Shown: one piece after another, positions 1 through 64,000 of the stretch | How positions within the stretch are numbered: position 1 is the stretch's first letter | Layout of the letters: each line of letters starts with the position of its first letter | Origin: Candidatus Dormiibacterota bacterium | Lineage (GTDB): Bacteria > Chloroflexota > Dormibacteria > Aeolococcales > Aeolococcaceae | DNA: 64,000 nucleotides | NCBI GenBank assembly: GCA_963709585.1 | Contig: CAVPXI010000005.1 | Coordinates: 96,001-160,000 of the forward strand | Direction of reading: 5' to 3' | The notes under the pieces: generated by a model | Seen by the model: only the letters and a program-made list of their open reading frames with translations | What the model was told of the DNA's origin: nothing | Databases searched by the model: none | Translations under genes and position numbers: made by a program

Positions 1-1
1 G

Positions 2-361
2 CACAGGGTCCACCCAGTGCCAGGCCTGCCCGGAGACGATTAGGTCGAAGACGCGGCCGCGGGGCTCCCAACGCTCGAAGGTCGCCTCCTCGACGGTGAT
101 CCCGTGGCTCCTCGCGATTGCCGCCATCGCCGGATCGGGCTCGACCCCGAGGACGTCGCATCCGCGCTCGACCAGCAACCTCGCGGCCTTCCCGGTGCCG
201 CAACCGACATCCAGGACAAGTCGCGGCGAGAGGTCCATCAGCGTGTCGATGAGTGCCGGCGGGTAGGACGGGCGGGCCTTGTCGTACAGCGCGGCCACGC
301 CCCCGAATGACAGTGCGCGCGCCCGGTCCTCGTGGATGCGTTCAGACGGGTGCTCGGACAT
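2..361 (-). CDS. Class I SAM-dependent methyltransferase (3' end runs off the window)
   Basis: Manual translation: MSEHPSERIHEDRARALSFGGVAALYDKARPSYP...VLDVGCGTGKAA...GVEPDPAM...FDLIVSGQAWHWVD. Motif I is DxGCGTG. Not in the ORF track. Confidence 0.9.
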   Translation of the reverse strand, partial: MSEHPSERIHEDRARALSFGGVAALYDKARPSYPPALIDTLMDLSPRLVLDVGCGTGKAARLLVERGCDVLGVEPDPAMAAIARSHGITVEEATFERWEPRGRVFDLIVSGQAWHWVDPV

Positions 362-369
362 CGCTCGGG

Positions 370-1696
370 TCAGCTGAGTCGCGACGGCCGCGGTGTCAGC
401 GCCGCTTCGAGGTCGGCCGCGAAGCGTACTGCGTCATCGGGTTCGAGTCGCGACGTGGTGACCCGGATGCCTCGCTGGCTGGCGATCCGGAACCGGTCCC
501 CGGCGAGCACGCCCCAGCCATGCTCCTGGAGGGCGGCAACAGTCGCGTCCTCGTGAGCCACCGGGACCCAGACGTTGAGGCCCGAGCGGCCGTGGGAACT
601 CGATGCCGCGGGCGCCGAGCGCTTCGCGAAGCGCGTCGCGGCGGCGCGTGTAGGTGGCAGCGACCTGCTGCGCACGATCCGCCTCACGGGGGTCGCTCCA
701 GATCCGAACGACCAGCCGTTGGAGGAGATGGGACACCCATCCGGCGGCAAGCAGGCGGCGACCTTCGACGCGCGCCACCGTGGTCGCGTCACCCGCCATG
801 ATGGCGAGACGCAGGTCCGGTCCCAGCGACTTCGAAACCGACCGGAGATGCGCCCAGCGAGCCCGCCCCGGCTCACACAGCGAGTGGCATGGACGTTCTG
901 TGATGTCGAAGGCGTGATCATCTTCGAGCACCAGCACCCCCGGATGGCGGGCGAGCACCGCACGGAGCTCGTCGGCTCGTTCGGCGTCGATCGCGGAACC
1001 GTAAGGGTTCTGAGCACGAGGTGTGAGAGCGCATGCGACGGCGCCGGCGCGCAGCGCCCGGGCGAGACCCTCGGCGGTCGGACCACGGTCATCGATCGCC
1101 ACCGGGAGCACGGTCAGACCGAGCGCGGACGCGAGATCGATCACTCCGGGGTAGCAGGGGTCCTCGACGGCGATCCGATCGCCGGGACGGAGGTGAGCGA
1201 GGAGCGCGAGTTGAATGCCATCGAGCGCACCCCCGACGACGGTCAGATGATCGCTCGGCACGCTGTCACGGTCGAGACGGGCCGACGCCAGGGCGAGCAG
1301 CTCGGAGTCGGAGCCCGCGGCCCCATACAGAACCGGCTCGTGGGGCAGCTCGACGAACGCGGACGCGAGATCGGGCAGAAGCGCCGGGTCCGGGTTGCCG
1401 GAGAGCAGGTCGACGACACCGGCAGGCACGATCGGCCGGCCGCGCGGCGACGGAGGGACACGCGGGGCAATGGTGGTGCCGAGCCGGCCGGCCCCGGCGA
1501 CGAGTCCACGACGGCGCAGCTCCCGGTACGCGGACGCGACGGTCGCGGTGCTGATCCCGCGATGGGAGGCGAGCGATCGGACGGTCGGCAGACGCGTCCC
1601 AGCGGTGAGCTCGCCGTCGCGGATGCCACGCTCGACGCTCTCCGCGATCTCAGACGCCCGTCGCCCGGTGATGTGATAACGTATCGGTACGTTCAT
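370..1696 (-). CDS. MocR/GabR-family regulator (GntR HTH plus PLP aminotransferase domain); one frameshift near 596-601, probably a sequencing error
   Basis: N-terminal LPTVRSLASHRGISTATVASAYRELRRRG; AQNPYG, EDDH and SVSKSLGPDLR motifs. The C-terminus (SGLNVWVP...GIRVTTS) continues in the 370..1092 frame. Confidence 0.9.
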
Positions 1697-1699
1697 CGT

Positions 1700-1715
1700 T
1701 TTGTATTATAACAAA
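1700..1715. promoter_or_regulatory. Inverted repeat TTTGT-N6-ACAAA, candidate MocR operator overlapping divergent leaderless promoters
   Basis: tttgtattataacaaa in the 18-bp AT-rich gap between the divergent start codons at 1696 and 1715. Confidence 0.55.
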
Positions 1716-2665
1716 TGACTTCGCGCGTGTCCACACCCCAGGCTTCTCGGGCCCAGATCGTGATCGCCTTTGCCGCGGTGTACGTCATCTGGGGTTCGAC
1801 GTACCTGACGATCCACATCGCCATCGAGACCATTCCCGCGTTGCTGATGTCGGGCGCGCGGTTCATCCTCGCCGGGCTGCTGCTGCTGGCGTTCTCGCAT
1901 CGCCCCGGAGCGCCCCGGGAGCGGCTCACGCCCATCCACTGGCGATCCGCGCTGATCATCGGCGGGTGTCTGCTGCTCTTCGGCAACGGCGGGGTCGCCT
2001 GGGGCGAGCAGTACCTGCCGAGTGGATTCGTCGCGCTCATCATCGCTACGGTCCCGCTCTGGATGGCGCTGTTCGCCCCGGCGTTCGGCGGGCGCTGGAT
2101 CAACTGGACGGCGGCGATCGGCATCGCGCTCGGGCTCGCCGGGATCGTCCTGCTCGTCCGTCCGGGCGGCGGCGCGGGGCACTGGCAGACGCTCGTGGTG
2201 CTGCTCGCGCCGCTCCTCTGGGCGCTCGGTTCGCTGTACGCGCGTGACGCACCGGCACCCCGCCAGCCGCTCACCGCGGTGGGGATGGAGATGATCGCCG
2301 GCGGTGCGCTGCTGAGCATCGCCGGTGTTGCGACCGGAGAGCTCGGCCACGTCCACCTCGGCAACGTGTCCTTCGCCTCCGTTGCCGCCTTCATCTACCT
2401 GGTGCTCATCGGTGCGCTCGTCGGCTACGTCGCGTACATCTGGCTCCTGCACCATGTTTCGGTCACCGCGGCATCCACGTACGCATTCGTCAACCCGGTC
2501 GTCGCGGTCGCGCTCGGAGCGATCGTGCTCGGCGAGGCGGTGACCCCGCTCACACTGGTCGCGGCGGCGCTCATCGTCGGCGCGGTCGTCCTGCTCCTGA
2601 TCGGTCAGAGTCGCAAATCCCAGCCCGCCATCGCACTCGAGGTGCCGGTCCGCGAGGTCGCCTGA
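1715..2665 (+). CDS. EamA/DMT family transporter (YedA-like)
   Basis: VYVIWGSTY, about 10 TM helices, YAFVNPVVAVALG. Confidence 0.92.
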   Translation: MTSRVSTPQASRAQIVIAFAAVYVIWGSTYLTIHIAIETIPALLMSGARFILAGLLLLAFSHRPGAPRERLTPIHWRSALIIGGCLLLFGNGGVAWGEQYLPSGFVALIIATVPLWMALFAPAFGGRWINWTAAIGIALGLAGIVLLVRPGGGAGHWQTLVVLLAPLLWALGSLYARDAPAPRQPLTAVGMEMIAGGALLSIAGVATGELGHVHLGNVSFASVAAFIYLVLIGALVGYVAYIWLLHHVSVTAASTYAFVNPVVAVALGAIVLGEAVTPLTLVAAALIVGAVVLLLIGQSRKSQPAIALEVPVREVA

Positions 2666-2700
2666 CCGCGTCCCCTCGAGACAGGGGTGACAATGGGCGC

Positions 2701-3402
2701 ATGGACAGCGAGACCGTGATCGTCGACGCCGCCGCGGAGCCGCGTCGACCGCGTCCTCGCATCGGCGTCAAGGACGTGCTCTGCGTCGGGCCGATCATCG
2801 CGAACACGATCTATTACTACGCGGGGCTGCCGCTGACACCACTCCTGCTTGGGCGCAACCCCGTGCTGCTCAGCGCGCTTCGCGGCAGCATCGCCTCCAT
2901 GGTGGCTGCGGGAGGATTCGCGCGGGTCGGCAGGGCGCCCATCCTGCTGGCGCTGATCGCGCCGATCCCGATCTCGATGATGACCGACCCATTCTTCTTC
3001 TGGGCGGGAAAACGATATGGCCGCGGCCTGATCAACTACCTGAGCGCGTCGGACCCCCGCTGGCGCAAACGAGCCGCGCGGGGGGAACGCTTCTTCAAGA
3101 AATACGGGGTGTGGACGATCGTGCTCGCGCCATTCCTGCCCGCGCCCTCGCCGCTCTTCTACATGGCGGCAGGCGAAGCTGGAATGCCATTCGCCATCTT
3201 CATCGCGGCTGACCTGATCGGCACCCTCGCGTACATCGGGCTGATCGTCGCCGCGGGCTGGGCCATCGGCCAGCCGGCCGTGACCGTCGCGCAGACGATC
3301 AGCAATTACGCGCTCTGGGTCATCGTGGGGACGGTGGTGCTCATCATCGCGTGGTCAACATGGTCGTCATGGCGCGTCCCTCGCGGAATGACGAGGCCCT
3401 GA
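2701..3402 (+). CDS. DedA/VTT (SNARE-associated) family membrane protein
   Basis: DPFFFWAGKRYG, ERFFKKYGVWTIVLAPFLP, AAGEAGMPFAIFIAADLIG. Confidence 0.8.
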   Translation: MDSETVIVDAAAEPRRPRPRIGVKDVLCVGPIIANTIYYYAGLPLTPLLLGRNPVLLSALRGSIASMVAAGGFARVGRAPILLALIAPIPISMMTDPFFFWAGKRYGRGLINYLSASDPRWRKRAARGERFFKKYGVWTIVLAPFLPAPSPLFYMAAGEAGMPFAIFIAADLIGTLAYIGLIVAAGWAIGQPAVTVAQTISNYALWVIVGTVVLIIAWSTWSSWRVPRGMTRP

Positions 3403-3905
3403 GCCCCGCCGCCGGGCCGGTCGCGACGCGGCGATGGCTGGTGGTCGTGGCCGCGGTGCTCGCGCCGATCGCGCTCGGAGCGCTCATCACGGTGGTGCTC
3501 TTCGCGACTCGCGCACAGCCTGTGGTCGCCCGGCCGGCGGCATCGGAGCCGGCCGGTGACATCCAACAACACGACGGGGCACTGCTGATAGTGCAGCCGA
3601 AGACGACCGCGCAGGTTCGCCTCCCGTTGGGCACCAGCGTTGAGATTGTGCTGCTGCCCGGCCTGGGCGAGACCGTCGAGTCCGCCAACCCCGACATCCT
3701 CACGGCAACCGCGAGTCCCCCGTGCCACCTCACAGCAATCTGCGGATTTCCGGGCGCCCAGGTCTGGACGTTCCGGGCGATACACGCCGGGGTGGGCTAC
3801 TTGAAGATCATCTTCGGGTTCAGGGTCTGCCAGCAGGACGGATGCACCACCACGCCCTACGTGTTCAAGCCGATCGCGGTGTACTCTCGACCTCAGGCTG
3901 GCTGA
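3369..3905 (+). CDS. Membrane-anchored hypothetical protein with a Cys-containing beta-rich extracellular domain
   Basis: One N-terminal TM segment followed by beta-strand patterns and 4 Cys; fills the gap between DedA and kynU. Start uncertain. Confidence 0.6.
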   Translation: MARPSRNDEALSPAAGPVATRRWLVVVAAVLAPIALGALITVVLFATRAQPVVARPAASEPAGDIQQHDGALLIVQPKTTAQVRLPLGTSVEIVLLPGLGETVESANPDILTATASPPCHLTAICGFPGAQVWTFRAIHAGVGYLKIIFGFRVCQQDGCTTTPYVFKPIAVYSRPQAG

Positions 3906-3907
3906 GC

Positions 3908-5159
3908 TCAGGGAATCGCGACCTCCTCGCGATACTTCGGCAGCCGGCTGGTGCCGCTCTCGACGACCTCGGCGATTCGCTCGGCGGCATCCCACAGGTC
4001 GACAAACCGTGTGTAGAGGGGAGCGAGTCCGAAGCGACACATGTCCGGCGGCCGGAAGTCGCCGATCACACCGCGATCCGCGACCGCACGCACGACCGCG
4101 AGGCCGTCCGCGTGCCGCAGCGAGACCTGAGCGCCGCGGCGTTCGGGCGAGCCGGGAGTCGCGACCTCGAAACCGAGCGCGTCGAGGCGCGCGTGCGCGA
4201 GACGTATGAAGACCTCGGTGAGCATCGCCGCCTTGTCCCCGATGGCGCGGGATCCGGCCTCGAGCTGAAGGTCGACGCCGACGGCGAGCGCGCCGATCGC
4301 CAGCACCGGCGGTGATCCGCTCATCCAGCCCCGTATTCCGGGGGCGCGACGGTACTCGGAGTTGAACAGGAATGGGTTGTCGTGGCCCAGCCATCCCTGG
4401 ATCGGGTTGCGCAGCTCCTCCTGCAGCGCGGTCGCGACGTACAGGTACGCCGGTGATCCGGGGCCGCCGTTGAGGTATTTGTAGCCGCATCCCACCGCCA
4501 GGTCGACGCGGTGGTGATTGAGCCGGATCTCGACAGCACCCGCGGAGTGCGAGAGATCCCAGAGCACAAGCGCGCCGGCAGCGTGCGCGGCTTCGGTGAG
4601 CGCGCCCATGTCGTGGCGCGCGCCGGTCCGGAAGTCGACCTCGGTCAGGATGAGCAGCGCGGTATCACCGTCTAGCGCGTCACCGAGCTCGGAGCGGTCG
4701 ACCGCGCGAACCTCGCAGCCCAGCAGCTCGGCGACGCCGGCGGCTATGTAGAGATCGGTGGGGAAATTGCTCCGCTCGGTGACGATCACACGGCGCTGCG
4801 GCCGCGCCTGCACCACCGACGTCATCAGACGGAACAGCCCCACCGATGTCGTGTCCGCGACCAGCACTTCCCCGGGAGACGCGCCGATCAGCTCGCCGAT
4901 GCGGTCACCGACGCGCAGCGGCGACTCCATCCATCCCGAACTCGGTCCAGCCGCGGACGAGGATCGTTCCCCATTCGTGCTCGGCCATGTTCCGCAACCG
5001 CGACACCGCAGCCTTGGGCAAGCGTCCCATCGAGTTGCCGTCGAGGTAGATCGTGGTGCCGTCGTGGAGGAAGCGATCGCGGAACGCGGCGAGCGGGTCC
5101 TGGGCGTCGAGCGCGACGCACGAGTTGCGGTCGAGAGTGTCAGGAAGTTGAGTGATCAC
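3908..5159 (-). CDS. kynU: Kynureninase; frameshift near 4938-4943, probably a sequencing error
   Basis: IYLDGNSMG in ORF 4905..5159; WDLSHSAG, GCGYKYLNGGPG and DFRPPD in ORF 3908..4930. Confidence 0.93.
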
Positions 5160-5929
5160 AGACGATTCCGTACCTCCCAGAGCTCGGGGAAGAATCGCAG
5201 CCCGATCGTGGTGTCGAGATAGGCCACTCCGCCGCCGCCGGTGCCGGGGCGGGATCCGATCTCACGCGCGGCCATGAGCGCGTGCTGAAAGCGCCAGCGG
5301 GAGATCGCCTCGTCGTGATCGAGGAGCAGCTCGCAGACATGATGGAGGACCGCCCGTTCCGCGCTCGCGTGGTCGCGATACAACCACGCGAGCGCGTCGA
5401 GGCGGCGCTCGCGAAGCTCGGTGCCGGCGCCGTCGGGAGCATCGAGACCGTGGGCGCGCAACGACGCGCAGAGTGCGGTGTACAGCGTCGGCGAGCCGGC
5501 ACGTCGCCGCAACTCCTCGCGGTCGTGCTCCGACAGTTGCGAGGCACCGGCCGGCAACGCCCCGTCGAGGCCCCCGAGGACCTCGATCGCTCGAAACTGT
5601 CCCGATTGCAGTCCGGAGGCAGGTTTGAGTGGATCGCGGAACTCGAGAAATCCCTCCGGCGTCAGCGTCTCGAGCACGCGCAATTGCAGGATCAGCAACT
5701 CGTCGATGCGGGTGCTTCGGTGCAACGGTGCCATCGCGCCCTGTGGGCGGCCGGCCTGCAGCTCCGCAACCGCGCGGTCGAGCTCGTGGAGGATGACCTT
5801 GAACCAGAGCTCATAGGCCTGATGAATGACCACGAACAGCAGCTCGTCGTGCGCGCCCTCGGTGAGCGGATGCTGGAGATCGAGCAGCTCGTCGATGCGC
5901 AGGTACGAGCTGTAGTCAGTACCGGCCAT
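5156..5929 (-). CDS. kynA: Tryptophan 2,3-dioxygenase
   Basis: YSSYLRIDELLDLQ, HDELLFVVIHQAYELWFK, ASGLQSGQFR, GTGGGGVAYL, FFPELW. Confidence 0.95.
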   Translation of the reverse strand: MAGTDYSSYLRIDELLDLQHPLTEGAHDELLFVVIHQAYELWFKVILHELDRAVAELQAGRPQGAMAPLHRSTRIDELLILQLRVLETLTPEGFLEFRDPLKPASGLQSGQFRAIEVLGGLDGALPAGASQLSEHDREELRRRAGSPTLYTALCASLRAHGLDAPDGAGTELRERRLDALAWLYRDHASAERAVLHHVCELLLDHDEAISRWRFQHALMAAREIGSRPGTGGGGVAYLDTTIGLRFFPELWEVRNRL

Positions 5930-5991
5930 GACCGCGCCGGCACTCTACGCTCATTGCCGCCGCCCCCCGGCGGCGTGGCCGCATCTGAAAC

Positions 5992-7026
5992 TCATGACGC
6001 TCGGGTGACCAGGATGTCATCCAGCGAGAACTCCTCCGGTGGCGAGAGTTGATCGAAGTCGCAGGAGCGCGGAGCCTTGTCGGGTCGCCAGCGGAGGAAT
6101 CGCGAGGCGTGGCGGAAGCGGCCGCTCTGCAGGTGGTCGAACGACACCTCGCACACGAGCTCCGGGCTCACCGACGTCCACGCGCTGTCGGCGGAACGCT
6201 GCCAGCGGCTCGGACCTCCCGGGGTTCGCCCCTGACCAAAGCTGTCGCCGCCGACGAGCGGTTGGAGTTGCTCGAGAATCGCCCGTCGCTCGGCGGCGTC
6301 GAACGACGAAGTGTGTCCGACGTGATGGAGGGCGCCGTCGCCGTCGTACAGGCCGAGCAGCAACGAGCCGATGCCACGCCCGTCCTTGGCGAGCCGGTAC
6401 CCGCCGACCACGCAGTCGACGGTGCGCAGATGCTTGACCTTCACCCAGCGCCGCTCCCCCGGGCGGTACGTGCCGGCCGGGTCCTTCGCGACGACGCCGT
6501 CCAGCCCAGCCCCCTCGTAGCGCGTGAACCAGGTGGTCGCCTCATCCGGATCGGTGGTCTGCGGGGTGACGCCGACTGTTCGACTGCTCGCGATCGCCTG
6601 CATCAAAAGACCGCGCCGTTCCTCGAGCGGGCGCTCGCGCAGGTCGTCCACGTCGAACGCCAGCAGGTCGAAGAGGACCACCGACGCGGGCGTCTTCTCG
6701 GACAGCATCCGAACCCGGGACGCGGCGGGATGGATGCGCTGCTGGAGCGCGTCGAAGTCGAGTCCGTGCTCAGTTGCGATGACGATCTCGCCGTCGACGA
6801 TCGCGCGCTCGGGGAGGGCGACCTGGAGCGGTTGAATCAGCTCCGGGAAGTACCGTTCGAGTGCCAGCGCGTTCCGGCTCGCGATATGGACGCTGGGCCC
6901 GTCGCGAAACACGATGGCCCGGAATCCATCCCACTTCGGCTCGTAGAGCCACCCCCCCTCTCGGGGTATCTCTGGAGCGGCGCGGGCCAACATCGGCTCG
7001 AGCGGCGGGTCGAAGGGGAGCGACAC
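5992..7026 (-). CDS. ATP-dependent DNA ligase (LigC type)
   Basis: YEPKWDGFR adenylation motif, DGEIV, GLDGVVAK, WVKVKH, OB fold ending RWRPDK. Confidence 0.93.
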   Translation of the reverse strand: MSLPFDPPLEPMLARAAPEIPREGGWLYEPKWDGFRAIVFRDGPSVHIASRNALALERYFPELIQPLQVALPERAIVDGEIVIATEHGLDFDALQQRIHPAASRVRMLSEKTPASVVLFDLLAFDVDDLRERPLEERRGLLMQAIASSRTVGVTPQTTDPDEATTWFTRYEGAGLDGVVAKDPAGTYRPGERRWVKVKHLRTVDCVVGGYRLAKDGRGIGSLLLGLYDGDGALHHVGHTSSFDAAERRAILEQLQPLVGGDSFGQGRTPGGPSRWQRSADSAWTSVSPELVCEVSFDHLQSGRFRHASRFLRWRPDKAPRSCDFDQLSPPEEFSLDDILVTRAS

Positions 7027-7059
7027 ACGCGGAGTGTCGCCGATTGCGTCGTGCCCCGG

Positions 7060-7485
7060 CTACGCGGAGAGGACGCGCGGTCGCGAGTCGCGGATACGAA
7101 GCCGGAGCAGGTTGTCGACGTCGGCGACATCGCCGAGCTCGCGGACGGCGGTCTCGAATCGTGTGATGTCGCTGAGCTCGTCGACCTCACCGCGAAGGGT
7201 GATCACACCGCGGCTTGCGCGGATCTCCAGCCCGGTGGCGAGGTCGCCGAAGCCCGTTGAGAGGGCAACGCGGACGCGGTTGGCGAGCGTCTCATCCCAG
7301 CTGGTTGCCCCGGCCCGGCGTGGACGCCTGTCGACCGCCGAGCCGACGAGGGAGGCGACCCCGGCGGTGGCGCGGCGGGCCGCCACGCGGCGGCGCGCTC
7401 CCGAGCGCGGATGCAGGAGAAATGCGGCGGCTGCGACGACTGCGGCGCCGGTGGCTGCTGCCGCGAGCTTGAGAACCCGGGTCAC
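7060..7485 (-). CDS. BON domain protein with N-terminal membrane anchor
   Basis: DETLANRVRVAL...GVITLRGEV...VADVDNLL. Confidence 0.75.
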   Translation of the reverse strand: MTRVLKLAAAATGAAVVAAAAFLLHPRSGARRRVAARRATAGVASLVGSAVDRRPRRAGATSWDETLANRVRVALSTGFGDLATGLEIRASRGVITLRGEVDELSDITRFETAVRELGDVADVDNLLRLRIRDSRPRVLSA

Positions 7486-7563
7486 TGGGGGAACCCTCCG
7501 GTGGAGTGTGTGCAGGAGCGCTCGTTCAAACGTTCCGCGGGCCGGGTGGTTACGCGGGCCGGG

Positions 7564-7914
7564 CTAAGACGTCGGCGGTGGGAAATGACGGACATCCGTC
7601 CATCTGACGCCGTCCCACCAGCGCAGGGTTCCCGACCCGGCCTCCGGATACCAACCCGGCGGCGGCGGCGGCACTGAGCCCGCGCGGCGGAACACCTCGT
7701 CGCGCTTGGCGAAGCGCCACACCAGCGACCCGATGATGCCTCCGAGGATGACGATGAGCAGCCACACGATCTTCTCGCTGCCGGCTGCGCGGAACGGCGA
7801 GTCGGGGATCTTGGCCACCTCCACGATGACCACGATCCAGTACACGAATGCCGCGATCCAGATTGCAAGGAACACGATGGGGAACAAGAGGAACGCGGGA
7901 GAGACGATCACCAC
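7564..7914 (-). CDS. Small membrane protein (PLDc_N-like hairpin plus DUF2510-like motif)
   Basis: EKIVWLLIVILGGIIGSLVW followed by PPGWYPE...LRWWDGVRWT. Confidence 0.75.
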   Translation of the reverse strand: MVIVSPAFLLFPIVFLAIWIAAFVYWIVVIVEVAKIPDSPFRAAGSEKIVWLLIVILGGIIGSLVWRFAKRDEVFRRAGSVPPPPPGWYPEAGSGTLRWWDGVRWTDVRHFPPPTS

Positions 7915-8012
7915 CGGCGGCGATCTCGCATCCGCCCAGCTTAGGAGGAATCAGGGGGCTTCGCTGAAACCGTTCCCGGGGCCCGGCGACTGCGGCTCAG
8001 CTTGAGGCTGGG

Positions 8013-9080
8013 CTAACGACGACGGATCGTCAACTCCCGGATTCGCGCGAACGCAGCGGCGGCGACCGTGCCCGCTGCCATCGGTGGAAAGGGCCACACC
8101 GCGCTGACGTTGATCTCGCACAGGACGTACGTGTTCTCCCCGGACGACGTTCTGGGTCCGTAGAGAAAGTCGGCGTCCCAGATGACGGGCAGCGACTCGC
8201 GATCGATGCCGAGGACACTGGTCATCCGCGGCACCCATTCGTTCTGCATGTGGTTTCGCAGTCGCTGATAGGCGGGGGCATCAGGACCCATCATCGGCGA
8301 TGATGCCGCGGCGGTGCGGAGGCTCTCGGGGTTGAGCAGGCCTTGGGGCCACTGATGGCAGAATCCCACCACCTCGTCGAGGGACAGATAACAGCGGATC
8401 ATCCCTTCGACCAACCGTTCCTGAAACGCTTGAGCCACGAGACAGCCGGACCATGCGAAGTACTCGTCGCAGCGGGCCATGAACGCACCGAGGCTCGTCT
8501 GCTCCGAAGATCCGTCCCGCGAGCGCGCGTCCTGGACGCGGACCTGAGCGTGCGGGTCTGACGCCGTGCGCGGGTCGATCAGCTGGATCTTCCACACGCC
8601 GTTGCCGCCGTTGCCTCTGCCCTGCTTCAGGACGGCTCGACCGCGTTCACCGAGCCAGGACGTGAAACGCTGGGCGAACTCTTCGGGCGTGCGGTAGAGA
8701 TCGACGTCGCCGCCGCAGCCGACGTTCCTGGTGCTGAACAGCACTTCCTTGGTCCCGAGCTTCAGGATGACGGCCGGATGGGCGGAGACCCAGACGCCTC
8801 GGGAAGCGACGTCGAGAAGCAGTGCGTCGAGGTTCCTTCGGTTGGCACCGTCCTGAATCGGATTGACCCAGACCAGGACCCCGTCGAGCGCGAGCAACTC
8901 GTCGCGAATCTCGTCGACGGCGCCGTCCTCGAACACCACCGGTCGCAGCTCCACAGGGAGCCGTGACAACGCCTCATAGAGCGGTGCGAGGCCGTGGCGT
9001 TCCTCAGGCTTCGACGGCCTGGCGCTTCGGTCGTCGCGCCACAGGATGCCGATGCGCAGTGGCGGTTTCGATTCGTTCAA
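8013..9080 (-). CDS. Cj0069-family ATP-grasp-like protein
   Basis: DGVLVWVNP, SAHPAVILKLGTK, VLKQGRGNGGNGVW, LPVIWDADF, YVLCEINVSAV. Confidence 0.8.
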   Translation of the reverse strand: MNESKPPLRIGILWRDDRSARPSKPEERHGLAPLYEALSRLPVELRPVVFEDGAVDEIRDELLALDGVLVWVNPIQDGANRRNLDALLLDVASRGVWVSAHPAVILKLGTKEVLFSTRNVGCGGDVDLYRTPEEFAQRFTSWLGERGRAVLKQGRGNGGNGVWKIQLIDPRTASDPHAQVRVQDARSRDGSSEQTSLGAFMARCDEYFAWSGCLVAQAFQERLVEGMIRCYLSLDEVVGFCHQWPQGLLNPESLRTAAASSPMMGPDAPAYQRLRNHMQNEWVPRMTSVLGIDRESLPVIWDADFLYGPRTSSGENTYVLCEINVSAVWPFPPMAAGTVAAAAFARIRELTIRRR

Positions 9081-9108
9081 GCTAACCCTCGCCTCCGCCG
9101 GGAGCGGC

Positions 9109-9186
<78 letters not shown>

Positions 9187-9294
9187 GCGCCAGAGCCGTG
9201 ACTGTACCCCATGCGGCCTCAGCCAATACCGCACCACGCCGCATGGGCCGATCGCGGCATGATTCAAGCTCAGAGGCTCAACGGAGGTGGATCC

Positions 9295-11187
9295 ATGGCG
9301 GTCACCGGCAGCGTCGACCGACGCACCCTTCCCGCACTCGCGTTCGTCGGGGAGGTCGCTCAGCAGATCCGGGTCGATGGGATTCGAGCCAGCACCAAGG
9401 CCGGATCGGGACACCCGACCTCCAGCATGTCCGCCGCTGACCTGATCGCCGTCCTGGCCGCTCGCCATCTGCGCTACGACTTCGAGCACCCGGACCTGGC
9501 CAACAACGACCACCTCATCTTCTCGAAGGGCCACGCCTCGCCTCTCCTCTATGGGCTGTACAAGGCGGCCGGCGCCATCACCGATCAGGAGTTGATGACC
9601 TACCGCACCTTCGGCTCGAGGCTCCAGGGCCATCCGACGCCGATCATCCCCTGGGTCGACGTCGCCACCGGCTCACTCGGCCAGGGGCTGGCGATCGCTG
9701 TGGGAGTTGCCCTCGCCGGCAGGTATCTCGACCACCTTCCCTTCCATGTCTGGGTGCTGTGCGGTGACAGCGAGCTTGCCGAAGGGTCGATCTGGGAGGC
9801 GCTCGACAAGGCCGGTCACTACGGCCTCTCCAATCTCACAGCGATCTTCGACGTGAACCGCCTCGGACAGCGCGGGCCCACCGAGTACGAGTGGGACCTG
9901 GACATCTATCGCCGCCGCGTCGAGGCCTTCGGCTGCAGGGCCATCGTCATCGACGGTCACGACCTCGGCGAGATCGACGAGGCGCTGACCTCCGCGCGAG
10001 CGGACGGCGACCGCCCCAGCGTCGTGATCGCTCGCACCATCAAGGGCAAGGGGTTCAAGGAGATCGAGAACAAGGACGGATGGCACGGCAAGGCGCTGCC
10101 CCCCGACCTGGCCGAGAAGGCGATCGCGGAGCTCGGTGGCGAGCGCGACCTGCGCATCGACGTCCGGCCACCCGAGGCACTCGAGTCGGCATCCTCGAAG
10201 GCCGCGGACACGGCCGTCAACCTGCCGGCCTACGCACTCGGCGAGAAGGTCGCGACCCGCAAGGCATACGGCGACACGCTGCGCGCACTCGGCGCCCGTC
10301 ACGACATCGTGGCGCTCGACGGCGAGGTGAGCAACTCCACCCATGCCGACGAGTTCAAGAACGCGTACCCCGACCGATTCTTCGAGATGTTCATCGCGGA
10401 ACAGCAGATGGTCGCGAGCGCGGTCGGGCTCTCGGTCCGCGGCTACATCCCATTCGCCTCGACGTTTGCGGCCTTTCTCTCTCGCGCCTATGACTTCATC
10501 AGGATGGCGGGCGTTTCCCAAGTCAGCATCCGGCTCTCCGGCTCACACGCCGGCTGCGAGATCGGCGCCGACGGTCCATCACAGATGGCGCTCGAGGACA
10601 TCGCCTCGCTGCGCGCGGTGCACATGTCGACGGTGCTCTACCCGAGCGACGCCGTCTCGACGGCGAAGCTGGTCGCGCAGATGGCCGACCTTCGTGGCAT
10701 CAGCTACATCCGCACCACCCGGGGTGCGTACCCGGTCCTGTACGGGAACGACGAGCAATTCCCGATCGGCGGTTCGAAGGTGGTCCGTCAATCCCCCGGC
10801 GACGTGGTCACGCTGATCAGCGCCGGCGTGACGCTGCACGCCTGCATCGCCGCCGCCGAGCGGCTGTCGAAGAGCGATATCTCCTGCCGCGTCATCGATC
10901 TCTATTCGGTGAAGCCGATCGACATCGCGACCTTGCGCGCTGCCAGCGAAGCGACGGCCGGACGCCTTGTGGTCGTCGAAGACCATTACCCGGAGGGCGG
11001 GCTTGGCGCGGCAGTGATGGAGGCTCTCGCGCTCGAGGAGAATCCGCCACGCGTCACCCATCTCGCGGTACGCGATCTGCCCGGGTCGGCGAGCCCAGAG
11101 GAGTTGATGGCCGCCGCCGGGATCGACGCCGACGCGATCGTTGCGGCGGTGAACACACTGATAGGTGCTGCCGCGAAGGCCGGCTGA
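9295..11187 (+). CDS. tkt: Transketolase
   Basis: SGHPTSSMS, SKGHA, ATGSLGQG, GDSELAEGSIWE, DGPSQM; GGAGG RBS before the ATG at 9295. Confidence 0.95.
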   Translation: MAVTGSVDRRTLPALAFVGEVAQQIRVDGIRASTKAGSGHPTSSMSAADLIAVLAARHLRYDFEHPDLANNDHLIFSKGHASPLLYGLYKAAGAITDQELMTYRTFGSRLQGHPTPIIPWVDVATGSLGQGLAIAVGVALAGRYLDHLPFHVWVLCGDSELAEGSIWEALDKAGHYGLSNLTAIFDVNRLGQRGPTEYEWDLDIYRRRVEAFGCRAIVIDGHDLGEIDEALTSARADGDRPSVVIARTIKGKGFKEIENKDGWHGKALPPDLAEKAIAELGGERDLRIDVRPPEALESASSKAADTAVNLPAYALGEKVATRKAYGDTLRALGARHDIVALDGEVSNSTHADEFKNAYPDRFFEMFIAEQQMVASAVGLSVRGYIPFASTFAAFLSRAYDFIRMAGVSQVSIRLSGSHAGCEIGADGPSQMALEDIASLRAVHMSTVLYPSDAVSTAKLVAQMADLRGISYIRTTRGAYPVLYGNDEQFPIGGSKVVRQSPGDVVTLISAGVTLHACIAAAERLSKSDISCRVIDLYSVKPIDIATLRAASEATAGRLVVVEDHYPEGGLGAAVMEALALEENPPRVTHLAVRDLPGSASPEELMAAAGIDADAIVAAVNTLIGAAAKAG

Positions 11188-13999
11188 ATGACCGCACTGC
11201 AGCAGCTCGGCGAACACGGCCAGTCGGTGTGGCTCGACTTCATCAGCCGCGAGCTGGTGACCACGGGTCAGCTGCAGCGCCGCGTCGCCGACGAGAACGT
11301 GACCGGGTTGACCAGCAACCCCACGATCTTCCAGAAGGCGATCGCGGAGGGCTCGCTCTACGACGATCAGATCCGCGAGCTGATCGAGTCCGGGATCGAT
11401 GATCCCAACGACGTCTTCATCGAGCTCGCGATCACCGACATCCAGCACGCCGCAGACATCCTCCGCCCGGTGCACGAACGCACCTCGGGCGCGGACGGAT
11501 ATGTCAGCCTCGAGGTGCCGCCGTCGCTGTCGCATGACACCGACGCGACCATCGCGACCGCGAGAACCCTTTGGGAGCGGGTCGGCCGCCCCAACCTGAT
11601 GATCAAGATCCCGGCCACCCTCGAGGGAATGCCGGCGATCCATCGGACCATCGCGGACGGCCGCAACGTGAACATCACGCTCATCTTCGCGATCGCAATG
11701 CACGATCGTGTGATCGAGCAGTACGTCTCGGCGCTCGAGAGTCGTCACCGGGAAGGGCAGTCGCTCGACGTGCATTCGGTGGCGTCGTTCTTCGTGAGCC
11801 GCGTCGATACGCTCGTGGACAAGCTGCTCGAGGAGAAGCTCGCCGCCGACCCGGGGAACGCGCTCGTCGAGGGCCTGTTCGGCAAGGCGGCGATCGCCAA
11901 TGCGGTGCTCGCCTACGAGCTCTTCGAACAGCGATTCGGTGACGATCGCTTCGCGCCGCTGCGCGCCGCGGGCGCGCATGTGCAGCGTCCGCTCTGGGCG
12001 AGCACGAGTGCCAAGAATCCCAACTACCGCGACGTCGTCTACGCAGAAGCGTTGATCGGGCCCGACACCGTGGACACGATGCCGCCCGCAACCATTGAGG
12101 CATTCCTGGACCATGGCGTCGTGGCCGGTGACACCGTGAAAGCCGACTACGCAGGCGCCCACCGCGTGATGGATCAGCTCGCCGAAGCCGGGATCGACAT
12201 GGATGCGGTGACCCAGAAACTGCTCGATGACGGCGTCAAGCAGTTCGCGAACTCGTACGACGAGTTGATCCGAGGCATCGCCGAAAAGATCGACGCCATG
12301 GGCTCCGGGTACGCACGCCGCCAGCACATCGACACCGGTGGGGCGGCGATCCCGCTCGATACTCCCGCCGCGAGCGGGATCGCCACGCGGATCTGGCACC
12401 GCGACCCCAACCTCTGGAAACCGGGGGACAGCGCTCACGCAACCGTGATCAACAACCGACTCGGCTGGCTCGACGTCGTCGGCGCCATGCGCGAACGGCT
12501 CCCCGCGCTCAAGGCGCTGGCCGGCGAGGTGCGTGACGCCGGGTGGCACGACTGCGTACTGCTCGGCATGGGCGGTTCGAGCCTCTGCCCCGAGGTGCTG
12601 CGCAGCTCCTTCGGCAGCACTGACGGACAGCCGACACTCCACGTTTTGGATACCACCGATCCACTCGCCATCGCCAGGGTGACCGGGGCCATCGACCCGG
12701 AAGCGACCGGGTACATCGTCTCCAGCAAATCGGGCACGACCCTGGAGACGCTCTCCCACCTTGCCCACTTCTGGGAGGTGACCACCGCCGTCACCGACAA
12801 CCCCGGCTCGCACTTCGTCGCCGTGACCGATCCGGGCACGCCGCTTGCGACCATCGCGCGCGACCGAGGATTCCTGCACCTCTTCAAGAATCCGCCGGAC
12901 ATCGGCGGCCGCTACTCCGCCTTGAGCATGTTCGGCCTCGTCCCGGCAGCGATCATCGGGATCGACTGTGAGCTGCTCCTCGAGCGCGCCACCATGATGC
13001 GCAGGAACTGCGCAGCCGGCGTGCCGGGTGACCTCAACTGCGGCCTGAGCCTCGGTACCGTGATGGGCGCGCTCCACGACCAGGGACGTGACAAGGTGAC
13101 CATCCTCGCGCCCAAAGAGATCGAGGCCTACTCGTTGTGGGCGGAACAGCTCATCGCCGAGAGCACCGGTAAGGAGGGCAAGGGCATCATCCCGATCGGC
13201 GACGAGCCGATCGGAGACCCGGACGTGTACGCCGGCGACCGCCTCTTCGTCGCCCTGCGCATCGGCGATGACGCGGGATTCGATCGCTCCGTTGAAGCGT
13301 TGAAGGGCGCCGGGCATCCGGTCATCTCCTTCGACCTCGCCGACAAGTACGACCTCGCCGCCGAGTTCTTCCGGTGGGAGTTCGCAACCGCGGTCGCGGG
13401 AGCGCACCTCGCCATCGATCCTTTCGACGAGCCGAATGTGCAGGAGTTGAAGGACAACACCAAAGCGGTCCTGCAGCAGTATCACGACTCCGGCGCGCTG
13501 CCGGACGAGGCCGCAGCCGTCACCGACGGCGCCCTACGCGTGTATGGCGATGTCTCCGGATCCAGCGCGTCAGGCGCACTGGCCGCCCACCTCGATACCG
13601 CCAATCCAGGCGATTACATCGCGCTGATGGCATACGTCACACCCGACGACGCCAGTGAGCGGGCGCTCCAGGGTCTGCGTGTGGCCATTCGCGACTTCGC
13701 GCCGTCTCGCGACCACGCTCGGCTTCGGCCCTCGCTTTCTGCACAGCACCGGTCAGCTGCACAAGGGTGGACCGAACACCGGGGTCTACATCCAGATCAC
13801 CGCCGACGACGGGACCGATGTGCCGATCCCCGGTCAGCCGTTCACATTCTCGATCCTCAAGCGAGCCCAGGCCGCCGGCGACCTGCAGTCGCTGCGGTCC
13901 CACGGCCGGCGCGTCATCCGCGTCCACATCGCCGGCGACCTTGGTGCGGGACTCGCCAGCCTCACCGACGCAGTCAGCGCAATCACGGCGGCGCGCTGA
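11188..13999 (+). CDS. Bifunctional transaldolase / phosphoglucose isomerase; frameshift near 13693-13698, probably a sequencing error
   Basis: GQSVWLD, TSNPTIF, LWASTSAK (Tal); GMGGSSL, SKSGTT, GGRYS (PGI). The C-terminus GPRFLHSTGQLHKGGP is in the 13655..13999 frame. Confidence 0.92.
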
Positions 14000-14031
14000 G
14001 CGCGGCCGTCACATCGAGGGAACTCACCACC

Positions 14032-14960
14032 ATGCAGATCGGCTTTGTCGGGCTTGGCAGGATGGGCGCCAACATGGTGCACCGGCTCCGTCGCGACGGT
14101 GACCACGCCGTTGTCGCTTTCGATCCCAATCCGGATGCGCGCGCAAGCGTCGAAGCCTTCGGGGCGACCACGACCGCGAGCATCGATGAGCTCATCGCCG
14201 CCCTCGACAAGCCTCGCGGCGTCTGGATCATGGTTCCATCGGGCAAGGTGACTGACGACACGGTGGCGGCGCTGCAGTCGCTGCTCGAGAAAGGCGACAC
14301 GATCATCGACGGCGGCAACAGCAACTATCACGACTTGATCGCGCGAGCGGCCAGGAGCGCCGAGCGCGGCATCAGCTTCATCGATGCCGGGACCAGCGGC
14401 GGCATCTGGGGCCTGCAGGTCGGATACTGCCTCATGGCCGGTGGCGAGCAGGCGACGATCGATCACTGGCGCCCGATCTTCACGACCCTGGCGCCGCCCG
14501 ACGGCTTCCTCCACGTTGGACCGCCCGGCTCCGGACATTTCGTGAAGATGGTGCACAACGGGATCGAGTACGGGATGCTCCAGGCGTACGCAGAGGGCTT
14601 CGCCATCCTCCAGGCGAAGCAGGACTTCGGCGAGCTCGACCTGCACGCCATAACGCACCTCTGGAACCAGGGGAGCGTGGTGCGCTCCTGGCTCCTCGAG
14701 CTCGCCGAGCGCGCATTCGAGCGGGATCCACAGCTGGACCAGTTGCGCGGCTGGGTCGACGACTCCGGCGAGGGACGCTGGACTCTCGAGGAAGCGATGC
14801 AGCTGTCGGTCCCGGCCCCCGTGCTCGCGCTGTCGCTGATCATGCGATATCAGTCGCGCCTGCCCGACGGTTTTGGCAACAAGGTGATCGCGGCGCTCCG
14901 CAACGAGTTCGGTGGGCATCCGGTGAAAGCCGAGACAGCGGCAGGGGCTGCAGCATCACA

Positions 14961-14964
<4 letters not shown>
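14032..14964 (+). CDS. gnd: 6-phosphogluconate dehydrogenase (decarboxylating, short type)
   Basis: MQIGFVGLGRMG, IDGGNS, GHFVKMVHNGIEYG, DSGEGRWT, RNEFGGH. Confidence 0.95.
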
Positions 14965-16520
<1,556 letters not shown>

Positions 16521-16521
16521 C

Positions 16522-17268
16522 GTGGCGGCGACGAGCGCTCTCGACAATCTCACCGGCCAGCGTGTCGTCAGCGAGACCGCTGCAGAGGTCGCCGACGCCG
16601 TCGCGAGCTGGGTCGCGGCGCAGGCGCTGCGCGCCTGTGGCGACCACGGCGGCTTCTCGATCGCCCTTTCGGGCGGGAGCACGCCGCGTCTCCTCAACCA
16701 GATGCTCGCCGGGCCGGACTGGCGGGACCGCATCGACTGGAGCTGTTGGAACGTCTATTTCGCTGACGAGCGTGCGGGCGCGCCGGATGACCCGGCGAGC
16801 AACTACCACTTTGCCGAGACGACCTTGCTGAGCCGCGTGCCGATCGACCCCGGACGGGTGCACCGCATGCGCGCGGAGCGTGCCGATCTCGACGCCGCGG
16901 CGGCGGAGTACTCGGATCTGCTCGCGAGCTCACTGCCTTCCGGAAACGGAGGCGCACCGCGGCTCGACGTGATCCTCCTCGGGCTGGGCGAGAACGGCCA
17001 CACAGCGTCGCTGTTTCCGGACACACCGGCGCTGATGGTCACCGACCGCTGGGCGACGCGGGGCCTCGCCGACTACGCGCCGTTCGACCGGATCACGCTG
17101 ACCTACCCGGCGATCAACGCCGCCGCAGCCGTCGGGTTCATGGTCACGGGCGCCGCGAAGCATGCGGCGCTTGCCGCGACCGCCAGAGGTGAGGTGCCCG
17201 CCTCGCGCGTCCGTCCCACCGACGGGACGCTCGCCTGGTTCATCGACGCCGCTGCTGCGGCAGGGTGA
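16522..17268 (+). CDS. pgl: 6-phosphogluconolactonase
   Basis: ALSGGSTP, YFADER, LLGLGENGHTASLFP, RITLT. Confidence 0.92.
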   Translation: MAATSALDNLTGQRVVSETAAEVADAVASWVAAQALRACGDHGGFSIALSGGSTPRLLNQMLAGPDWRDRIDWSCWNVYFADERAGAPDDPASNYHFAETTLLSRVPIDPGRVHRMRAERADLDAAAAEYSDLLASSLPSGNGGAPRLDVILLGLGENGHTASLFPDTPALMVTDRWATRGLADYAPFDRITLTYPAINAAAAVGFMVTGAAKHAALAATARGEVPASRVRPTDGTLAWFIDAAAAAG

Positions 17269-17321
17269 CGGCTGTGAGAATTCCGGCAGCCCGCTGACCC
17301 GCGTCTGCCAGAATCCGCGGG

Positions 17322-18030
17322 ATGCCGCGATCGACGTGGAAGCCCTGCCGAGACGCCATCCGGATCGCGCCGAGCTTGCTCGCCGCCGACTTCGGACACA
17401 TAGCGAAGGCTGCTCACGACCTGGAGGAGAGCGGCGCGGAGCGCATCCACGTCGACGTGATGGACGGCGTGTTCGTCCCCAACTTCACGTTCGGCACGGA
17501 TACGGTGCGCGTGCTCCGGCGGATTTCGTCGCTGCCCCTGGAGCTGCATCTCATGATCGTCAATCCCGACGCGCACCTGAGAACCTTCGCGACCGCAGGC
17601 GCCGACGCGATCACCGTGCACTACGAGGTATGTCCGAACCTGCACCGCACCCTGGCATCGATCCGCTCGCTCGACTGCCGCTCTGGCGCGGCGATCAATC
17701 CAGGCACGCCCGCGCAGATGCTCGACGACACTCTCGAGTTCATGCGACCTCGCGCTGGTCATGACCATCGATCCCGGGTTTGGCGGACAGTCACTGATAC
17801 CGCGCACGCTGCGCAAGGTCGAGCACATCCGTCGTGAGCTTGAACGTCAGGGCCTGGACACCGAGGTCGAGGTCGACGGTGGTGTCGACGCGAGCAACGC
17901 GAAGGCGTGTGTCGACGCCGGAGCCGACGTGCTCGTCGCCGGCACCGCGGTGTTCAAGCACGAGGGTGGGCCGAAGGCAGGCGTGGCCGCGCTGCAGCAG
18001 GCCCTGACCGAGGCCGGCGGCGCATCGTGA
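17322..18030 (+). CDS. rpe: Ribulose-phosphate 3-epimerase; frameshift near 17736-17741, probably a sequencing error
   Basis: IAPSLLAADF, HVDVMDG, HLMI; then MTIDPGFGGQ, VDGG, VAGTAVF in ORF 17761..18030. Confidence 0.92.
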
Positions 18031-20195
18031 CCGAGCTCGCAACCGCCACGCTTACCGACGGCAGCGAGGACGTCGACCGCGCCGCAGCGGATCTCGCGGC
18101 TCGGCTGCCGTCCCCACTCGAGGCGGTCGCTCGCCTCGCCTACAACTACGCTTGGTCGTGGTGGCCGGGCGGCGACGACGTGTTTCGGATGATCGATCCG
18201 GCGCGCTGGGAGGCAAGCAACCACAATCCGATTCGCCTGCTCGACGAGACGTCGTCCGCGACCCTCGAGCGCGCCGCCGCTGATGTCACCCTGCTGCACC
18301 GGCTTGCCGAGCTCATGCGTGGGCTCGACCGCGAGCTGGGGCGCCCGTCCATGGAGGGGAAGGCCACACCGGTCCACCCGGTGGCGTTTCTCTGCGCCGA
18401 GTTTGCCGTGCACCGGTCGCTGCCGATCTATGCGGGCGGCCTGGGCGTGCTCGCGGGGGACATCCTCAAGCAGGCCTCCGACATGGCGCTGCCGATGGTC
18501 GGCGTCGGTCTCCTCTACCGTCAGGGCTATTTCCAGCAGCGCATGGACCGGTCGGGGTACCAGATCGAGTACTGGCTCCAGGTCGACCCCGAGCGAGTTC
18601 CCGCCGCTCTTGTCTATAACGGTGGCGAGCCGCTGACCGTGACCGTGCCGCTGCGCGGGCGCGACGTCGTGGTCCAGGTGTGGCGCCTCGATATCGGCCG
18701 CACGCCGCTCTACCTCCTCGACGCGCAGCGTCCCGAGAACTCCCCCATCGATCAGTGGATCACCAGCCGTCTCTACGTCGCCGACCGGCCGACCCGGCTC
18801 GCCCAGTACGCACTCCTCGGGATCGGCTCGATGCGCGTCCTCGATGCGATGGGGCTGGAGCCGTGCGTCGTCCACCTCAACGAGGGGCACGCCGCGCTCG
18901 CGCCGCTCGAGATGGCCCGCCGCGAGATGGCCCTTGGCCGCTCGCGGCACGAGGCCTTCACGGCCGCGCGTGATCGCACCGTCTTCACAACTCATACGCC
19001 GGTGAGCGCCGGCAACGAGGGATACGACGTCAGCGAGATCGTCGAGGTCCTCGGTGACTACCCGGAGCAGGCCGGGCTCGACCTCGAGGGCTTTCTTCAC
19101 CTCGGCCGCACCCGGCCCGACAATCCCCACGAGCAGTTCGTCATGACCCCGCTCGGTATCAAGATGAGCCGCTCGCGCAATGGCGTGAGCCGTCGCCACG
19201 GCGAGGTCGCTCGTCAGATGTGGCAGGCGCTCTTCCCCGAACGACCCGCCGACACGGTCCCGATCGGGCACGTCACCAACGGCGTGCACGTGCCGACCTG
19301 GATGGCACCGCGGATGCGCGAGCTGCTCGATCGCTACCTCGGGGCGGGATGGGAGGCCCGCGCCGCCGATCCGGACACCTGGCGCGGCGTGGACGACATC
19401 CCGGATGCGGAGTTGTGGGAGGTGCGCAACGCGTTGCGAGCCGACTTCGTGCAGCACGTCCGGGTGCAGAGCGTCGCCAACCGGCTCGCTCGCGACGAGC
19501 CGCGCTGGTACGTGGAGGCCGCCGAGTACGGGTTCGACGAGCACGCCTTGACCTTTGGGTTCGCGCGCCGCCTTGCCGGATACAAGCGCATCCAGCTGCT
19601 GACCCTCGACACCCAGCGCGCCACGAGCGTGCTCGAGAACAGGGATCGACCGGCGCAGATGGTGTTCGCCGGCAAGTCACATCCTCAGGACGAGGAGGGC
19701 AAGCATGCAGCCCAGCGACTGTTCAGCTTCGAGCGGGAGCCTGCCGCGATGAGCCGGGTCTCGTTCCTCGATAACTACAGCCTCGCGACTGCCGACCAAA
19801 TGGTCGCCGGCTGCGACGTGTGGATCAACGTTCCCAGACCGCCCCTCGAGGCGAGCGGCACCAGCGGGATGAAAGCGGCGCTGAACGGCGGGCTCAACCT
19901 TTCCGTGCTCGACGGGTGGTGGGCCGAGGCGTACAACGGAACCAATGGGTGGGCCATCCCCGGCGACATCCTGTTCGACCATGGCATGCAGGACTCGCGC
20001 GACGCGGCGACGCTCTTCGACATCATCGAGCACGAGGTCGTGCCGCTCTTCTACCAGCGTGATGAGCACGGCGTACCGCGCGGCTGGGTGGAGCGGGTGC
20101 GCGCGTCGCTGCGCACCAACGGACCGCGATTCTCAGCGGCGCGGATGATGCGCGATTACGCAGACGACGTCTACGACCTCACCAGGTCGCGCTGA
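18027..20195 (+). CDS. glgP: Alpha-glucan (glycogen/maltodextrin) phosphorylase
   Basis: YAGGLGVLAGD, HLNEGH, FTTHTP, EASGTSGMKA; GTG start overlaps the rpe stop. Confidence 0.93.
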   Translation: MTELATATLTDGSEDVDRAAADLAARLPSPLEAVARLAYNYAWSWWPGGDDVFRMIDPARWEASNHNPIRLLDETSSATLERAAADVTLLHRLAELMRGLDRELGRPSMEGKATPVHPVAFLCAEFAVHRSLPIYAGGLGVLAGDILKQASDMALPMVGVGLLYRQGYFQQRMDRSGYQIEYWLQVDPERVPAALVYNGGEPLTVTVPLRGRDVVVQVWRLDIGRTPLYLLDAQRPENSPIDQWITSRLYVADRPTRLAQYALLGIGSMRVLDAMGLEPCVVHLNEGHAALAPLEMARREMALGRSRHEAFTAARDRTVFTTHTPVSAGNEGYDVSEIVEVLGDYPEQAGLDLEGFLHLGRTRPDNPHEQFVMTPLGIKMSRSRNGVSRRHGEVARQMWQALFPERPADTVPIGHVTNGVHVPTWMAPRMRELLDRYLGAGWEARAADPDTWRGVDDIPDAELWEVRNALRADFVQHVRVQSVANRLARDEPRWYVEAAEYGFDEHALTFGFARRLAGYKRIQLLTLDTQRATSVLENRDRPAQMVFAGKSHPQDEEGKHAAQRLFSFEREPAAMSRVSFLDNYSLATADQMVAGCDVWINVPRPPLEASGTSGMKAALNGGLNLSVLDGWWAEAYNGTNGWAIPGDILFDHGMQDSRDAATLFDIIEHEVVPLFYQRDEHGVPRGWVERVRASLRTNGPRFSAARMMRDYADDVYDLTRSR

Positions 20196-20207
20196 GAGCC
20201 GCCCCGC

Positions 20208-21539
20208 TCACGGCGACTTCGTCGGCTTCGGGGTCGGGGTCGGGGTCGGTGTGGAACTCGTGGCGGTGGGCGTCGGCGTTTGGACCGGGTTCGGCGCGAT
20301 CGTGATCGGCATCGTGTTGGGGGCCGCGGTTGGCGTGGGCGTGGCTGCCGGCTGCGGTGTCGAGGTTGGAAGCGCAGCGCCCGCGGTGTCGATGCTGGTC
20401 GGCAGGCCCGCGTCGGTCGGCCCGGCCGACGGCGTGAAGATCGAGCCCGGCGGCGGCGTCGGCGAGAACTGGACCCCCGGGCCGCCGAGTGCTCGCGCGG
20501 CGAAGATAACCATCACCACCAGCGCGATCACCGCCGCCGCGGCGACCGACCAGACCTTCCATCCGACGCCGCCTGGGCGCCGCTCGCCCGCGCCCGTATC
20601 GATGGCGAGGCCCGGCACGGGCAGGTCGTCGTCGTCATCGACAAGCTCGTCCGCCGGCGAGGCGGGGGCAGGGTCGGCGAGGCGATCCGCGACAGCGGCG
20701 GCGAGCCACGCACGGCCGTGCTCCCGCCACCCGGCTCCCAGGAACGCCACGCCCGCGGTCTCGACATCGCGGCGGAACAGCCCCGCGCTCGCGGGCCGGT
20801 CGCGCGGGTCTTTTGCGAGCCCGCGGATGACCAGCTCCCTCGCAAGCAGCGGTACCGCCTCGCTCGGCAGCGCGCCCTGCGTGTGCTGCACTCCGAGCCC
20901 GGTGAGGTCGGTGCCCAGGTACGGAGGGCGTCCGGTGAGGGAGCCGACCAGGACGCCGGTGGCGGCATAGATGTCGGTCGCGACGGTGTGCGGTCTGCCC
21001 GCCCACAGCTCCGGCGCCATGTACTTCGGGGTTCCGGCGCGCCAGCCGCGACGCAGCGGAGGCGCAGGCACACCCGCGTCACGGAGGATGCCGGTGCCGC
21101 CGGTGTCGAGGACGATCGAGCCCGGGGTCACGTCGCGATGGATGATGCCGGCCACGTGCAGCGCCTCGAGCGCCGCGAGCGAGTCGTCGAACACGACCAG
21201 TGCAGCGGCTGCCGCCAGACGGTCCAAGGTACCCAGCGTGATCCCGTCCACCCACTCATACACGATCGCGGCGTGCCTGTCGTCGAACGCGATCACGGAG
21301 AGCAGGTGCTGGTGGCGCAGCGCGCGGAGCACCCCCATGTCGTGGCGGACCTGACGGCGGTACGCGGCGTCGGCGGACAGCGCCGGGCTGAGCAGGCGGA
21401 TGACCACCCGCGAGCCGGTCGTTGAGTCGTGAGCGTCGACAAGCGCACCGGCGGGGTCGACGCTGATCCCCCGATCCAGTGTGTAGCCGGGAACGTACGC
21501 CCGCGAGCCCGCGCCCTCGCGGCTTCCAGCCTGGTCCAT
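20208..21539 (-). CDS. Hanks-type Ser/Thr kinase-like membrane protein with Pro/Thr-rich extracellular tail (degenerate catalytic motifs)
   Basis: IIHRDV, GTPKYMAPE, DIYA, KDPRDRP; one TM segment; (PT)n tail. Confidence 0.85.
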   Translation of the reverse strand: MDQAGSREGAGSRAYVPGYTLDRGISVDPAGALVDAHDSTTGSRVVIRLLSPALSADAAYRRQVRHDMGVLRALRHQHLLSVIAFDDRHAAIVYEWVDGITLGTLDRLAAAAALVVFDDSLAALEALHVAGIIHRDVTPGSIVLDTGGTGILRDAGVPAPPLRRGWRAGTPKYMAPELWAGRPHTVATDIYAATGVLVGSLTGRPPYLGTDLTGLGVQHTQGALPSEAVPLLARELVIRGLAKDPRDRPASAGLFRRDVETAGVAFLGAGWREHGRAWLAAAVADRLADPAPASPADELVDDDDDLPVPGLAIDTGAGERRPGGVGWKVWSVAAAAVIALVVMVIFAARALGGPGVQFSPTPPPGSIFTPSAGPTDAGLPTSIDTAGAALPTSTPQPAATPTPTAAPNTMPITIAPNPVQTPTPTATSSTPTPTPTPKPTKSP

Positions 21540-21626
21540 TCGTTCTCAGTATGCCGCCACAAAAGCGCGGCTTACACGAATTACCGCATCGGAACGGCCA
21601 TCATCGGGCACTAGAATGACCGGGAA

Positions 21627-22997
21627 GTGGAGTACGTCGAGAGCATCCTCGACCTGGTCGGCAACACCCCGTTGGTCCGGCTGAGCAAGGTCACCGAGGG
21701 GCTCCGCCCTCTCATCCTGGCCAAGCTCGAGCAGCTCAACCCGGGCGGGAGTGTCAAGGACCGTATCGGCCTGTCGATGCTCGAGGATGCGGAGCGGAGC
21801 GGACTGCTCCGGCCGGGTGGCACCGTCGTCGAGCCCACCTCGGGCAACACCGGCCACGGACTCGCGATGGCGGCGGCGATCAAGGGCTACAAGATGATCT
21901 TCGTCATGCCCGACAAGATGTCGTCGGAGAAGATCAGCCTGCTGCGCGCGTACGGCGCCGAGGTGGTCATCTGTCCCACCAACGTCGAACGGGAGTCGGC
22001 GCAGTCGTACTACTCGGTCGCGGACCGGATCACCCGCGAGGTGCCCGGGGCATTCCAGCCGAACCAGTACTTCAATCCGCGAAACCCGGAGGCGCACTAC
22101 CGAACCACCGGACCCGAGATCTGGCGGCAGACCGACGGCCGCATCACGACGTTCGTAGCCGGCGTCGGCACCGGGGGCACGATCACCGGCGTCGGCAAGT
22201 ACCTCAAGGAGCAGAACCCGGCGGTTCGGGTGATCGGCGCGGATCCCGAGGGCTCGATCTACAGCGGCGAGATCGCCCCGTACAAGGTCGAAGGCGTCGG
22301 CGAGGACTTCTGGCCCGGCACCTTCGACCGCGACGTCGTCGACGAGTTCATCCAGGTCACCGATCGCGAGTGCTTCGTGGCGGCGCGGAAGCTTGCGCGC
22401 CAGGAAGGCATCCTCGTCGGCGGGTCGGCCGGCCTTGCGCTCCACGCGGCGATACAGGTCGCTGTCGATTCCAAGCCGGACGACGTCATCGTCGTGCTTC
22501 TCCCCGACACCGGCCGCAACTATCTGAGCAAGTTCTTCTCAGACGAGTGGATGCGGCAGAACGGCTATCTCCAGCGGCTCGTGCCTGCGCGCGTTCGCGA
22601 GGTCATCGATTCGCAGTCCGACGGCGTCCCGGAGCTGGTCAGCGTCGGCGCCGGCAAATCCGTCGGCGAGGCGATCGACCTCATGCAGCAGTACGGCATC
22701 TCCCAGCTGCTCGTGACCGAGAACGGGACCAGCGCGGGCGGCGGCGTGGTCGGCAGCATCCAGGAGCGAACGCTGCTGGATCGCGTCTACCGCGACCCGG
22801 CCGTGGTCACCACGTCGGTGTCGACGGCGATGGACCCACCCTTCGCGCGCGTTGCCTCGGGCGCGCCGATCGAGGAGGCCTTCGAGGCATTGCTCGGTGG
22901 CGAGCCCGCCCTGATGATCGTCGAAGGTGACGTCCCGGTCGGGGTGATCACCAGGAGCGACCTGCTCGAGTTCGTCGCCCGCCGCGGACGCGGCTGA
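21627..22997 (+). CDS. Cystathionine beta-synthase with C-terminal CBS domains
   Basis: NPGGSVKDR, EPTSGNTG, GVGTGGT, then a CBS domain pair. Confidence 0.92.
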   Translation: MEYVESILDLVGNTPLVRLSKVTEGLRPLILAKLEQLNPGGSVKDRIGLSMLEDAERSGLLRPGGTVVEPTSGNTGHGLAMAAAIKGYKMIFVMPDKMSSEKISLLRAYGAEVVICPTNVERESAQSYYSVADRITREVPGAFQPNQYFNPRNPEAHYRTTGPEIWRQTDGRITTFVAGVGTGGTITGVGKYLKEQNPAVRVIGADPEGSIYSGEIAPYKVEGVGEDFWPGTFDRDVVDEFIQVTDRECFVAARKLARQEGILVGGSAGLALHAAIQVAVDSKPDDVIVVLLPDTGRNYLSKFFSDEWMRQNGYLQRLVPARVREVIDSQSDGVPELVSVGAGKSVGEAIDLMQQYGISQLLVTENGTSAGGGVVGSIQERTLLDRVYRDPAVVTTSVSTAMDPPFARVASGAPIEEAFEALLGGEPALMIVEGDVPVGVITRSDLLEFVARRGRG

Positions 22998-23002
22998 TCG
23001 GC

Positions 23003-24154
23003 GTGCAGCACAAACCGCACGGTCTGGCGACGCGCGCCCTCCACGTCGGGCAAGGACCCGATCCGTCCACCGGCGCGGTGGTGGTCCCGATTCATCTGGC
23101 GACCACGTTCGCGCAGGAGTTGCCTGGCCGGCACACGGGATTCGAGTATTCGCGCTCGGGCAATCCGACCCGCGCCAACCTCGAGGAGTGCCTCGCGTCG
23201 CTCGAAGGGGCGACCCACGGCCTCGCCTTCTCGTCGGGCCTGGCCGCAACCACGACCGTGATGCTGCTTCTCGATCCTGGAGACCACGTGGTCTTCACCG
23301 AGGACGTCTATGGCGGCACCTTCCGGCTCTTCGACAAGGTCTTCCGGCGCTACGGCCTGACCTTCACGGCGGTCGACCCAACCGATCCGGATGCCGTCGC
23401 CGCGGCGATGACCGATCGGACGCGCCTGGTCTGGCTCGAGTTCCCGACCAATCCGCTGCTCCGGGTCGTGGACATCGACGCTGTGAGCGAGCTCATCCAT
23501 GGCGCCGGCGCGCTGATGGCGGTCGACAGCACGTTCGCGAGCCCGGTGCTGCAGCTACCCCTCGAGCTGGGCGCCGACCTGGTCGTGCACAGCTCGACGA
23601 AATTTCTCGGGGGCCACAGCGATGTGCTCGGCGGCGCGGTGCTCACCTCCAGTGAGGCGCTCGCGGAGCGAATGCGCTTCCACCAGAATGCCGTCGGCGC
23701 CGTGCCCTCGCCATTCGATTGCTGGTTGCTGCTCCGCGGGTTGAAGACGTTACAGCTCCGGGTGCTCCGTCAATGTGAGAACGCCCTGGCGATAGCCCGG
23801 TGGCTCGAGGGTCAGGATGCCGTGACCCAGGTGTACTACCCGGGGCTCGAGAGCAATCCGGGTCATGCGCTCGCCCGGCGTCAGATGGGCGGCCGCTACG
23901 GGGGAGTGGTGTCCTTCGAAGTCTCGTCGGGCGACGCCGCGCGTTCGTTCCTCGAGCGGTTGCGGGTGTTCACGCTCGCCGAGTCACTGGGCGCTGTGGA
24001 GTCGCTCGCCGAAAGCCCGGCGATGATGACCCACGCGTCGATACCGGAGGAGACGCGGACGCGGGTCGGCGTCAGCGACGGGCTGCTGCGCCTGTCCGTC
24101 GGTATTGAGGACGTCGACGACTTGCTGGCCGACCTGGAGCAGGCCCTGGCGTAG
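23003..24154 (+). CDS. Cystathionine gamma-lyase/synthase
   Basis: YSRSGNPTR, HSSTKFLGGHSD, AESLGAVESL, LRLSVGIE. Confidence 0.92.
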   Translation: MQHKPHGLATRALHVGQGPDPSTGAVVVPIHLATTFAQELPGRHTGFEYSRSGNPTRANLEECLASLEGATHGLAFSSGLAATTTVMLLLDPGDHVVFTEDVYGGTFRLFDKVFRRYGLTFTAVDPTDPDAVAAAMTDRTRLVWLEFPTNPLLRVVDIDAVSELIHGAGALMAVDSTFASPVLQLPLELGADLVVHSSTKFLGGHSDVLGGAVLTSSEALAERMRFHQNAVGAVPSPFDCWLLLRGLKTLQLRVLRQCENALAIARWLEGQDAVTQVYYPGLESNPGHALARRQMGGRYGGVVSFEVSSGDAARSFLERLRVFTLAESLGAVESLAESPAMMTHASIPEETRTRVGVSDGLLRLSVGIEDVDDLLADLEQALA

Positions 24155-25326
24155 TCTCACGCGGCGGCGCACCCAGCTTCCACTCCCCGGTGGTGAGCAG
24201 GAGCGTGCCGTCGATCTCCGGCAGCGCCGGAGCACCGAGGCGGCGCAGCTTGCGCCACTGTTCGCCGTCCTCCTCGCTGAGAAACGTGATCGCCTTGCCC
24301 TCGTTGCCGTTGCGCGCGGTGCGGCCGATCCGATGGGTGAGCCACTGCGGGGTCTCGGGCAGCTCGAAGTTGACGACCAGGCCGACGTTCACGACGTCGA
24401 TGCCTCGGGCCGCGACGTTGGTTGCGACCAGCACCTCGGTACGGTTGGCGCGAAACGAGTCGAGGGCGCGATCACGGGCGTTCTGCGACAGGTTGCCCTG
24501 CAGCTCGCCCGCGGTGTGGCCCATGCGAAGCAGGTCGCGAACCAGCTTCTTGGCTCCGTGCTTGGTGCGATGAAAGACGATCGTCTGGTTGAGCTCGGTG
24601 GCGCGCTGGCGGCGCAGCAGCCGTGACAGCGCATCGATCTTCTGCGACTTGACGACGCTCATGACCCCGTGCTCGACTGCGGGAACCTGTTCGTTGACGA
24701 CGCGCACCCGGGCCGGTGCAGTACAGGTGCTTGGTGATCATCCGCTGCACCCAGTCGGGCATCGTCGCCGAGGCGAGCACAGTCTGCCGGCGCGCGCTGC
24801 TGCTGAAGCTCGGACACATCGAGATGATCTTCTCGACATCCTTCGCGAAGCCCTGGTCGAGCATCTCGTCGGCCTCGTCGAGCACGAGGTATTCGATGTC
24901 GCGGAGTCGTGCGAGCCCAGTGCTCGCGAGGTCGAGGAGCCGTCCCGGACAGCCGACGATCACGTCCGGAGCGTTGCGCAGCCCACCGGTCTGGGGTCCG
25001 TAGCCGACCCCGCCGATGCAGATCACCGTGCGCAGCGCCGGGTCGACCTTGCGGATCACCGCGTTGACCTGGGTCGCCAGCTCGCGGGTTGGAGTCACGA
25101 TCAGCGCCCTTGCGCCGTGACTCTGGTGCCCGGCGAGCCGCTCGACCAATGGCACCACGAATGCCAGGGTCTTGCCGGAGCCGGTGGGTGCCTCGATCAC
25201 GCAGTCGTGGCCTGCGAGCAGGGGCGGGATCGCCTCCTGCTGCACTGTGTTCGGCTCTGTGAAACCGCCTCGGCTGAGAGCGGCGGACGTGCGCGGACGC
25301 ACGCCGATGGATTCAAACGTTGTCAC
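24072..25326 (-). CDS. DEAD-box RNA helicase; frameshift near 24720, 3' end uncertain (24072 or 24157)
   Basis: APTGSGKT, PTRELA, DEAD and SAT in ORF 24472..25326; ATNVAARGID and HRIGRTAR in ORF 24072..24707. Confidence 0.9.
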
Positions 25327-25554
25327 CGTGTTACCTCGGGACCCGGGTCGTTCCCGTCATCCCAGAATCCCCTCGCTGGACTGTCGTGTGCCGGATTCTT
25401 GAGACCCGCCGGTTACCGGCGGAGAGAGGGTTCACCAAGAGGCATGGCTCGCCGATGCGCGAGCACTTGCCAAGACAGTACCACAGGTTGGTGCAAAGAC
25501 CGCAAACGGTGACAGAGGCTGTTTCCGGCCCCTGGGTGTATATCCTCGCTTCGA

Positions 25555-28236
25555 ATGACGTTCGACGCCTTCCTCCATCAGCTTCCCGACGCGGATGCCG
25601 CGGAGACCGGCGAGTGGCTCGAGTTCCTCGATACGCTGGTTGCCTCCGAAGGTACCGTTCGTGCCCGTTTTGTGATCGGCAAGCTGCTGGAACGCGCCCG
25701 ACGGCTGCAGGTGCCGGTGCCGTCGCTGGTCTCGACGCCGTACATCAACACCATTCCCCCGGACGAGGAGCCGTGGTTCCCGGGCGACGAGGAGATGGAG
25801 CGGCGCATCCGCCGCATCGTCCGCTGGAATGCCGCCGCGATGGTAACCAGGGCAAACAAGAGAAGCGATGGCATCGGCGGTCATCTGTCGACGTACGCGT
25901 CTGCCGCCTCGCTGTACGAGGTGGGGTTCAACCACTTCTTCCGCGGCAAGGATGATGGCAACTCCGGCGACCAGATCTACTACCAGGGACATGCGGCACC
26001 GGGGATGTACTCGCACGCGTACCTCGAGGGTCGGATCACCGAGGCGCAGATGGACAACTTCCGTCAGGAGACGGGGGGCAACGGTCTCAGCTCGTATCCG
26101 CATCCCCGCTTGATGCCCGACTTCTGGGAGTTCCCGACGGTTTCCATGGGCCTCGGGCCGCTCAACGCGATCTACCAGGCACGGTTCAACCGCTACCTCT
26201 ACAACCGCCATATCGTGGACACGAGCGAGAGCCGCGTCTGGTGTTTCCTCGGCGACGGCGAGTGCGACGAACCGGAGACGCTCGGCGCGCTGTCGCTCGC
26301 TGCGCGCGAGCAGCTCGACAACCTCACCTTCGTCGTCAACTGCAATCTGCAGCGTCTCGACGGACCGGTGCGCGGCAACGGCAAGGTGATCCAGGAGCTC
26401 GAGGGAATCTTCCGCGGTGCGGGCTGGAACGTCATCAAGGTCATCTGGGCGCGGGAGTGGGACGAGCTGCTCGCGCGCGATGTGTCCGGTGTGCTCGTCG
26501 ACCAGATGAACCGCGTTCCTGATGGCGAGTTTCAGAAGTACACGACAGAAAGTGGCGCTTACATCCGCGAGCACTTCTTCGGGCCGGATCCGCGCCTGCG
26601 CAGGATGGTTGAGCACCTGTCAGACGACGATCTCCGCCACCTCCGCCGCGGAGGCCACGACTATCGCAAGGTGTACTCCGCCTACAAGCTCGCGCTGGAG
26701 CAACGCGGAGCACCGACGGTGATCCTTGCGCACACCGTCAAGGGATGGACCCTCGGCGTCGGCTTCGAAGGACGCAACTCCACGCACCAGATCAAGAAGA
26801 TCGGTGAAGCCGAGCTGCGCGCGTTCCGCGATCTGCTCGAGCTGCCCATCAGCGACAAGCAACTCACGGAGGCCAAGCCTCCCTACTACCATCCTGGTGC
26901 GGATTCCGACGAGGTCGAGTATCTGTTGATGCGCCGGCGCGCGCTGGGCGGGATGTTGCCGCGAAGGGTCGTGCGCTCCAAGCCGCTCGACCTCCCCGGC
27001 GACGCCCCGTACGCGGAGTTCCTGAGCGGCAGCGGCACCCGTGCGGCGTCAACGACCATGGTGTTCGCCGGACTGCTGCGCAACCTGCTCCGCGATCCGG
27101 GCATCGGCAACCGCATCGTCCCGATCATCCCCGACGAGGCGCGCACCTTCGGCATGGACGCGCTCTTCAGCGAGGTCAAGATCTACGCGCCGTTCGGGCA
27201 GAGCTACGAGCCGGTGGACGCGGGGATGGTGCTCTCGTACCGCGAGGCAGTCGACGGGCAGATCCTCGAAGAGGGCATCACCGAAGCCGGCTCGATGGGC
27301 AGCTTCACCGCGGCCGGCACCGCGTACGCGACCCACGGTCAGGCGGTCATTCCCTTCTACATCTACTACTCGATGTTCGGATACCAGCGGGTCGGGGACC
27401 TCATCTGGGCATTCGGCAACTCACGTGGTCGCGGCTTCATGCTCGGCGGCACTGCGGGTCGCACCACGCTCAACGGCGAGGGCCTTCAACACGAGGATGG
27501 GCATTCGCCGCTGCTCTTCAGTGCGATCCCGAACGTGCGCATCTACGACCCCGCCTTCGCATTCGAGCTTGCGACCGTCATTCGCGACGGCATGCGCCGC
27601 ATGTACGTCGACGGCGAGGACATCTTCTACTACATCACGCTGTACAACGAGAACTACCCGATGCCGCCGATGCCCGAGGGCAGCGAGGAGGGCATTCTCC
27701 GCGGTCTCTACCTGTACAAACCTGCGGGCGCCGCGCGCACCCATCACGCCCGGATTCTCGCCAGCGGCAGCGCCGTCCAGGCGGCGGTCGAGGCGCAGGC
27801 GATGTTGCTCGACCAGCACGACGTCGCCGCCGAAGTGTGGAGCGCCCCGAGCTTCCAGCTGCTGCGCCAGGACGCGCTCGAAGTCGAGCGCTGGAACCGG
27901 TTGCATCCCGACGCCGAGCCGCGCGTCTCGTACGTCGAGGAGCAGTTGGGCGGCGACGACGGACCGATCGTCGCGGTGACCGACTACATGAAGGCGGTCC
28001 CCGATCAGATCGGGCGTTTCGTCAGCGCCCCGTTCATCCCGCTCGGCACGGATGGCTACGGACGCAGCGACACACGGGTCGCGCTGCGCCGGCACTTCGA
28101 GGTCGACGCAGCGTCGATCTCCGTGGCCGTGCTCGACGGGCTGGCGCAGCAGGACCGCCTCCCGCGTCATGTCGTGGCAGCCGCCATCGAGCACTACGAG
28201 CTCGACACCGAGCTCTCCGACCCCCGCTACCGCTGA
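25555..28236 (+). CDS. aceE: Pyruvate dehydrogenase E1, homodimeric type
   Basis: GGHLSTYAS, SSYPHP, GDGECDEPE, NCNLQRLDGP, GEGLQHEDG, LGTDGYGRSD. Confidence 0.95.
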   Translation: MTFDAFLHQLPDADAAETGEWLEFLDTLVASEGTVRARFVIGKLLERARRLQVPVPSLVSTPYINTIPPDEEPWFPGDEEMERRIRRIVRWNAAAMVTRANKRSDGIGGHLSTYASAASLYEVGFNHFFRGKDDGNSGDQIYYQGHAAPGMYSHAYLEGRITEAQMDNFRQETGGNGLSSYPHPRLMPDFWEFPTVSMGLGPLNAIYQARFNRYLYNRHIVDTSESRVWCFLGDGECDEPETLGALSLAAREQLDNLTFVVNCNLQRLDGPVRGNGKVIQELEGIFRGAGWNVIKVIWAREWDELLARDVSGVLVDQMNRVPDGEFQKYTTESGAYIREHFFGPDPRLRRMVEHLSDDDLRHLRRGGHDYRKVYSAYKLALEQRGAPTVILAHTVKGWTLGVGFEGRNSTHQIKKIGEAELRAFRDLLELPISDKQLTEAKPPYYHPGADSDEVEYLLMRRRALGGMLPRRVVRSKPLDLPGDAPYAEFLSGSGTRAASTTMVFAGLLRNLLRDPGIGNRIVPIIPDEARTFGMDALFSEVKIYAPFGQSYEPVDAGMVLSYREAVDGQILEEGITEAGSMGSFTAAGTAYATHGQAVIPFYIYYSMFGYQRVGDLIWAFGNSRGRGFMLGGTAGRTTLNGEGLQHEDGHSPLLFSAIPNVRIYDPAFAFELATVIRDGMRRMYVDGEDIFYYITLYNENYPMPPMPEGSEEGILRGLYLYKPAGAARTHHARILASGSAVQAAVEAQAMLLDQHDVAAEVWSAPSFQLLRQDALEVERWNRLHPDAEPRVSYVEEQLGGDDGPIVAVTDYMKAVPDQIGRFVSAPFIPLGTDGYGRSDTRVALRRHFEVDAASISVAVLDGLAQQDRLPRHVVAAAIEHYELDTELSDPRYR

Positions 28237-28244
28237 CCCACCGG

Positions 28245-28811
28245 TCAGCGTGAGTTGAAGGTCATCGAGGAGCGCTCGCTGTACACCGCGCCTCCTGGCG
28301 CGGGTCGCAACTCGTACAGCACCAGCCGCGACGCGATGAAGCGGATCGCCGTCCGATCCGCAGCAGCCGCCGCGGCCCACGCTGTACGTGCACCGTCACT
28401 CCAGGGCAGGCGCGGCCGGCCGAGCGTGCAGTGTGCGTGGTACGGGCGTTCCTCGACGTCGAAGCCGGCGGCGCCGAGCACGATGCGACATTCGAGCGCG
28501 AGCGCGGTGAGCGGAGCCATATCGCGCGTCGGGCCGAGCCAGAGAACACGCGGCGCCCTTCGGGATGGGAACGCGCCCAGCCGGTCGAGCTCAACGTCGA
28601 ACGGTGCTGTACCGAGCGCGACCGGCGCAACGAGCTCGAGCGCCTCCGCGGCCCGTTCCTCCTCGATCGATCCAAAGAAGTGAACGGTCAGATGGAGCGT
28701 CTCCGGGCGCACCCAGCGAACATCCGGAACGCGCTCCCGGAGCTCGCCCTGCACCCGCTGCGCCGCCCCGAGCCCGGGGTCGGCGAGCGGAACGGCGAGG
28801 AAGCACCTCAC
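28245..28811 (-). CDS. thpR: RNA 2',3'-cyclic phosphodiesterase (2H phosphoesterase)
   Basis: RCFLAV start, HLT and HCT 2H motifs, PRVLW; GTG start overlaps the upstream stop. Confidence 0.88.
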   Translation of the reverse strand: MRCFLAVPLADPGLGAAQRVQGELRERVPDVRWVRPETLHLTVHFFGSIEEERAAEALELVAPVALGTAPFDVELDRLGAFPSRRAPRVLWLGPTRDMAPLTALALECRIVLGAAGFDVEERPYHAHCTLGRPRLPWSDGARTAWAAAAAADRTAIRFIASRLVLYELRPAPGGAVYSERSSMTFNSR

Positions 28812-29770
28812 CCAGCCGGTGTCGCCGTGGGCGTGGCCCTGAGGCTCGGGCTCGCGGGCGAAGGACTGGGACGTGCTGCGGCGCACGGGTTGCCGCCGGC
28901 GTTGGTCAGCGAGACCTCGATCTGGTTGGTCGCGCAGAGCTGACCGACCTGGTTGAACAGCTCCTCGGTGAACCAGCCGGGCCGGTCGGTCACGTTGTAC
29001 GGATTGCCGGCATAGATCAGGGTGTGGCGGACCCCCCAGCCCTTCGCCGTTTTCGAGTACACCATCACGATGTCGTAGCCGCCCGCGTCGTGGACCGGTG
29101 TCGTGGTGTACGCGCCCACGGCGAGCGATGTGACCGCGGCAGCGAACGCGGGATCGTAGGCCTTGAGCTGCGCGGCGGTCAGGACACCGAGATCGCCGCC
29201 TTTGGCCGCCGTCCCGGTCGTCCCGGAGTCGTCGGAGTAGGTCTTGGCGGTGGCGCTGAAGCTCGCTCCGGTGGCGAGGATCTGCTCGATCTGGGCAGCG
29301 CGTTGCTGTGCAAAGACGTCCTCGACACGCTGCTCGTTGATGCTCGAGCTGATCTCGTCCTCGAGCTGCGCGATCGACCCGCCGGCGCCGGCGAGCTCGG
29401 TCTCGAGCGCGTTCGTCCCCCCGGCCTGCTGCGCGTCGGTGGCGACTTCAGCCGCAACCTCCTTCTGGGTCGCCGCCAGCCCGAGCCGGGTTGCCTCCTC
29501 GCGAATCACCGTGTCGGTGATCAGGCTGCGCAGGACCGCGGCCCGCACCTGGGTGACCGCGGCGCCACCCGAGCAGTCTCCACCGCCCTGTTTGATACTG
29601 GTGCACGCGCTCTGGTAGCGAACATTGAACTCCGCGAGGGTGATCGCATCCGAGCCGACCCGCGCGATCACCGGCGACGGCGCGACCGGTGCCGGTGTGT
29701 TCGAGGCGCACGCCGTGATGATCACTGCGCACAGAGCTACGATCGCCGCCCCGCCCCGTCGATGCACCAT
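28808..29770 (-). CDS. PrsA/SurA-like parvulin peptidyl-prolyl isomerase lipoprotein
   Basis: Lipobox ITAC, VIARVGSDAIT, FSATAKTYSDD, KGGDLG. Confidence 0.8.
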   Translation of the reverse strand: MVHRRGGAAIVALCAVIITACASNTPAPVAPSPVIARVGSDAITLAEFNVRYQSACTSIKQGGGDCSGGAAVTQVRAAVLRSLITDTVIREEATRLGLAATQKEVAAEVATDAQQAGGTNALETELAGAGGSIAQLEDEISSSINEQRVEDVFAQQRAAQIEQILATGASFSATAKTYSDDSGTTGTAAKGGDLGVLTAAQLKAYDPAFAAAVTSLAVGAYTTTPVHDAGGYDIVMVYSKTAKGWGVRHTLIYAGNPYNVTDRPGWFTEELFNQVGQLCATNQIEVSLTNAGGNPCAAARPSPSPASPSLRATPTATPAG

Positions 29771-29772
29771 CC

Positions 29773-31070
29773 TCAGGCCAGTGTATCGGGGGCTGCCGCC
29801 GGCCGGGCAGGCCCAGGCTGAGACCGCTGACCCGAGCCCTGAACGACGGCGTGACCACGACGGCCACCGTCGTCGCGCCGACCAGCAGCGCGCCGACGCC
29901 GACCGCGTTGAACAGCCCGACCGAGTGCGCCATCACGCCGTACGCGACCGTGCCGAGTGGTTGCAGTCCCGCGAAGATCGTTGCGTAGATGCCCAGCAGC
30001 CGGCCGCGCAGGGCGGGGTCGGTATCGGTCTGCAGCAGGGTCGTCATCGACGTGCTCACCGCCACGAACGCGAAGCTGATCCCGACCAGAGCCGGCAGCG
30101 TGAAGCCGAGCAGCGCGCTGTGGGCGACCACGAACAGGCTCGCGGCGTACACCACCCCACCGACGAGCATGAGCTGGAGGCGCCCCGCCCCGCGTCCCAT
30201 CGAGGCGATCGCCAGCCCACCGACGAGACCACCAATTCCTCCCACGCTGTACATGATCCCCAGCGCCTCCGGACCGACGTGCAGCTGCGTTCTCGCCAGA
30301 ACCGGCAGGAACGGCATGTAGGACACGCCGAAGAACGCGAGCACGGACGCGACGATAACAACCCCACGGATGAGCGGATCGGCGACGGCAATCCGTAGGC
30401 CGGCGACGAGCTCGCCCCAGGCGGTCACGCCTGCCTGTCTCGGCAGCGGGGCGACGTCCGGGATCACCATCACCAGCACGACGATCGGTGCCAGATAGGC
30501 GACCGCGAGGAATCCGAAGCAGACGGCCGGACCCGCGAGCCCGATCAGGAGCCCCGCCACGGACGGTCCGACGATCCGGGTCGCGCTCATCGCCGCGGCG
30601 CCGAGGGCGACCGCGTTGACAACCAGGTGGCGTTCGACCAGGTCGGCGACCAGCGCCTGGCGCGTCGGCAGGTCCGCGGCGTCGGTGGCGCCGAACACGA
30701 TCGCCACCACGATGATTGCAGCGAAGCTCGCGTGATGGGTTGCCACCAGAATCGCGAGCGACCCGGCGCTCAGGCCGAGCAGCGATTGCGTGACCAGCAG
30801 GATCCGCCGCCGCGGCAGCCGGTCGGCGAGAACGCCCCCCGCCAGCGAGAGGATCACCGATGGGATGCCGTCCGCGGCGGCCACCGCGGCCACGGCGGTG
30901 GTGCTGCCGGTCTGCTGGTAGACGAGATAGCCGAGAGCGACGATCTGCATCCACGTCCCGAGCAGGGTCGGCCACTGCGCCGCCCAGTACCAGCGGAACG
31001 GCCGGACCCGCAGCGCCGGAGGAGGCCAGCGGCGTTCCGGGGTCGCGACCGGCTCAGGCGTCGGCGTCAC
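29773..31070 (-). CDS. MFS transporter (MFS_3-like); 3' end probably frameshifted
   Basis: GTWMQIVA, GVLADRLPRR, RIVGPSVAG, ALRGRL, 12 TM. The called frame runs about 320 nt into prsA, whereas another frame stops at 29773. Confidence 0.85.
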
Positions 31071-31843
31071 CCCTCCAACGATAGGTGCACGCTCGTCGAC
31101 GTCCGCCGGAATCCCGCGTTTCGGTAGGCGCCGTCGGCGCCTTGGGCGGCCTCGAGGAAGACCGCCGTCAGACCGGCGTCGAGGCTCTGCCGCGAGAGCG
31201 CCGCCACCATCGCCGCGGCAAGCCCGCGGCGTCGATGCGACGGCGCCACCACGACGCCGACAACCTCGGTGGCCCCGCCCGCGGGCGCACCGGACTGGGC
31301 CGCTCCGACCAGCCGCCGCGTCTCGGCGTCGCGGGCGATCAGGGCGCGCCCGCCACGGCTCAGCGAGCCGAGCAGCCGAGCGACGGTGCGGTCATCGGCC
31401 GGCTCCGGGTCGTCGAAGATCTCGTGTTGCAAGCGGGCCATCTCGAGCAGCATTCCGTCGTCGGACGGCGTGTCGATGACGATGCCGTCCGGCGCGCGCG
31501 TTTCGCGGAGCGTCCTCGTCGTGCAGGTCATCAGCGGAAGGCGTGCCTCGAGCCTCCATCCGTGCGCCATCAGCCGCGATTCGAGCGCCGGTGCCACAGA
31601 TGGCAGAAACTCGACGCGCGGCATGCGCGCAGCCGTCCGAAAGGCCGTGACCAGTGCTGCCAGCTCCACGTCATCAGGATCGGCGCCGTCGTCGGGGATC
31701 GCGTAGTTCAGGAAACGCAGCGTGGTCGCGGCGGTGAGCAGGAGCGCGAACGGCCCGACGCGCGGAAGTTCGTGTGCCTTCCGCGACTCTCGGATGAACG
31801 CCATGATCGCGCGGTCGGCCTCGACATCGACGCCGGCGTCCAC
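31067..31843 (-). CDS. GNAT family N-acetyltransferase
   Basis: VVVAPSHRRRGLA acetyl-CoA motif; AYRNAGF. Confidence 0.88.
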   Translation of the reverse strand: MDAGVDVEADRAIMAFIRESRKAHELPRVGPFALLLTAATTLRFLNYAIPDDGADPDDVELAALVTAFRTAARMPRVEFLPSVAPALESRLMAHGWRLEARLPLMTCTTRTLRETRAPDGIVIDTPSDDGMLLEMARLQHEIFDDPEPADDRTVARLLGSLSRGGRALIARDAETRRLVGAAQSGAPAGGATEVVGVVVAPSHRRRGLAAAMVAALSRQSLDAGLTAVFLEAAQGADGAYRNAGFRRTSTSVHLSLEG

Positions 31844-31852
31844 GTCCGCAGT

Positions 31853-32725
31853 TCAGGCGGCGGCGACAGCGGCGCTCTCGGCGCGCGGCAGTGGCTGATC
31901 GTCGAGGAATGCCGCGATCAGCACCCGCTGGCGGCGCGAGAGCTCCGGGCTCCACGCGTGGCCCGCCCGCCGGATGACGTCGAAGGACACGTCGGGCGCA
32001 TCCGCGACCGCCGATCCCAGGCGGCGAACGTTCACGATGCGATCGTGTTCGGCGACGAGGATCAGGGTCGGACGTCCCGAACCGCGAACCTGGGCAAGGT
32101 CGTTTCGCTGCAACGCGTCGTGCAGCCATTCGCGCGCGGCGCGTGGATCCGCGAGCACCTGGTTGTCGAAGTTGACCTTGGCGGCGACGGGGTCGACGGC
32201 CTTGCCTTCCACCATGAGCCGTTTGTAGATGTCGCTCATGGTCCGCTGGTGTGCGAGCCACACGATCCCCGGGTAGACGATCGGCGCCAGCATGAAACCA
32301 ACCTGGATGTGGAACGAGCGCCGCACCAGCCACGGGGCCACCAGCGGGGTGTGCAGGATGAGACGCTCGGTCGCCTGCGGACGGGCGCGCTGGACCGCAA
32401 GCGCGACCGGGGTGCCGAGGCACAGCCCCGCGACGTCGAAGTGGTCCGCACCGGCGTCGCCGGCGGCGGCGAGGGCGGCCCGCGCCAGCGCGGGAGCGGT
32501 GTGCCCTCCATCCAACGGCGTCGAGCGTCCGAAGCCGGGCAGGTCCGGCGCGATGATCGTGCGCCGCTGCAGGAGGATGTCGAACCAGTCGTTGAAATTC
32601 TCTGCCGATCCTATGAACCCGTGACACAGCAGCAGCGGCGGTCCGGCCCCTCCGGTCAGGTAGCGCAGGCGCTTGCCATCGTGTGTCGTGAAACGTTCTT
32701 CGAGCCCGTTCACGGCAGCGTTCAC
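31853..32725 (-). CDS. Alpha/beta hydrolase with G-x-C-x-G nucleophile elbow
   Basis: HGF, PDLPGFGRS, GLCLG, AEHD, AGHA. Confidence 0.85.
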   Translation of the reverse strand: MNAAVNGLEERFTTHDGKRLRYLTGGAGPPLLLCHGFIGSAENFNDWFDILLQRRTIIAPDLPGFGRSTPLDGGHTAPALARAALAAAGDAGADHFDVAGLCLGTPVALAVQRARPQATERLILHTPLVAPWLVRRSFHIQVGFMLAPIVYPGIVWLAHQRTMSDIYKRLMVEGKAVDPVAAKVNFDNQVLADPRAAREWLHDALQRNDLAQVRGSGRPTLILVAEHDRIVNVRRLGSAVADAPDVSFDVIRRAGHAWSPELSRRQRVLIAAFLDDQPLPRAESAAVAAA

Positions 32726-34223
32726 TCAGTGTCGATCTGCGCGCGCTGGAGGCGTCCGCTGTAGTCGATGTACACGGACTTCCATTCGCTGAACTCGTCG
32801 AGCACGTGGCCCCCCGCTTCGCGGTGGCCGTTGCCGGTATTGCGAGTTCCGCCGAACGGAAGTTGGATCTCCGCGCCGATGGTTGGAGCGTTGATGTAGA
32901 CGATGCCCGAATGGAGCTCGTTGATCGCGTGAAAGGCGGTGCGCAGGTCGTTGGTGTACACGCTGAGGCTGAGCCCGTATTGGGTTGAGTTGGCCGCGGC
33001 GATCGCATCCTCCATCGAACCGACGGGGATGATCACCGTCGTGGGTCCGAAGATCTCCTCCTGGGCGATACGCATCGCGGGCGTGACGTCGCCGAATACC
33101 GTCGGACGGTAGAACCATCCCTTGGCAAGCGCTCCTTCGGTTGCGATCTCGCCACCGAGGAGAAGCGACGCGCCCTCGCCCTTGCCGATCTCCGTGTACG
33201 AATGGATGCGCCGCAGCTGCGTTTCGTTGATCACCGGTCCGACGTCGACCTTCTCATCGAGTCCATCGCCGAGGCGGAGGTGCGAGGCGCGCTCGACGAG
33301 CCGCGTCGTGAAACGATCGAGCGCGCCATGTTCGACGATCAACCGCGATGAGGCGGTGCAGCGCTGTCCGGCGGTGCCGAATGCTCCCCAGAGCGCTCCG
33401 TCCACCGCGAGCTCGACATCGGCGTCGTCGAGCACCACGATCGCGTTCTTGCCGCCCAGCTCGAGCGAGCACTTCTTGAGCATCCTGCCGCACGTCTCGG
33501 ACACGATCCGACCGGTGTCGACACTTCCCGTGAAGTAGATGGCGGCGACGTCGGGGTGCGCGACCAGCGCCGCTCCCGCCTCCTCACCGAAGCCGAAGAC
33601 GACGTTGACCACGCCTACGGGGAGCCCCGCGTCCTCGAGCGCTTCCACGAAGCGTAGCGCGCAGAGCGGCGTGTCCTCGGCGGGCTTGATCACCACGGCG
33701 TTGCCGGCCATGATCGCCGGGAAGATCTTCCAGGAAGGGATGGCGATCGGGAAGTTCCACGGCGTGATACAGCCGACGACGCCGAACGGCTGGCGCATGG
33801 TCATCGCCCACTTGTCGCGCAGCTCGCTCGGCACCGTCTCGCCGAATGCGCGGCGACCCTCGCCGGCGATGAACTTCCCCATGTCGATCGCTTCCTGAAC
33901 GTCGCCCCGAGCCTCGGTGAGCACCTTGCCCATCTCCCGGGTCATGAGCTGCGCGAGCGCTTCCTTGCGGTCTTCGAGAAGCTCGGCGGCGCGCAGGATG
34001 ATCGCGGCCCGGGACGGCCAAGGCGTCCGCCGCCAGGCGTCGAACGCCTCGCGGGCGGCGGCGACCGCGGCGTCCACATCGGCGGCATCGCTGCGGGGAA
34101 ACACGCCGACGACGTCAGCGCTGTTCGCCGGGTTGCGGGATTCGAAGGTGCGCCCGAGCCGGCCGGCCGGAAGGCGCCGCTGATCAGGTTTCCGACCTCG
34201 AGGGCCGCGTCGACGACGGTCAC
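32722..34223 (-). CDS. Aldehyde dehydrogenase; frameshift near 34150-34170
   Basis: [29 protein letters not shown]. The N-terminus [11 protein letters not shown] is in another frame, and its GTG overlaps the upstream stop. Confidence 0.92.
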
Positions 34224-35524
34224 GCCGCGGCCTCCGCCCGCATGGCGGCTTCGAGGATGTCCAGGCCGGCCTCCAGCTCGGATTCCGGGATCGTCAACGG
34301 CGGGACCAACCTGATCACGTTCCCATCGATACCACACGAGAGCAAAAGCAAGCCGCGGGCGAGCGCGTTGGCTGCGATGCGGTCCACGAGGCCGGTCGCG
34401 GGAGCGTTCCCCTGCATGAACTCGAGGCCGATCATCATGCCAAGGCCGCGCACATCCGCAAGCGCGGGAATGGCGGTCTGCCACCCGCGCGCACGTTCCA
34501 TGACACGGCGGCCGAGCCGGTCCGCCCGCTCCGGGATCCGGTCCCGCGTCATCGTCTCGATGACCGCGACCGCAGCCGCGCAGGCAACCGCGTTGCCGCC
34601 GTAGGTGCTGCCGTGCTCGCCCTGGTGGAATGCGCTCATCACGCGATGTCCCCCGACCATTGCGGCGATGGGCATGCCGTTGCCGAGCGCTTTGGCCAGG
34701 CACATGATGTCCGGCGCCACTCCGCTGTGATCGACCGCGAACATCTTCCCGGTGCGACCGAAGCCGCTCTGCACCTCGTCGGCAACCAGCAGGATCCCGT
34801 GCTCGTCGCACACGCGACGGAGCATGGGCATGAACGATGCCGGCGGCACGACGTACCCGCCTTCGCCCTGGACCGGCTCGACGATGATCGCCGCCACGGT
34901 CTCGGGAGCGGTGGTGGTGGCGAAGAGGAGCTGCAGCTCGCGCTCGACCAGCTCGCAGACGTCGTCCTTCGGGTGCGTGCAGTAGCGAAAGCAATACGGA
35001 TACCGGATGTGGTGGACCCCGGGCAGCAGCGGTCCCATGCCCCGGCGGTAGGTGGCCTTACTCGCGGTGAGCGAGAGCGCCCCGTACGTTCGCCCGTGGA
35101 AGCCGCCGACGAACGCGATGAAGTCGCTGCGCCCGGTTGCCCGCCGGGCCAGCTTCATCGCACTCTCCACCGCTTCGGCGCCCGAGTTGGTGAAGAAGAC
35201 CTGGTCGAGCGACGGCGGCGTGATCGAGACGAGCGCGGCACCGGCCTCGATCATCTTCGGATGGAAGGCGGTGACAGACGTATGCCAGAGACGATCGACC
35301 TGCTCGTGCACCGCGGCCACCACGGCTGGATGGCGGTGCCCGAGGTTGTTGACACCGATGCCGCAGCCGAAGTCCAGCACGTCGCGACCGTCGACCGTGT
35401 GCAGATGCGCGCCCTCGGCGGTCTCGACGACCAGGTCCGAGTAGCGGTGGTAGGCGGGAGAGATCAGCTCGGCGTCGCGCTCGCGCCACGTCGCCGCATC
35501 CGCGGCCGCCGGAATGCCGCTCAC
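34220..35524 (-). CDS. Class III PLP aminotransferase (4-aminobutyrate aminotransferase-like)
   Basis: NSGAEAVE, FHGRT, EPVQGEGG, DEVQSGFGRTG, LAKALG. Confidence 0.92.
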   Translation of the reverse strand: MSGIPAAADAATWRERDAELISPAYHRYSDLVVETAEGAHLHTVDGRDVLDFGCGIGVNNLGHRHPAVVAAVHEQVDRLWHTSVTAFHPKMIEAGAALVSITPPSLDQVFFTNSGAEAVESAMKLARRATGRSDFIAFVGGFHGRTYGALSLTASKATYRRGMGPLLPGVHHIRYPYCFRYCTHPKDDVCELVERELQLLFATTTAPETVAAIIVEPVQGEGGYVVPPASFMPMLRRVCDEHGILLVADEVQSGFGRTGKMFAVDHSGVAPDIMCLAKALGNGMPIAAMVGGHRVMSAFHQGEHGSTYGGNAVACAAAVAVIETMTRDRIPERADRLGRRVMERARGWQTAIPALADVRGLGMMIGLEFMQGNAPATGLVDRIAANALARGLLLLSCGIDGNVIRLVPPLTIPESELEAGLDILEAAMRAEAAA

Positions 35525-36246
35525 GACCCGGAGGTGGCGGTTGCGGGCCCGGAGGGCGATGCGGCGGCACTCCGCACCCCGACCTTGCCGAGGGCGAGGA
35601 AGCCGCCGAACATGATCGCGATCCCCGCGGCCTCATACGCCCCGAGGACGTCGAGGTTGGCGATGCCGACGGTCTTGGCCGCCGAGAAGCCGACCGCGAT
35701 GATCAAGGCCCCGGCGGTGAGCAGGACGTTGCAGATGACCCGGTCGATGCCCGCCCGGTCGCGAATGAATCGATACGCAGACCAAGCGGATCCACCCACC
35801 AGCACCAGCGTCCCGAGGATGTTGAGGAAGACCACGCCAATGAAGAGCAGCGAGCCCTGCTGAATGGCGTCGCCGAGTACCCCCTTGGCAGTGGTCAGCT
35901 TGGCGGCGTCGACCGGGATCACCGCCGCGTCGACCGCCAGGACGATGGTGATCGCCCCGAGCACGATGGCGCAGGCCCACGCCACGCGCCGAGGTGCCAG
36001 GAGAAATATGGTGCCGAGCGCCAGATAGATGACTCCGAGCACGCCGCCGAGGAGATAGAAGCCGCGGAACACCGCCGGCGACCAACCGCCCGTCTCTCCG
36101 GCCGCCTGGAACGCGGCCGCGCCGGCGAAGATGAGAAGTCCGAGGGTCCAGGCCGCGAACGCGGGACGCCGGCTGCGGAGGAACCTGAGGAAAACGACCA
36201 CCGCAAACGCTGCACTCAATCCACTCGCAACAGCAGCGAACACCAT
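35521..36246 (-). CDS. Uncharacterised integral membrane protein, about 7 TM (start uncertain)
   Basis: Seven hydrophobic segments; stop overlaps the aminotransferase start. Confidence 0.75.
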   Translation of the reverse strand: MVFAAVASGLSAAFAVVVFLRFLRSRRPAFAAWTLGLLIFAGAAAFQAAGETGGWSPAVFRGFYLLGGVLGVIYLALGTIFLLAPRRVAWACAIVLGAITIVLAVDAAVIPVDAAKLTTAKGVLGDAIQQGSLLFIGVVFLNILGTLVLVGGSAWSAYRFIRDRAGIDRVICNVLLTAGALIIAVGFSAAKTVGIANLDVLGAYEAAGIAIMFGGFLALGKVGVRSAAASPSGPATATSGS

Positions 36247-36407
36247 AAAGATGATCCTAGCGAGGTTGAGAGGCTCCTTGGATTTGCCGTGGATTGCGCT
36301 TGCTTGCCGCAGGCTAGTTCCAATGGGCGATTGACAACCAGTCGTGCCCGAGTGTACACAGACAGCCTCACCAGCCATTGCCTCGCAGAGAGAGGAGAAC
36401 CCAGCAC

Positions 36408-37715
36408 ATGGTCAAGCCCACCAAAGGGGTCTTGTCGATCGCTTCAATCGCCGCACTAGGCGTATTAGCCGCCTGCGGGACAAGCACGACCAGCGGCACG
36501 ACCACCGGTTGCACCGGTTCGGTGACGGTTGCCACCGAGCTGCCCACCAGCGGCGGCGACGCCTCTGACGGGCTGCCGACGCAGTACGGGGCGCAGCTGG
36601 CCGTCGACCAGGCCAACGCCAACCATCTGCTGGGCGGAAGCTGCACGGTCAACCTCATCAGCAAGGACGACGCGTCGGTCGCTCTGGGCAAGCACGACCC
36701 GAACCTCGGTGCGGCGAACATGAGCGCACTGGCTGCGAACGCCGCAGTTGTTGGCGTGGTCGGAGCCTTCAACTCGGTTGTCTGCGAGGCGGAGGCGCCG
36801 ATCGCGAATCAGGCGGACCTCGTTATGATCAGCCCATCCTGCACCAACCCCGGTATCACCCAGGTTGGCGCGGACCCGACTGTTCACACGCTCTCGTTGC
36901 GGCCAACCGGCAAGATCACGTTCTTCCGGGTCTGCACCACCGACACGGAGCAGGGCGCAGGTCTTGCTCTAGAAGCGAAGTCTCTCAACGCCACGAAGGC
37001 GTACGTCTTCGACGATCAGGAGTTGTATGGCCTGGGGCTGGCGACCGAGTTCACCAAGGACTTCACTGCCGGCGGCGGCACGGTCGTGGGCCATCAGAGC
37101 CTGCCTGGAACGACGACGTCCTTCACCAGCTACCTGCAGCAGGCGAAGAGCCTTGGCGCGGACCTGATCTTCTTCGGCGGCACCTCGAGCAACGGCGGCG
37201 GCATCATTCGCCAGCAAATGTCCGATCCCACGGTTGGGATGGGCAGCGTTAACTTCATCGGCGGCGACGGCATTTCTGACAACCTGTTCCTCACCCAGGC
37301 GGGCAAGACCGCTAATGGCGTGTACTACACGGTCGCCGCGCCGTTCCTTACCCAGATCTCCTCGGCGGCAACGTTCCTGACTCAATACAAGGCATCCAAG
37401 TACGCGACCTCGTCCAACGGCCTCGTCGGCGGACAGGTGTACGCGTACACGGCCAATGCGTACGACGCCATGAACATCATCCTGAAGGCGATCAAGGAAG
37501 CCATATCCGCAAACGGTGGAACCATCCCAGGCAACCCGCAAACGTTCCGTGCGTCGGTGCGGGCGGACGTGGCCTCCATCCAGTACGCGGGCGTGATCGG
37601 AAACACGGCCTTCACGAGCGTCGGCGACACGACCAACGTCGCGTTGACGCTGTACCAGATTCAAAACGGCGCCGCGGTAGCCACCAAGGCGCTGAGCGTC
37701 ACCGCCGCCGGCTAG
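36408..37715 (+). CDS. Liv-type (HAAT) ABC transporter substrate-binding lipoprotein
   Basis: Lipobox LAAC, GVVGAFNS, MISPSCT, FFRVC, IGGDG, AYDA; AGGAG RBS; TTGACA-N18-TACACA upstream. Confidence 0.9.
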   Translation: MVKPTKGVLSIASIAALGVLAACGTSTTSGTTTGCTGSVTVATELPTSGGDASDGLPTQYGAQLAVDQANANHLLGGSCTVNLISKDDASVALGKHDPNLGAANMSALAANAAVVGVVGAFNSVVCEAEAPIANQADLVMISPSCTNPGITQVGADPTVHTLSLRPTGKITFFRVCTTDTEQGAGLALEAKSLNATKAYVFDDQELYGLGLATEFTKDFTAGGGTVVGHQSLPGTTTSFTSYLQQAKSLGADLIFFGGTSSNGGGIIRQQMSDPTVGMGSVNFIGGDGISDNLFLTQAGKTANGVYYTVAAPFLTQISSAATFLTQYKASKYATSSNGLVGGQVYAYTANAYDAMNIILKAIKEAISANGGTIPGNPQTFRASVRADVASIQYAGVIGNTAFTSVGDTTNVALTLYQIQNGAAVATKALSVTAAG

Positions 37716-37744
37716 GAAGCGGAACACACAGCCACGTGAACAAG

Positions 37745-37780
37745 AACGGCGGGAGGCACAGCCTCCCGCCGTTTCCGTTT
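37745..37780 (+). terminator. Intrinsic terminator or stabilising hairpin after the binding-protein gene
   Basis: 13-bp perfect stem AACGGCGGGAGGC-ACA-GCCTCCCGCCGTT followed by TCCGTTT. Confidence 0.75.
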
Positions 37781-37797
37781 GACGCTGAGGATCGCGG

Positions 37798-38913
37798 ATG
37801 AGCCCGCCTCCAGACGACGCCGGCGAGGCCGTCCTCATTCAGCCCGGCTCGGCTGCCCCGCTGCGGCCGACCCTGCGCGGCATCTCATTTCCCGCCATTG
37901 CGGTCACGATCCTCGTCGCCCTGGTGGTCATCTCGGTGGCGAAGAACGGCGGCACCGAGACCGGGGATCAGATCCTTACAGGGCTGCAGGTCGGCGCCAT
38001 CTATGCCCTCATCGCCGTCGGGTACACCATGGTCTACGGGATCATCGAGCTGATCAACTTCGCCCACGGCGACGTCTTCACGCTCAGTGCCTTCTACGCC
38101 ATCATCATCGTGGCCTGGTCGGATGACCTCCACCTCCCCATCGACGGACTGGCGACGCAGCACGGCATCCTCGGCCTCGTCGCGGCGATCGCCATCCTCA
38201 TCACCCTCACGATGATCGCCACCGGCCTCACCGGGGTTGCGATCGAACGTCTCGCGTATCGCCGGCTACGCAACTCCCCGCGCCTCGCCGCGCTCATCAC
38301 CGCGATCGGGATGTCGTTCCTGCTCGAGGGCATCATGTTCGCCTTCTTCGTCCCGCCGGGCGGCCTCGGCGGCAGCTATCCGACCGGCATGGACTCCTGG
38401 ATCAGCGGCATCGCATTCACCGTCGGCGGCGTCGTCTTCGACTGGGGCGACATCTTCGTCATCGTGGCGGCGGTCCTCTTGATGGTCGGGGTGCAGCGCT
38501 ACATCCAGTCGAGCAGGCTCGGCAAGGCGATGCGCGCCTCCGCGCAGGACCGCGACGCTGCATTGATCTGCGGCATCAACATCAACCGAACCATCGCTGC
38601 AACGTTCTTCATCGGCTCGGCGCTGGCGGCCGCCGGTGGTGTCGTCTATGCCACCCACTATCACACCATCCTGTGGAGCCAGGGCTATCGGTTCGGCATT
38701 GTCGCTTTCACCGCAGCAGTCCTCGGGGGCATCGGCAACATCGTCGGCGCGGGCATCGGTGGGTTTCTCATCGGGCTCGTCGAGGTGTTCTCCGCCTCGT
38801 TGCTCCCCAACGGCGGCGGCTGGAGCGACGCCATCATCTTCGCGATCCTGATCCTGATTCTCACTCTCCGGCCGTCGGGCCTTCTCGGGGTTCGGGTGCC
38901 CGACCGTGCCTGA
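37798..38913 (+). CDS. livH: Liv-type ABC permease (LivH-like)
   Basis: YALIAVGYTMVYGIIELINFAHG, LGKAMRA, AAVLGGIG. Confidence 0.9.
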   Translation: MSPPPDDAGEAVLIQPGSAAPLRPTLRGISFPAIAVTILVALVVISVAKNGGTETGDQILTGLQVGAIYALIAVGYTMVYGIIELINFAHGDVFTLSAFYAIIIVAWSDDLHLPIDGLATQHGILGLVAAIAILITLTMIATGLTGVAIERLAYRRLRNSPRLAALITAIGMSFLLEGIMFAFFVPPGGLGGSYPTGMDSWISGIAFTVGGVVFDWGDIFVIVAAVLLMVGVQRYIQSSRLGKAMRASAQDRDAALICGININRTIAATFFIGSALAAAGGVVYATHYHTILWSQGYRFGIVAFTAAVLGGIGNIVGAGIGGFLIGLVEVFSASLLPNGGGWSDAIIFAILILILTLRPSGLLGVRVPDRA

Positions 38914-40540
38914 CGAGGTGATCGAGAGCACGGTCCCCCAGGACGTCGCGGTGGCAGCCCCCGACGATGTCGCCATGGAGATCCTGGGGGCCACTGCTGA
39001 CGCCAAGCGCGAAGAGACCGGCGTGCTCTGGGTCATCGCGCTATCGGGCATCGCCCTGATCGTGTGCGGCTGGTTCCTGCCGTGGTACGTCGAACTGACG
39101 AGCAACGGCATTGGTTTCAGCCCGATGGACGCGGTGCTCAACTTCACCGGGATCGGCACCATCCTTCTGTACGTGGTCGGCCTCGGAATGCTCAGCATCC
39201 TCGGCGGAGCGCTCTACGACATCTTCTGCATCGCGACCCATCGCGGAACTCCGTTTCGCTATTCCAGGCTGCGTGCCGTCATCGCCCTCTGCGGCGTTGC
39301 CGCCGTTACCGCCATCTCCATTCTGATCGGCGTTCTCCACGAGGAACGGCTCTTTGGAAACCTCTCGCCCTTCTCGGTCACGGACAACGCCGTGTGGATG
39401 ACGCTGACGGGCTTTGCGCTGTGCGCATTCGCGTACGGTCTGCGCGGGTGGATCAGCCACCACGGGGGAATCGCTTTCACCGCGGTCGCTTTCGCGGTCG
39501 GCGCCGCGTTCCCGATGATCTTCAACCAGTCCGCAGATTTCGTGGGCTGGGGAGCGCGTTTCGCCGCCATCTATGTGCTGCTCGCTCTTGGCCTCAACGT
39601 GGTGGTCGGATTCGCAGGGTTGCTGGACCTCGGATACGCCGCGTTCTTTGCCATCGGCGCCTACACGACGGCCGCCCTGTCAGGACCGCACTACGGGCTG
39701 CACCTTCCCTTCTGGGTGATCATCTTTCTCGGGGCGGCGGTGGCATCGCTCTTCGGCGCAGTCCTTGGCGCCCCGACGTTGCGCCTGCGCGGCGACTACC
39801 TCGCCATCGTGACGCTCGGGTTCGGCGAGATCATCCCGGACCTCGCGACCAACAACGTCTTCGGCGCCACCGGTGGTCCGAACGGACTGCAGGCGTACCC
39901 GGCGTCTTTCGGCAGTTTCAACCTCGCGCAGCTCGGCGCCATCCCCGCGAACACCAAGTTCTACTTCTGGATGCTCCTCGTGCTGGTGGCGCTCGTCGTG
40001 GTGGCGCTGCGTAACCTGGAGCGGTCACGCCTCGGGCGTGCCTGGGTCGCGATCCGTGAGGACGAGATCGCTGCCGCGGCCACGGGTATCAACACGGTGA
40101 GCACGAAGCTGCTGGCCTTCGCGATCGGCGCATCCGTCAGCGGTTTCGCGGGCGCGTTCTTCGGTGCGATGCTCGGCATCGTCGCGCCGGAAAACTTCCA
40201 GTTTGCGGTATCGGTCACCGTGCTGAGCACGGTGGTGCTCGGCGGCATCGGCAACATCGCCGGGGTGGCGGTGGGTGCGATACTCATCGCCTTTCTCATC
40301 AACTGGGTGCTGCCGTACATGACGGAGTGGACCACGACGCTCTCTCGTGTGACTGGCGCCACGCAGCTTGCAGGCGTTGACTTTAGCCGCTACCAGTACA
40401 TGTTCTACGGCTTGGTCCTCATCGGGATCATGCTGCTTCGACCGGCCGGGTTGCTGCCAAGTCGCGCTCGTAAGGTGGAGCTGGTCGCGCCGTCGGAGTC
40501 GGAGACGGAATCGCTTGCTGCGTTACAGGGAAAGGCGTGA
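38906..40540 (+). CDS. livM: Liv-type ABC permease (LivM-like) with extra N-terminal membrane domain
   Basis: LGLNVVVGFAGLLDLGYAAFFAIGAY, LRLRGDYLAIVTLGFGE, GRAWVAIREDE. Confidence 0.9.
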   Translation: MPDEVIESTVPQDVAVAAPDDVAMEILGATADAKREETGVLWVIALSGIALIVCGWFLPWYVELTSNGIGFSPMDAVLNFTGIGTILLYVVGLGMLSILGGALYDIFCIATHRGTPFRYSRLRAVIALCGVAAVTAISILIGVLHEERLFGNLSPFSVTDNAVWMTLTGFALCAFAYGLRGWISHHGGIAFTAVAFAVGAAFPMIFNQSADFVGWGARFAAIYVLLALGLNVVVGFAGLLDLGYAAFFAIGAYTTAALSGPHYGLHLPFWVIIFLGAAVASLFGAVLGAPTLRLRGDYLAIVTLGFGEIIPDLATNNVFGATGGPNGLQAYPASFGSFNLAQLGAIPANTKFYFWMLLVLVALVVVALRNLERSRLGRAWVAIREDEIAAAATGINTVSTKLLAFAIGASVSGFAGAFFGAMLGIVAPENFQFAVSVTVLSTVVLGGIGNIAGVAVGAILIAFLINWVLPYMTEWTTTLSRVTGATQLAGVDFSRYQYMFYGLVLIGIMLLRPAGLLPSRARKVELVAPSESETESLAALQGKA

Positions 40541-41319
40541 GCGCGCTCCTGGAGATCGACGGCATCACCAAGGTTTTCGGCGGCCTCAGCGCGGTCTCGA
40601 ACGTGAGCTTCGAGGTGGAGGAGGGCGCGATCATCTCGATGATCGGACCGAATGGCGCAGGGAAAACGACGGCATTCAACTGCATCACCGGACTCTACCC
40701 TCTGAGCAGCGGCAACATTCGTTTCAAGGGCAAGAAGATCGCCGGCATGCCCCCGCATCGCATCACGCGGCTCGGCATCACACGGACATTCCAGAACATT
40801 CGCCTCTTCTCCTTCATGACTGCGGTCGACAACGTGATGGTGGGCGAGCATTCCCGCATGCACGCCAAGGTCTGGGACGCGGTCTTTCGAACGCCCAGCG
40901 AACGGCGTGAAGAGCGCGACGTCGAACAGCGGGCGCTCACCACGCTGCGCCGGCTGGGGATCGAGCGCTATGCCGATGCCTACGCGCGCAACCTTCCCTA
41001 CGGCCTGCAGCGCCGCCTCGAGATCGCGCGCGCACTGGCCAGCGGCCCGAGTCTCCTCCTCCTCGACGAACCCGCCGCGGGACTCAATCAACGCGAGAAA
41101 CGCGAGTTGATGGAGCTGATCGGCGAGCTCCGTGCAGGCGGCCTCACGATCTTTCTCATCGAGCACGACATGCGCGTGGTCATGGGGATCAGCGACCGGA
41201 TCGTGGTCCTGGATCATGGCGAGAAGATCGCCGAGGGTCCCCCGCAGGCGGTGCGCGAGAATCCCCGCGTCATCGAGGCGTACCTCGGAAGCGGAGCGAG
41301 TGAGATGCAGGTCTCATGA
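40537..41319 (+). CDS. livG: Liv-type ABC ATPase (LivG-like)
   Basis: GPNGAGKT, RTFQNIRLF, LPYG, LLLDEPAAG. Confidence 0.92.
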   Translation: MSALLEIDGITKVFGGLSAVSNVSFEVEEGAIISMIGPNGAGKTTAFNCITGLYPLSSGNIRFKGKKIAGMPPHRITRLGITRTFQNIRLFSFMTAVDNVMVGEHSRMHAKVWDAVFRTPSERREERDVEQRALTTLRRLGIERYADAYARNLPYGLQRRLEIARALASGPSLLLLDEPAAGLNQREKRELMELIGELRAGGLTIFLIEHDMRVVMGISDRIVVLDHGEKIAEGPPQAVRENPRVIEAYLGSGASEMQVS

Positions 41320-42080
41320 CAGTGACCGCAACGCCGCCGGCGCACGAGAACGTCGGTCCGGCTTCGGCTGAACCGCTCCTCGAGCTGCGCGATCTCGACG
41401 TTTTCTACGGCCGTGTCCAGGTGCTGCACGGTGTGTCCCTCACCGTGGGCCAGGGCGAGATCGTGGCGCTCATCGGCAGCAACGGCGCGGGGAAGACAAC
41501 AACTCTGCGCACCATCAGCGGCCTGGTGCGCCCTGCGAAGGGCGAGGTGCGGCTCCGCGGCGCGCCGGTCCACACGCTGGGCGCCGAGCAGATAGCACGC
41601 CTCGGCGTGGCGCACGCTCCCGAGGGCCGCCGGCTCTTCTCGCGGATGACAGTTCGCGAGAACCTCGAGATGGGCGCTTACAGCAGGCGCGACAGACCAG
41701 GCATCCGCGAGGACATGGATCGCGTATTCAATCTCTTCCCCCGCCTCAGCGAACGGTCGACCCAGCTGTCCGGCAGCCTGAGCGGGGGCGAGCAGCAGAT
41801 GGTGGCCATCGGGAGGGCGCTGATGGGCCGGCCCTCGATCCTGTTGCTCGACGAGCCGTCGCTCGGTCTTGCCCCAGTGCTGGTCGACGCCATCTTCGAG
41901 GTGATCCGTGAGGTGAGCGCTAACGGGACAACGATCCTGCTCATCGAGCAGAACGCCCTGCTCGCACTCAAGACCGCAAGCCGCGGTTATGTGCTCGAAA
42001 CGGGGAACGTCGTGCTCTCGGGTCCATCGTCGGAGCTCATTGCGTCGCCCGATATCCAAAGAGCCTATCTCGGTATGTAA
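41316..42080 (+). CDS. livF: Liv-type ABC ATPase (LivF-like)
   Basis: GSNGAGKT, LSGGEQQM, LDEPSLGLAP. Confidence 0.92.
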   Translation: MTVTATPPAHENVGPASAEPLLELRDLDVFYGRVQVLHGVSLTVGQGEIVALIGSNGAGKTTTLRTISGLVRPAKGEVRLRGAPVHTLGAEQIARLGVAHAPEGRRLFSRMTVRENLEMGAYSRRDRPGIREDMDRVFNLFPRLSERSTQLSGSLSGGEQQMVAIGRALMGRPSILLLDEPSLGLAPVLVDAIFEVIREVSANGTTILLIEQNALLALKTASRGYVLETGNVVLSGPSSELIASPDIQRAYLGM

Positions 42081-42127
42081 TCCTCTCTGGAGGGAAACCA
42101 ACCAGACTTGGTTGACGTCAGAGGGAA

Positions 42128-42902
42128 GTGATGCCATCGATCGGCGAGACGACGCCGGCTTCCGGAGGTCCGAGCACCAGCCTCGACTCGTTGACGCCTC
42201 CGCCCGAAGAGACGCCAACCCGCGATTTCGTGGGATGGACCGCGCAGCCGGAACTTCGGAACAGCCGGCGGCTTTCGGTCGAGGTCACGCGCAAGGTATT
42301 GGCCACGGCGCTCGGGCTCGAGCCCGAGGTGCTCGCACACCTCGACGCCGCTCAGCTCCGAACAGCGCTCGACCGTCTCCGTGCTATGGCCGCGTACACC
42401 CACAAGCTCGCCGAGGTCGCTGCCACCGACGACCTCACCGGCGCGCTCCGGCGGAGTGCGGGACTTGCCGCCCTGCAGCGCGAGATCGACCGGTCCCGCC
42501 GCGTCGGCGGCAAGGGCATCGCGGTCATCTTCCTCGACGTCGACCGCCTCAAGCACGTGAACGACACCGAGGGTCACGCGGCCGGAGACCATGTTCTCGT
42601 CGAGGCCGTCGCCGCGATCCGCAAACGGGTTCGCTCGTACGACCTGGTCATCCGCTACGGTGGCGACGAGTTCCTGTGCGCCCTCGTCGACGTGGACCCC
42701 GCAGACGCCGAGAGCACGCTGGCTGACATCCGCCTCCAGTACACCGCGACGACCGGCCATTCCGTGAGCGTTGGTATGACCACCGTCGGCGACGCGGACA
42801 CCGCTGAACTCGGTGATCGCGAGGGCCGACGCAGCCCTGTATGCGGAACGGCGCAAACTCGAACGGCAAAGTCCGAGCCCCGCCGATCCAACACATTCCT
42901 GA
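42128..42902 (+). CDS. Diguanylate cyclase (GGDEF); frameshift near 42806-42811, probably a sequencing error
   Basis: DDLTG, LKHVNDTEGHAAGD, RYGGDEF. Removing one base restores SVIARADAALY and a stop at 42902. Confidence 0.88.
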
Positions 42903-42971
42903 GAGCCTGCCGCGCCAGGATTCGAGCCCCGAACTCGCGGGTACCATGGCCTTCAGTAAGGAGCTTGAACG

Positions 42972-43199
42972 ATGGCGATAGACGTGGTCGGCAAGCTGGC
43001 GAGAGTGACTGCCGACATTACCCCGGGACATCTCGGCGAGGTGCTCATCGAGGTCCGCGCGGGCACCGAACGCTTCCTTGCGTGCGCCTCGGACAAGGCA
43101 GCGACGATCACAAAGCATTCCCAGGTCCTTGTGGTGGGTAGCCTGGGCGGTCGCACCGTTGAGGTGGCGCCGACAGACACCATGAGGTTGCCACGATGA
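42972..43199 (+). CDS. Small NfeD-like OB-fold protein
   Basis: VVGKLARVT..I..GHLGEVLIEVRAG...VLVV; translationally coupled to flotillin. Confidence 0.7.
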   Translation: MAIDVVGKLARVTADITPGHLGEVLIEVRAGTERFLACASDKAATITKHSQVLVVGSLGGRTVEVAPTDTMRLPR

Positions 43200-44770
43200 C
43201 AACGCTGGCCTACGTGATCTTGGGGATCATCATCGGCGGGCTGCTGGTGTTGGTGCTGCTGTTTCGCGCAGCCTGGCGCGTCGCCGAGCCGGACGAAGCG
43301 CTGATCATCTCGGGCTTCCGCACCAGCGAGCGTCCCGGCGGTGTGGGCGAGAGCATGGGATTCCGCATCGTCACCGGGCGTGGATGCCTGGTCGCTCCCG
43401 GCATCACCAGGGTGCGCCGCCTCTCCCTCGAAGCTCATGAGAGCGAGATCGGGGTTCCGTGCGTGTCGCAGCAGAAGATCCGCGTCGACCTGCGCGGCGT
43501 GATCGTCTACAAGGTCGGCGACGACTACCGGTCGATCGCCAACGCGGCCCGTCGCTTCCTCGACCGGCCCGCGCAGGAGCTCGAGACCAAGGTGCAGAAC
43601 GTGTTCGTCGGCCATCTGCGCGCGATCGCCGGCTCCATGACCGTCGAGGACATGATCAGCGACCAGGACAAGTTCGCCCAGCAGGTGCGCGATCGCTGCT
43701 CGCAGGAGATGGAGTCCTTCGGGCTGGTCATCGACAGCTTCCAGATTCAGTCGATCACGAGTCCCTCGAACTACATCGAGAACCTCGCAGCGCCACACCA
43801 GGCCGAGGTGGAGCAGAACGCTCGGATCGCGCGTGCCAATGCCGAGCGGGCGGCGGTCAGCCAGGAGCAGATCGCCCAGGCGCAGATGGCCGAGTCTCAG
43901 CGCGACACCAACATCAAGAAGGCCGGCTACCAGGCGGAGGTCGACACCGCCACCCAGCTCGCTGGTCAGCAGGGGCCGCTGTCCGAGGCCAAGGCGCACC
44001 AGGCGGTGGTCTCCGAACAGACGCGCGTCGCCGAGTTGCAGGCGGAGCAGAAGGAGCAGCAGCTCCAGGTCGATGTCCGCCGTCCTGCCGACGCCGAGGC
44101 GTACCGCCAGACCACGCTCGCGGCCGCGGGACGCGACGTGCGCATCCGTCAGGCCGAGGCTGAAGCGCAGGAGACCCGCCTCCGCGCCGAGGCTGTCGCC
44201 ACGCAGACCAAGGTCCAGGCGGAGGCGTTGGCCGCCGCGCTCAAGATGCAGGCGACCGCCCAGGCAGAGGCGACCCGGCTCACCGGTCAGGCCGAGGCTG
44301 ACGCTATCAAGGCCAGGGGACTCGCCGAGGCGGACGCCGTCCGCGCCCGCATGGAGGCCGAGGCCGCCGGGATCGAGCGGAGAGCCGCGGCGCTGAGCCA
44401 GAACCAGGAGGCGGTCATCGCCCAGCAGATCGCCGAGAAGCTGCCCGAGATCGTTGCCGCGGCGGCCGCGCCCTTCGAGCACGTCGATCAATTCACCGTG
44501 CTCAACGGCGCTCAGGGCGTGACCGGCGCGCTTGCCGAGATCATCCAGCAGGCGGGAGCGCTCACCGGCCTGGCACGGCAGTCATTGCTCCCCGCGATCA
44601 CGAAGGCCGCGTCTGCAGCGCCGGACACGCAGCACCTCAACGGTGCCGCTAACCGCACCGGGTACGAGAACGGCGACCGCAACGGGCGGCGCAAGCGGCA
44701 GATTCCTGTCACGATCACCGACCCGGCGTCCGCCGGGACGGACGGCAGCGAGGAGCACGTGACCCAGTGA
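43196..44770 (+). CDS. Flotillin/SPFH domain protein
   Basis: N-terminal TM, PDEALIISG, GHLRAIAGSMTVE, GLVIDSFQIQ, long EA/QA-rich coiled coil. Confidence 0.92.
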   Translation: MTTLAYVILGIIIGGLLVLVLLFRAAWRVAEPDEALIISGFRTSERPGGVGESMGFRIVTGRGCLVAPGITRVRRLSLEAHESEIGVPCVSQQKIRVDLRGVIVYKVGDDYRSIANAARRFLDRPAQELETKVQNVFVGHLRAIAGSMTVEDMISDQDKFAQQVRDRCSQEMESFGLVIDSFQIQSITSPSNYIENLAAPHQAEVEQNARIARANAERAAVSQEQIAQAQMAESQRDTNIKKAGYQAEVDTATQLAGQQGPLSEAKAHQAVVSEQTRVAELQAEQKEQQLQVDVRRPADAEAYRQTTLAAAGRDVRIRQAEAEAQETRLRAEAVATQTKVQAEALAAALKMQATAQAEATRLTGQAEADAIKARGLAEADAVRARMEAEAAGIERRAAALSQNQEAVIAQQIAEKLPEIVAAAAAPFEHVDQFTVLNGAQGVTGALAEIIQQAGALTGLARQSLLPAITKAASAAPDTQHLNGAANRTGYENGDRNGRRKRQIPVTITDPASAGTDGSEEHVTQ

Positions 44771-45970
44771 CCGCAGACCTTCCCGAGCTCTCCCTCTCGG
44801 CGCCTGACGCCGCCACGACGGTGGCACCCGCCGAGGCCGAGCGCGAGGTGACCATCGCCCCGGAAGCAGCCAAACGGATCGACGACCTGGTGGCCACGTT
44901 CGTGGGAGGCCTCCGATCGATCGACGTCCACGGCGACGACTACCGCAGACGCGTCGACGATATCGACACCCTCGCCGACCGCGAGATCAGGTCGACCTCC
45001 GATATGAGCAACCGCCTGCTCGACCGTCCGACCCGAGCGATGCGTGGGCTCGGCCAGAACGACGCGCCGATCGCCAAGAGCCTTCTCGATCTGCGTCGAT
45101 CCGTCGAGGAGCTCAACCCGGCAAAGCACGATCTCACCCAGGGTGGTCCCCGGAAGCTCCTCGGCGTCGTCCCGTTCGGGGACCGCGTTCGTGCGTACTT
45201 CGCGAAATACCAGCGGTCGCAGAGCCACATCGAGGGCATCGTCGGCGCGCTGCGCGAAGGTGGCTCGGAGCTCGAGAAGGACAATGCCGCGATCGGCCAG
45301 GAGCAGAAGGCGCTCTGGACGCAGATGGAGACCCTCCGCCAGTACACGTACATGGCCGAGAAGCTCGACACCGGCCTCGAGGCGCAGATCAACCACGTGG
45401 CCATCGGCGATCCGGAGCGTGGCAGGGTTCTCCAGGAGGACATCCTCTACCCCGTCCGTCGACGCCGCCAGGAGATCCTCACCCAGCTCGCTGTCGCCGT
45501 CCAGGGGTACGCGGCGCTCCGTGTCGTCGAGGTCAACAACCGCGAGCTCATTCGGGCGGTTCGAACCGCAACCACCACCACGGTCGCCGCGCTTCGAACC
45601 GCGGTCATGGTCGCGCAGGCCCTCACCAACCAGAAACTGGTCAGCGAGCAGGTCAAGGCAGTGAACGAGACGACCAGCGCGATGATCGAGAGCACCTCCT
45701 CGGTGCTTCGCGAACAGACAGCCACGGTGGAGAACTCAGGCAGCGAGCCCAGGGCTCGACATGGGCTCGCTGCAGCGCGCCTGGGACAACGTCTTCGCGG
45801 CCCTCGATCAGATCGACACCTACAAGTTGCGCGCTCTCGAGGCGATGAAGATCACGGTTCGTGACCTGTCCGACCAGGTCGAGAAGTCACACGCCCAGGT
45901 GGAGCGCCTCCATTCCGCCGACGCGACGGCGCCACGGGTCGCGACCGGGCAGAGCCTCCGCCTCTCCTGA
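44767..45970 (+). CDS. Toxic anion resistance protein (TelA/KlaB family); frameshift near 45732-45737, probably a sequencing error
   Basis: LLDLRRSVEELNP, YFAKYQRSQSHI, QGYAAL, TTTVAALRTAV. The C-terminus LQRAWDNVFAALDQIDTYK is in ORF 45761..45970. Confidence 0.85.
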
Positions 45971-45987
45971 CCCACGCTGGGCGCCGC

Positions 45988-46849
45988 TCAGAAGTGAGCG
46001 GTGTTGCTCCAGATCGCCCCGACAATCGCGGCGATGACGAACACCGCGTATTCGACAACGAGCCCTCGGTGTCGTCGCGGCGTGCCCAGGGCGCCGGCGA
46101 CACCGCGAGCGCCGTACCAGAGGACCAGCAGGATCGCCGCCCGCAACCCCGTGTGAGCATTGTTCGCCCCGACGATGGCGGCGCCTCCGATCACGATGGC
46201 GGCAACCACGAGAGCACAGAGAATCGTCGACGGAATCGAGAGGCGCTCGGTTCGGAGCCCGTCGAGGCTCACCAGGAACACGACGGCGAACACCGCGGCG
46301 AGGCGGAGACGCAGCGGCAGGGTGGGTGACACCCCGCCGAGCAGGACCGGCGCCAGAACGGCAATGCCCGAGGCGTCCCTGACCAGGCGGATGAACCAAC
46401 CCTCCTTGCCCAGCGCGCGCCGGCCCGCCAGCTGTGGGACGCCGCCGATGACGACTGCGGCGATGACGCCGCCTCCGATCCGGATCGGCAGCGGCAGCAC
46501 CGCGATCGCAAGCAGGGTCCCGAAGGAGAGGACCGCCGCCATCGGCAGCGCGATTCCGACCGGCCCAGGCCGCGAGTTCGGACGGATAGATCAGAAAGTC
46601 GTAGGCGACCAGGATCAGGCCGGTGAGGATGGCCAGGCCCGTATCGGCCGCGGCACTCCGATACAGACCGACCGCCTCGGGTCGCAGCAGCACCTCGGCA
46701 GCGGCGATCGCGAGCCCGAAGGCCGTGTGCACCATGGGGAGCGGGATCTCCGCGAGCACCCGAACCTCGCCGGTGATGCCCAGGGCGCTCCTCGCCTGGT
46801 CGGCGAGATAGCCGTGACCGCGACGGCGAAAACCTGTTCGATTATCCAC
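45988..46849 (-). CDS. Uncharacterised polytopic membrane protein; frameshift near 46574-46579
   Basis: Hydrophobic N-terminal part in ORF 45887..46849 and about 6 TM in ORF 45988..46542, joined by removing one base. Confidence 0.65.
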
Positions 46850-46891
46850 GTCGACCTGTGGAAACGGTGGACAACTCGGCAGGATCCGACT

Positions 46892-47293
46892 TCACGGAGC
46901 CGAGGTGCCGGCCCGTCCGTAGCTGTCCTCGAGGCGCACGACGTCGTCGATCTCCGGGGATGACACCTCGAAAAGATCGGTGTCCTCGACCGCGATGAAT
47001 CGATGCCTGCGACCCGGGCGGATGTGCGCGCTCATCCCCGCGGTCACGCGGTGGGTCTCGATCTCGCCGTTGTCGCTCTCGAGTTGGAGGTCCATCACGC
47101 CCGCGACGACGTGAATCGACTCCTCCTTCTGGACGTGGTACTGGAGGCTCAGCCGGTGACCACGCTCGACGTGGATCAGCTTCCCCGCGTACCGCTCGGT
47201 GACCGCCCAGCGCACCTCGTAGCCCCAGGGCTTGTCGACTCGCCCCGACCCCTCGGCGCTGATCGGACCGAGCGCGGCCGCGACCTTGGTCAT
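46892..47293 (-). CDS. Cupin protein (type II mannose-6-phosphate isomerase-like)
   Basis: VDKPWGYE, RLSLQYHVQKEE, DDVVRLEDSYGR. Confidence 0.88.
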   Translation of the reverse strand: MTKVAAALGPISAEGSGRVDKPWGYEVRWAVTERYAGKLIHVERGHRLSLQYHVQKEESIHVVAGVMDLQLESDNGEIETHRVTAGMSAHIRPGRRHRFIAVEDTDLFEVSSPEIDDVVRLEDSYGRAGTSAP

Positions 47294-48747
47294 TCCGATG
47301 CGCCCACGGCGATGCGAGCATTGACCCCACTCTGATTCTCGAGTGCCGAGATCAGCTGCTCGACGCGCTCTTGGGTCGCCGCCTCGGCGTACACGCGCAT
47401 CAACGGCTCGGTGCCGCTCATGCGCATCAGCACCCACGAACCGTCGTCCAGGTAGAACTTGTACCCGTCGTCGGTACGGGTTCGGACCACCTTGCTCCCG
47501 GCGAGGTTGTCGGGCTGGTTCTGTTGCATGCGCGCGTAGATCTGCTCCTTCCGTTCCTCGTAGCCGTCTCGCGGAAAGCGAATGTCGTGGCGGTCGTATG
47601 CGTGCGGGCCGACCAGCTCCTCGAGGTGGGCGAGGATGGCGGAGAGCGGCTGACCGTAGTCCACGATCATCGCCGCCATCATCAGCCCGGACAGGATCCC
47701 GTCGCGCTCGGGGATGTGACCCCGGAACGCGTAGCCACCAGATTCCTCGCCGCCGAGGATTGCGTCCGTCTCCATCATCTTGGTGCCGATGTACTTGAAG
47801 CCGACCGGCATCTCGTGCACGGTCACACCGAACCGCTTGCCCAGCGCGTCCAGCATGCCCGACGTCGTGACCGAGCGAACAATGTCGCCGCGAAGCCCGC
47901 GCTTCTCGAGCAGGTACATCGCGAACAGCGCCATCACCTGGAGTTGATTGATGTAGCAGCCGGTCTCGTCGATGATGCCGACGCGATCTGCGTCACCGTC
48001 ATTGGCGATTCCAAGATCGAAGCCACCCGACCGCATCCGCTCCATCGCCTCCGGCATGTAGCGATCGATGGGCTCGGGATGCATGCCGCCGAACCCCGGA
48101 TTGCGCTCGCCGTGCAACTCCAGGACGGTGGTGGATCCTCCGCCGAGCGCGCGAGCGATGAGGCCCATGCCGGCGCCGTACATGGCTTCGTGGAGCACGC
48201 GCAGGCCGTGTCCGCGCAGCCTGTCGAGATCGACCATCCTGCTCAGCTGCAGGAGGAAATCCGGGAGCGGATCCAGGGTTTTCAACCTGCCGGTGGCAGC
48301 GGCTTCGTCGTAGGGCATCTCGGTGACGCCCGCCTCGAGGGCTTCCGCGGTATGGCGCTCGATCTCGGCAACGATCTCGGGAGGCGCCGAGCCCCCGAAG
48401 TCCGGCTTGTACTTGATCCCGTTGAACTCCGCCGAGTTATGGCTCGCGGTCACGACGATGCCACCCGCAGCGTGCTGCTGGGTGATGGCCCACGACACCG
48501 CCGGCGTCGGGGTCACCCGGTCGAGCAGGATGACCTGCAGCCCGTTCGCGACCAGGACTCGAGCGACCTCGCGGGCGAAGAGCTCCGCGCAATACCGCGA
48601 GTCATGTCCCACGACCACAGGGCGAGATTCGCTGCCAAGGTATGCCGCGACACCCTGAGCAACGGCGCGCACGTTCGCATAGGTGAAGTCATCCGCGACC
48701 ACGGCTCGCCATCCGTCGGTCCCGAACCTGATCGGGCTCGGCTTCAT
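47290..48747 (-). CDS. Phosphoglucomutase/phosphomannomutase
   Basis: IRFGTDGWR, TASHN, DGDADR, GGEESGG, SGTEP. Confidence 0.93.
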   Translation of the reverse strand: MKPSPIRFGTDGWRAVVADDFTYANVRAVAQGVAAYLGSESRPVVVGHDSRYCAELFAREVARVLVANGLQVILLDRVTPTPAVSWAITQQHAAGGIVVTASHNSAEFNGIKYKPDFGGSAPPEIVAEIERHTAEALEAGVTEMPYDEAAATGRLKTLDPLPDFLLQLSRMVDLDRLRGHGLRVLHEAMYGAGMGLIARALGGGSTTVLELHGERNPGFGGMHPEPIDRYMPEAMERMRSGGFDLGIANDGDADRVGIIDETGCYINQLQVMALFAMYLLEKRGLRGDIVRSVTTSGMLDALGKRFGVTVHEMPVGFKYIGTKMMETDAILGGEESGGYAFRGHIPERDGILSGLMMAAMIVDYGQPLSAILAHLEELVGPHAYDRHDIRFPRDGYEERKEQIYARMQQNQPDNLAGSKVVRTRTDDGYKFYLDDGSWVLMRMSGTEPLMRVYAEAATQERVEQLISALENQSGVNARIAVGASE

Positions 48748-48788
48748 CGCCATCATTCTATGCGCACCAGTGCGCCCTTCTCGCAGGG

Positions 48789-49928
48789 CTAAAGGAGTTC
48801 GTCGCGCCCCGAGGCATCGAGCTGATCGACGATCGCTTTGACCAGCTGCGATCGCTCCGATGGGACGACCAGCACGGCGTCGGGCGTGTCGATCACGACG
48901 AGGCCGTCGACACCGGCGACCGCGACGATCCGCCCGGAGCGCGACACGACGGTGCACCGATGCGCCGAGGTCGTGATCACGTCCCCTTCGACGACGTTGC
49001 CGTCGTTGTCGACGTCGCCGTCCGCCGCGCGGGACTGGCCGACGTCGAGCCACGAGCCCAGGTCGGACCAGCCGAACGATGCCTGGACGACGGTGAGCCG
49101 GTGCGTCCGCTCGAGGACGAGGGGCTCGACCGGTCGCAGTGGCAGTGCCGCGTAGACGCGCGTGGCCAGGTCGTCGTCGCCGACCAGGCGCGCGTCGACG
49201 ACCCTGTCGATGGTTGCCGCGAGCTCTGGGTCCGCGGCCTCAAGCTCAGCCCGGAAGCGGCGCGCCGTCCACGAGAAGAGCCCGAGATTCCAGAGGTGCC
49301 GCCCATCGGCGACGTAGCGCTGCGCAACCTCCGCCGAGGGCTTCTCCTTGAATCCCGCGGACTCGAACGCCAGGAGCGCGCCCGCCGCCGCAGCGATCTC
49401 CGCCAGGGTTCCCACCGGGGGGCGCCAGGCCCCCGGGTCTTTCGCGGAGGCTACCTCGATGTATCCGAATCCGGTGACCGGGGCCGCCGGGACGAGCCCG
49501 ACCGTGGCCAGACCGTCAGTCGCGGCTGCCCACCCGGCGGATGCAATCACCGCGGCACGGTAGGCGTCGCGATCGCTGACGCGATGATCGGCGTGGACAC
49601 TCGCTATCAGCGCGCCCGGATCCTCGCGCTCGATCAGCCCGACGGCGAGGGCAAGCGCCGGGCCCGTCCCACGAGCTTCCGGCTCCTCGATGATCATGTC
49701 GTCGGCAAGGCCGAGCCCGACCAGGGCGGTTCGGCACCCCTCCGCCTGGTTGGCCGCGGTGACCACGCGAACGCTCTCGCCGAGACCGATGACCCGCTCC
49801 ACGGTCGATCGGAGCAAGGTCTCGCCGCCCGGGGCGAGGGGCAGCAGGTGTTTCGGGGTCGACCTGCGACTCAGCGGCCACAGGCGAGTCCCACTGCCAC
49901 CTGCCAGCACGAGGATGTGCAAGCCCAC
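48789..49928 (-). CDS. Mannose-1-phosphate guanylyltransferase
   Basis: LAGGSGTRLWPLSR..PK, ADH, GFGYI, FKEKP, WSDLGSW. Confidence 0.9.
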   Translation of the reverse strand: MGLHILVLAGGSGTRLWPLSRRSTPKHLLPLAPGGETLLRSTVERVIGLGESVRVVTAANQAEGCRTALVGLGLADDMIIEEPEARGTGPALALAVGLIEREDPGALIASVHADHRVSDRDAYRAAVIASAGWAAATDGLATVGLVPAAPVTGFGYIEVASAKDPGAWRPPVGTLAEIAAAAGALLAFESAGFKEKPSAEVAQRYVADGRHLWNLGLFSWTARRFRAELEAADPELAATIDRVVDARLVGDDDLATRVYAALPLRPVEPLVLERTHRLTVVQASFGWSDLGSWLDVGQSRAADGDVDNDGNVVEGDVITTSAHRCTVVSRSGRIVAVAGVDGLVVIDTPDAVLVVPSERSQLVKAIVDQLDASGRDELL

Positions 49929-49954
49929 GCGCTGCTGCCTCGCCTCCGCCGAAA

Positions 49955-51139
49955 CTAGGCGGTGGCGGCCGCAACGAGGAGTGGCTCGGTGCCGGCATCC
50001 TCCGCCCATTGCTCGGCGAGGGTGGTGCGCTCCCATGGAAGGTCGAGATCGCTCCGGCCGAAGTGGCCGTAGGCGGCGACCTGGCGGTAGATGGGACGGC
50101 GCAGTTCGAGGGCGCTCATGATCCCGAAGGGCGAAAGATCGATGTACTCATCAATGAGTGACGCGATCATGTCGGTCGGGACCTTCTCCGTCCCGAAGGT
50201 CTCGACGAGTACCGAGACAGGCTTGGCAACGCCGATCGCGTAGGCGACCTGGATCTCGCATTTGGTCGCGAGCCCGGCCGCGACGGCGTTCTTGGCCGCC
50301 CACCGCGCCCCGTAGGCTGCGCTGCGATCGACCTTCGAGGGATCCTTCCCGCTGAACGCCCCTCCGCCGTGGCGTGCGTATCCGCCATAGGTGTCGACGA
50401 TGATCTTGCGACCGGTGAGCCCCGCGTCCGCCTGGGGGCCGCCGATAACGAAGCGTCCGGTCGGGTTCACGTAGCGCTTGGTGTTGGTATCGAGCCACTC
50501 AGCGGGGATGACCTTTCCGACCACGTGGTGCTGGACGTCCTCGAAGATCTGCTCCTGGGTCACCTCCTCGCCGTGCTGCACGCTCACCAGGACCGTGTCG
50601 ACCCGCCGCGGGCGGCCGTCGCCGTCGTATTCGATGGTCACCTGGGTCTTGCCGTCGGGCCGAGCCCAGCGCAGCGTCCCGTCGCGACGCAGGACCGCAA
50701 GCTGCCTGGCGAGCTGGTGGGCCATCTGAATCGGCGCCGGCATCAGCTCCGGGGTCTCGTCACACGCGAAGCCGAACATCATCCCCTGGTCGCCGGCGCC
50801 ACCATGGTTGACACCCTGTGAGATGTCGGGCGATTGCTCGTCGATGCCGACCAGCACTCCGCACGTCTCCCAGTCGATGCCGTATTTCGCGCGGGTATAG
50901 CCGATCTCCTTGATCGTCTGGCGAACCAGACCGGCGATATCGACGTAGGCCTCGGTGGTGATCTCGCCGAATACCAGGACGGTCCCGGTGCTCAGCGCGG
51001 TCTCGCACGCAACCCGGCCGAGCGGGTCCTTGCTGAGCACCGCGTCCAGAACCGCGTCACTGATCTGGTCTGCGACCTTGTCGGGATGTCCCTCGGTGAC
51101 CGACTCGGAGGTGAAAAGGCGATGGCGCACTGCGGGCAT
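49955..51139 (-). CDS. metK: S-adenosylmethionine synthetase
   Basis: [28 protein letters not shown]. Confidence 0.97.
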
Positions 51140-51359
51140 TGGAGCTTGCCTCCCTCCCCACCGGCAGCCACCGAGCCGCCCTGTGCGACTCCGGCCTGCT
51201 CCTGTCCAGGGATCGCACGATCGTAACAGCGCGATGGAAAGCCTGGGCTGTCACGGATTTGTCCGTTTGCGGGGACCCTCTCGACCGTGTACTGTTACCC
51301 GGTAACTATCACCAACCCGGGCGCCGTATCACAACGCGCCGGACGGAGGAACAAGGCGC

Positions 51360-51695
51360 GTGTCGGTAGACCAGACTTTACGTTGCCGCGATTGCGGCGT
51401 CGATTTCATTTGGACTGAGGGCGAGCAGGACTTTTTTGCCTCTCGTGGCCTCACAAACCCCCCTTCTCGCTGCCCCAGCTGCAGAGCGGCACGTCGCCAG
51501 AGCGGCGGTGGTGGTGGCGGCGGCGGCTTTGGCGGTAGTGGTGGTGGCGGCGGTGGTGGATACCGCAGCAACGGCCCTCGCCAGATGTACGAGGTCCCCT
51601 GTGCTGGGTGTGGCGGCGTGGCGCGCGTCCCCTTCCAGCCTCGCGGCGACAAGCCCGTTTACTGCAGCGACTGCTTCCGCGCCGCGCCTCGGTGA
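51360..51695 (+). CDS. Double zinc-ribbon protein (CxxC-x17-CxxC type) with Gly-rich linker
   Basis: CRDC...CPSC, poly-Gly linker, CAGC...VPFQPRGDKPVYCSDC; GGAGG RBS. Confidence 0.88.
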   Translation: MSVDQTLRCRDCGVDFIWTEGEQDFFASRGLTNPPSRCPSCRAARRQSGGGGGGGGFGGSGGGGGGGYRSNGPRQMYEVPCAGCGGVARVPFQPRGDKPVYCSDCFRAAPR

Positions 51696-51964
51696 GTGAC
51701 AGCGGCCCCATCGCGGTGGGGACGAGGGTCAGTTTCCCCTACGGCGGCAGCCGGCGCACGGGCACGGTGCATGAGGTGTCGATGATCCCCGACCAGTCGG
51801 GGGGGAGTTCGCTCGCCTACATCATCGACGTCGGCTCAAAGAAGGTGTTCGTCCAGGGCGGAGAAGGCATCACCCCGGCCTCCGGGCCGGGGGTGGCCTT
51901 CGACCCCGTCGCCGAGGGCGTCGCCTACGGGCGTAAGCGTCCTCGGAATCCGCGCAACCGATAG
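51692..51964 (+). CDS. Small hypothetical protein (SH3-like beta barrel, basic tail)
   Basis: GTG overlaps the upstream stop; IAVGTRVSFPYGGSRRTGTVHEV. Confidence 0.6.
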   Translation: MSDSGPIAVGTRVSFPYGGSRRTGTVHEVSMIPDQSGGSSLAYIIDVGSKKVFVQGGEGITPASGPGVAFDPVAEGVAYGRKRPRNPRNR

Positions 51965-52038
51965 TCACGATCGGGGGGCGATGTCCCGTGGCTCGGGCGT
52001 GACCGCGTGAGCACGGGATGCTGGCTATTCTGTGAGTG

Positions 52039-52755
52039 ATGGCTTCTGATCTCACCGCGGATACGGCGCATCCGTCGCTCAAGCACGCGCGCAAGCGGAT
52101 CCGTCTCTGGATGGTGCTGCTCGCGGTTGGCGTCGCATCCATCCTCGCGGGTGGCGCGTTGATCGCCGGCCCGATCATCGGCGTCCTGCAGCGCGGAGCC
52201 GCTGACTTGACGGCGCTCAAGCACTGGAAGGTCAGCCCCGCGCATCCCGCCGCCCCCGCCCCCGCACCGGTGGCCTCAGCGTCGCCCGCGTGCGGGACGA
52301 GCTCGCCGACGGACTTCGCGCTCGTGAGCTTCGAGGCCCCCGCTCAATACCACTACGCTGCGGTCGCCGGCAACGGCACCTGGGCGCTCCTGGATTCGCG
52401 GTCAATGGTTCATTACTCGGGAACGCCCAGTCCCGGTCAGCAGGGGAACGTGATCGTCGCCTTCCATCGGGAACCGGACTTCCAGCACATCGACGAGCTC
52501 AAGGTCGGCGACACCATCTCGATACAGAATCGCACCTGTCAGACCTTCGTCTACAGGGTCACCAACCGCTGGGATCTCGCCCCCAGCCGCGTGACGCAGC
52601 TCAGCCCCACCTCCGGACACGAGCTCACCCTGATCACGTGCGATCCCTGGTGGCAGGACTACAACCGCTTGGTCTGGCGCGCCGAGTTGATCTCCGCGCC
52701 GGCGCCGAGCTCACCGGGATCGACGGGCGGATCGGTGGCCAACCCCGCCTTCTGA
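52039..52755 (+). CDS. Sortase (class D/E-like)
   Basis: N-terminal TM; His (VAFHR), Cys (LTLITCDP) and Arg (NRLVWRA) triad. Confidence 0.88.
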   Translation: MASDLTADTAHPSLKHARKRIRLWMVLLAVGVASILAGGALIAGPIIGVLQRGAADLTALKHWKVSPAHPAAPAPAPVASASPACGTSSPTDFALVSFEAPAQYHYAAVAGNGTWALLDSRSMVHYSGTPSPGQQGNVIVAFHREPDFQHIDELKVGDTISIQNRTCQTFVYRVTNRWDLAPSRVTQLSPTSGHELTLITCDPWWQDYNRLVWRAELISAPAPSSPGSTGGSVANPAF

Positions 52756-52770
52756 GGCAGCCGGGAGTCG

Positions 52771-53415
52771 CTACTTCGTGAAACCCTCGAGGGGACCGGG
52801 TAGAGCAGCTTCGGCGACCGCCTCGAGGCGCTTGATGTTCATGCGCACGAAGACCGCGCCGGCCACGATCACCACGACGGCGAGAGCTCCGAGCCCGAGC
52901 GCGACCGGCGTGCTCAGCGTCGCGATCACCCCACTTGCCAGATACGCGCCCACGCCGTAAAGCGTCGCCCACACGATTCCGCCCAGGGCATTGGCGACGA
53001 GAAAACGCGTCCAGTGCATCCGGTTGGTGCCGGCGAGAAAGGCTGCATACGTGCGCAGCACGGAGACGAACCGTCCGAAGAAGACAACCTTGGCGCCGTG
53101 GCGCATGAAGATGTACCGCCCCACCTTCAGCTTGGCCTCGTCGAGTCGGATGTACCTGCCGAAGCGGCGCAGGAGCGGATAGCCGCCATACCAGCCGATG
53201 CCGAAGCCGATGTTGTCTCCGACCACGGCGCCGATGATCGCCGCCGCGATGATCCCGACGATCGACAACTGATGCGTCGTGGCAGCGAACACCGCGGCGG
53301 TGATCAGCATCGTCTCCCCCGGGAGCGGGACCCCCAGGCTCTCGACACCCACGAAAAGCGCTACGGCGAAGTAGCCAATGCTCTGCAGCCAGCCGTAGAG
53401 ACCCTGTGCCGCCAT
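52771..53415 (-). CDS. DedA family membrane protein
   Basis: ESLGVPLPGE, GDNIGF, FFGRFVSVLR, AGTNRM. Confidence 0.92.
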   Translation of the reverse strand: MAAQGLYGWLQSIGYFAVALFVGVESLGVPLPGETMLITAAVFAATTHQLSIVGIIAAAIIGAVVGDNIGFGIGWYGGYPLLRRFGRYIRLDEAKLKVGRYIFMRHGAKVVFFGRFVSVLRTYAAFLAGTNRMHWTRFLVANALGGIVWATLYGVGAYLASGVIATLSTPVALGLGALAVVVIVAGAVFVRMNIKRLEAVAEAALPGPLEGFTK

Positions 53416-53420
53416 CCTGC

Positions 53421-54947
53421 TCAGACAGGCGGAACAGGATGGTGCCGCGAGACGTCCGCCCGATCTCTCGACCGGTAAGCGGCGAAGCGGCGGACCAACT
53501 CCGCGCGCAGTTCGGCCGGAAGGACCACGGCGTCGACGACGAGTTCCGACGCGAGCCGGAAGATGTCGATGTCATCGCGGTACTCGTCCTCGAGTCGTTT
53601 GACGAAGGCGGCCCGATCGTCTTCCGGCGTGTCCTGGATCTTGTTGTAGTAGACGGCGTTGATCGCTGCCTCCGGGCCCATCACCGCGATCTGCGCGCTG
53701 GGCAGAGCGAGGGTGCAGTCGGGTTCGAACGCCGGTCCGCTCATGGCGTACAGCCCGGCGCCGTACGCCTTGCGCAGGATCACCGAGACGCGCGGCACCT
53801 GCGCCTGCGCAAGCGCGGCGATCATCTTGGCGCCATGCCGGATGATCCCCTGGCGCTCGACGGCGGTTCCGATCATGAACCCGGGGACATCGGCGAGAAA
53901 CAAGAGAGGGACGTTGAACGCGTCGCAGCACGTGATGAAGCGCGTCGCCTTGTCCGCGGAATCCACGAAGAGCACGCCGCCCTTGAAGCGAGGCTGAGAG
54001 GCGAGGACTCCAACCGAGCGACCGTCGATTCGGGCGAAGCCGCAGACGATCTCACGCGCAAACAGGCGCTTGATCTCGAAGAATGACCCCTCGTCGATGA
54101 CCCCGTCGATGAACGCCATGACGTCGTAGCCTTTCGACGCCTCGGCAGGAATCACGTTGCTGATGTCCTCGCTTCCCGGCGCAACGTCGAGGGATGGCGC
54201 GACCGGTGGTGCATCCCGCCAGGACTGCGGCAGATATTCGAGGTAGCGCCGCGCCGCCACGATGGCCGCGTCCTCGTCGGCGACCAGCACGTCGCCGCAG
54301 CCGCTCACCGTGCAGTGCATGCGCGCGCCGCCCATCTCCTCGAGCGTCACATTCTCGCCGACGACCACTTCGGCCATGCGCGGCGAGCCAAGGTACATCG
54401 AGGCATTGCCCTCCACCATGATCACGATGTCGCAGAACGCCGGGATGTAGGCGCCGCCCGCGGCGCTCGGCCCGAAGAGCACGCACACCTGCGGGACCTG
54501 ACCGGAAAGTCGAACCTGCATATGGAAGATGCGGCCCGCATGGCGTCGCCCTGGGAACATCGCCACCTGTTCGGTGATGCGCGCCCCCGCTGAGTCGACG
54601 AGGTACACGAGTGGAATCTGCAGTCGCTCTGCGGTCTCCTGAATGCGGATGATCTTCTCGACGGTGCGCGGACCCCACGATCCGGCTTTGACCGTCGGGT
54701 CGTTGGCCATCACCGCACACGCCCTGCCGTGCATCACGCCGATACCGGTGACGACCCCCTCAGCCGCCAGTTCCGGATTCTCCGTGCCCGCGAGGAGCCC
54801 ATCCTCGATGAACTCCGCACCCAGGTCGAAGACACGCGCGATCCGTTCGCGGGGCATCAACTTGTTCTGGGTCGCCAGTTTGTCTCGATGCCGTTGCGGG
54901 CCACCGGCTCGCGCTCGTTCCAGCCGCTCGGGGACAGCCTCAGCCAA
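53421..54947 (-). CDS. Acyl-CoA carboxylase carboxyltransferase subunit (methylcrotonyl-CoA carboxylase beta-like)
   Basis: DPTVKAGSWG, DSAGAR, GGAYIP, DVPGFMIG, KAYGAG; TTG start with a GGAG RBS. Confidence 0.9.
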   Translation of the reverse strand: MAEAVPERLERARAGGPQRHRDKLATQNKLMPRERIARVFDLGAEFIEDGLLAGTENPELAAEGVVTGIGVMHGRACAVMANDPTVKAGSWGPRTVEKIIRIQETAERLQIPLVYLVDSAGARITEQVAMFPGRRHAGRIFHMQVRLSGQVPQVCVLFGPSAAGGAYIPAFCDIVIMVEGNASMYLGSPRMAEVVVGENVTLEEMGGARMHCTVSGCGDVLVADEDAAIVAARRYLEYLPQSWRDAPPVAPSLDVAPGSEDISNVIPAEASKGYDVMAFIDGVIDEGSFFEIKRLFAREIVCGFARIDGRSVGVLASQPRFKGGVLFVDSADKATRFITCCDAFNVPLLFLADVPGFMIGTAVERQGIIRHGAKMIAALAQAQVPRVSVILRKAYGAGLYAMSGPAFEPDCTLALPSAQIAVMGPEAAINAVYYNKIQDTPEDDRAAFVKRLEDEYRDDIDIFRLASELVVDAVVLPAELRAELVRRFAAYRSRDRADVSRHHPVPPV

Positions 54948-55866
54948 CGCTCGTCTCCGCGACCGTCTCCTGGGGCTCGCCACTCCAGATTCCCGCGCGG
55001 TAGAGCTTGCCCGGAAGGTCGCGGCGGAGATCGGACGCGAGCATCTCCGCCACCGCGCACATCGCGGCGAGGTCGATGCCGGTCACGGCTCCGAGTGCAT
55101 GCAGCGCCTGCAGCGCGTCCTCGGTGCAGACGTTGCCGGTCGAGCGCGGCGCGAAGGGGCAACCACCGACACCACCAACCGAACCGTCGAAACGGCGAAC
55201 CCCGGAGTCGAATGCGGCGATCACGTTGGCAACGCCGAGCCCGCGCGTGTCGTGCACGTGCAGCGACAGCCGGTCGATCGGCACGGACATGGCTGCGAGC
55301 GCGCACATCGCGGTGACATCGACAGGAGTTGCCACGCCGATCGTGTCGGCGACACCCACCTCCGCGGCACCGCGCGCAACCAGATCCGCGCACAACTCGA
55401 CGACCCGCGCCGGCGCGACCCTTCCCTCGAATGGACAGCCGAAACTCACCGAAACGGCGACGTCGACGATGCAGGCGCGCTCGCCGGCGAGCTCGACGAT
55501 GTGCGAGATCTCGTCGAGCGACTCGTTCACACTGCGATTGACGTTGCGCCGATTGAACGAGTTGGTCGCGGCGATGGTGACGAGCACATTTCGCACCCCG
55601 TGCGCGAGCGCAAGCTCGAGGCCGCGGAGGTTGGGGATAAGCACGCGCAGCCGCGCAAGCTCACCCTGCAGTCCGGCGATCACCGCGGGTGCATCCGCCA
55701 GTTGCGGGACCCAGCTCGGCGAAACGAACGACGTTGCCTCGACACGCGGCACACCTGCATCGAGCAGCCCGCGAACCAGCCGGATCTTCGCTTCGGTGCT
55801 CAGGGTGTCGGCGATGTTCTGGAGGCCGTCACGAGGAGCGACGTCGGTCCAGAGCACCTCGTTCAC
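54940..55866 (-). CDS. Hydroxymethylglutaryl-CoA lyase
   Basis: PRDGLQN, FGCPFEG, ADTIG, HVHDTRG, GGCPFAP, GNVCTED. Confidence 0.93.
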   Translation of the reverse strand: MNEVLWTDVAPRDGLQNIADTLSTEAKIRLVRGLLDAGVPRVEATSFVSPSWVPQLADAPAVIAGLQGELARLRVLIPNLRGLELALAHGVRNVLVTIAATNSFNRRNVNRSVNESLDEISHIVELAGERACIVDVAVSVSFGCPFEGRVAPARVVELCADLVARGAAEVGVADTIGVATPVDVTAMCALAAMSVPIDRLSLHVHDTRGLGVANVIAAFDSGVRRFDGSVGGVGGCPFAPRSTGNVCTEDALQALHALGAVTGIDLAAMCAVAEMLASDLRRDLPGKLYRAGIWSGEPQETVAETSVG

Positions 55867-55940
55867 GCGGTATGGCCTCCCAGGGATGAGCGCTGCCCCT
55901 TCACCGTAGCAAACCCGAGGGCTACACTCTCGCCAAGCCG

Positions 55941-56618
55941 ATGCCGCGGTTCCGCGTTCCCGACTACATCCGAACCACCTTCGCGGTCAGCGATTGGCGC
56001 GCTTTCCGCCTGTGCGGCATGGACGAGGTCGGTCGCGGCGCGTATGCCGGCCCGCTGGTTGCCGCCGCGGTGGTGCTGCCACAGCGCTTCCGTCACCCGT
56101 TGCTCCGCGACAGCAAGTTGCTGACCGCAAAGCAGCGCGAGCTGGTTGGAGCGGTGCTTCGGGAGCGGGCGGTGGCCTGGGCGGTCGCCGAGGTGAGCGT
56201 GGACGACATCAACGCGCGCGGTCTCGGGTGGGCGAACGTCGAGATCTTCCGGAGGCTGGTCGACGCCGTCGACGCCGACGGGTACTGCTGTGACGGCAAC
56301 CTGCGCATCCCGGTGTCGCGTCCGCTTCACTCACTGGTCGCCGGCGACCGCAAGGTGCCGGCGGTCTCGGCTGCGTCGATCATCGCCAAGGTCCATCGCG
56401 ACGCGCTGATGACCCGCATGCACGACGACGCGCCTCACTACAACTGGGCGAGCAACAAGGGGTATGGCGCCCCCGAGCACCGAGCGGCAATCCGAGAATA
56501 CGGTCCACACCCAGCGCACCGGCGCGTCTTCCTCGCGTCAGTCATGCAGACCGAGCTCGACCTGACGGGAGCCGTTGCTCAGTGCGCCGTCTCAGCCCCC
56601 GGAGTGGGAGCCGGCTGA
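55941..56618 (+). CDS. rnhB: Ribonuclease HII
   Basis: GMDEVGRG, RDSK, DG, AASIIAKVHRD, NKGY. Confidence 0.93.
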   Translation: MPRFRVPDYIRTTFAVSDWRAFRLCGMDEVGRGAYAGPLVAAAVVLPQRFRHPLLRDSKLLTAKQRELVGAVLRERAVAWAVAEVSVDDINARGLGWANVEIFRRLVDAVDADGYCCDGNLRIPVSRPLHSLVAGDRKVPAVSAASIIAKVHRDALMTRMHDDAPHYNWASNKGYGAPEHRAAIREYGPHPAHRRVFLASVMQTELDLTGAVAQCAVSAPGVGAG

Positions 56619-56625
56619 CCCTCGG

Positions 56626-56853
56626 TCAGTTGGCGCCGCAGCCGCAGCTGCCGCCGCAGCAACCGCCACCGCCGCTCACCCCGGGGGAATCGTCCGACCC
56701 GGAGCCGGCGTGGACCGCCACCCGGCTGATGAGCGGCATGCTGGCCCGGCTCTCGCAGCTCGGACAGACGGCGGCGACTTCACGATCGGCCATCGGGCGG
56801 AGCAGCTCGAACACGGCCGAGCAGTCGTTGCAGCGGTATTCGTACAGAGGCAT
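56626..56853 (-). CDS. FmdB family zinc-ribbon protein
   Basis: MPLYEYRCNDC..FE...CPSC...GGCCGGSCGC. Confidence 0.9.
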   Translation of the reverse strand: MPLYEYRCNDCSAVFELLRPMADREVAAVCPSCESRASMPLISRVAVHAGSGSDDSPGVSGGGGCCGGSCGCGAN

Positions 56854-56883
56854 TGGCACAAGCGTACGCACGATCACGACGAT

Positions 56884-56913
56884 TTGACAAGTCGAACATC
56901 CGTTCGGTACACT
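56884..56913 (+). promoter_or_regulatory. Sigma70 promoter with a LexA (Cheo-type SOS) box in the spacer
   Basis: TTGACA 56884-56889, CGAACATCCGTTCG 56893-56906, TACACT 56908-56913, ATG 6 nt further on. Confidence 0.85.
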
Positions 56914-56919
56914 CGACCC

Positions 56920-57234
56920 ATGCCCATCCGCACCATCGAGCTTCAACTCCCGCTCGACGCCGATGAGGCCGGATCGCTCGCTCGGCGTCGCGTCACCCAT
57001 CTCGCGACGGTCGACGGGCTCGATCCGGCCGCCTTCGTCAAGTTGATCCGATTCTTTCCGTCACTGCGGGCAATCTACGGCGCATCCGAGGCTGAGCTGG
57101 CCCGGCTCGTCGGGCCTGTGGCAGCCGCACGCATCAGATGGTTTCTCGACGCACCGCTGGACACGGCGCTTGCTCGCGAGGCCTCACCGATCAACCTTCG
57201 AGACATCGCGCCCCCGCTTTCCTCCGCCGCCTGA
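56920..57234 (+). CDS. Stand-alone tandem helix-hairpin-helix protein (UvrC/XPF C-terminal-like), 104 aa
   Basis: LATVDGLDP...KLIRFFPSLRAIYGASEAELARLVGPVAAARIRWFL; clear leaderless promoter. Confidence 0.75.
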   Translation: MPIRTIELQLPLDADEAGSLARRRVTHLATVDGLDPAAFVKLIRFFPSLRAIYGASEAELARLVGPVAAARIRWFLDAPLDTALAREASPINLRDIAPPLSSAA

Positions 57235-57356
57235 CCTGTCACCGGCCCTGCGTATACGGAGCGTTGAACAGTGCAGGCGACGTAGAATCAATCTTTTGGT
57301 GCCATATCAATCGCTTGGCGCCATACGTCGCAGGTGAGAACGGAGGTTGTTGCAGC

Positions 57357-57981
57357 ATGCGGAGTCGACGTTCGAGAGCCGCCCTGCTTGACCGCGGTCG
57401 CGCGGCAGATACGATCAGTGATCTTGCCGATCACGCGGTGACACTGGCGCGCGGTGCAGGGAGCGCGGCGCTTCCGACTGTGCAGCGCGGCGCGGAAGGA
57501 TTGAGCCAGGTCCTCCAGACGGCGGCCGGTACCCTGGCGGATACCGCCGGGCAGATCGCCTCAGACGAGAAGGTCGTCGCGGCGAGCAACGCCGCTCGTG
57601 AACGGATCGCAGACGTGTCAGGCAAGCTGAGCAGCGCCGTCCGCCCGAAGAAGAAGACACATCGCGTGCGCAATCTCCTGATCGGAGCGGCCGTGGTCGG
57701 CGGAGTGTTCGCGCTCATCCAGTCGCCGCTCCGCGCCAAGATCCAGGAGCGCCTCTTCGGCCCGCCGCCATCCGATGATGACGATCTTCCGCAGATCACC
57801 CTGCCCGACGATGATCCTCATGTCGAGATCACCGATCTGACCAAGGCATCGAAGTCCGAGGCCGACGCGGCAACCGACGTCGTCGGTACCCCGGTGGTCG
57901 CCGAGTTCGACGTCGCGCGCCGGACGAGGCCACGGTCACAACCACGACGAACCCACCGACAACCAGGAGACCAATGCCTGA
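57357..57981 (+). CDS. Hypothetical single-TM protein; frameshift near 57903-57908
   Basis: GGAGG RBS, Ala-rich helices, KKKTHR followed by a TM segment. Removing one base gives a stop that overlaps the next ATG. Confidence 0.6.
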
Positions 57982-58591
57982 CGACCGCCCCTATCAGGGT
58001 CGTCCATCTTCGGACCGTCCCTCGTTCTCCGGCCCCCGGCAGTTCTCGGGCCCTCGACCCAATTTCAACAACAACGATTCCCGCCCGCCCTACCGACCGG
58101 CGCCGCGGGTCGAGGTTCCAGCCGCGCCGATCGCCCACTCGCTGCGGCTTCGCGACGGTGAGCGCGAGATCGAAGTGAGTGGATCAGCGGCGTTCGTCCG
58201 CCAGGTCCTCGACGACCTTCCCGCGATGTGGACGCGCCTGCACGGCGAAGGGTCGACGCGGCCCGCTCGGATCGACCTCCCCGCACGCAGTGAGGCCCCC
58301 GCTCCTGCGCCGGCAGAGCATCGCAATCACGTGCCCGAGAGTGCGCCCGAGCCGGCGAGGACGGCGGTGTCCGCTGCCCCTTCAAACGGCAAGCACACGG
58401 CAACTCGCAGCACCCCGGATGACAAGGTGCTGGCGGTCCTCAAGGACTCGACGCGGCCCCTCGCCGTCGCCGCCATCCGGAAGCGTCTCGGTGGCAGCTT
58501 CACGCCCCAGCAGGTCCGCCGCATCCTCGAGCGGAACGCGCCGAAGGTGTCGGTCACGGACGAGCGGCCGGCCACCTACCGTCTGCGCTGA
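57974..58591 (+). CDS. Hypothetical protein with probable C-terminal winged-helix domain
   Basis: AGGAG RBS; REIEVSGSAAFV domain; DKVLAVLKDSTRPLAVAAIRKRLG...QQVRRILE...TYRL. Confidence 0.65.
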   Translation: MPDDRPYQGRPSSDRPSFSGPRQFSGPRPNFNNNDSRPPYRPAPRVEVPAAPIAHSLRLRDGEREIEVSGSAAFVRQVLDDLPAMWTRLHGEGSTRPARIDLPARSEAPAPAPAEHRNHVPESAPEPARTAVSAAPSNGKHTATRSTPDDKVLAVLKDSTRPLAVAAIRKRLGGSFTPQQVRRILERNAPKVSVTDERPATYRLR

Positions 58592-58679
58592 CGTCGCAGC
58601 GGCCTGAGCCGGTACGCTTCAGGCCCGGGCTCGAGGTTTCCTGCCGTGCTCATAATTGAGCGGGCAGGGAACTGAAATC

Positions 58680-59147
58680 ATGCGCTGTCCACTCCGCGTC
58701 CTCATGATCGTGCTGCTCGTCTGCATGACCGCCTGCGGATCGGCTGCGGCCGACGGAGGCCCGACCGGCTCGGGCAGCCCGGCGCCCACTCCATACCCCA
58801 CCCCGGTCGGCGGCCTCGGCCACCGTCCATCGACGCCGGTGAGGATCACCCTGCTCGCCCCCACAAATCGGGAGGTCGTCCGTGGCACCACGCTGGTCGT
58901 CAAGGTGTCGGTCACCGGCGGGGTGGTGACCACGGTGACCACCGGCGACATCACCCCCACCAAGGGTCACGTCCACCTCTACCTGAACAACCAGCTCATC
59001 CTCATGAGCTACACCCTGTCGCAGCCGATCACCGTCAAGCCCGGCCTCGAGTACTCGATGTACGCGGAGTTCGTCGCCCAGGACCACTTCCCGTTCGAAC
59101 CCCGGGATGTCACCCCGACGATCTTCTTCACCGTCGCGCCGGGCTGA
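58680..59147 (+). CDS. Lipoprotein with Ig-like domain and GHxH / DH motifs
   Basis: Lipobox MTAC; ITLLAP; KGHVHLYLNN; AEFVAQDHFPF. Confidence 0.75.
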   Translation: MRCPLRVLMIVLLVCMTACGSAAADGGPTGSGSPAPTPYPTPVGGLGHRPSTPVRITLLAPTNREVVRGTTLVVKVSVTGGVVTTVTTGDITPTKGHVHLYLNNQLILMSYTLSQPITVKPGLEYSMYAEFVAQDHFPFEPRDVTPTIFFTVAPG

Positions 59148-59159
59148 CCGAGAGCGGCG

Positions 59160-59675
59160 TTGATCGCGCACATCGTCGGCAGCCTCCCGCTGCCGCTGCA
59201 ATGGGCGCTGGCGCTGCTGATCTTCGGTGGCGGCCTCCTGGTCTTCGCGGTGCGGCGGAGCGCGCTCCGGATCGCCGGAGGCGCGGCCGCCGTCTGTGGC
59301 GCCGGCGGCCTGCTCGCAAGCTGGGTGCTCAGCCCCGCGCTGCTGGCGGCGGCACCGTACGCTGTGCGCATCGTGTCGCCCGCACCCGGAGCCGAAGTCG
59401 GCGCGCCGCTGACGCTCACGGTGTGCGGAGTGCCGGCGTCCGGCGGGCTGGTTCCGGCCACGTCCGCCCAGTACTACCTCGCGATCATCGTCGACGGCGT
59501 CCAGGCGCCGACCGTGGATGTCTGGCACGTCCCCGTCGAACTCTCCTCCGGGCGGCACACCGTCGAGGTGGAGCTCGTATCGCCCAACCATCAGGCGTTC
59601 AATCCACCGGCGACCTTCAAGGAGACCATCACCGTGGTTGCGGGCGCGGCTGCCGCCGGACCGGGTTCCTGTTGA
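59160..59675 (+). CDS. 2-TM membrane protein with a related Ig-like domain
   Basis: VRIVSPAPGAEV...IIVDG...GRHTVEVELVSPNHQAFNPP. Confidence 0.7.
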   Translation: MIAHIVGSLPLPLQWALALLIFGGGLLVFAVRRSALRIAGGAAAVCGAGGLLASWVLSPALLAAAPYAVRIVSPAPGAEVGAPLTLTVCGVPASGGLVPATSAQYYLAIIVDGVQAPTVDVWHVPVELSSGRHTVEVELVSPNHQAFNPPATFKETITVVAGAAAAGPGSC

Positions 59676-60373
59676 CGGACGACCGCCACGCGCACATCCT
59701 CGTCGTCGAAGACGACACGGCGCTGCGCGAGATCCTCGCCGGCGCCCTCAACGCGGCCGGGTATGAGACATCCCTCGCCGCCCACGGCATCACTGCGTCG
59801 CAGATGCTCCGCGACGCCGGCACGATCGACATCGTCCTGCTCGATATCGGCCTTCCCTTCGTCGACGGCTGGCAGATCCTCGAACAGATGGACAGTCACC
59901 AGCGCCCCGCGGTCATCGTGATCAGCGCTCGAGGCGAGGAGACCGACAAAGTTCGCGCCCTCGACCTCGGAGCGGACGACTACCTTGCCAAGCCCTTCGG
60001 GGCGGACGAATTGCTCGCCCGGGTACGCGCTGTGCTGCGCAGGGTCAGACCGCCAGACAGCGCTGGGGGCATCGTCGTCCAGGGCAGTGTCCGCATCGAC
60101 CTCGGCGCGCGCTCGGTAACCCGCGGCGGCTTGGAGGTGCGACTTTCCCCAACCGAGTGGCGGCTGCTCGCAGAGCTGGCCCGCAACGCAGGGGCCACGA
60201 TCGACCACCGCACGCTGCTCCAGCACGTCTGGGGACCGCAGCACGCGGACGAGTTGAACTACCTCCGCACATTCGCGCAGCGCCTCCGGGTCAAGCTCGA
60301 GGAGGATCCGGCGCACCCCGAGATCGTGGTGACGGTTGGACGCCAGGGGTACCGATTCGGGCCACCTCGTTGA
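59672..60373 (+). CDS. kdpE: OmpR/PhoB-family response regulator, KdpE-like
   Basis: ILVVEDD, LLDIGLP, ALDLGADDYLAKPF, LRVKLEEDPAHP; TTG overlaps the upstream stop; adjacent to the kdp genes. Confidence 0.8.
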   Translation: MTDDRHAHILVVEDDTALREILAGALNAAGYETSLAAHGITASQMLRDAGTIDIVLLDIGLPFVDGWQILEQMDSHQRPAVIVISARGEETDKVRALDLGADDYLAKPFGADELLARVRAVLRRVRPPDSAGGIVVQGSVRIDLGARSVTRGGLEVRLSPTEWRLLAELARNAGATIDHRTLLQHVWGPQHADELNYLRTFAQRLRVKLEEDPAHPEIVVTVGRQGYRFGPPR

Positions 60374-60398
60374 TGCTCCGTTGACGGCGTCATTGAGA
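60370..60398 (+). promoter_or_regulatory. TTGA direct repeats (TTGATG, TTGACG, TTGAGA), candidate response-regulator site
   Basis: Repeats start at 60370, 60381 and 60393. Confidence 0.45.
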
Positions 60399-60485
60399 TC
60401 ATGGCGTGCGATGGCGTCGAATCTGTCCAGCGGAGCTTGAAGTGCGGTTGTCGAACGGCCGTATAGAGGCGGCATCGAGCCCCTC

Positions 60486-61298
60486 GTGGTGACGATGCGC
60501 CCGAGCGCGACGCCCTCCAACCGCAGCGGTCCCCGCCGGGCGATTGCCGCCACGATCCTGTCGGCGGCGGTGCTCGTCGCTGCGGTCGCTGTGCCCGTCG
60601 CACTCGCACTCGCACTCCTCCCGTTCCGCAGCCAGGCGCCCGCCGCCACCGTTGCGCTCGGCTTTGCCGTCCTCGTGTCGTTGCTTGCGGCCGCCGGGAC
60701 GCGTCTCTCAGGACTTATCGCTGCTGTGTCAGCGGCCCTCTGCTACGACATCGGCTTCACCCAGCCGTATGGATCACTGGTGATCTCGCATCCGCAGGAC
60801 ATCGAGACGACAGCTCTCCTGCTCGTCGGTGGCCTCATCGTCAGCCAGCTCTCGGCGCGAAATCGCTCACACCGAAGACTCGCCGTGCAGCAGCGCGAGG
60901 ACCTTGCGCACGTCCAGGCAATCGCGGAGCTGATGGCTGCCGGCGCCGGACCGGACGAGGTTGTCGTAGCCGTCGCCGACGAGCTGCGCAGCCTGCTCGG
61001 TTTGCGCGAGTGCTGGTTCGACACGTCGCTACCGGAGCGACCAGGTCCAACCATCGACCGGAACGGCAACGTGAGCTGGGGGCGGATCTGGTGGGGCGTT
61101 GACACGCTCGGACTCCCCGGCAAGGAGATCACAATCGAGGTCGAGCACGATGTGCGACGCCTCGGCCGTTACGTGCTGGTTGCCGAGGCCGGCACCAAGG
61201 TGCGGCGCGATCAACTTCTGGCCGCTGTCACCCTGGCCGACCAGGCCGGAGCGGCGCTGGGAGCCGGTGCTTCATCTGTGGCCCTCGCGCATCGCTGA
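60486..61298 (+). CDS. KdpD-like membrane sensor fragment (DUF4118 4-TM plus GAF-like domain), no kinase domain
   Basis: ALCYDIGFTQPYGSLVISHPQD (KdpD FFxxPxxTxxI-like motif); ends at AVTLADQAGAAL with no HisKA or HATPase. Confidence 0.75.
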   Translation: MVTMRPSATPSNRSGPRRAIAATILSAAVLVAAVAVPVALALALLPFRSQAPAATVALGFAVLVSLLAAAGTRLSGLIAAVSAALCYDIGFTQPYGSLVISHPQDIETTALLLVGGLIVSQLSARNRSHRRLAVQQREDLAHVQAIAELMAAGAGPDEVVVAVADELRSLLGLRECWFDTSLPERPGPTIDRNGNVSWGRIWWGVDTLGLPGKEITIEVEHDVRRLGRYVLVAEAGTKVRRDQLLAAVTLADQAGAALGAGASSVALAHR

Positions 61299-61316
61299 GT
61301 TGGTTCAACGAATTCA

Positions 61317-61344
61317 TTGACGGGTTGTTGACGCTGCGTTGACG
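61317..61344 (+). promoter_or_regulatory. Three TTGACG direct repeats with 11-bp period upstream of the kdp operon
   Basis: TTGACG at 61317, 61328 and 61339. Confidence 0.65.
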
Positions 61345-61368
61345 CAACCGATTGAATACTTGTATCCC

Positions 61369-61455
61369 ATGCCACTCGATCTGCTCGTCCTTCTGTGCTT
61401 CATCGGGATGATCGTCGCGGCATATCTGTTCACGGACGGTATGCGGAGGATCTGA
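61369..61455 (+). CDS. 28-aa hydrophobic peptide upstream of kdpF
   Basis: MPLDLLVLLCFIGMIVAAYLFTDGMRRI; its 3' end supplies the GGAGG RBS for kdpF. Below the ORF-track cutoff. Confidence 0.65.
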   Translation: MPLDLLVLLCFIGMIVAAYLFTDGMRRI

Positions 61456-61456
61456 C

Positions 61457-61555
61457 GTGGCGTCCGCCCTCACCGGCTACATCGTCTCCGCCGTCATCGC
61501 ATTGCTGGCAGCGATCTACCTGGTTATCGCGCTCGTCGCGCCGGAACGTTTCTGA
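61457..61555 (+). CDS. kdpF: K+-transporting ATPase subunit F
   Basis: MASALTGYIVSAVIALLAAIYLVIALVAPERF; YLxxALxxPERF signature; stop overlaps the kdpA ATG. Confidence 0.9.
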   Translation: MASALTGYIVSAVIALLAAIYLVIALVAPERF

Positions 61556-63282
61556 TGATTGCTCTCGACATCATCGCGGCGGTGATCACCTACGCCGCCG
61601 TCGGCGTCGGTGCATGGTTCATCGGCGGGTATATGGTCAAGGTGTACAAGGGGGAGCGGGTCTGGCTCAGCCGCGTCATCCGCCCGGTCGAGCGCGCCAC
61701 CTACAAGATCATCGGCGTAGACGAGCAGCACGAGCAGGGCTGGCTCCCGTACCTCGTCTCTTTGCTTGCCGCAACAGTCGTGAGCATCGTATTCACCTAC
61801 GTTGTGCTCCGCTTTCAGGATCATCTGCCACTCAACCCCGAGAATCTGCCCGGCGTACCGGGCCCGCTCGCGTTCAACACGGCGATGAGCTTCGCGACGA
61901 ACACAAACTGGCAGAACTACTCGGGCGAGACCACGATGAGCTACTTCTCCCAGATCGTGGCGCTCGTGATCCATCAGTTTCTCAGCGCTGCGGTGGGTAT
62001 GGCGGTGGCGATCGTGGTCATCCGAGCGATCGCACGTCGAACCATGAGCACACTCGGCAACTTCTGGGTGGATATCGTGCGCGGGATCCTCTACATTCTG
62101 CTGCCGATCAGCGTGGTGCTCGCGCTTGTGCTCGTGGCCAACGGGTCGATCCAGAACTTCAACAACTACTCGGTGGTGCACACCCTCACCAACGGTGTAC
62201 AAACGATCGCGCAAGGCCCGGTCGCATCCATGGAAGCGATCAAAGATCTCGGCACCAATGGCGGGGGCTTCTTCAACGCGAACGCGGCGCATCCGTTTGA
62301 GAACCCCAACGGATTCACGAATTCGCTCGAGATCTTCATCTGCCTGCTGATCCCATTTGGGCTGGCCATCACGTTCGGGAAATGGGTCGGTCATGTAAGG
62401 CAGGGAATCGCGCTCGGGGCCGTAATGGGAATCATCCTCATCGGCGGCTTCGGGGTCATGGCGTGGCAGGAGCAGCAGGGCAACCCGGCGCTCGTCAGCA
62501 CAGGCGCGAGCCAGGTCTCGACCGCCACGCTTGCCGGTGGCAACATGGAAGGCAAGTCGGCTCGATTCGGTCCGATCCAGTCGGCGCTGTACAACTCTTC
62601 GACCACCGGAACGAGCACTGGCTCTGTCGATGCCTCACAGGACAGCATGACGCCGATCGGAGGGTTGGTGTCGCTGGTGTTCATCAAACTTGGTGAGATC
62701 ACCCCGGGCGATGTCGGTTCGGGCCTCTATGGGATGGTCGTCTTCGCAATCGTCGCCGTGTTCATCGCGGGGCTCATGGTGGGGAGAACCCCGGAGTACC
62801 TGGGCAAGAAGATCGAGGCGCGAGACGTCAAGTACGCTGCGATCGCGATCCTGGTCCTGCCGGCGTCGATACTCGGCTTCTCAGCGATCGCTGTCCTGAC
62901 GACCGCAGGTCAGGCGGGTCCGATCGCGACCCAGGGCACGCCGCACATGTTGTCGGAGATTCTGTACGCGTTCGCGTCGGCGACCGGCAATAACGGAAGC
63001 GCCTTCGCGGGTCTCTCCGGCAACACCAACTTCTACAACCTGATGCTCGCCGGCGCGATGTGGGCGGGCCGCTATCTCTTCCTGATCCCTGTGATGGCGA
63101 TGGCCGGCAACCTCGTGAAGAAGAAAATCGTCCCCGCAAGCGCCGGAACGTTTCCCACCGACGGATCGCTGTTCGTCGCGCTGCTGATCGGCACGATCAT
63201 CATCGTTGCCGCGCTGACGTTCTTCCCGGCAGTCTCGCTCGGACCGATTCTCGAGCACTTCAAGCTCATAGCGGCATTCTGA
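61555..63282 (+). CDS. kdpA: K+-transporting ATPase subunit A
   Basis: [44 protein letters not shown]. Confidence 0.96.
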
Positions 63283-63283
63283 A

Positions 63284-64000
63284 ATGGCAATCGCAACCAC
63301 ACATCACACCAAGCGCCGGCGCACCAGCGTGACGGACCCGGAGCTGTTGATCCCGGCGATCGGCCAAAGCTTCGTGAAGCTCGACCCCCGTCTCATGGTT
63401 CGCAACCCGGTCATGTTCATCGTGGAGATCGGTGCTGTGATGACGACGTATGGATTCGTCGCCGGCGTCATCAGCAGCAGCAGCGACACCAGCTTCGTTG
63501 GCCAGATCGCGCTCTGGCTCTGGTTCACCGTGCTGTTCGCCAACTTCGCCGAGGCGATCGCGGAGGGACGTGGCAAGGCTCAGGCGCAGGCGCTGCGCCG
63601 GACGCGGACCGAGACCATCGCCCGCAAGTTGCAGGGCGGTGTCGGCGGCAAGGAGGCGGCCGTGGCGGCCATCGACCTTCGCAAGGGCGACATCGTCGTC
63701 TGCGAAGCCGGCGACGTGATTCCGAGCGACGGCACCATCGTGGAAGGCATCGCGAGCGTCGACAAGTCGGCGATCACCGGTGAATCCGCGCCGGTCATTC
63801 GCGAGGCCGGCGGCGACCGCAGCGCTGTCACCGGAGGCACGCGGGTCCTGAGCGACCGCATCGTCATCGAGATCACGCAGAACCCTGGCGAGACCTTTCT
63901 CGACCGGATGATCTCGCTGGTCGAGAGCGCCTCCCGCCAGAAGACACCCAACGAGATCGCGCTCAACATCCTGCTTGCCAGCCTGACTCTCATCTTTCTC
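63284..64000 (+). CDS. kdpB: K+-transporting ATPase subunit B (partial, runs off the window)
   Basis: Manual translation: [62 protein letters not shown]. Confidence 0.95.

Follow-up and report, generated by a model that had tools for sequence, protein, structure and literature searches.

Frameshifts and missense changes at GAGTC/GACTC in a Candidatus Dormibacterota genome: highly probable sequencing errors on a probably modified pentamer

Are the genes that look broken or carry unusual residues in this stretch of DNA (the window, 64,000 nucleotides in full) damaged in the cell, or do they owe their state to the way in which the DNA was read? The window belongs to a highly contiguous draft genome (G000; 24 contigs, 3.52 Mb, 66.6% G+C, 88.8% complete) of an uncultured member of Candidatus Dormibacterota, a soil bacterium. 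An earlier note had ascribed eight frameshifts and eight substitutions to systematic errors at a single modified motif, GASTC, and taken the genes to be intact. The eight hexamers and the eight substituted pentamers are all present where it placed them, and all of the indirect tests that we ran agree with its proposal. The affected genes almost certainly reflect sequencing mistakes on GAGTC/GACTC, and the organism probably marks these pentamers chemically, which would be the cause of the errors.

At each of the eight frameshift sites, one extra base sets the window apart from 3/4 to 19/19 of its aligned genus sequences (Table 1). The Pfam Aminotran_1_2 match of the MocR protein stops at the hexamer (relatives' frames have 444 to 445 codons), and the profiles of the rpe and telA products are broken at theirs, into 2-126 versus 120-198 and 15-276 versus 274-331, respectively. 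The kynureninase frame (3911-5155) carries KYNU_C and Aminotran_5, the conserved C terminus of the GGDEF protein runs on in translation in the +1 frame, and the fused tal-pgi/gnd frame comprises 1,258 codons with TAL, PGI, and 6PGD domains, compared to 937 codons in four relatives. No Pfam match was found for the membrane protein or the hypothetical protein, and so the case for these two frameshifts comes from alignments and from the longer frames of relatives (for the membrane protein, 298 to 317 codons versus 200 in the window). The earlier claim was that deletion of one base restores GASTC; at two sites, 57903 (GAGCC in the relatives) and 13693 (GACAC or GACCA in several), the restored pentamer is inferred for this species and does not show in all relatives. 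A ninth clean coding frameshift, in a DEAD-box helicase gene, splits the DEAD and Helicase_C domains over two frames (relatives' frames have 424 to 533 codons) and is the only clean one outside the motif. The 75 candidate hexamers make up 0.7% of the window, and the probability that at least eight of nine frameshifts fall inside them is 5e-17.

The substitutions show the same preference. GANTC is kept by 4/5 to all of the aligned relatives at the eight listed sites and is lost in the window, and the damaged positions are conserved residues of central-metabolism enzymes. The family residues given in the earlier note are borne out in the aligned relatives with the sole exception of relative G008, in which an AAGTC of its own at 23438 gives WLKSPT. 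The list of 16 sites stands in full but was not complete, since two further substitutions (12250 and 52204) and the off-motif frameshift have to be added.

Table 1. Coordinates of the frameshifts and substitutions in the window and of the candidate methyltransferase genes
Feature	Position	Strand	State in G000	Aligned relatives
MocR/GntR-aminotransferase	596..601, extra base 598	minus	GAACTC, extra A; false +1 frameshift	One base fewer in 5/5 (GACTC in four, GAATC in one)
Kynureninase (kynU)	4938..4943, extra base 4940	minus	GAACTC, extra A; false frameshift	One base fewer in 10/10 sequences
tal-pgi, near 3' end	13693..13698, extra base 13696		GACTTC, extra T; false in-frame fusion to gnd	One base fewer in 19/19 sequences
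rpe (ribulose-phosphate 3-epimerase)	17736..17741, extra base 17739		GAGTTC, extra T; false frameshift	One base fewer in 17/18 sequences; G012 has identical GAGTTC
GGDEF diguanylate cyclase	42806..42811, extra base 42808		GAACTC, extra A; false frameshift	One base fewer in 3/4 (G003, G012, G016); G008 has identical GAACTC
telA	45732..45737, extra base 45734		GAACTC, extra A; false frameshift	One base fewer in 4/4
Membrane-protein gene	46574..46579, extra base 46577	minus	GAGTTC, extra T; false frameshift	One base fewer in 3/4; G012 has identical GAGTTC
Hypothetical gene	57903..57908, extra base 57906		GAGTTC, extra T; false frameshift	One base fewer in 4/4, all GAGCC
DEAD-box helicase (outside GASTC motif)	24716..24724, frameshift at 24720		Extra base, GGTGCAGTAC versus GGCTC-GTAC	One base fewer in 5/5
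PGI part of tal-pgi	13444..13448		GAGTT for GAGTC, Ser->Leu, QELKD	GAGTC/GAATC in 19/19 sequences; QESKD/KESKD
gnd	14332..14336		GACTT for GACTC, Ser->Leu, YHDL	GACTC/GATTC in all but G003 (GACTTC, own insertion); YHDS
Cystathionine lyase/synthase	23117..23121		GAGTT for GAGTC, Ser->Leu, QELPG	GAGTC/GAATC in 10/10; QESPG/HESPG
Cystathionine lyase/synthase	23438..23442		GAGTT for GAGTC, Ser->Phe, WLEFPT	GAGTC/GAATC in 9/10; WLESPT
aceE	25621..25625		GAGTT for GAGTC, Ser->Phe, EWLEFLD	GAGTC/GAATC in 5/5; EWLESLD
aceE	27418..27422		AACTC for GACTC, Asp->Asn, FGNSRG	GACTC/GATTC in 5/5; FGDSRG
ThpR-like gene	28309..28313	minus	AACTC for GACTC, Ser->Leu, LYEL	GACTC/GATTC in 5/5; LYES/LFES
kdpB	63764..63768		AAGTC for GAGTC, Glu->Lys, VDKSAI	GAGTC/GAATC in 4/4; VDESAI
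Added site	12250..12254		AACTC, Asp->Asn, FANSYD	GACTC/GATTC; FADSYD
Added site	52204..52208		GACTT for GACTC, Ser->Leu, DL	GACTC in G003 and G016, GATTC in G012, GACTTC (own insertion) in G008; DS
M1	C7:583009-584193		PF01555, beta-class; motif IV DPPF
M2	C7:586185-586976		PF01555, beta-class; motif IV DPAY

Conserved sites, defined as GANTC in at least 60% of at least five aligned sequences, allow the two halves of the motif to be compared. Edge transitions affect 10/33 S-centred and 0/38 W-centred conserved sites in the window (Fisher 2e-4), in keeping with the earlier statement that GAATC/GATTC is not involved. In a fragmented, short-read-like set of 16 genus sequences (G009, G013, G018, and 13 metagenome contigs), none of 122 conserved GASTC sites is changed (window versus this set, p = 5.6e-8); no short-read contig of the same species was found, the 13 metagenome contigs being 82-87% identical. 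Among highly contiguous relatives, classed as long-read from contig counts as is G000 itself, changed conserved sites number 4/26 in G003, 7/31 in G008, and 4/21 in G012, and 0/28 in G016, which has 20 contigs and both of the methyltransferases discussed below. The error types of the window thus recur, at other sites, in three of the four highly contiguous genus assemblies.

The same bias runs through the whole genome. In an unbiased survey with a codon-phase model, GAACTC/GAGTTC ranks first of all hexamers for +1 phase shifts (35/352, or 9.9%, versus a background of 1.4%), with -1 shifts at 2%. This word lies near 173 of 1,119 "+1" events versus 62 of 1,269 "-1" events (p = 2.6e-18), and GACTTC/GAAGTC near 68 versus 44 (p = 0.003); the W-centred hexamers give 8 versus 8 (GAATTC) and 21 versus 14 (GAAATC/GATTTC), and five control hexamers are balanced. 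The genome-wide word count that the earlier note called for shows depletion of GASTC (observed/expected, 0.745; 15th to 16th lowest of 1,024 pentamers) and an excess of the error words GAGTT/AACTC (1.293) and GACTT/AAGTC (1.253), with GAWTC normal at 1.025; the corresponding values for the short-read-like genus set are 0.945, 1.04, and 1.08. In a third-codon-position test, S contexts were raised both in G000 (471/1803 = 0.261) and in that set (37/175 = 0.211), so that the test does not separate the two.

Which enzyme might mark the pentamer? The earlier note placed it outside the window, and the methyltransferase inventory of G000 indeed includes two adjacent PF01555 genes 2 kb apart on another contig (M1 and M2 in Table 1), both found in 18/18 genus relatives searched. 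Between them lie genes for an acyl-CoA dehydrogenase and a small-molecule methyltransferase, and no endonuclease was found between or beside them. The inventory also includes one PF00145 gene (a C5 methylase, contig C4) and one PF02384 gene; PF02086 had no match in G000, nor did PF05063, an absence left unvalidated since the MT-A70 control search matched nowhere. An Asp-first motif IV is typical of adenine enzymes, and a Ser/Thr-first motif of N4-cytosine enzymes. M1 has widespread homologues, about 60% identical, among Actinomycetota and Chloroflexota, and no error signature was seen there. M1 and M2, N6/N4 enzymes with no accompanying restriction enzyme, are the best candidates for a GASTC modification.

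All 18 motif events (8 insertions and 10 substitutions) can be written as G to A or as a doubled A at the 5' GA of GASTC on one strand, 14 of them on GACTC and 4 on GAGTC. Consensus errors of this kind are known from long-read data at modified motifs. We consider it highly probable that long-read miscalls, on DNA probably methylated at GAGTC/GACTC, explain both the false frameshifts and the substitutions. The basecaller and polisher would misread the modified site such that the strand affected shows, in place of the 5' G-A of G-A-S-T-C, either A-A (C to T on the other strand) or G-A-A, with one base extra. Some 20 to 25% of true sites would be spoiled, giving false +1 frameshifts and false Ser to Leu/Phe, Asp to Asn, and Glu to Lys changes in genes that would be intact in the cell. 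The modification causing this would be N6-methyladenine at the A, made by M1 and M2, one per strand.

The alternative that survives best, although we think it unlikely, is that all four GANTC pentamers are methylated in the manner of HinfI or CcrM and that the basecaller fails only with C or G in the middle, so that the restriction to GASTC describes the error and not the enzyme. At these sites the middle base of GANTC does vary freely among relatives that retain the motif, GANTC N6-adenine methylation by orphan enzymes has been documented beyond Alphaproteobacteria, in Chloroflexi (PMC6329791), and error spectra are reported to vary with motif and platform (10.64898/2026.01.14.699587). Against this stand the unchanged conserved GAWTC sites, next to nearly a third of the GASTC sites changed, the normal frequency of GAWTC, and the want of a +1 excess at GAATTC, with only the slight imbalance at GAAATC/GATTTC. 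Furthermore, a palindromic GANTC needs one methylase and here two adjoin, neither of which scores as a CcrM equivalog (73 and 77 bits versus a cut-off of 830).

Both the A and the last C are candidates for the modified base, and a second, improbable reading takes it to be the C, as N4- or 5-methylcytosine read as T or TC. Every event is equally writable as C5 to T or as an extra T ahead of C5; PF01555 includes N6-adenine and N4-cytosine enzymes, N4 enzymes occur among the matches, and the PF00145 gene could supply a C5 methylase. However, the Asp-first motifs of both M1 and M2 are typical of adenine enzymes. Moreover, G003, G008, and G012 all show the errors, although a search for the C5 enzyme gave no match in G003 and no more than distant C5 enzymes in the other two.

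An error of sequence context at GAGTC/GACTC that needs no modification is very improbable. Consensus tools have context biases, and the support for modification in G000 is of an indirect kind. However, in control loci from other phyla, GASTC observed/expected is 0.913 in 28 loci taken as nanopore from their titles (246 kb) and 0.95 in 29 labelled as short-read (212 kb), and this near-equality speaks against a generic, modification-independent error. Errors in excess in native over amplified reads are reported to concentrate at methylation motifs (10.64898/2026.01.14.699587), and G016 is contiguous and yet without changes. Real mutations, that is, pseudogenes and missense variants from a motif-directed process, are scarcely credible even though the bases stand in the deposited assembly and its completeness is limited: a single genome would have lost or impaired rpe, tal-pgi, aceE, gnd, kdpB, and other genes through hits on conserved residues, one hexamer would have to account for roughly 150 +1 shifts or more across the genome, the classes recur in relatives at different sites and only in highly contiguous assemblies, and no mutational process is known to us by which the A of GASTC would be doubled.

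Miscalling of methylated GASTC, the reading that we prefer, can be set beside several known systems. CcrM/HinfI-type GANTC N6-adenine methylation shares the five-base G-A-N-T-C core, beta-class PF01555 enzymes, and orphan, vertically conserved genes, but in G000 the errors are confined to the C/G-centred half of GANTC, and there are two enzymes, both far below the CcrM cut-off. The GAWTC-specific CcrM homologues of SAR11 and Rhizobiales (PMC8919816) are a precedent for GANTC-family enzymes that split the motif by its middle base, although in their case methylation falls on the W half and spares the S half, whereas here the S half carries the signal. For the type IIS enzymes PleI, MlyI, and BstNBI of the AlwI family, to which the earlier note had likened the motif, an asymmetric GAGTC needs one methylase per strand, and AlwI-family GAGTC/GASTC systems are described with two methylases, one per strand (PMC9799307), much as G000 has two side by side. 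However, in G000 these genes are core to the genus and not mobile, and PF09491, the PleI/AlwI-type endonuclease, had no match in the 88.8% complete assembly (the control search matched nowhere); the likeness therefore extends at most to the two-methylase logic and not to a restriction system.

The errors themselves are like the consensus errors at methylation motifs in Oxford Nanopore bacterial assemblies, which likewise gather at a single short motif on either strand, exceed 50% at some sites and hence survive into the consensus, and include one-base insertions that produce false frameshifts. G to A (C to T on the other strand) is the main substitution, and in R10.4.1 data it is reported as the class most raised around methylation motifs (bioRxiv 10.64898/2026.01.14.699587). 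The difference is that in G000 we infer both the modification and the platform. Among the matches listed, no paper on such errors covers the GASTC motif or the Dormibacterota lineage, and the present case is a known class of artefact in a new lineage and on a new motif. Since the errors fall on one probably marked pentamer, the affected genes are to be read as intact.

When the length differences not divisible by three were listed systematically, nine clean coding frameshifts emerged in the window, eight of which are those that the earlier note had read as basecaller errors at a modified motif, GASTC (GAGTC or GACTC; GAWTC stands for GAATC or GATTC, and GANTC for all four). The hexamers at these eight frameshifts and the pentamers at eight claimed substitutions were all found where that note had placed them, and at each frameshift the window is longer by exactly one base than the sequences aligned to it. 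The candidate hexamers number 75 and occupy 0.7% of the window; the probability that at least eight of nine frameshifts would fall inside them is 5e-17. The syntenic alignments comprise seven relatives from the same genus (G003, G008, G009, G012, G013, G016, and G018), which are 78-89% identical to the window, and 13 public metagenome contigs of the genus. These contigs are all that a search for short-read contigs of the window's own species yielded; at 82-87% identity they represent other species and therefore serve only as references.

Features of the window and candidate methyltransferase genes; locations are window positions unless a contig (C4, C7, C10) is named
Feature	Location	Observation
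MocR frameshift	598	one base fewer in 5/5 aligned sequences
kynU frameshift	4940	one base fewer in 10/10 aligned sequences
tal-pgi frameshift	13696	one base fewer in 19/19 aligned sequences
rpe frameshift	17739	one base fewer in 17/18 aligned sequences; exception G012, GAGTTC at 17736 like window
GGDEF frameshift	42808	one base fewer in 3/4 aligned sequences; exception G008, GAACTC at 42806 like window
telA frameshift	45734	one base fewer in 4/4 aligned sequences
Membrane protein frameshift	46577	one base fewer in 3/4 aligned sequences; exception G012, GAGTTC at 46574 like window
Hypothetical protein frameshift	57906	one base fewer in 4/4 aligned sequences
Helicase frameshift	24716-24724 (24720)	window GGTGCAGTAC vs GGCTC-GTAC in 5/5 relatives
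Paired extra bases	55864-55935	two single extra bases 61 nt apart, each vs 3 to 4 of 4 relatives
Missing base	29799-29816	window one base shorter than 5/5 relatives
Joined tal-pgi-gnd frame	11188-14964	1258 codons
Additional substitutions	12250, 52204	
Changed sites in G008, examples	3678, 22608, 23438, 44701, 52204	window-equivalent positions
Changed sites in G012, examples	15948, 21993, 44701	window-equivalent positions
Changed sites in G003, examples	14332, 14761, 53959	window-equivalent positions
M1	C7:583009-584193	PF01555; motif IV DPPF; probable real start near residue 90
M2	C7:586185-586976	PF01555; motif IV DPAY
C5 enzyme	C4	PF00145
PF02384 enzyme	C10	PF02384

The intact frames are longer in relatives at all eight sites. 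The Pfam profiles of rpe (2-126 and 120-198) and TelA (15-276 and 274-331) are broken at the frameshift, the aminotransferase match of MocR ends there, and in translation the C terminus of the GGDEF protein (…SVIARADAALYAERRKLE…) runs on in the +1 frame. A single open frame joins transaldolase-PGI to 6-phosphogluconate dehydrogenase (gnd), whereas four relatives have a tal-pgi of 937 codons followed by a separate gnd; the joined frame is a false fusion made by the tal-pgi frameshift.

The ninth frameshift lies outside GASTC, where one extra base splits the gene for a DEAD-box helicase. It may be either an isolated consensus error or one tied to a different modified word; a C5 methylase and a PF02384 methylase are also present in the genome. 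Two further places in the window differ in length from the relatives. The paired extra bases lie in a conserved segment flanked by divergent frames, and an Rfam scan of the window, which found one tRNA only, had no match there. The missing base falls in a G+C-rich, poorly aligned segment close to where the frame at 28565-29821 ends; either an erroneous deletion or genuine variation may account for it.

The eight substitutions also proved to be as claimed: the relatives keep GANTC and the residue that the earlier note had given as the family consensus, and a G1-to-A or C5-to-T change is present in the window alone, the sole exception being G008 at 23438, which has an AAGTC of its own (WLKSPT). 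Two additional substitutions of the same kind were found. GANTC was taken as conserved where five or more sequences align and 60% or more of them carry it. By this standard, 10 of the 33 S-centred sites are changed in the window by an edge transition, compared to none of the 38 W-centred sites; changes of any other sort affect only three sites. This result, together with a genome-wide GAWTC count close to expectation, agrees with the earlier note in that the errors do not involve GAATC or GATTC. In all, 18 events in the window share one rule: within 5'-GA-S-TC, either an A is called in place of the G or the A appears twice. By our reading, with each event written on the appropriate strand, 14 are at GACTC and 4 at GAGTC; seen from the other strand, the same events are equally C5-to-T changes or insertions of a T ahead of C5.

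The bias extends through the source genome (G000), a draft of 3.52 Mb in 24 contigs with a G+C content of 66.6% and an estimated completeness of 88.8%. We used a three-periodic codon-phase model, trained on 554 long ORFs, to score the coding phase to the left and right of every position. When the hexamers with 100 or more scorable occurrences are ranked by +1 phase shifts, GAACTC/GAGTTC comes out on top, with 35 of 352 shifted against a background of 1.4%, and with -1 shifts at 2%. The same hexamer lies near 173 of 1119 +1 events but near only 62 of 1269 -1 events (p = 2.6e-18), and GACTTC/GAAGTC lies near 68 +1 and 44 -1 events. The corresponding counts are 8 and 8 for GAATTC and 21 and 14 for GAAATC/GATTTC, and five control hexamers are balanced. 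Under this model the excess amounts to about 118 + 29 events, the calls being noisy at single sites: a +1 shift was flagged at six of the eight known window sites, with MocR missed and GGDEF called -1.

Motif counts likewise agree with the earlier interpretation, with GASTC depleted and GAGTT and GACTT in matching excess. The shortfall of GASTC is about 1480, and the surpluses are about 1270 for GAGTT/AACTC and about 700 for GACTT/AAGTC. The short-read-like set used for comparison consists of three fragmented assemblies (G009, G013, and G018, each in 180-270 contigs) together with the 13 metagenome contigs (L127-L139), 16 sequences in all, from other species.

Observed-to-expected ratios of pentamers, from a maximal-order Markov expectation
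Sequence set	GASTC	GAGTT/AACTC	GACTT/AAGTC	GAWTC
Source genome	0.745 (4327 vs 5804 expected; 15th-16th lowest of 1024 pentamers)	1.293	1.253	1.025
Short-read-like genus set (253 kb)	0.945	1.04	1.08	0.944
G008 + G003 + G012	0.82	1.24	1.09	0.983

The contrast between assemblies bears on whether the changes are miscalls or real mutations. The same classes of change occur at other conserved GASTC sites in three relatives, all highly contiguous (4/26 in G003, 7/31 in G008, and 4/21 in G012), whereas none of 122 such sites is changed in the short-read-like set (p = 5.6e-8 for the window against that set). G016, with 20 contigs, has none of its 28 conserved GASTC sites changed. Comparison of the window with single relatives for gain and loss of GASTC was too noisy at 13-20% divergence to be informative (26 lost and 22 gained against G013, 29 and 38 against G008). 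A third-codon-position test gave 0.261 for S contexts and 0.110 for controls in the source genome, but S contexts are raised in the short-read-like set too (0.211, or 37/175, compared to 0.096); the test is therefore no measure of error and was not counted as support. In that set, A or T at synonymous third positions beside the motif is about twice as frequent as in control contexts although the assemblies are free of these errors, a bias for which an effect of codon context or genuine avoidance of the motif may be responsible. A generic error, independent of modification, is argued against by loci from other phyla: those with titles suggestive of nanopore assembly have no GASTC deficit relative to those labelled short-read (0.913 and 0.95).

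The interpretation of the changes as systematic error at modified GASTC in intact genes is supported by the concentration at the motif, the genome-wide bias, and the contrasts at conserved sites and between assemblies. The high contiguity of the source genome is only suggestive of an assembly built from native-DNA nanopore reads. Several related public records carry in their titles the name prefix of a MAG catalogue made from Nanopore data only and polished with Medaka (PMC12313526). Excess substitutions in native relative to amplified reads have been described as concentrating at methylation motifs, and in R10.4.1 data G-to-A is described as the most raised class, exceeding 50% at some sites (10.64898/2026.01.14.699587). 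The evidence supports an artefact whose class is known but whose lineage and motif are new; among the literature matches listed, nothing dealt with errors at GASTC or with a Dormibacterota methylome.

The earlier note had placed the responsible enzyme outside the window, and a methyltransferase search of the genome found candidates there: two adjoining PF01555 enzymes of the beta class (N6/N4), M1 and M2, which lie 2 kb apart, one PF00145 enzyme, and one PF02384 enzyme. PF02086 and PF05063 were not found in the source genome; for PF05063 (MT-A70) the absence is unvalidated because its control search also matched nowhere. The M1-M2 interval holds an acyl-CoA dehydrogenase and a small-molecule methyltransferase and no endonuclease, and both enzymes and their arrangement are present in 18 of the 18 genus relatives searched; the family tallies also took in G021, a genome flagged unpublished, on which none of these claims depends. 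M1 homologues about 60% identical are widespread in Actinomycetota and Chloroflexota. An M2 next to the M1 homologue was found in no more than 5 of the 80 loci, of which three carry Dormibacterota in their titles; L053 does too, and L051 is titled only "bacterium." The closest solved structure to M1 is M.RsrI, and the closest to M2 are the methyltransferase 8urk, for which no name is given, and then CcrM. We infer that M1 and M2 together make the GASTC mark, one strand each.

Of the other candidates, the C5 methylase is an unlikely cause, since it was not found in G003, although that assembly shows the errors. A type IIS cassette of the form M1-R-M2 was rejected because the plus-strand ORFs between the two genes are spurious and the true genes of that interval have housekeeping functions. 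M1 and M2 are not CcrM equivalogs, scoring 73.3 and 76.9 bits against the cut-off of 830 for the equivalog model NF050803.

The proposed pair resembles known systems in part. GANTC m6A in Chloroflexi is reported to be made by orphan enzymes (PMC6329791), and CcrM homologues reportedly can split GANTC by its middle base into GAWTC and GASTC (PMC8919816). CcrM and HinfI-type systems act on GANTC; the errors in the source genome are at S-centred pentamers only, although errors are no direct read-out of methylation. Marking of the S half, if true, would invert the pattern of those CcrM variants that are confined to GAWTC. AlwI-family systems at GAGTC/GASTC are described as having one methylase per strand (PMC9799307), and the source genome has two adjacent beta-class methylases as candidates for that role. 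Unlike the type IIS systems of this family (PleI, MlyI, and BstNBI), M1 and M2 have no AlwI-family endonuclease beside them; PF09491 was not found in the source genome, which is incomplete (88.8%) and in which the control search also matched nowhere.

Read as errors at modified GASTC, the changes mean that at least eight genes in the window appear broken yet are intact (rpe, tal-pgi, kynU, telA, the MocR regulator, the GGDEF cyclase, and two others) and that at least 10 conserved residues are miscalled. By extrapolation, the genome probably carries well over 100 false frameshifts and, to an order of magnitude, 1000 false substitutions. Errors of this kind depress estimates of completeness, give rise to spurious pseudogenes and to spurious fusions such as tal-pgi-gnd, and would distort studies of evolutionary rate or metabolism. 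Because three related, highly contiguous assemblies share the defect, a motif-aware re-polish of the genus is worthwhile.

The error pattern is indirect evidence that an uncultured phylum modifies its DNA at GASTC, and it points to two conserved orphan methyltransferases that lend themselves to direct testing. We propose only tentatively, and consider it rather doubtful, that this Dormibacterota genus keeps a core pair of beta-class methyltransferases, without a restriction enzyme, that marks both strands of GAGTC/GACTC and spares GAATC/GATTC. If this is true, the pair would constitute an orphan two-enzyme epigenetic system, possibly regulatory as CcrM is, and its methylome would have been glimpsed for the first time, by accident, through the assembly errors.

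Follow-up and report, generated by a model that had tools for sequence, protein, structure and literature searches.

The window, by which we mean the whole 64-kb stretch of DNA that was analysed, derives from a Dormibacterota MAG and contains, beside rnhB and a divergent FmdB-family zinc-ribbon gene, a short open reading frame for a small (HhH)2 protein, referred to here as the HhH protein (Table 1). The first-pass annotation had described TTGACA, 18 nt and TACACT with a palindrome in the spacer and an ATG 6 nt further on, a 104-aa stand-alone product, and a back-to-back arrangement with the FmdB gene next to rnhB. Every statement about the promoter sequence was verified at 56884-56920, translation bears out the product with its start, and the gene order is as described. 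Differences among the sequences number 29,211, 21,332 and 57,690 at the first, second and third codon positions, and it is this third-position excess, together with synonymous variation in the motif codons among orthologues, that identifies the gene as real. The search for relatives found 133 homologues, and an exhaustive search of 1.84 billion representatives returned 26 matches, none of them a fused form of the family, in agreement with a stand-alone protein. NCBIfam holds no family for it. We take the gene to be chromosomal because tblastn with the HhH protein gave no match in phage or plasmid collections.

Table 1. Features at and around the HhH gene, numbered by position in the window
Feature	Position	Strand	Description	Basis
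rnhB	55941..56618			
FmdB-family zinc-ribbon gene	56626..56853	-	divergent, 75 aa	Pfam Zn_ribbon_8, E 2.7e-14; TIGR02605
FmdB -10 hexamer	complement of 56861-56866	-	TACGCT, 7 nt before the FmdB ATG	
FmdB -35 hexamer	complement of 56885-56890	-	TTGTCA, 18 nt before TACGCT	
HhH -35 hexamer	56884..56889	+	TTGACA	consensus scan; information profile (76 unique upstream sequences of orthologues) shows TTG conserved
LexA-type operator	56893..56906	.	CGAAC-ATCC-GTTCG = CGAACATCCGTTCG, perfect palindrome	within the 18-nt spacer 56890-56907
HhH -10 hexamer	56908..56913	+	TACACT, 1 nt past the operator	TAnnnT 1 nt past the box in 75/76 unique sequences
HhH gene	56920..57234	+	leaderless ORF, small (HhH)2 protein, 104 aa (stop included in coordinates), starts MPIRTIELQLPLD	
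N-terminal motif	56938..56955	+	ELQLPL, codons 7-12, clamp-binding-like, Hda-type register	unique-sequence count
(HhH)2 core	56959..57159	+	residues 14-80, ending in invariant RIRWFLDAPL	AF2, Foldseek, PDB profile search
C-terminal Ala-Ala	57226..57231	+	codons 103-104, candidate ssrA-like degron	unique-sequence count

The FmdB gene is a neighbour of the HhH gene and lies outside its unit. It has its own -10, and in 57 sources its start lies at a variable distance from the box (35 to 173 nt). The suggestion that the operator might also affect the divergent gene is accordingly rejected as a conserved feature. Synteny was likewise rejected as functional evidence: the HhH gene was found in 80 syntenic loci, but the phylum shares one gene order over the whole block that runs from a carboxyltransferase to gene 3, and this conservation therefore says little about function. 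On the 3' side, a gap of 122 nt carries a conserved TAGAAT of its own and a conserved leader with GGAGG, and these rule out an operon with the downstream genes as the main reading; since no terminator was found, some read-through from the HhH gene may still occur. An Rfam scan of 55500-59000 gave only a sub-threshold chance match.

A conserved operator within the core promoter

The promoter of the HhH gene scores 10/12 matches in a consensus scan, in a 2.4-kb region that has two promoter-like sites as against 0.2 in shuffled sequence. The palindrome lies wholly inside the spacer and overlaps the core promoter, and the -10 is followed after 6 nt (CGACCC) by the ATG, with no Shine-Dalgarno sequence. 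The same architecture recurs among the relatives. In the information profile of the unique upstream sequences, the only conserved elements are TTG in the -35, the palindrome with its ten bases, TAnnnT and the ATG; each palindromic position carries about 2 bits and the flanks about 0, and the ATG stands 6 nt past the -10 in 61 of the 76 sequences and 7 nt past it in another 7.

The box is not significant from the window alone, in which GAAC-N4-GTTC occurs once against 0.81 expected (at least once in 57 of 100 shuffles) and the 14-mer with up to one mismatch occurs at 10 sites against 4.67 expected. What makes it significant is where it lies and how well it is kept. Of 81 sources (the window and 80 loci), 75 have the exact 14-mer, in every case upstream of the orthologous HhH gene and within its -35/-10 spacer, and the remainder of these 927,834 bases has no further copy, against about 0.9 expected from composition. 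Four further loci have CGCAC-N4-GTTCG, one base off the exact box, and the upstream DNA of the other two is unreadable, being N-masked in L029 and cut by the contig end in L045. The box is thus conserved among homologues, a check that the first-pass annotation had asked for, and it is kept while the HhH protein diverges to 45% identity. These comparisons support the view that the palindrome behaves as a conserved operator in the core promoter of a leaderless gene.

The assignment of CGAAC-N4-GTTCG to the LexA operator type, made at first from the letters, agrees with the boxes of Actinobacteria and Firmicutes, for which the text of two regulon studies gives tCGAAC-N4-GNNCGa in Streptomyces (PMC9380542) and TCGAAC(N4)GTTCGA in M. 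tuberculosis (PMC3381160). Genes with the Gram-positive type of SOS box in Streptomyces, Mycobacterium and Bacillus have the same palindrome over the core promoter as the HhH gene. A near-copy of the box, CGAACACTTGTTCT, followed by TATAAT, 6 nt and ATG, precedes a DUF222+HNH gene (Pfam) in one of the loci, L027, and DUF222 (PF02720) we take to be the 13E12 family. In M. tuberculosis, according to the text of PMC3381160, LexA ChIP gave six peaks at genes of the 13E12 family, and we count the L027 site as what appears to be an independent second site in the phylum in favour of LexA. It is the only informative further box in 864 kb of loci; the window has no LexA box besides that of the HhH gene, tblastn found no second DUF222 copy, and neither lexA and recA nor other classical SOS genes were found within the window or the 80 loci. 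No homologue of the HhH protein appeared in the text consulted from the Streptomyces venezuelae and M. tuberculosis regulon papers, in both of which the term 'helix-hairpin' is absent (PMC9380542, PMC3381160). Our literature search found nothing on the HhH family and nothing on the SOS response of Dormibacterota, including Dormibacterota together with LexA; the HhH mention in the text of PMC3765255 concerns SRAP and is unrelated to this family.

The site, its position and its conservation are directly observed, and we infer that LexA is the protein that binds it. On this comparative evidence the HhH gene is very likely a LexA-repressed, leaderless SOS gene. Its promoter carries a repressor site of the SOS type in nearly every relative, and the gene, which was found only in Dormibacterota, can therefore probably be added as a new and uncharacterised member to the bacterial response to DNA damage.

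Fold and terminal motifs of the HhH protein

The protein models as an (HhH)2 core flanked by disordered tails that carry one conserved short motif each. In the AF2 model the pLDDT is 85-93 across residues 21-70, and helices at 14-29, 36-45, 49-54, 57-64 and 66-77 form a five-helix fold of two helix-hairpin-helix units. Foldseek matches the model to XPF, the C-terminal half of UvrC, ERCC1, FAAP24 and DisA, with a probability of 1.00 to the first four (E about 1e-2), and a PDB profile search agrees. The tandem HhH module of the first-pass annotation is thereby supported through the AF2 model and the Foldseek search but falls short in Pfam, where HHH_5 (20.3 bits) and HHH_2 (14.2 bits) are both below the cut-off of 27, although some homologues have precomputed PF14520/PF12826 assignments. 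Only the HhH region matches Pfam, consistent with the claim that the protein has no nuclease or polymerase domain. The model and the profile search, the two checks that had been proposed for the fold, both return HhH, and the protein very probably has the (HhH)2 fold of the UvrC/XPF/ERCC1/DisA kind.

Within this fold, hairpin 1 reads G33-h-[D/E], with an acidic residue (D in 29, E in 13) in place of the second glycine in all 42 aligned sequences, and hairpin 2 reads G65-P-V67; in those 42 sequences we found no pair of the Gly-hydrophobic-Gly hairpins that contact DNA phosphate. The degenerate hairpins, together with a pI of 5.6-6.9 in five of seven proteins sampled, mean that strong DNA binding is not assured. 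The C-terminal (HhH)2 of UvrC (PDB 2nrt/2nrv; HHH_5/HHH_2) has the same fold, and a UvrC C-terminal fragment is the nearest sequence outgroup, with 39% identity over 67 aa that include the second hairpin, 'GP.AA.R'. UvrC differs in having G-h-G in hairpin 1 and in its GIY-YIG and RNase H-like endonuclease domains, both of which are missing from the 104-aa HhH protein with its single HhH match, whereas the HhH protein has in addition its N- and C-terminal motifs and the invariant RIRWFLDAPL. The top structural matches are the (HhH)2 dimerisation domains of XPF/ERCC1, Hef and FANCM/FAAP24 (2bgw, 2mut, 2a1j, 9hjo and 1x2i), with TM 0.48-0.53 over the query and matches in the profile search too, but those proteins are eukaryotic or archaeal and are joined to nuclease or pseudo-nuclease domains, whereas the HhH protein stands alone. 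The JGI label 'ERCC4-type nuclease' on homologues is misleading, since the ERCC4 domain is absent (Pfam).

The N-terminal motif was originally read as a QLxL(F) clamp-binding peptide starting at Q9. That register is ruled out as a conserved motif: among 191 sequences residue 9 is Q in only 85 (D 38, E 34, L 30, S 3, K 1), the fifth position of the register is D or G rather than an aromatic residue, and QLPL, whose conservation was to be checked, is not conserved in the homologues. The conserved register, [E]-[L/M]-x-L-P-[L/F], starts two residues earlier. Of 203 unique sequences, 191 carry it in the form [ED][LM]xLP[LFIM], with E 185, D 5 and T 1 at position 1, L 180 and M 11 at position 2, L in all 191 at position 4, and L 176, F 12, I 2 and M 1 at position 6. 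Residues 1-13 have no secondary structure and low pLDDT in the AF2 model (53-67 in the motif segment). The motif therefore has the aliphatic residue at position 2, the Leu at 4, the Leu or Phe at 6 and the disordered terminus of a clamp motif, and lacks the Gln at position 1.

The closest known counterparts are the N-terminal clamp motifs QLSLPL of Hda and QFKLPL of HdaA, given in the text of PMC3836487. They share with the HhH protein the place near the N-terminus and the x-L-x-L-P-L pattern, but in Hda/HdaA, of the type QL[SP]LPL, Gln binds subsite II where the HhH protein has Glu (185/191), and the HhH protein is without an AAA+ or polymerase domain. The ImuB motif QLPLWG (PMC10421592, as quoted there) has as its first four residues the Q9-L-P-L of the window protein. 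In the text of a preprint (bioRxiv 10.64898/2026.05.27.728225), alanine scans place Gln among the three most important positions of the clamp motif, replacement of the first residue by Ala abolishes or strongly weakens binding, and the binding of hexapeptide motifs is about ten times weaker with the B. subtilis clamp than with that of E. coli. Co-folding of residues 1-35 (alignment A1) with a non-cognate stand-in clamp, DPO3B_STRCO (Swiss-Prot), run without controls, gave a score of 0.22 against a mark of 0.32, a result that tells in neither direction on binding. Because the conserved register has Glu where the key Gln is expected, we treat clamp binding as a hypothesis, and that the HhH protein binds the beta clamp appears doubtful from its sequence.

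At the other end, Ala-Ala is terminal in 191 of the 203 unique sequences, while the preceding 15 or so residues vary in sequence and length and the tail has a pLDDT below 50 (AF2); the last three residues are most often SAA (57), RAA (50), HAA (23), TAA (17) or KAA (13). A near-invariant terminal Ala-Ala on a disordered, variable tail resembles the ssrA-like degrons of ClpXP, of which the N-terminal cleavage fragment of LexA, ending in VAA, is an example. For ClpXP to recognise an ssrA-like tag the terminal Ala-Ala is critical, but it is insufficient alone as a degron in E. coli, where Leu, Ala or Arg are favourable upstream and short polar residues, as in tags such as SSSAA, perform poorly (PMC10862746); these rules are E. 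coli-derived and may not be those of this phylum. Specifically, ssrA-like degrons are Leu-rich upstream whereas the HhH protein is polar or basic there, a difference that weakens tags in E. coli (PMC10862746). A tmRNA, which would give the native tag, was sought in the window and none was found. From these sequence features, turnover of the HhH protein by ClpXP through a C-terminal degron is a tentative proposal, at slightly under even odds.

Proposed mechanism and alternative explanations

The earlier interpretation as a whole is partly supported, and we now put forward a mechanism in which the HhH gene is a phylum-specific gene of the LexA-controlled SOS response in Dormibacterota with a clamp-docking, junction-holding and ClpXP-timed product, a reading to which we give a probability of roughly 45%. 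As long as the cell is undamaged, CGAAC-N4-GTTCG would be occupied by a LexA dimer, which would exclude RNA polymerase because the box takes up the spacer that separates a near-consensus -35 from the -10. Upon DNA damage, RecA-stimulated cleavage of LexA would free this strong promoter. To judge from the 6-nt spacing, the transcript would begin at or beside the ATG, and being leaderless it would need no ribosome-binding site. We propose that the N-terminal E-L-x-L-P-L could then dock the HhH protein on the beta sliding clamp, as QL[SP]LPL does for Hda, while the (HhH)2 core would grip DNA junctions or another (HhH)2 protein, so that the HhH protein may mark or occupy clamps at damaged DNA. The C-terminal Ala-Ala would make it a ClpXP substrate, and as such it would be gone once LexA repression returns.

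That a chance palindrome precedes a spurious reading frame might be argued from the expectation of about one GAAC-N4-GTTC per 64 kb and from the Pfam match under the cut-off, but the homologues and syntenic loci, the box in 75/81 sources, the third-position excess and the confident AF2 model of the core refute it, and its probability is negligible. Some other regulator than LexA could instead use the palindrome as its operator, and the gene would then lie outside the DNA-damage response. In 928 kb the box is seen only at the HhH gene, plus the one near-copy in L027, and neither LexA nor boxes at lexA or recA are seen in the window and loci, as such an explanation would have it. However, the ten conserved bases match, without exception, the LexA box defined experimentally in neighbouring phyla (as given in PMC9380542 and PMC3381160), the near-copy lies at a DUF222/HNH gene of a family that is LexA-bound in M. 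tuberculosis (PMC3381160), and the product is a DNA-repair-type domain, all of which make a non-LexA regulator improbable.

Two further explanations accept the SOS assignment and differ over the product. The HhH protein may be a mimic or partner of a UvrC domain, in which SOS-induced (HhH)2-(HhH)2 pairing, as in ERCC1-XPF or FANCM-FAAP24, lets it bind the C-terminal domain of UvrC or another HhH repair enzyme and modulate incision, or lend its (HhH)2 to a nuclease that has none, the N-terminal motif binding a target other than the clamp. The best sequence outgroups, which are the UvrC C-terminal fragments and an ERCC4-HhH protein (P0137), fit such a role, as do the dimerising (HhH)2 domains of XPF, ERCC1 and FAAP24 as structural neighbours and the invariant surface RIRWFLDAPL, which has no counterpart in UvrC; the degenerate hairpins and near-neutral pI argue for a protein-binding rather than a DNA-binding module. 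Nevertheless, the evidence contains no candidate partner protein and the strictly conserved E-L-x-L-P-L is left unexplained, and we consider a UvrC partner unlikely. A checkpoint protein or modulator of the SulA/DinI type, short-lived and using the HhH fold as scaffold only, would inhibit a single process (the initiation or elongation steps of replication, division of the cell, or the dynamics of RecA filaments) through one bound protein. Small size, LexA control and a degron are the usual make-up of SOS checkpoint proteins, SulA being degraded by Lon and UmuD' by ClpXP, and the HhH gene is small, has a strong promoter under LexA-type control and encodes a conserved degron-like end on a protein of acidic to neutral pI. 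But Pfam, NCBIfam and profile searches gave no similarity to known checkpoint proteins, the fold is a nucleic-acid-repair module, and the HhH protein lacks the membrane segment of the YneA/ChiZ/SosA-type inhibitors of Gram-positive lineages, so that a checkpoint role seems distinctly unlikely.

Significance for Dormibacterota and for clamp-binding motifs

SOS regulons have been mapped in cultured phyla, and each proved to include effectors peculiar to its lineage, among them checkpoint proteins and components of the mutasome; Dormibacterota are uncultured bacteria of soil and permafrost. The HhH gene provides a clean, phylum-wide operator-promoter pair for defining the LexA box of Dormibacterota, and a protein family whose members, at about 100 aa, combine three modules that can be separated and tested with peptides and recombinant proteins, with no need to grow the organism. 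Should the N-terminal motif prove to bind the clamp, it would be a natural Glu-for-Gln variant of a motif used in inhibitor design. In its boldest form, which is speculative and for which we hold out little expectation, the proposal is that Dormibacterota have an SOS effector of their own, a leaderless, LexA-gated and ClpXP-timed mini-protein that arose from the (HhH)2 of UvrC and plugs the protein-binding cleft of the clamp with a Glu-variant Hda-type hexapeptide. If true, the protein would be induced by damage and act as a brake or hand-over factor where replisomes stall, a task that falls to unrelated proteins elsewhere (in E. coli, for example, to UmuD2C), and the accepted definition of the clamp-binding motif would be widened.

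Promoter and operator of the HhH gene

On re-reading of the sequence, the promoter, palindrome, ORF and neighbours that the first-pass annotation had described were accurately placed (see table), and the promoter of the HhH gene gives 10/12 matches in a consensus scan. The window holds one GAAC-N4-GTTC site where 0.81 are expected, and at least one arises in 57/100 shuffles. Taken by itself, the window thus offers a palindrome that is no more than chance expectation, and the case for an operator rests on the relatives.

Features of the window (read from the sequence where marked)
Feature	Position	Strand	Remarks
1258-aa ORF	11188-14964	+	
ATP-dependent DNA ligase, 344 aa	5992-7026	minus	DNA_ligase_A_M plus A_C
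rnhB	55941..56618		before the FmdB gene
FmdB/Zn_ribbon_8 gene, 75 aa	56626..56853	minus	divergent
FmdB promoter	56854-56890	minus	TTGTCA, 18 nt, TACGCT, 7 nt, ATG
-35 TTGACA	56884-56889	+	read from sequence
Promoter spacer, 18 nt	56890-56907	+	read from sequence
Perfect palindrome CGAAC-ATCC-GTTCG	56893-56906		inside spacer; read from sequence
-10 TACACT	56908-56913	+	followed by six bases, CGACCC
HhH ORF, 104 aa	56920..57234	+	ATG at 56920; start MPIRTIELQLPLD
Gene 2 and gene 3, conserved pair	57235-58591		also in loci L001-L028
GTAGAATC element	57282-57289		conserved
TAGAAT	57283-57288		conserved; within the GTAGAATC element
Gene 2	57357-58178		

Homologues of the HhH protein number 133; their length is about 90-110 aa, or greater where an upstream start was called falsely. 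We aligned 42 of them (alignment A1) and took 80 loci from species-representative genomes, titled mostly as Dormibacterota MAGs with the remainder under other labels, every relative being a MAG sequence. The exact 14-mer stands at the same position in 74 of the 78 sources (loci plus window) in which the N-terminal motif could be located, and the other four (L043, L053, L054 and L063) carry the one-mismatch form CGCAC-N4-GTTCG in its place; locus L029 is N-masked at the box position and L045 is without the 5' half of the gene. A gene-blind count finds 75 exact copies in 927,834 bases, where composition predicts about 0.9, and all 75 lie upstream of the HhH gene, with none elsewhere in those bases. 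In the information profile of 76 unique upstream sequences, conservation is confined to the TTG of the -35, the ten bases of the palindrome, TAnnnT and the ATG; drift is seen in the three bases that separate the -35 from the box, in the four at the centre of the box and in the six before the ATG. The proteins of the set diverge down to 45% identity. As judged from this alignment, the upstream region is a clear phylogenetic footprint, that of a predicted promoter with an embedded operator. The distance from -10 to ATG is 6 nt in 61/76 of these sequences and 7 nt in 7 (the remaining counts are an artefact of the search pattern catching an earlier [AG]TG), and, since no Shine-Dalgarno sequence precedes the ATG, a predicted leaderless transcript is the natural reading.

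The divergent FmdB zinc-ribbon gene also looks leaderless, having its own -10, which lies 6-8 nt ahead of the start codon and in most of 57 sources is of the TA[CG][GC]CT type. Its -35 overlaps that of the HhH gene on the opposite strand in the window and close clades, and in other clades the FmdB gene lies up to 173 nt away (57 sources). It is because of this separate -10 and variable distance that we assign the operator to the HhH gene. In M. tuberculosis, Rv0991c (Ruc) is described as a redox-regulated chaperone (PMC7448276).

Judging by its bases, the operator is probably that of LexA; neither lexA nor recA is present in the window or the 80 loci. The LexA of Chloroflexi (Dehalococcoides) has the same box. 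The ten bases conserved at the HhH gene are those of the LexA boxes defined experimentally in Streptomyces venezuelae (tCGAAC-N4-GNNCGa, by ChIP-seq and SPR; PMC9380542) and M. tuberculosis (TCGAAC(N4)GTTCGA; PMC3381160). Locus L027, unlike the window and the 79 further loci, has an inserted DUF222+HNH gene (Pfam; 449-1715, minus strand). Read along that gene's own strand, the sequence leading into it is CGAACACTTGTTCT, TATAAT, six bases and the ATG, where CGAACACTTGTTCT is a LexA-type box with one mismatch directly before TATAAT; the inserted gene shares with the HhH gene the layout of an operator beside the -10 and a leaderless start. This insert looks like an SOS-controlled mobile-type gene of the mycobacterial kind. 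PF02720 we take to be the 13E12 family. Six LexA ChIP peaks at 13E12-family genes are reported in M. tuberculosis (PMC3381160). The L027 site is supportive and not decisive, being a single case with one mismatch.

Fold and origin of the protein

Pairwise differences in the HhH gene number 29,211, 21,332 and 57,690 at codon positions 1, 2 and 3 (57/78 genes, those of modal core length), and by this comparison the ORF is under purifying selection. The protein has no NCBIfam family and matches Pfam HHH_5 below threshold (20.3 bits, cut-off 27). Its AlphaFold2 model (mean pLDDT 76; block means 85-93 over residues 21-70; <50 at residues 101-104) has helices at 14-29, 36-45, 49-54, 57-64, 66-77 and 82-88, with residues 1-13 lacking secondary structure. 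Foldseek against the PDB returned only (HhH)2 structures (XPF 2bgw, the UvrC C-terminal half 2nrv, ERCC1-XPF, FAAP24, Hef and DisA; E about 1e-2, probability 1.00, TM 0.45-0.53 over the query), and a PDB-sequence profile search agrees (Topo V HhH repeats, FAAP24, Hef, LigA, UvrC and ERCC1), bearing out the HhH-type fold that had been predicted. An exhaustive search of 1.84 billion representatives gave 26 proteins at E <= 1e-3, 14 of them at E <= 1e-10, and no fused form, as expected of the stand-alone protein first described. The ESM Atlas holds the family's own cluster and generic stand-alone HhH clusters, and phage and plasmid collections contain no homologue.

The outgroups of the exhaustive search were UvrC C-terminal fragments and one ERCC4-HhH protein, and the HhH protein is 39% identical over 67 aa to the UvrC fragment P0142. 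Given these matches and the fold, the simplest reading is that the protein derives from the C-terminal domain of UvrC and stands alone. It departs from that domain type in several ways: position 35, the second glycine of a canonical hairpin, is acidic in 42/42 aligned proteins; the second hairpin is an atypical G-P-V; and the pI, 5.6-6.9 in 5/7 sampled proteins, is also atypical. Residues R71-I-R-W-F-L-D-A-P-L80 vary little or not at all.

Gene callers often over-extend the ORF through the promoter into the divergent FmdB gene. P0001, P0004, P0010, P0016 and other homologues (165-175 aa) were called too long in this way, with the operator and -10 translated in frame as '...VRYT...'. Many homologues bear the JGI label 'ERCC4-type nuclease', and the nuclease domain is absent.

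Motifs at the termini

Near the N-terminus, 191/203 unique sequences carry [E/D]-[L/M]-x-L-P-[L/F/I/M]; the other 12 are truncated, N-masked, frameshifted, mis-started or differ by one substitution (EPQLPL, DSELPL).

Residues of the N-terminal motif (n=191)
Position	Residues
1	E 185, D 5, T 1
2	L 180, M 11
3	Q 85, D 38, E 34, L 30, S 3, K 1
4	L 191
5	P 191
6	L 176, F 12, I 2, M 1

The QLxL clamp-binding register proposed initially fails, its Q9 being the residue that varies. Conservation instead follows a register that begins two residues earlier and matches the N-terminal hexapeptides of Hda (QL[SP]LPL) and HdaA (QFKLPL; PMC3836487), with Glu instead of Gln. This exception matters: Ala at position 1 is reported to abolish or strongly weaken clamp binding, and hexapeptides to bind the B. 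subtilis clamp some ten times more weakly than that of E. coli (bioRxiv 10.64898/2026.05.27.728225). The ImuB motif QLPLWG (PMC10421592) fits Q9-L-P-L as it stands in the window, though not the family as a whole. The first-pass annotation missed a C-terminal Ala-Ala, which ends 191/203 sequences after a tail variable in length and sequence. Degrons of the ssrA-like kind read by ClpXP are described as depending critically on a terminal Ala-Ala, although in E. coli this pair is insufficient and short polar residues before it are unfavourable (PMC10862746); in the HhH proteins it mostly follows S, R, H, T or K.

Genomic setting and proposed function

Throughout the phylum the entire block keeps the same gene order (rnhB in 74, FmdB in 65, gene 2 in 71 and gene 3 in 77 of 80 loci), and the neighbourhood therefore carries little functional weight. 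Downstream, genes 2 and 3 have no Pfam or NCBIfam family. Gene 2 encodes a conserved single-pass membrane protein (about 200-240 aa), and the product of gene 3 (about 180-230 aa) closes with a conserved ...RPATYRLR; the stop codon of gene 2 and the start codon of gene 3 overlap (ATGCCTGA) in four close relatives compared. With a conserved TAGAAT, inside the GTAGAATC element, and a conserved leader with GGAGG in the gap before this pair, gene 2 has its own promoter-like element, and, as no terminator-like site was found after the HhH gene, transcription may read through into it. Compared with L001, L015, L012 and L003, there is a single additional T at 57906 in the window, which puts the last ~25 codons of gene 2 out of frame; in relatives the protein ends ...NQETNA, and here the ORF continues to 58178. 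The extra base reflects either misassembly or a genuine frameshift.

Contigs titled Saccharimonadales, Binatia, Acidiferrales, Angelobacter, Actinomycetes and Chloroflexia (L012, L052, L055, L058, L069 and L072 are among the loci under other labels) carry the same gene, and their synteny with the Dormibacterota loci suggests mislabelled or mis-binned MAG contigs. Elsewhere in the window, the 1258-aa ORF joins transaldolase, phosphoglucose isomerase and 6-phosphogluconate dehydrogenase domains within a pentose-phosphate cluster (transketolase, G6PD and ribulose-phosphate epimerase) and represents either an unusual three-way fusion or several stops missed in a row. The ligase gene, about 50 kb from the HhH gene, has no LexA-type box beside it in the window scan.

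For the mechanistic part we infer that the N-terminal motif would dock the protein on the clamp, the (HhH)2 core would bind DNA or a partner, and ClpXP would remove the protein via its C-terminus; the first two of these proposals are weakened by the Glu at motif position 1 and by the degenerate hairpins. No publication on the family was found in a search of openly accessible literature; the regulation and the fold are each known, and it is the architecture of the protein that is undescribed. The sequence comparisons make it well supported that, Dormibacterota-wide, a LexA-type operator gates the predicted strong leaderless promoter of this small (HhH)2 protein.
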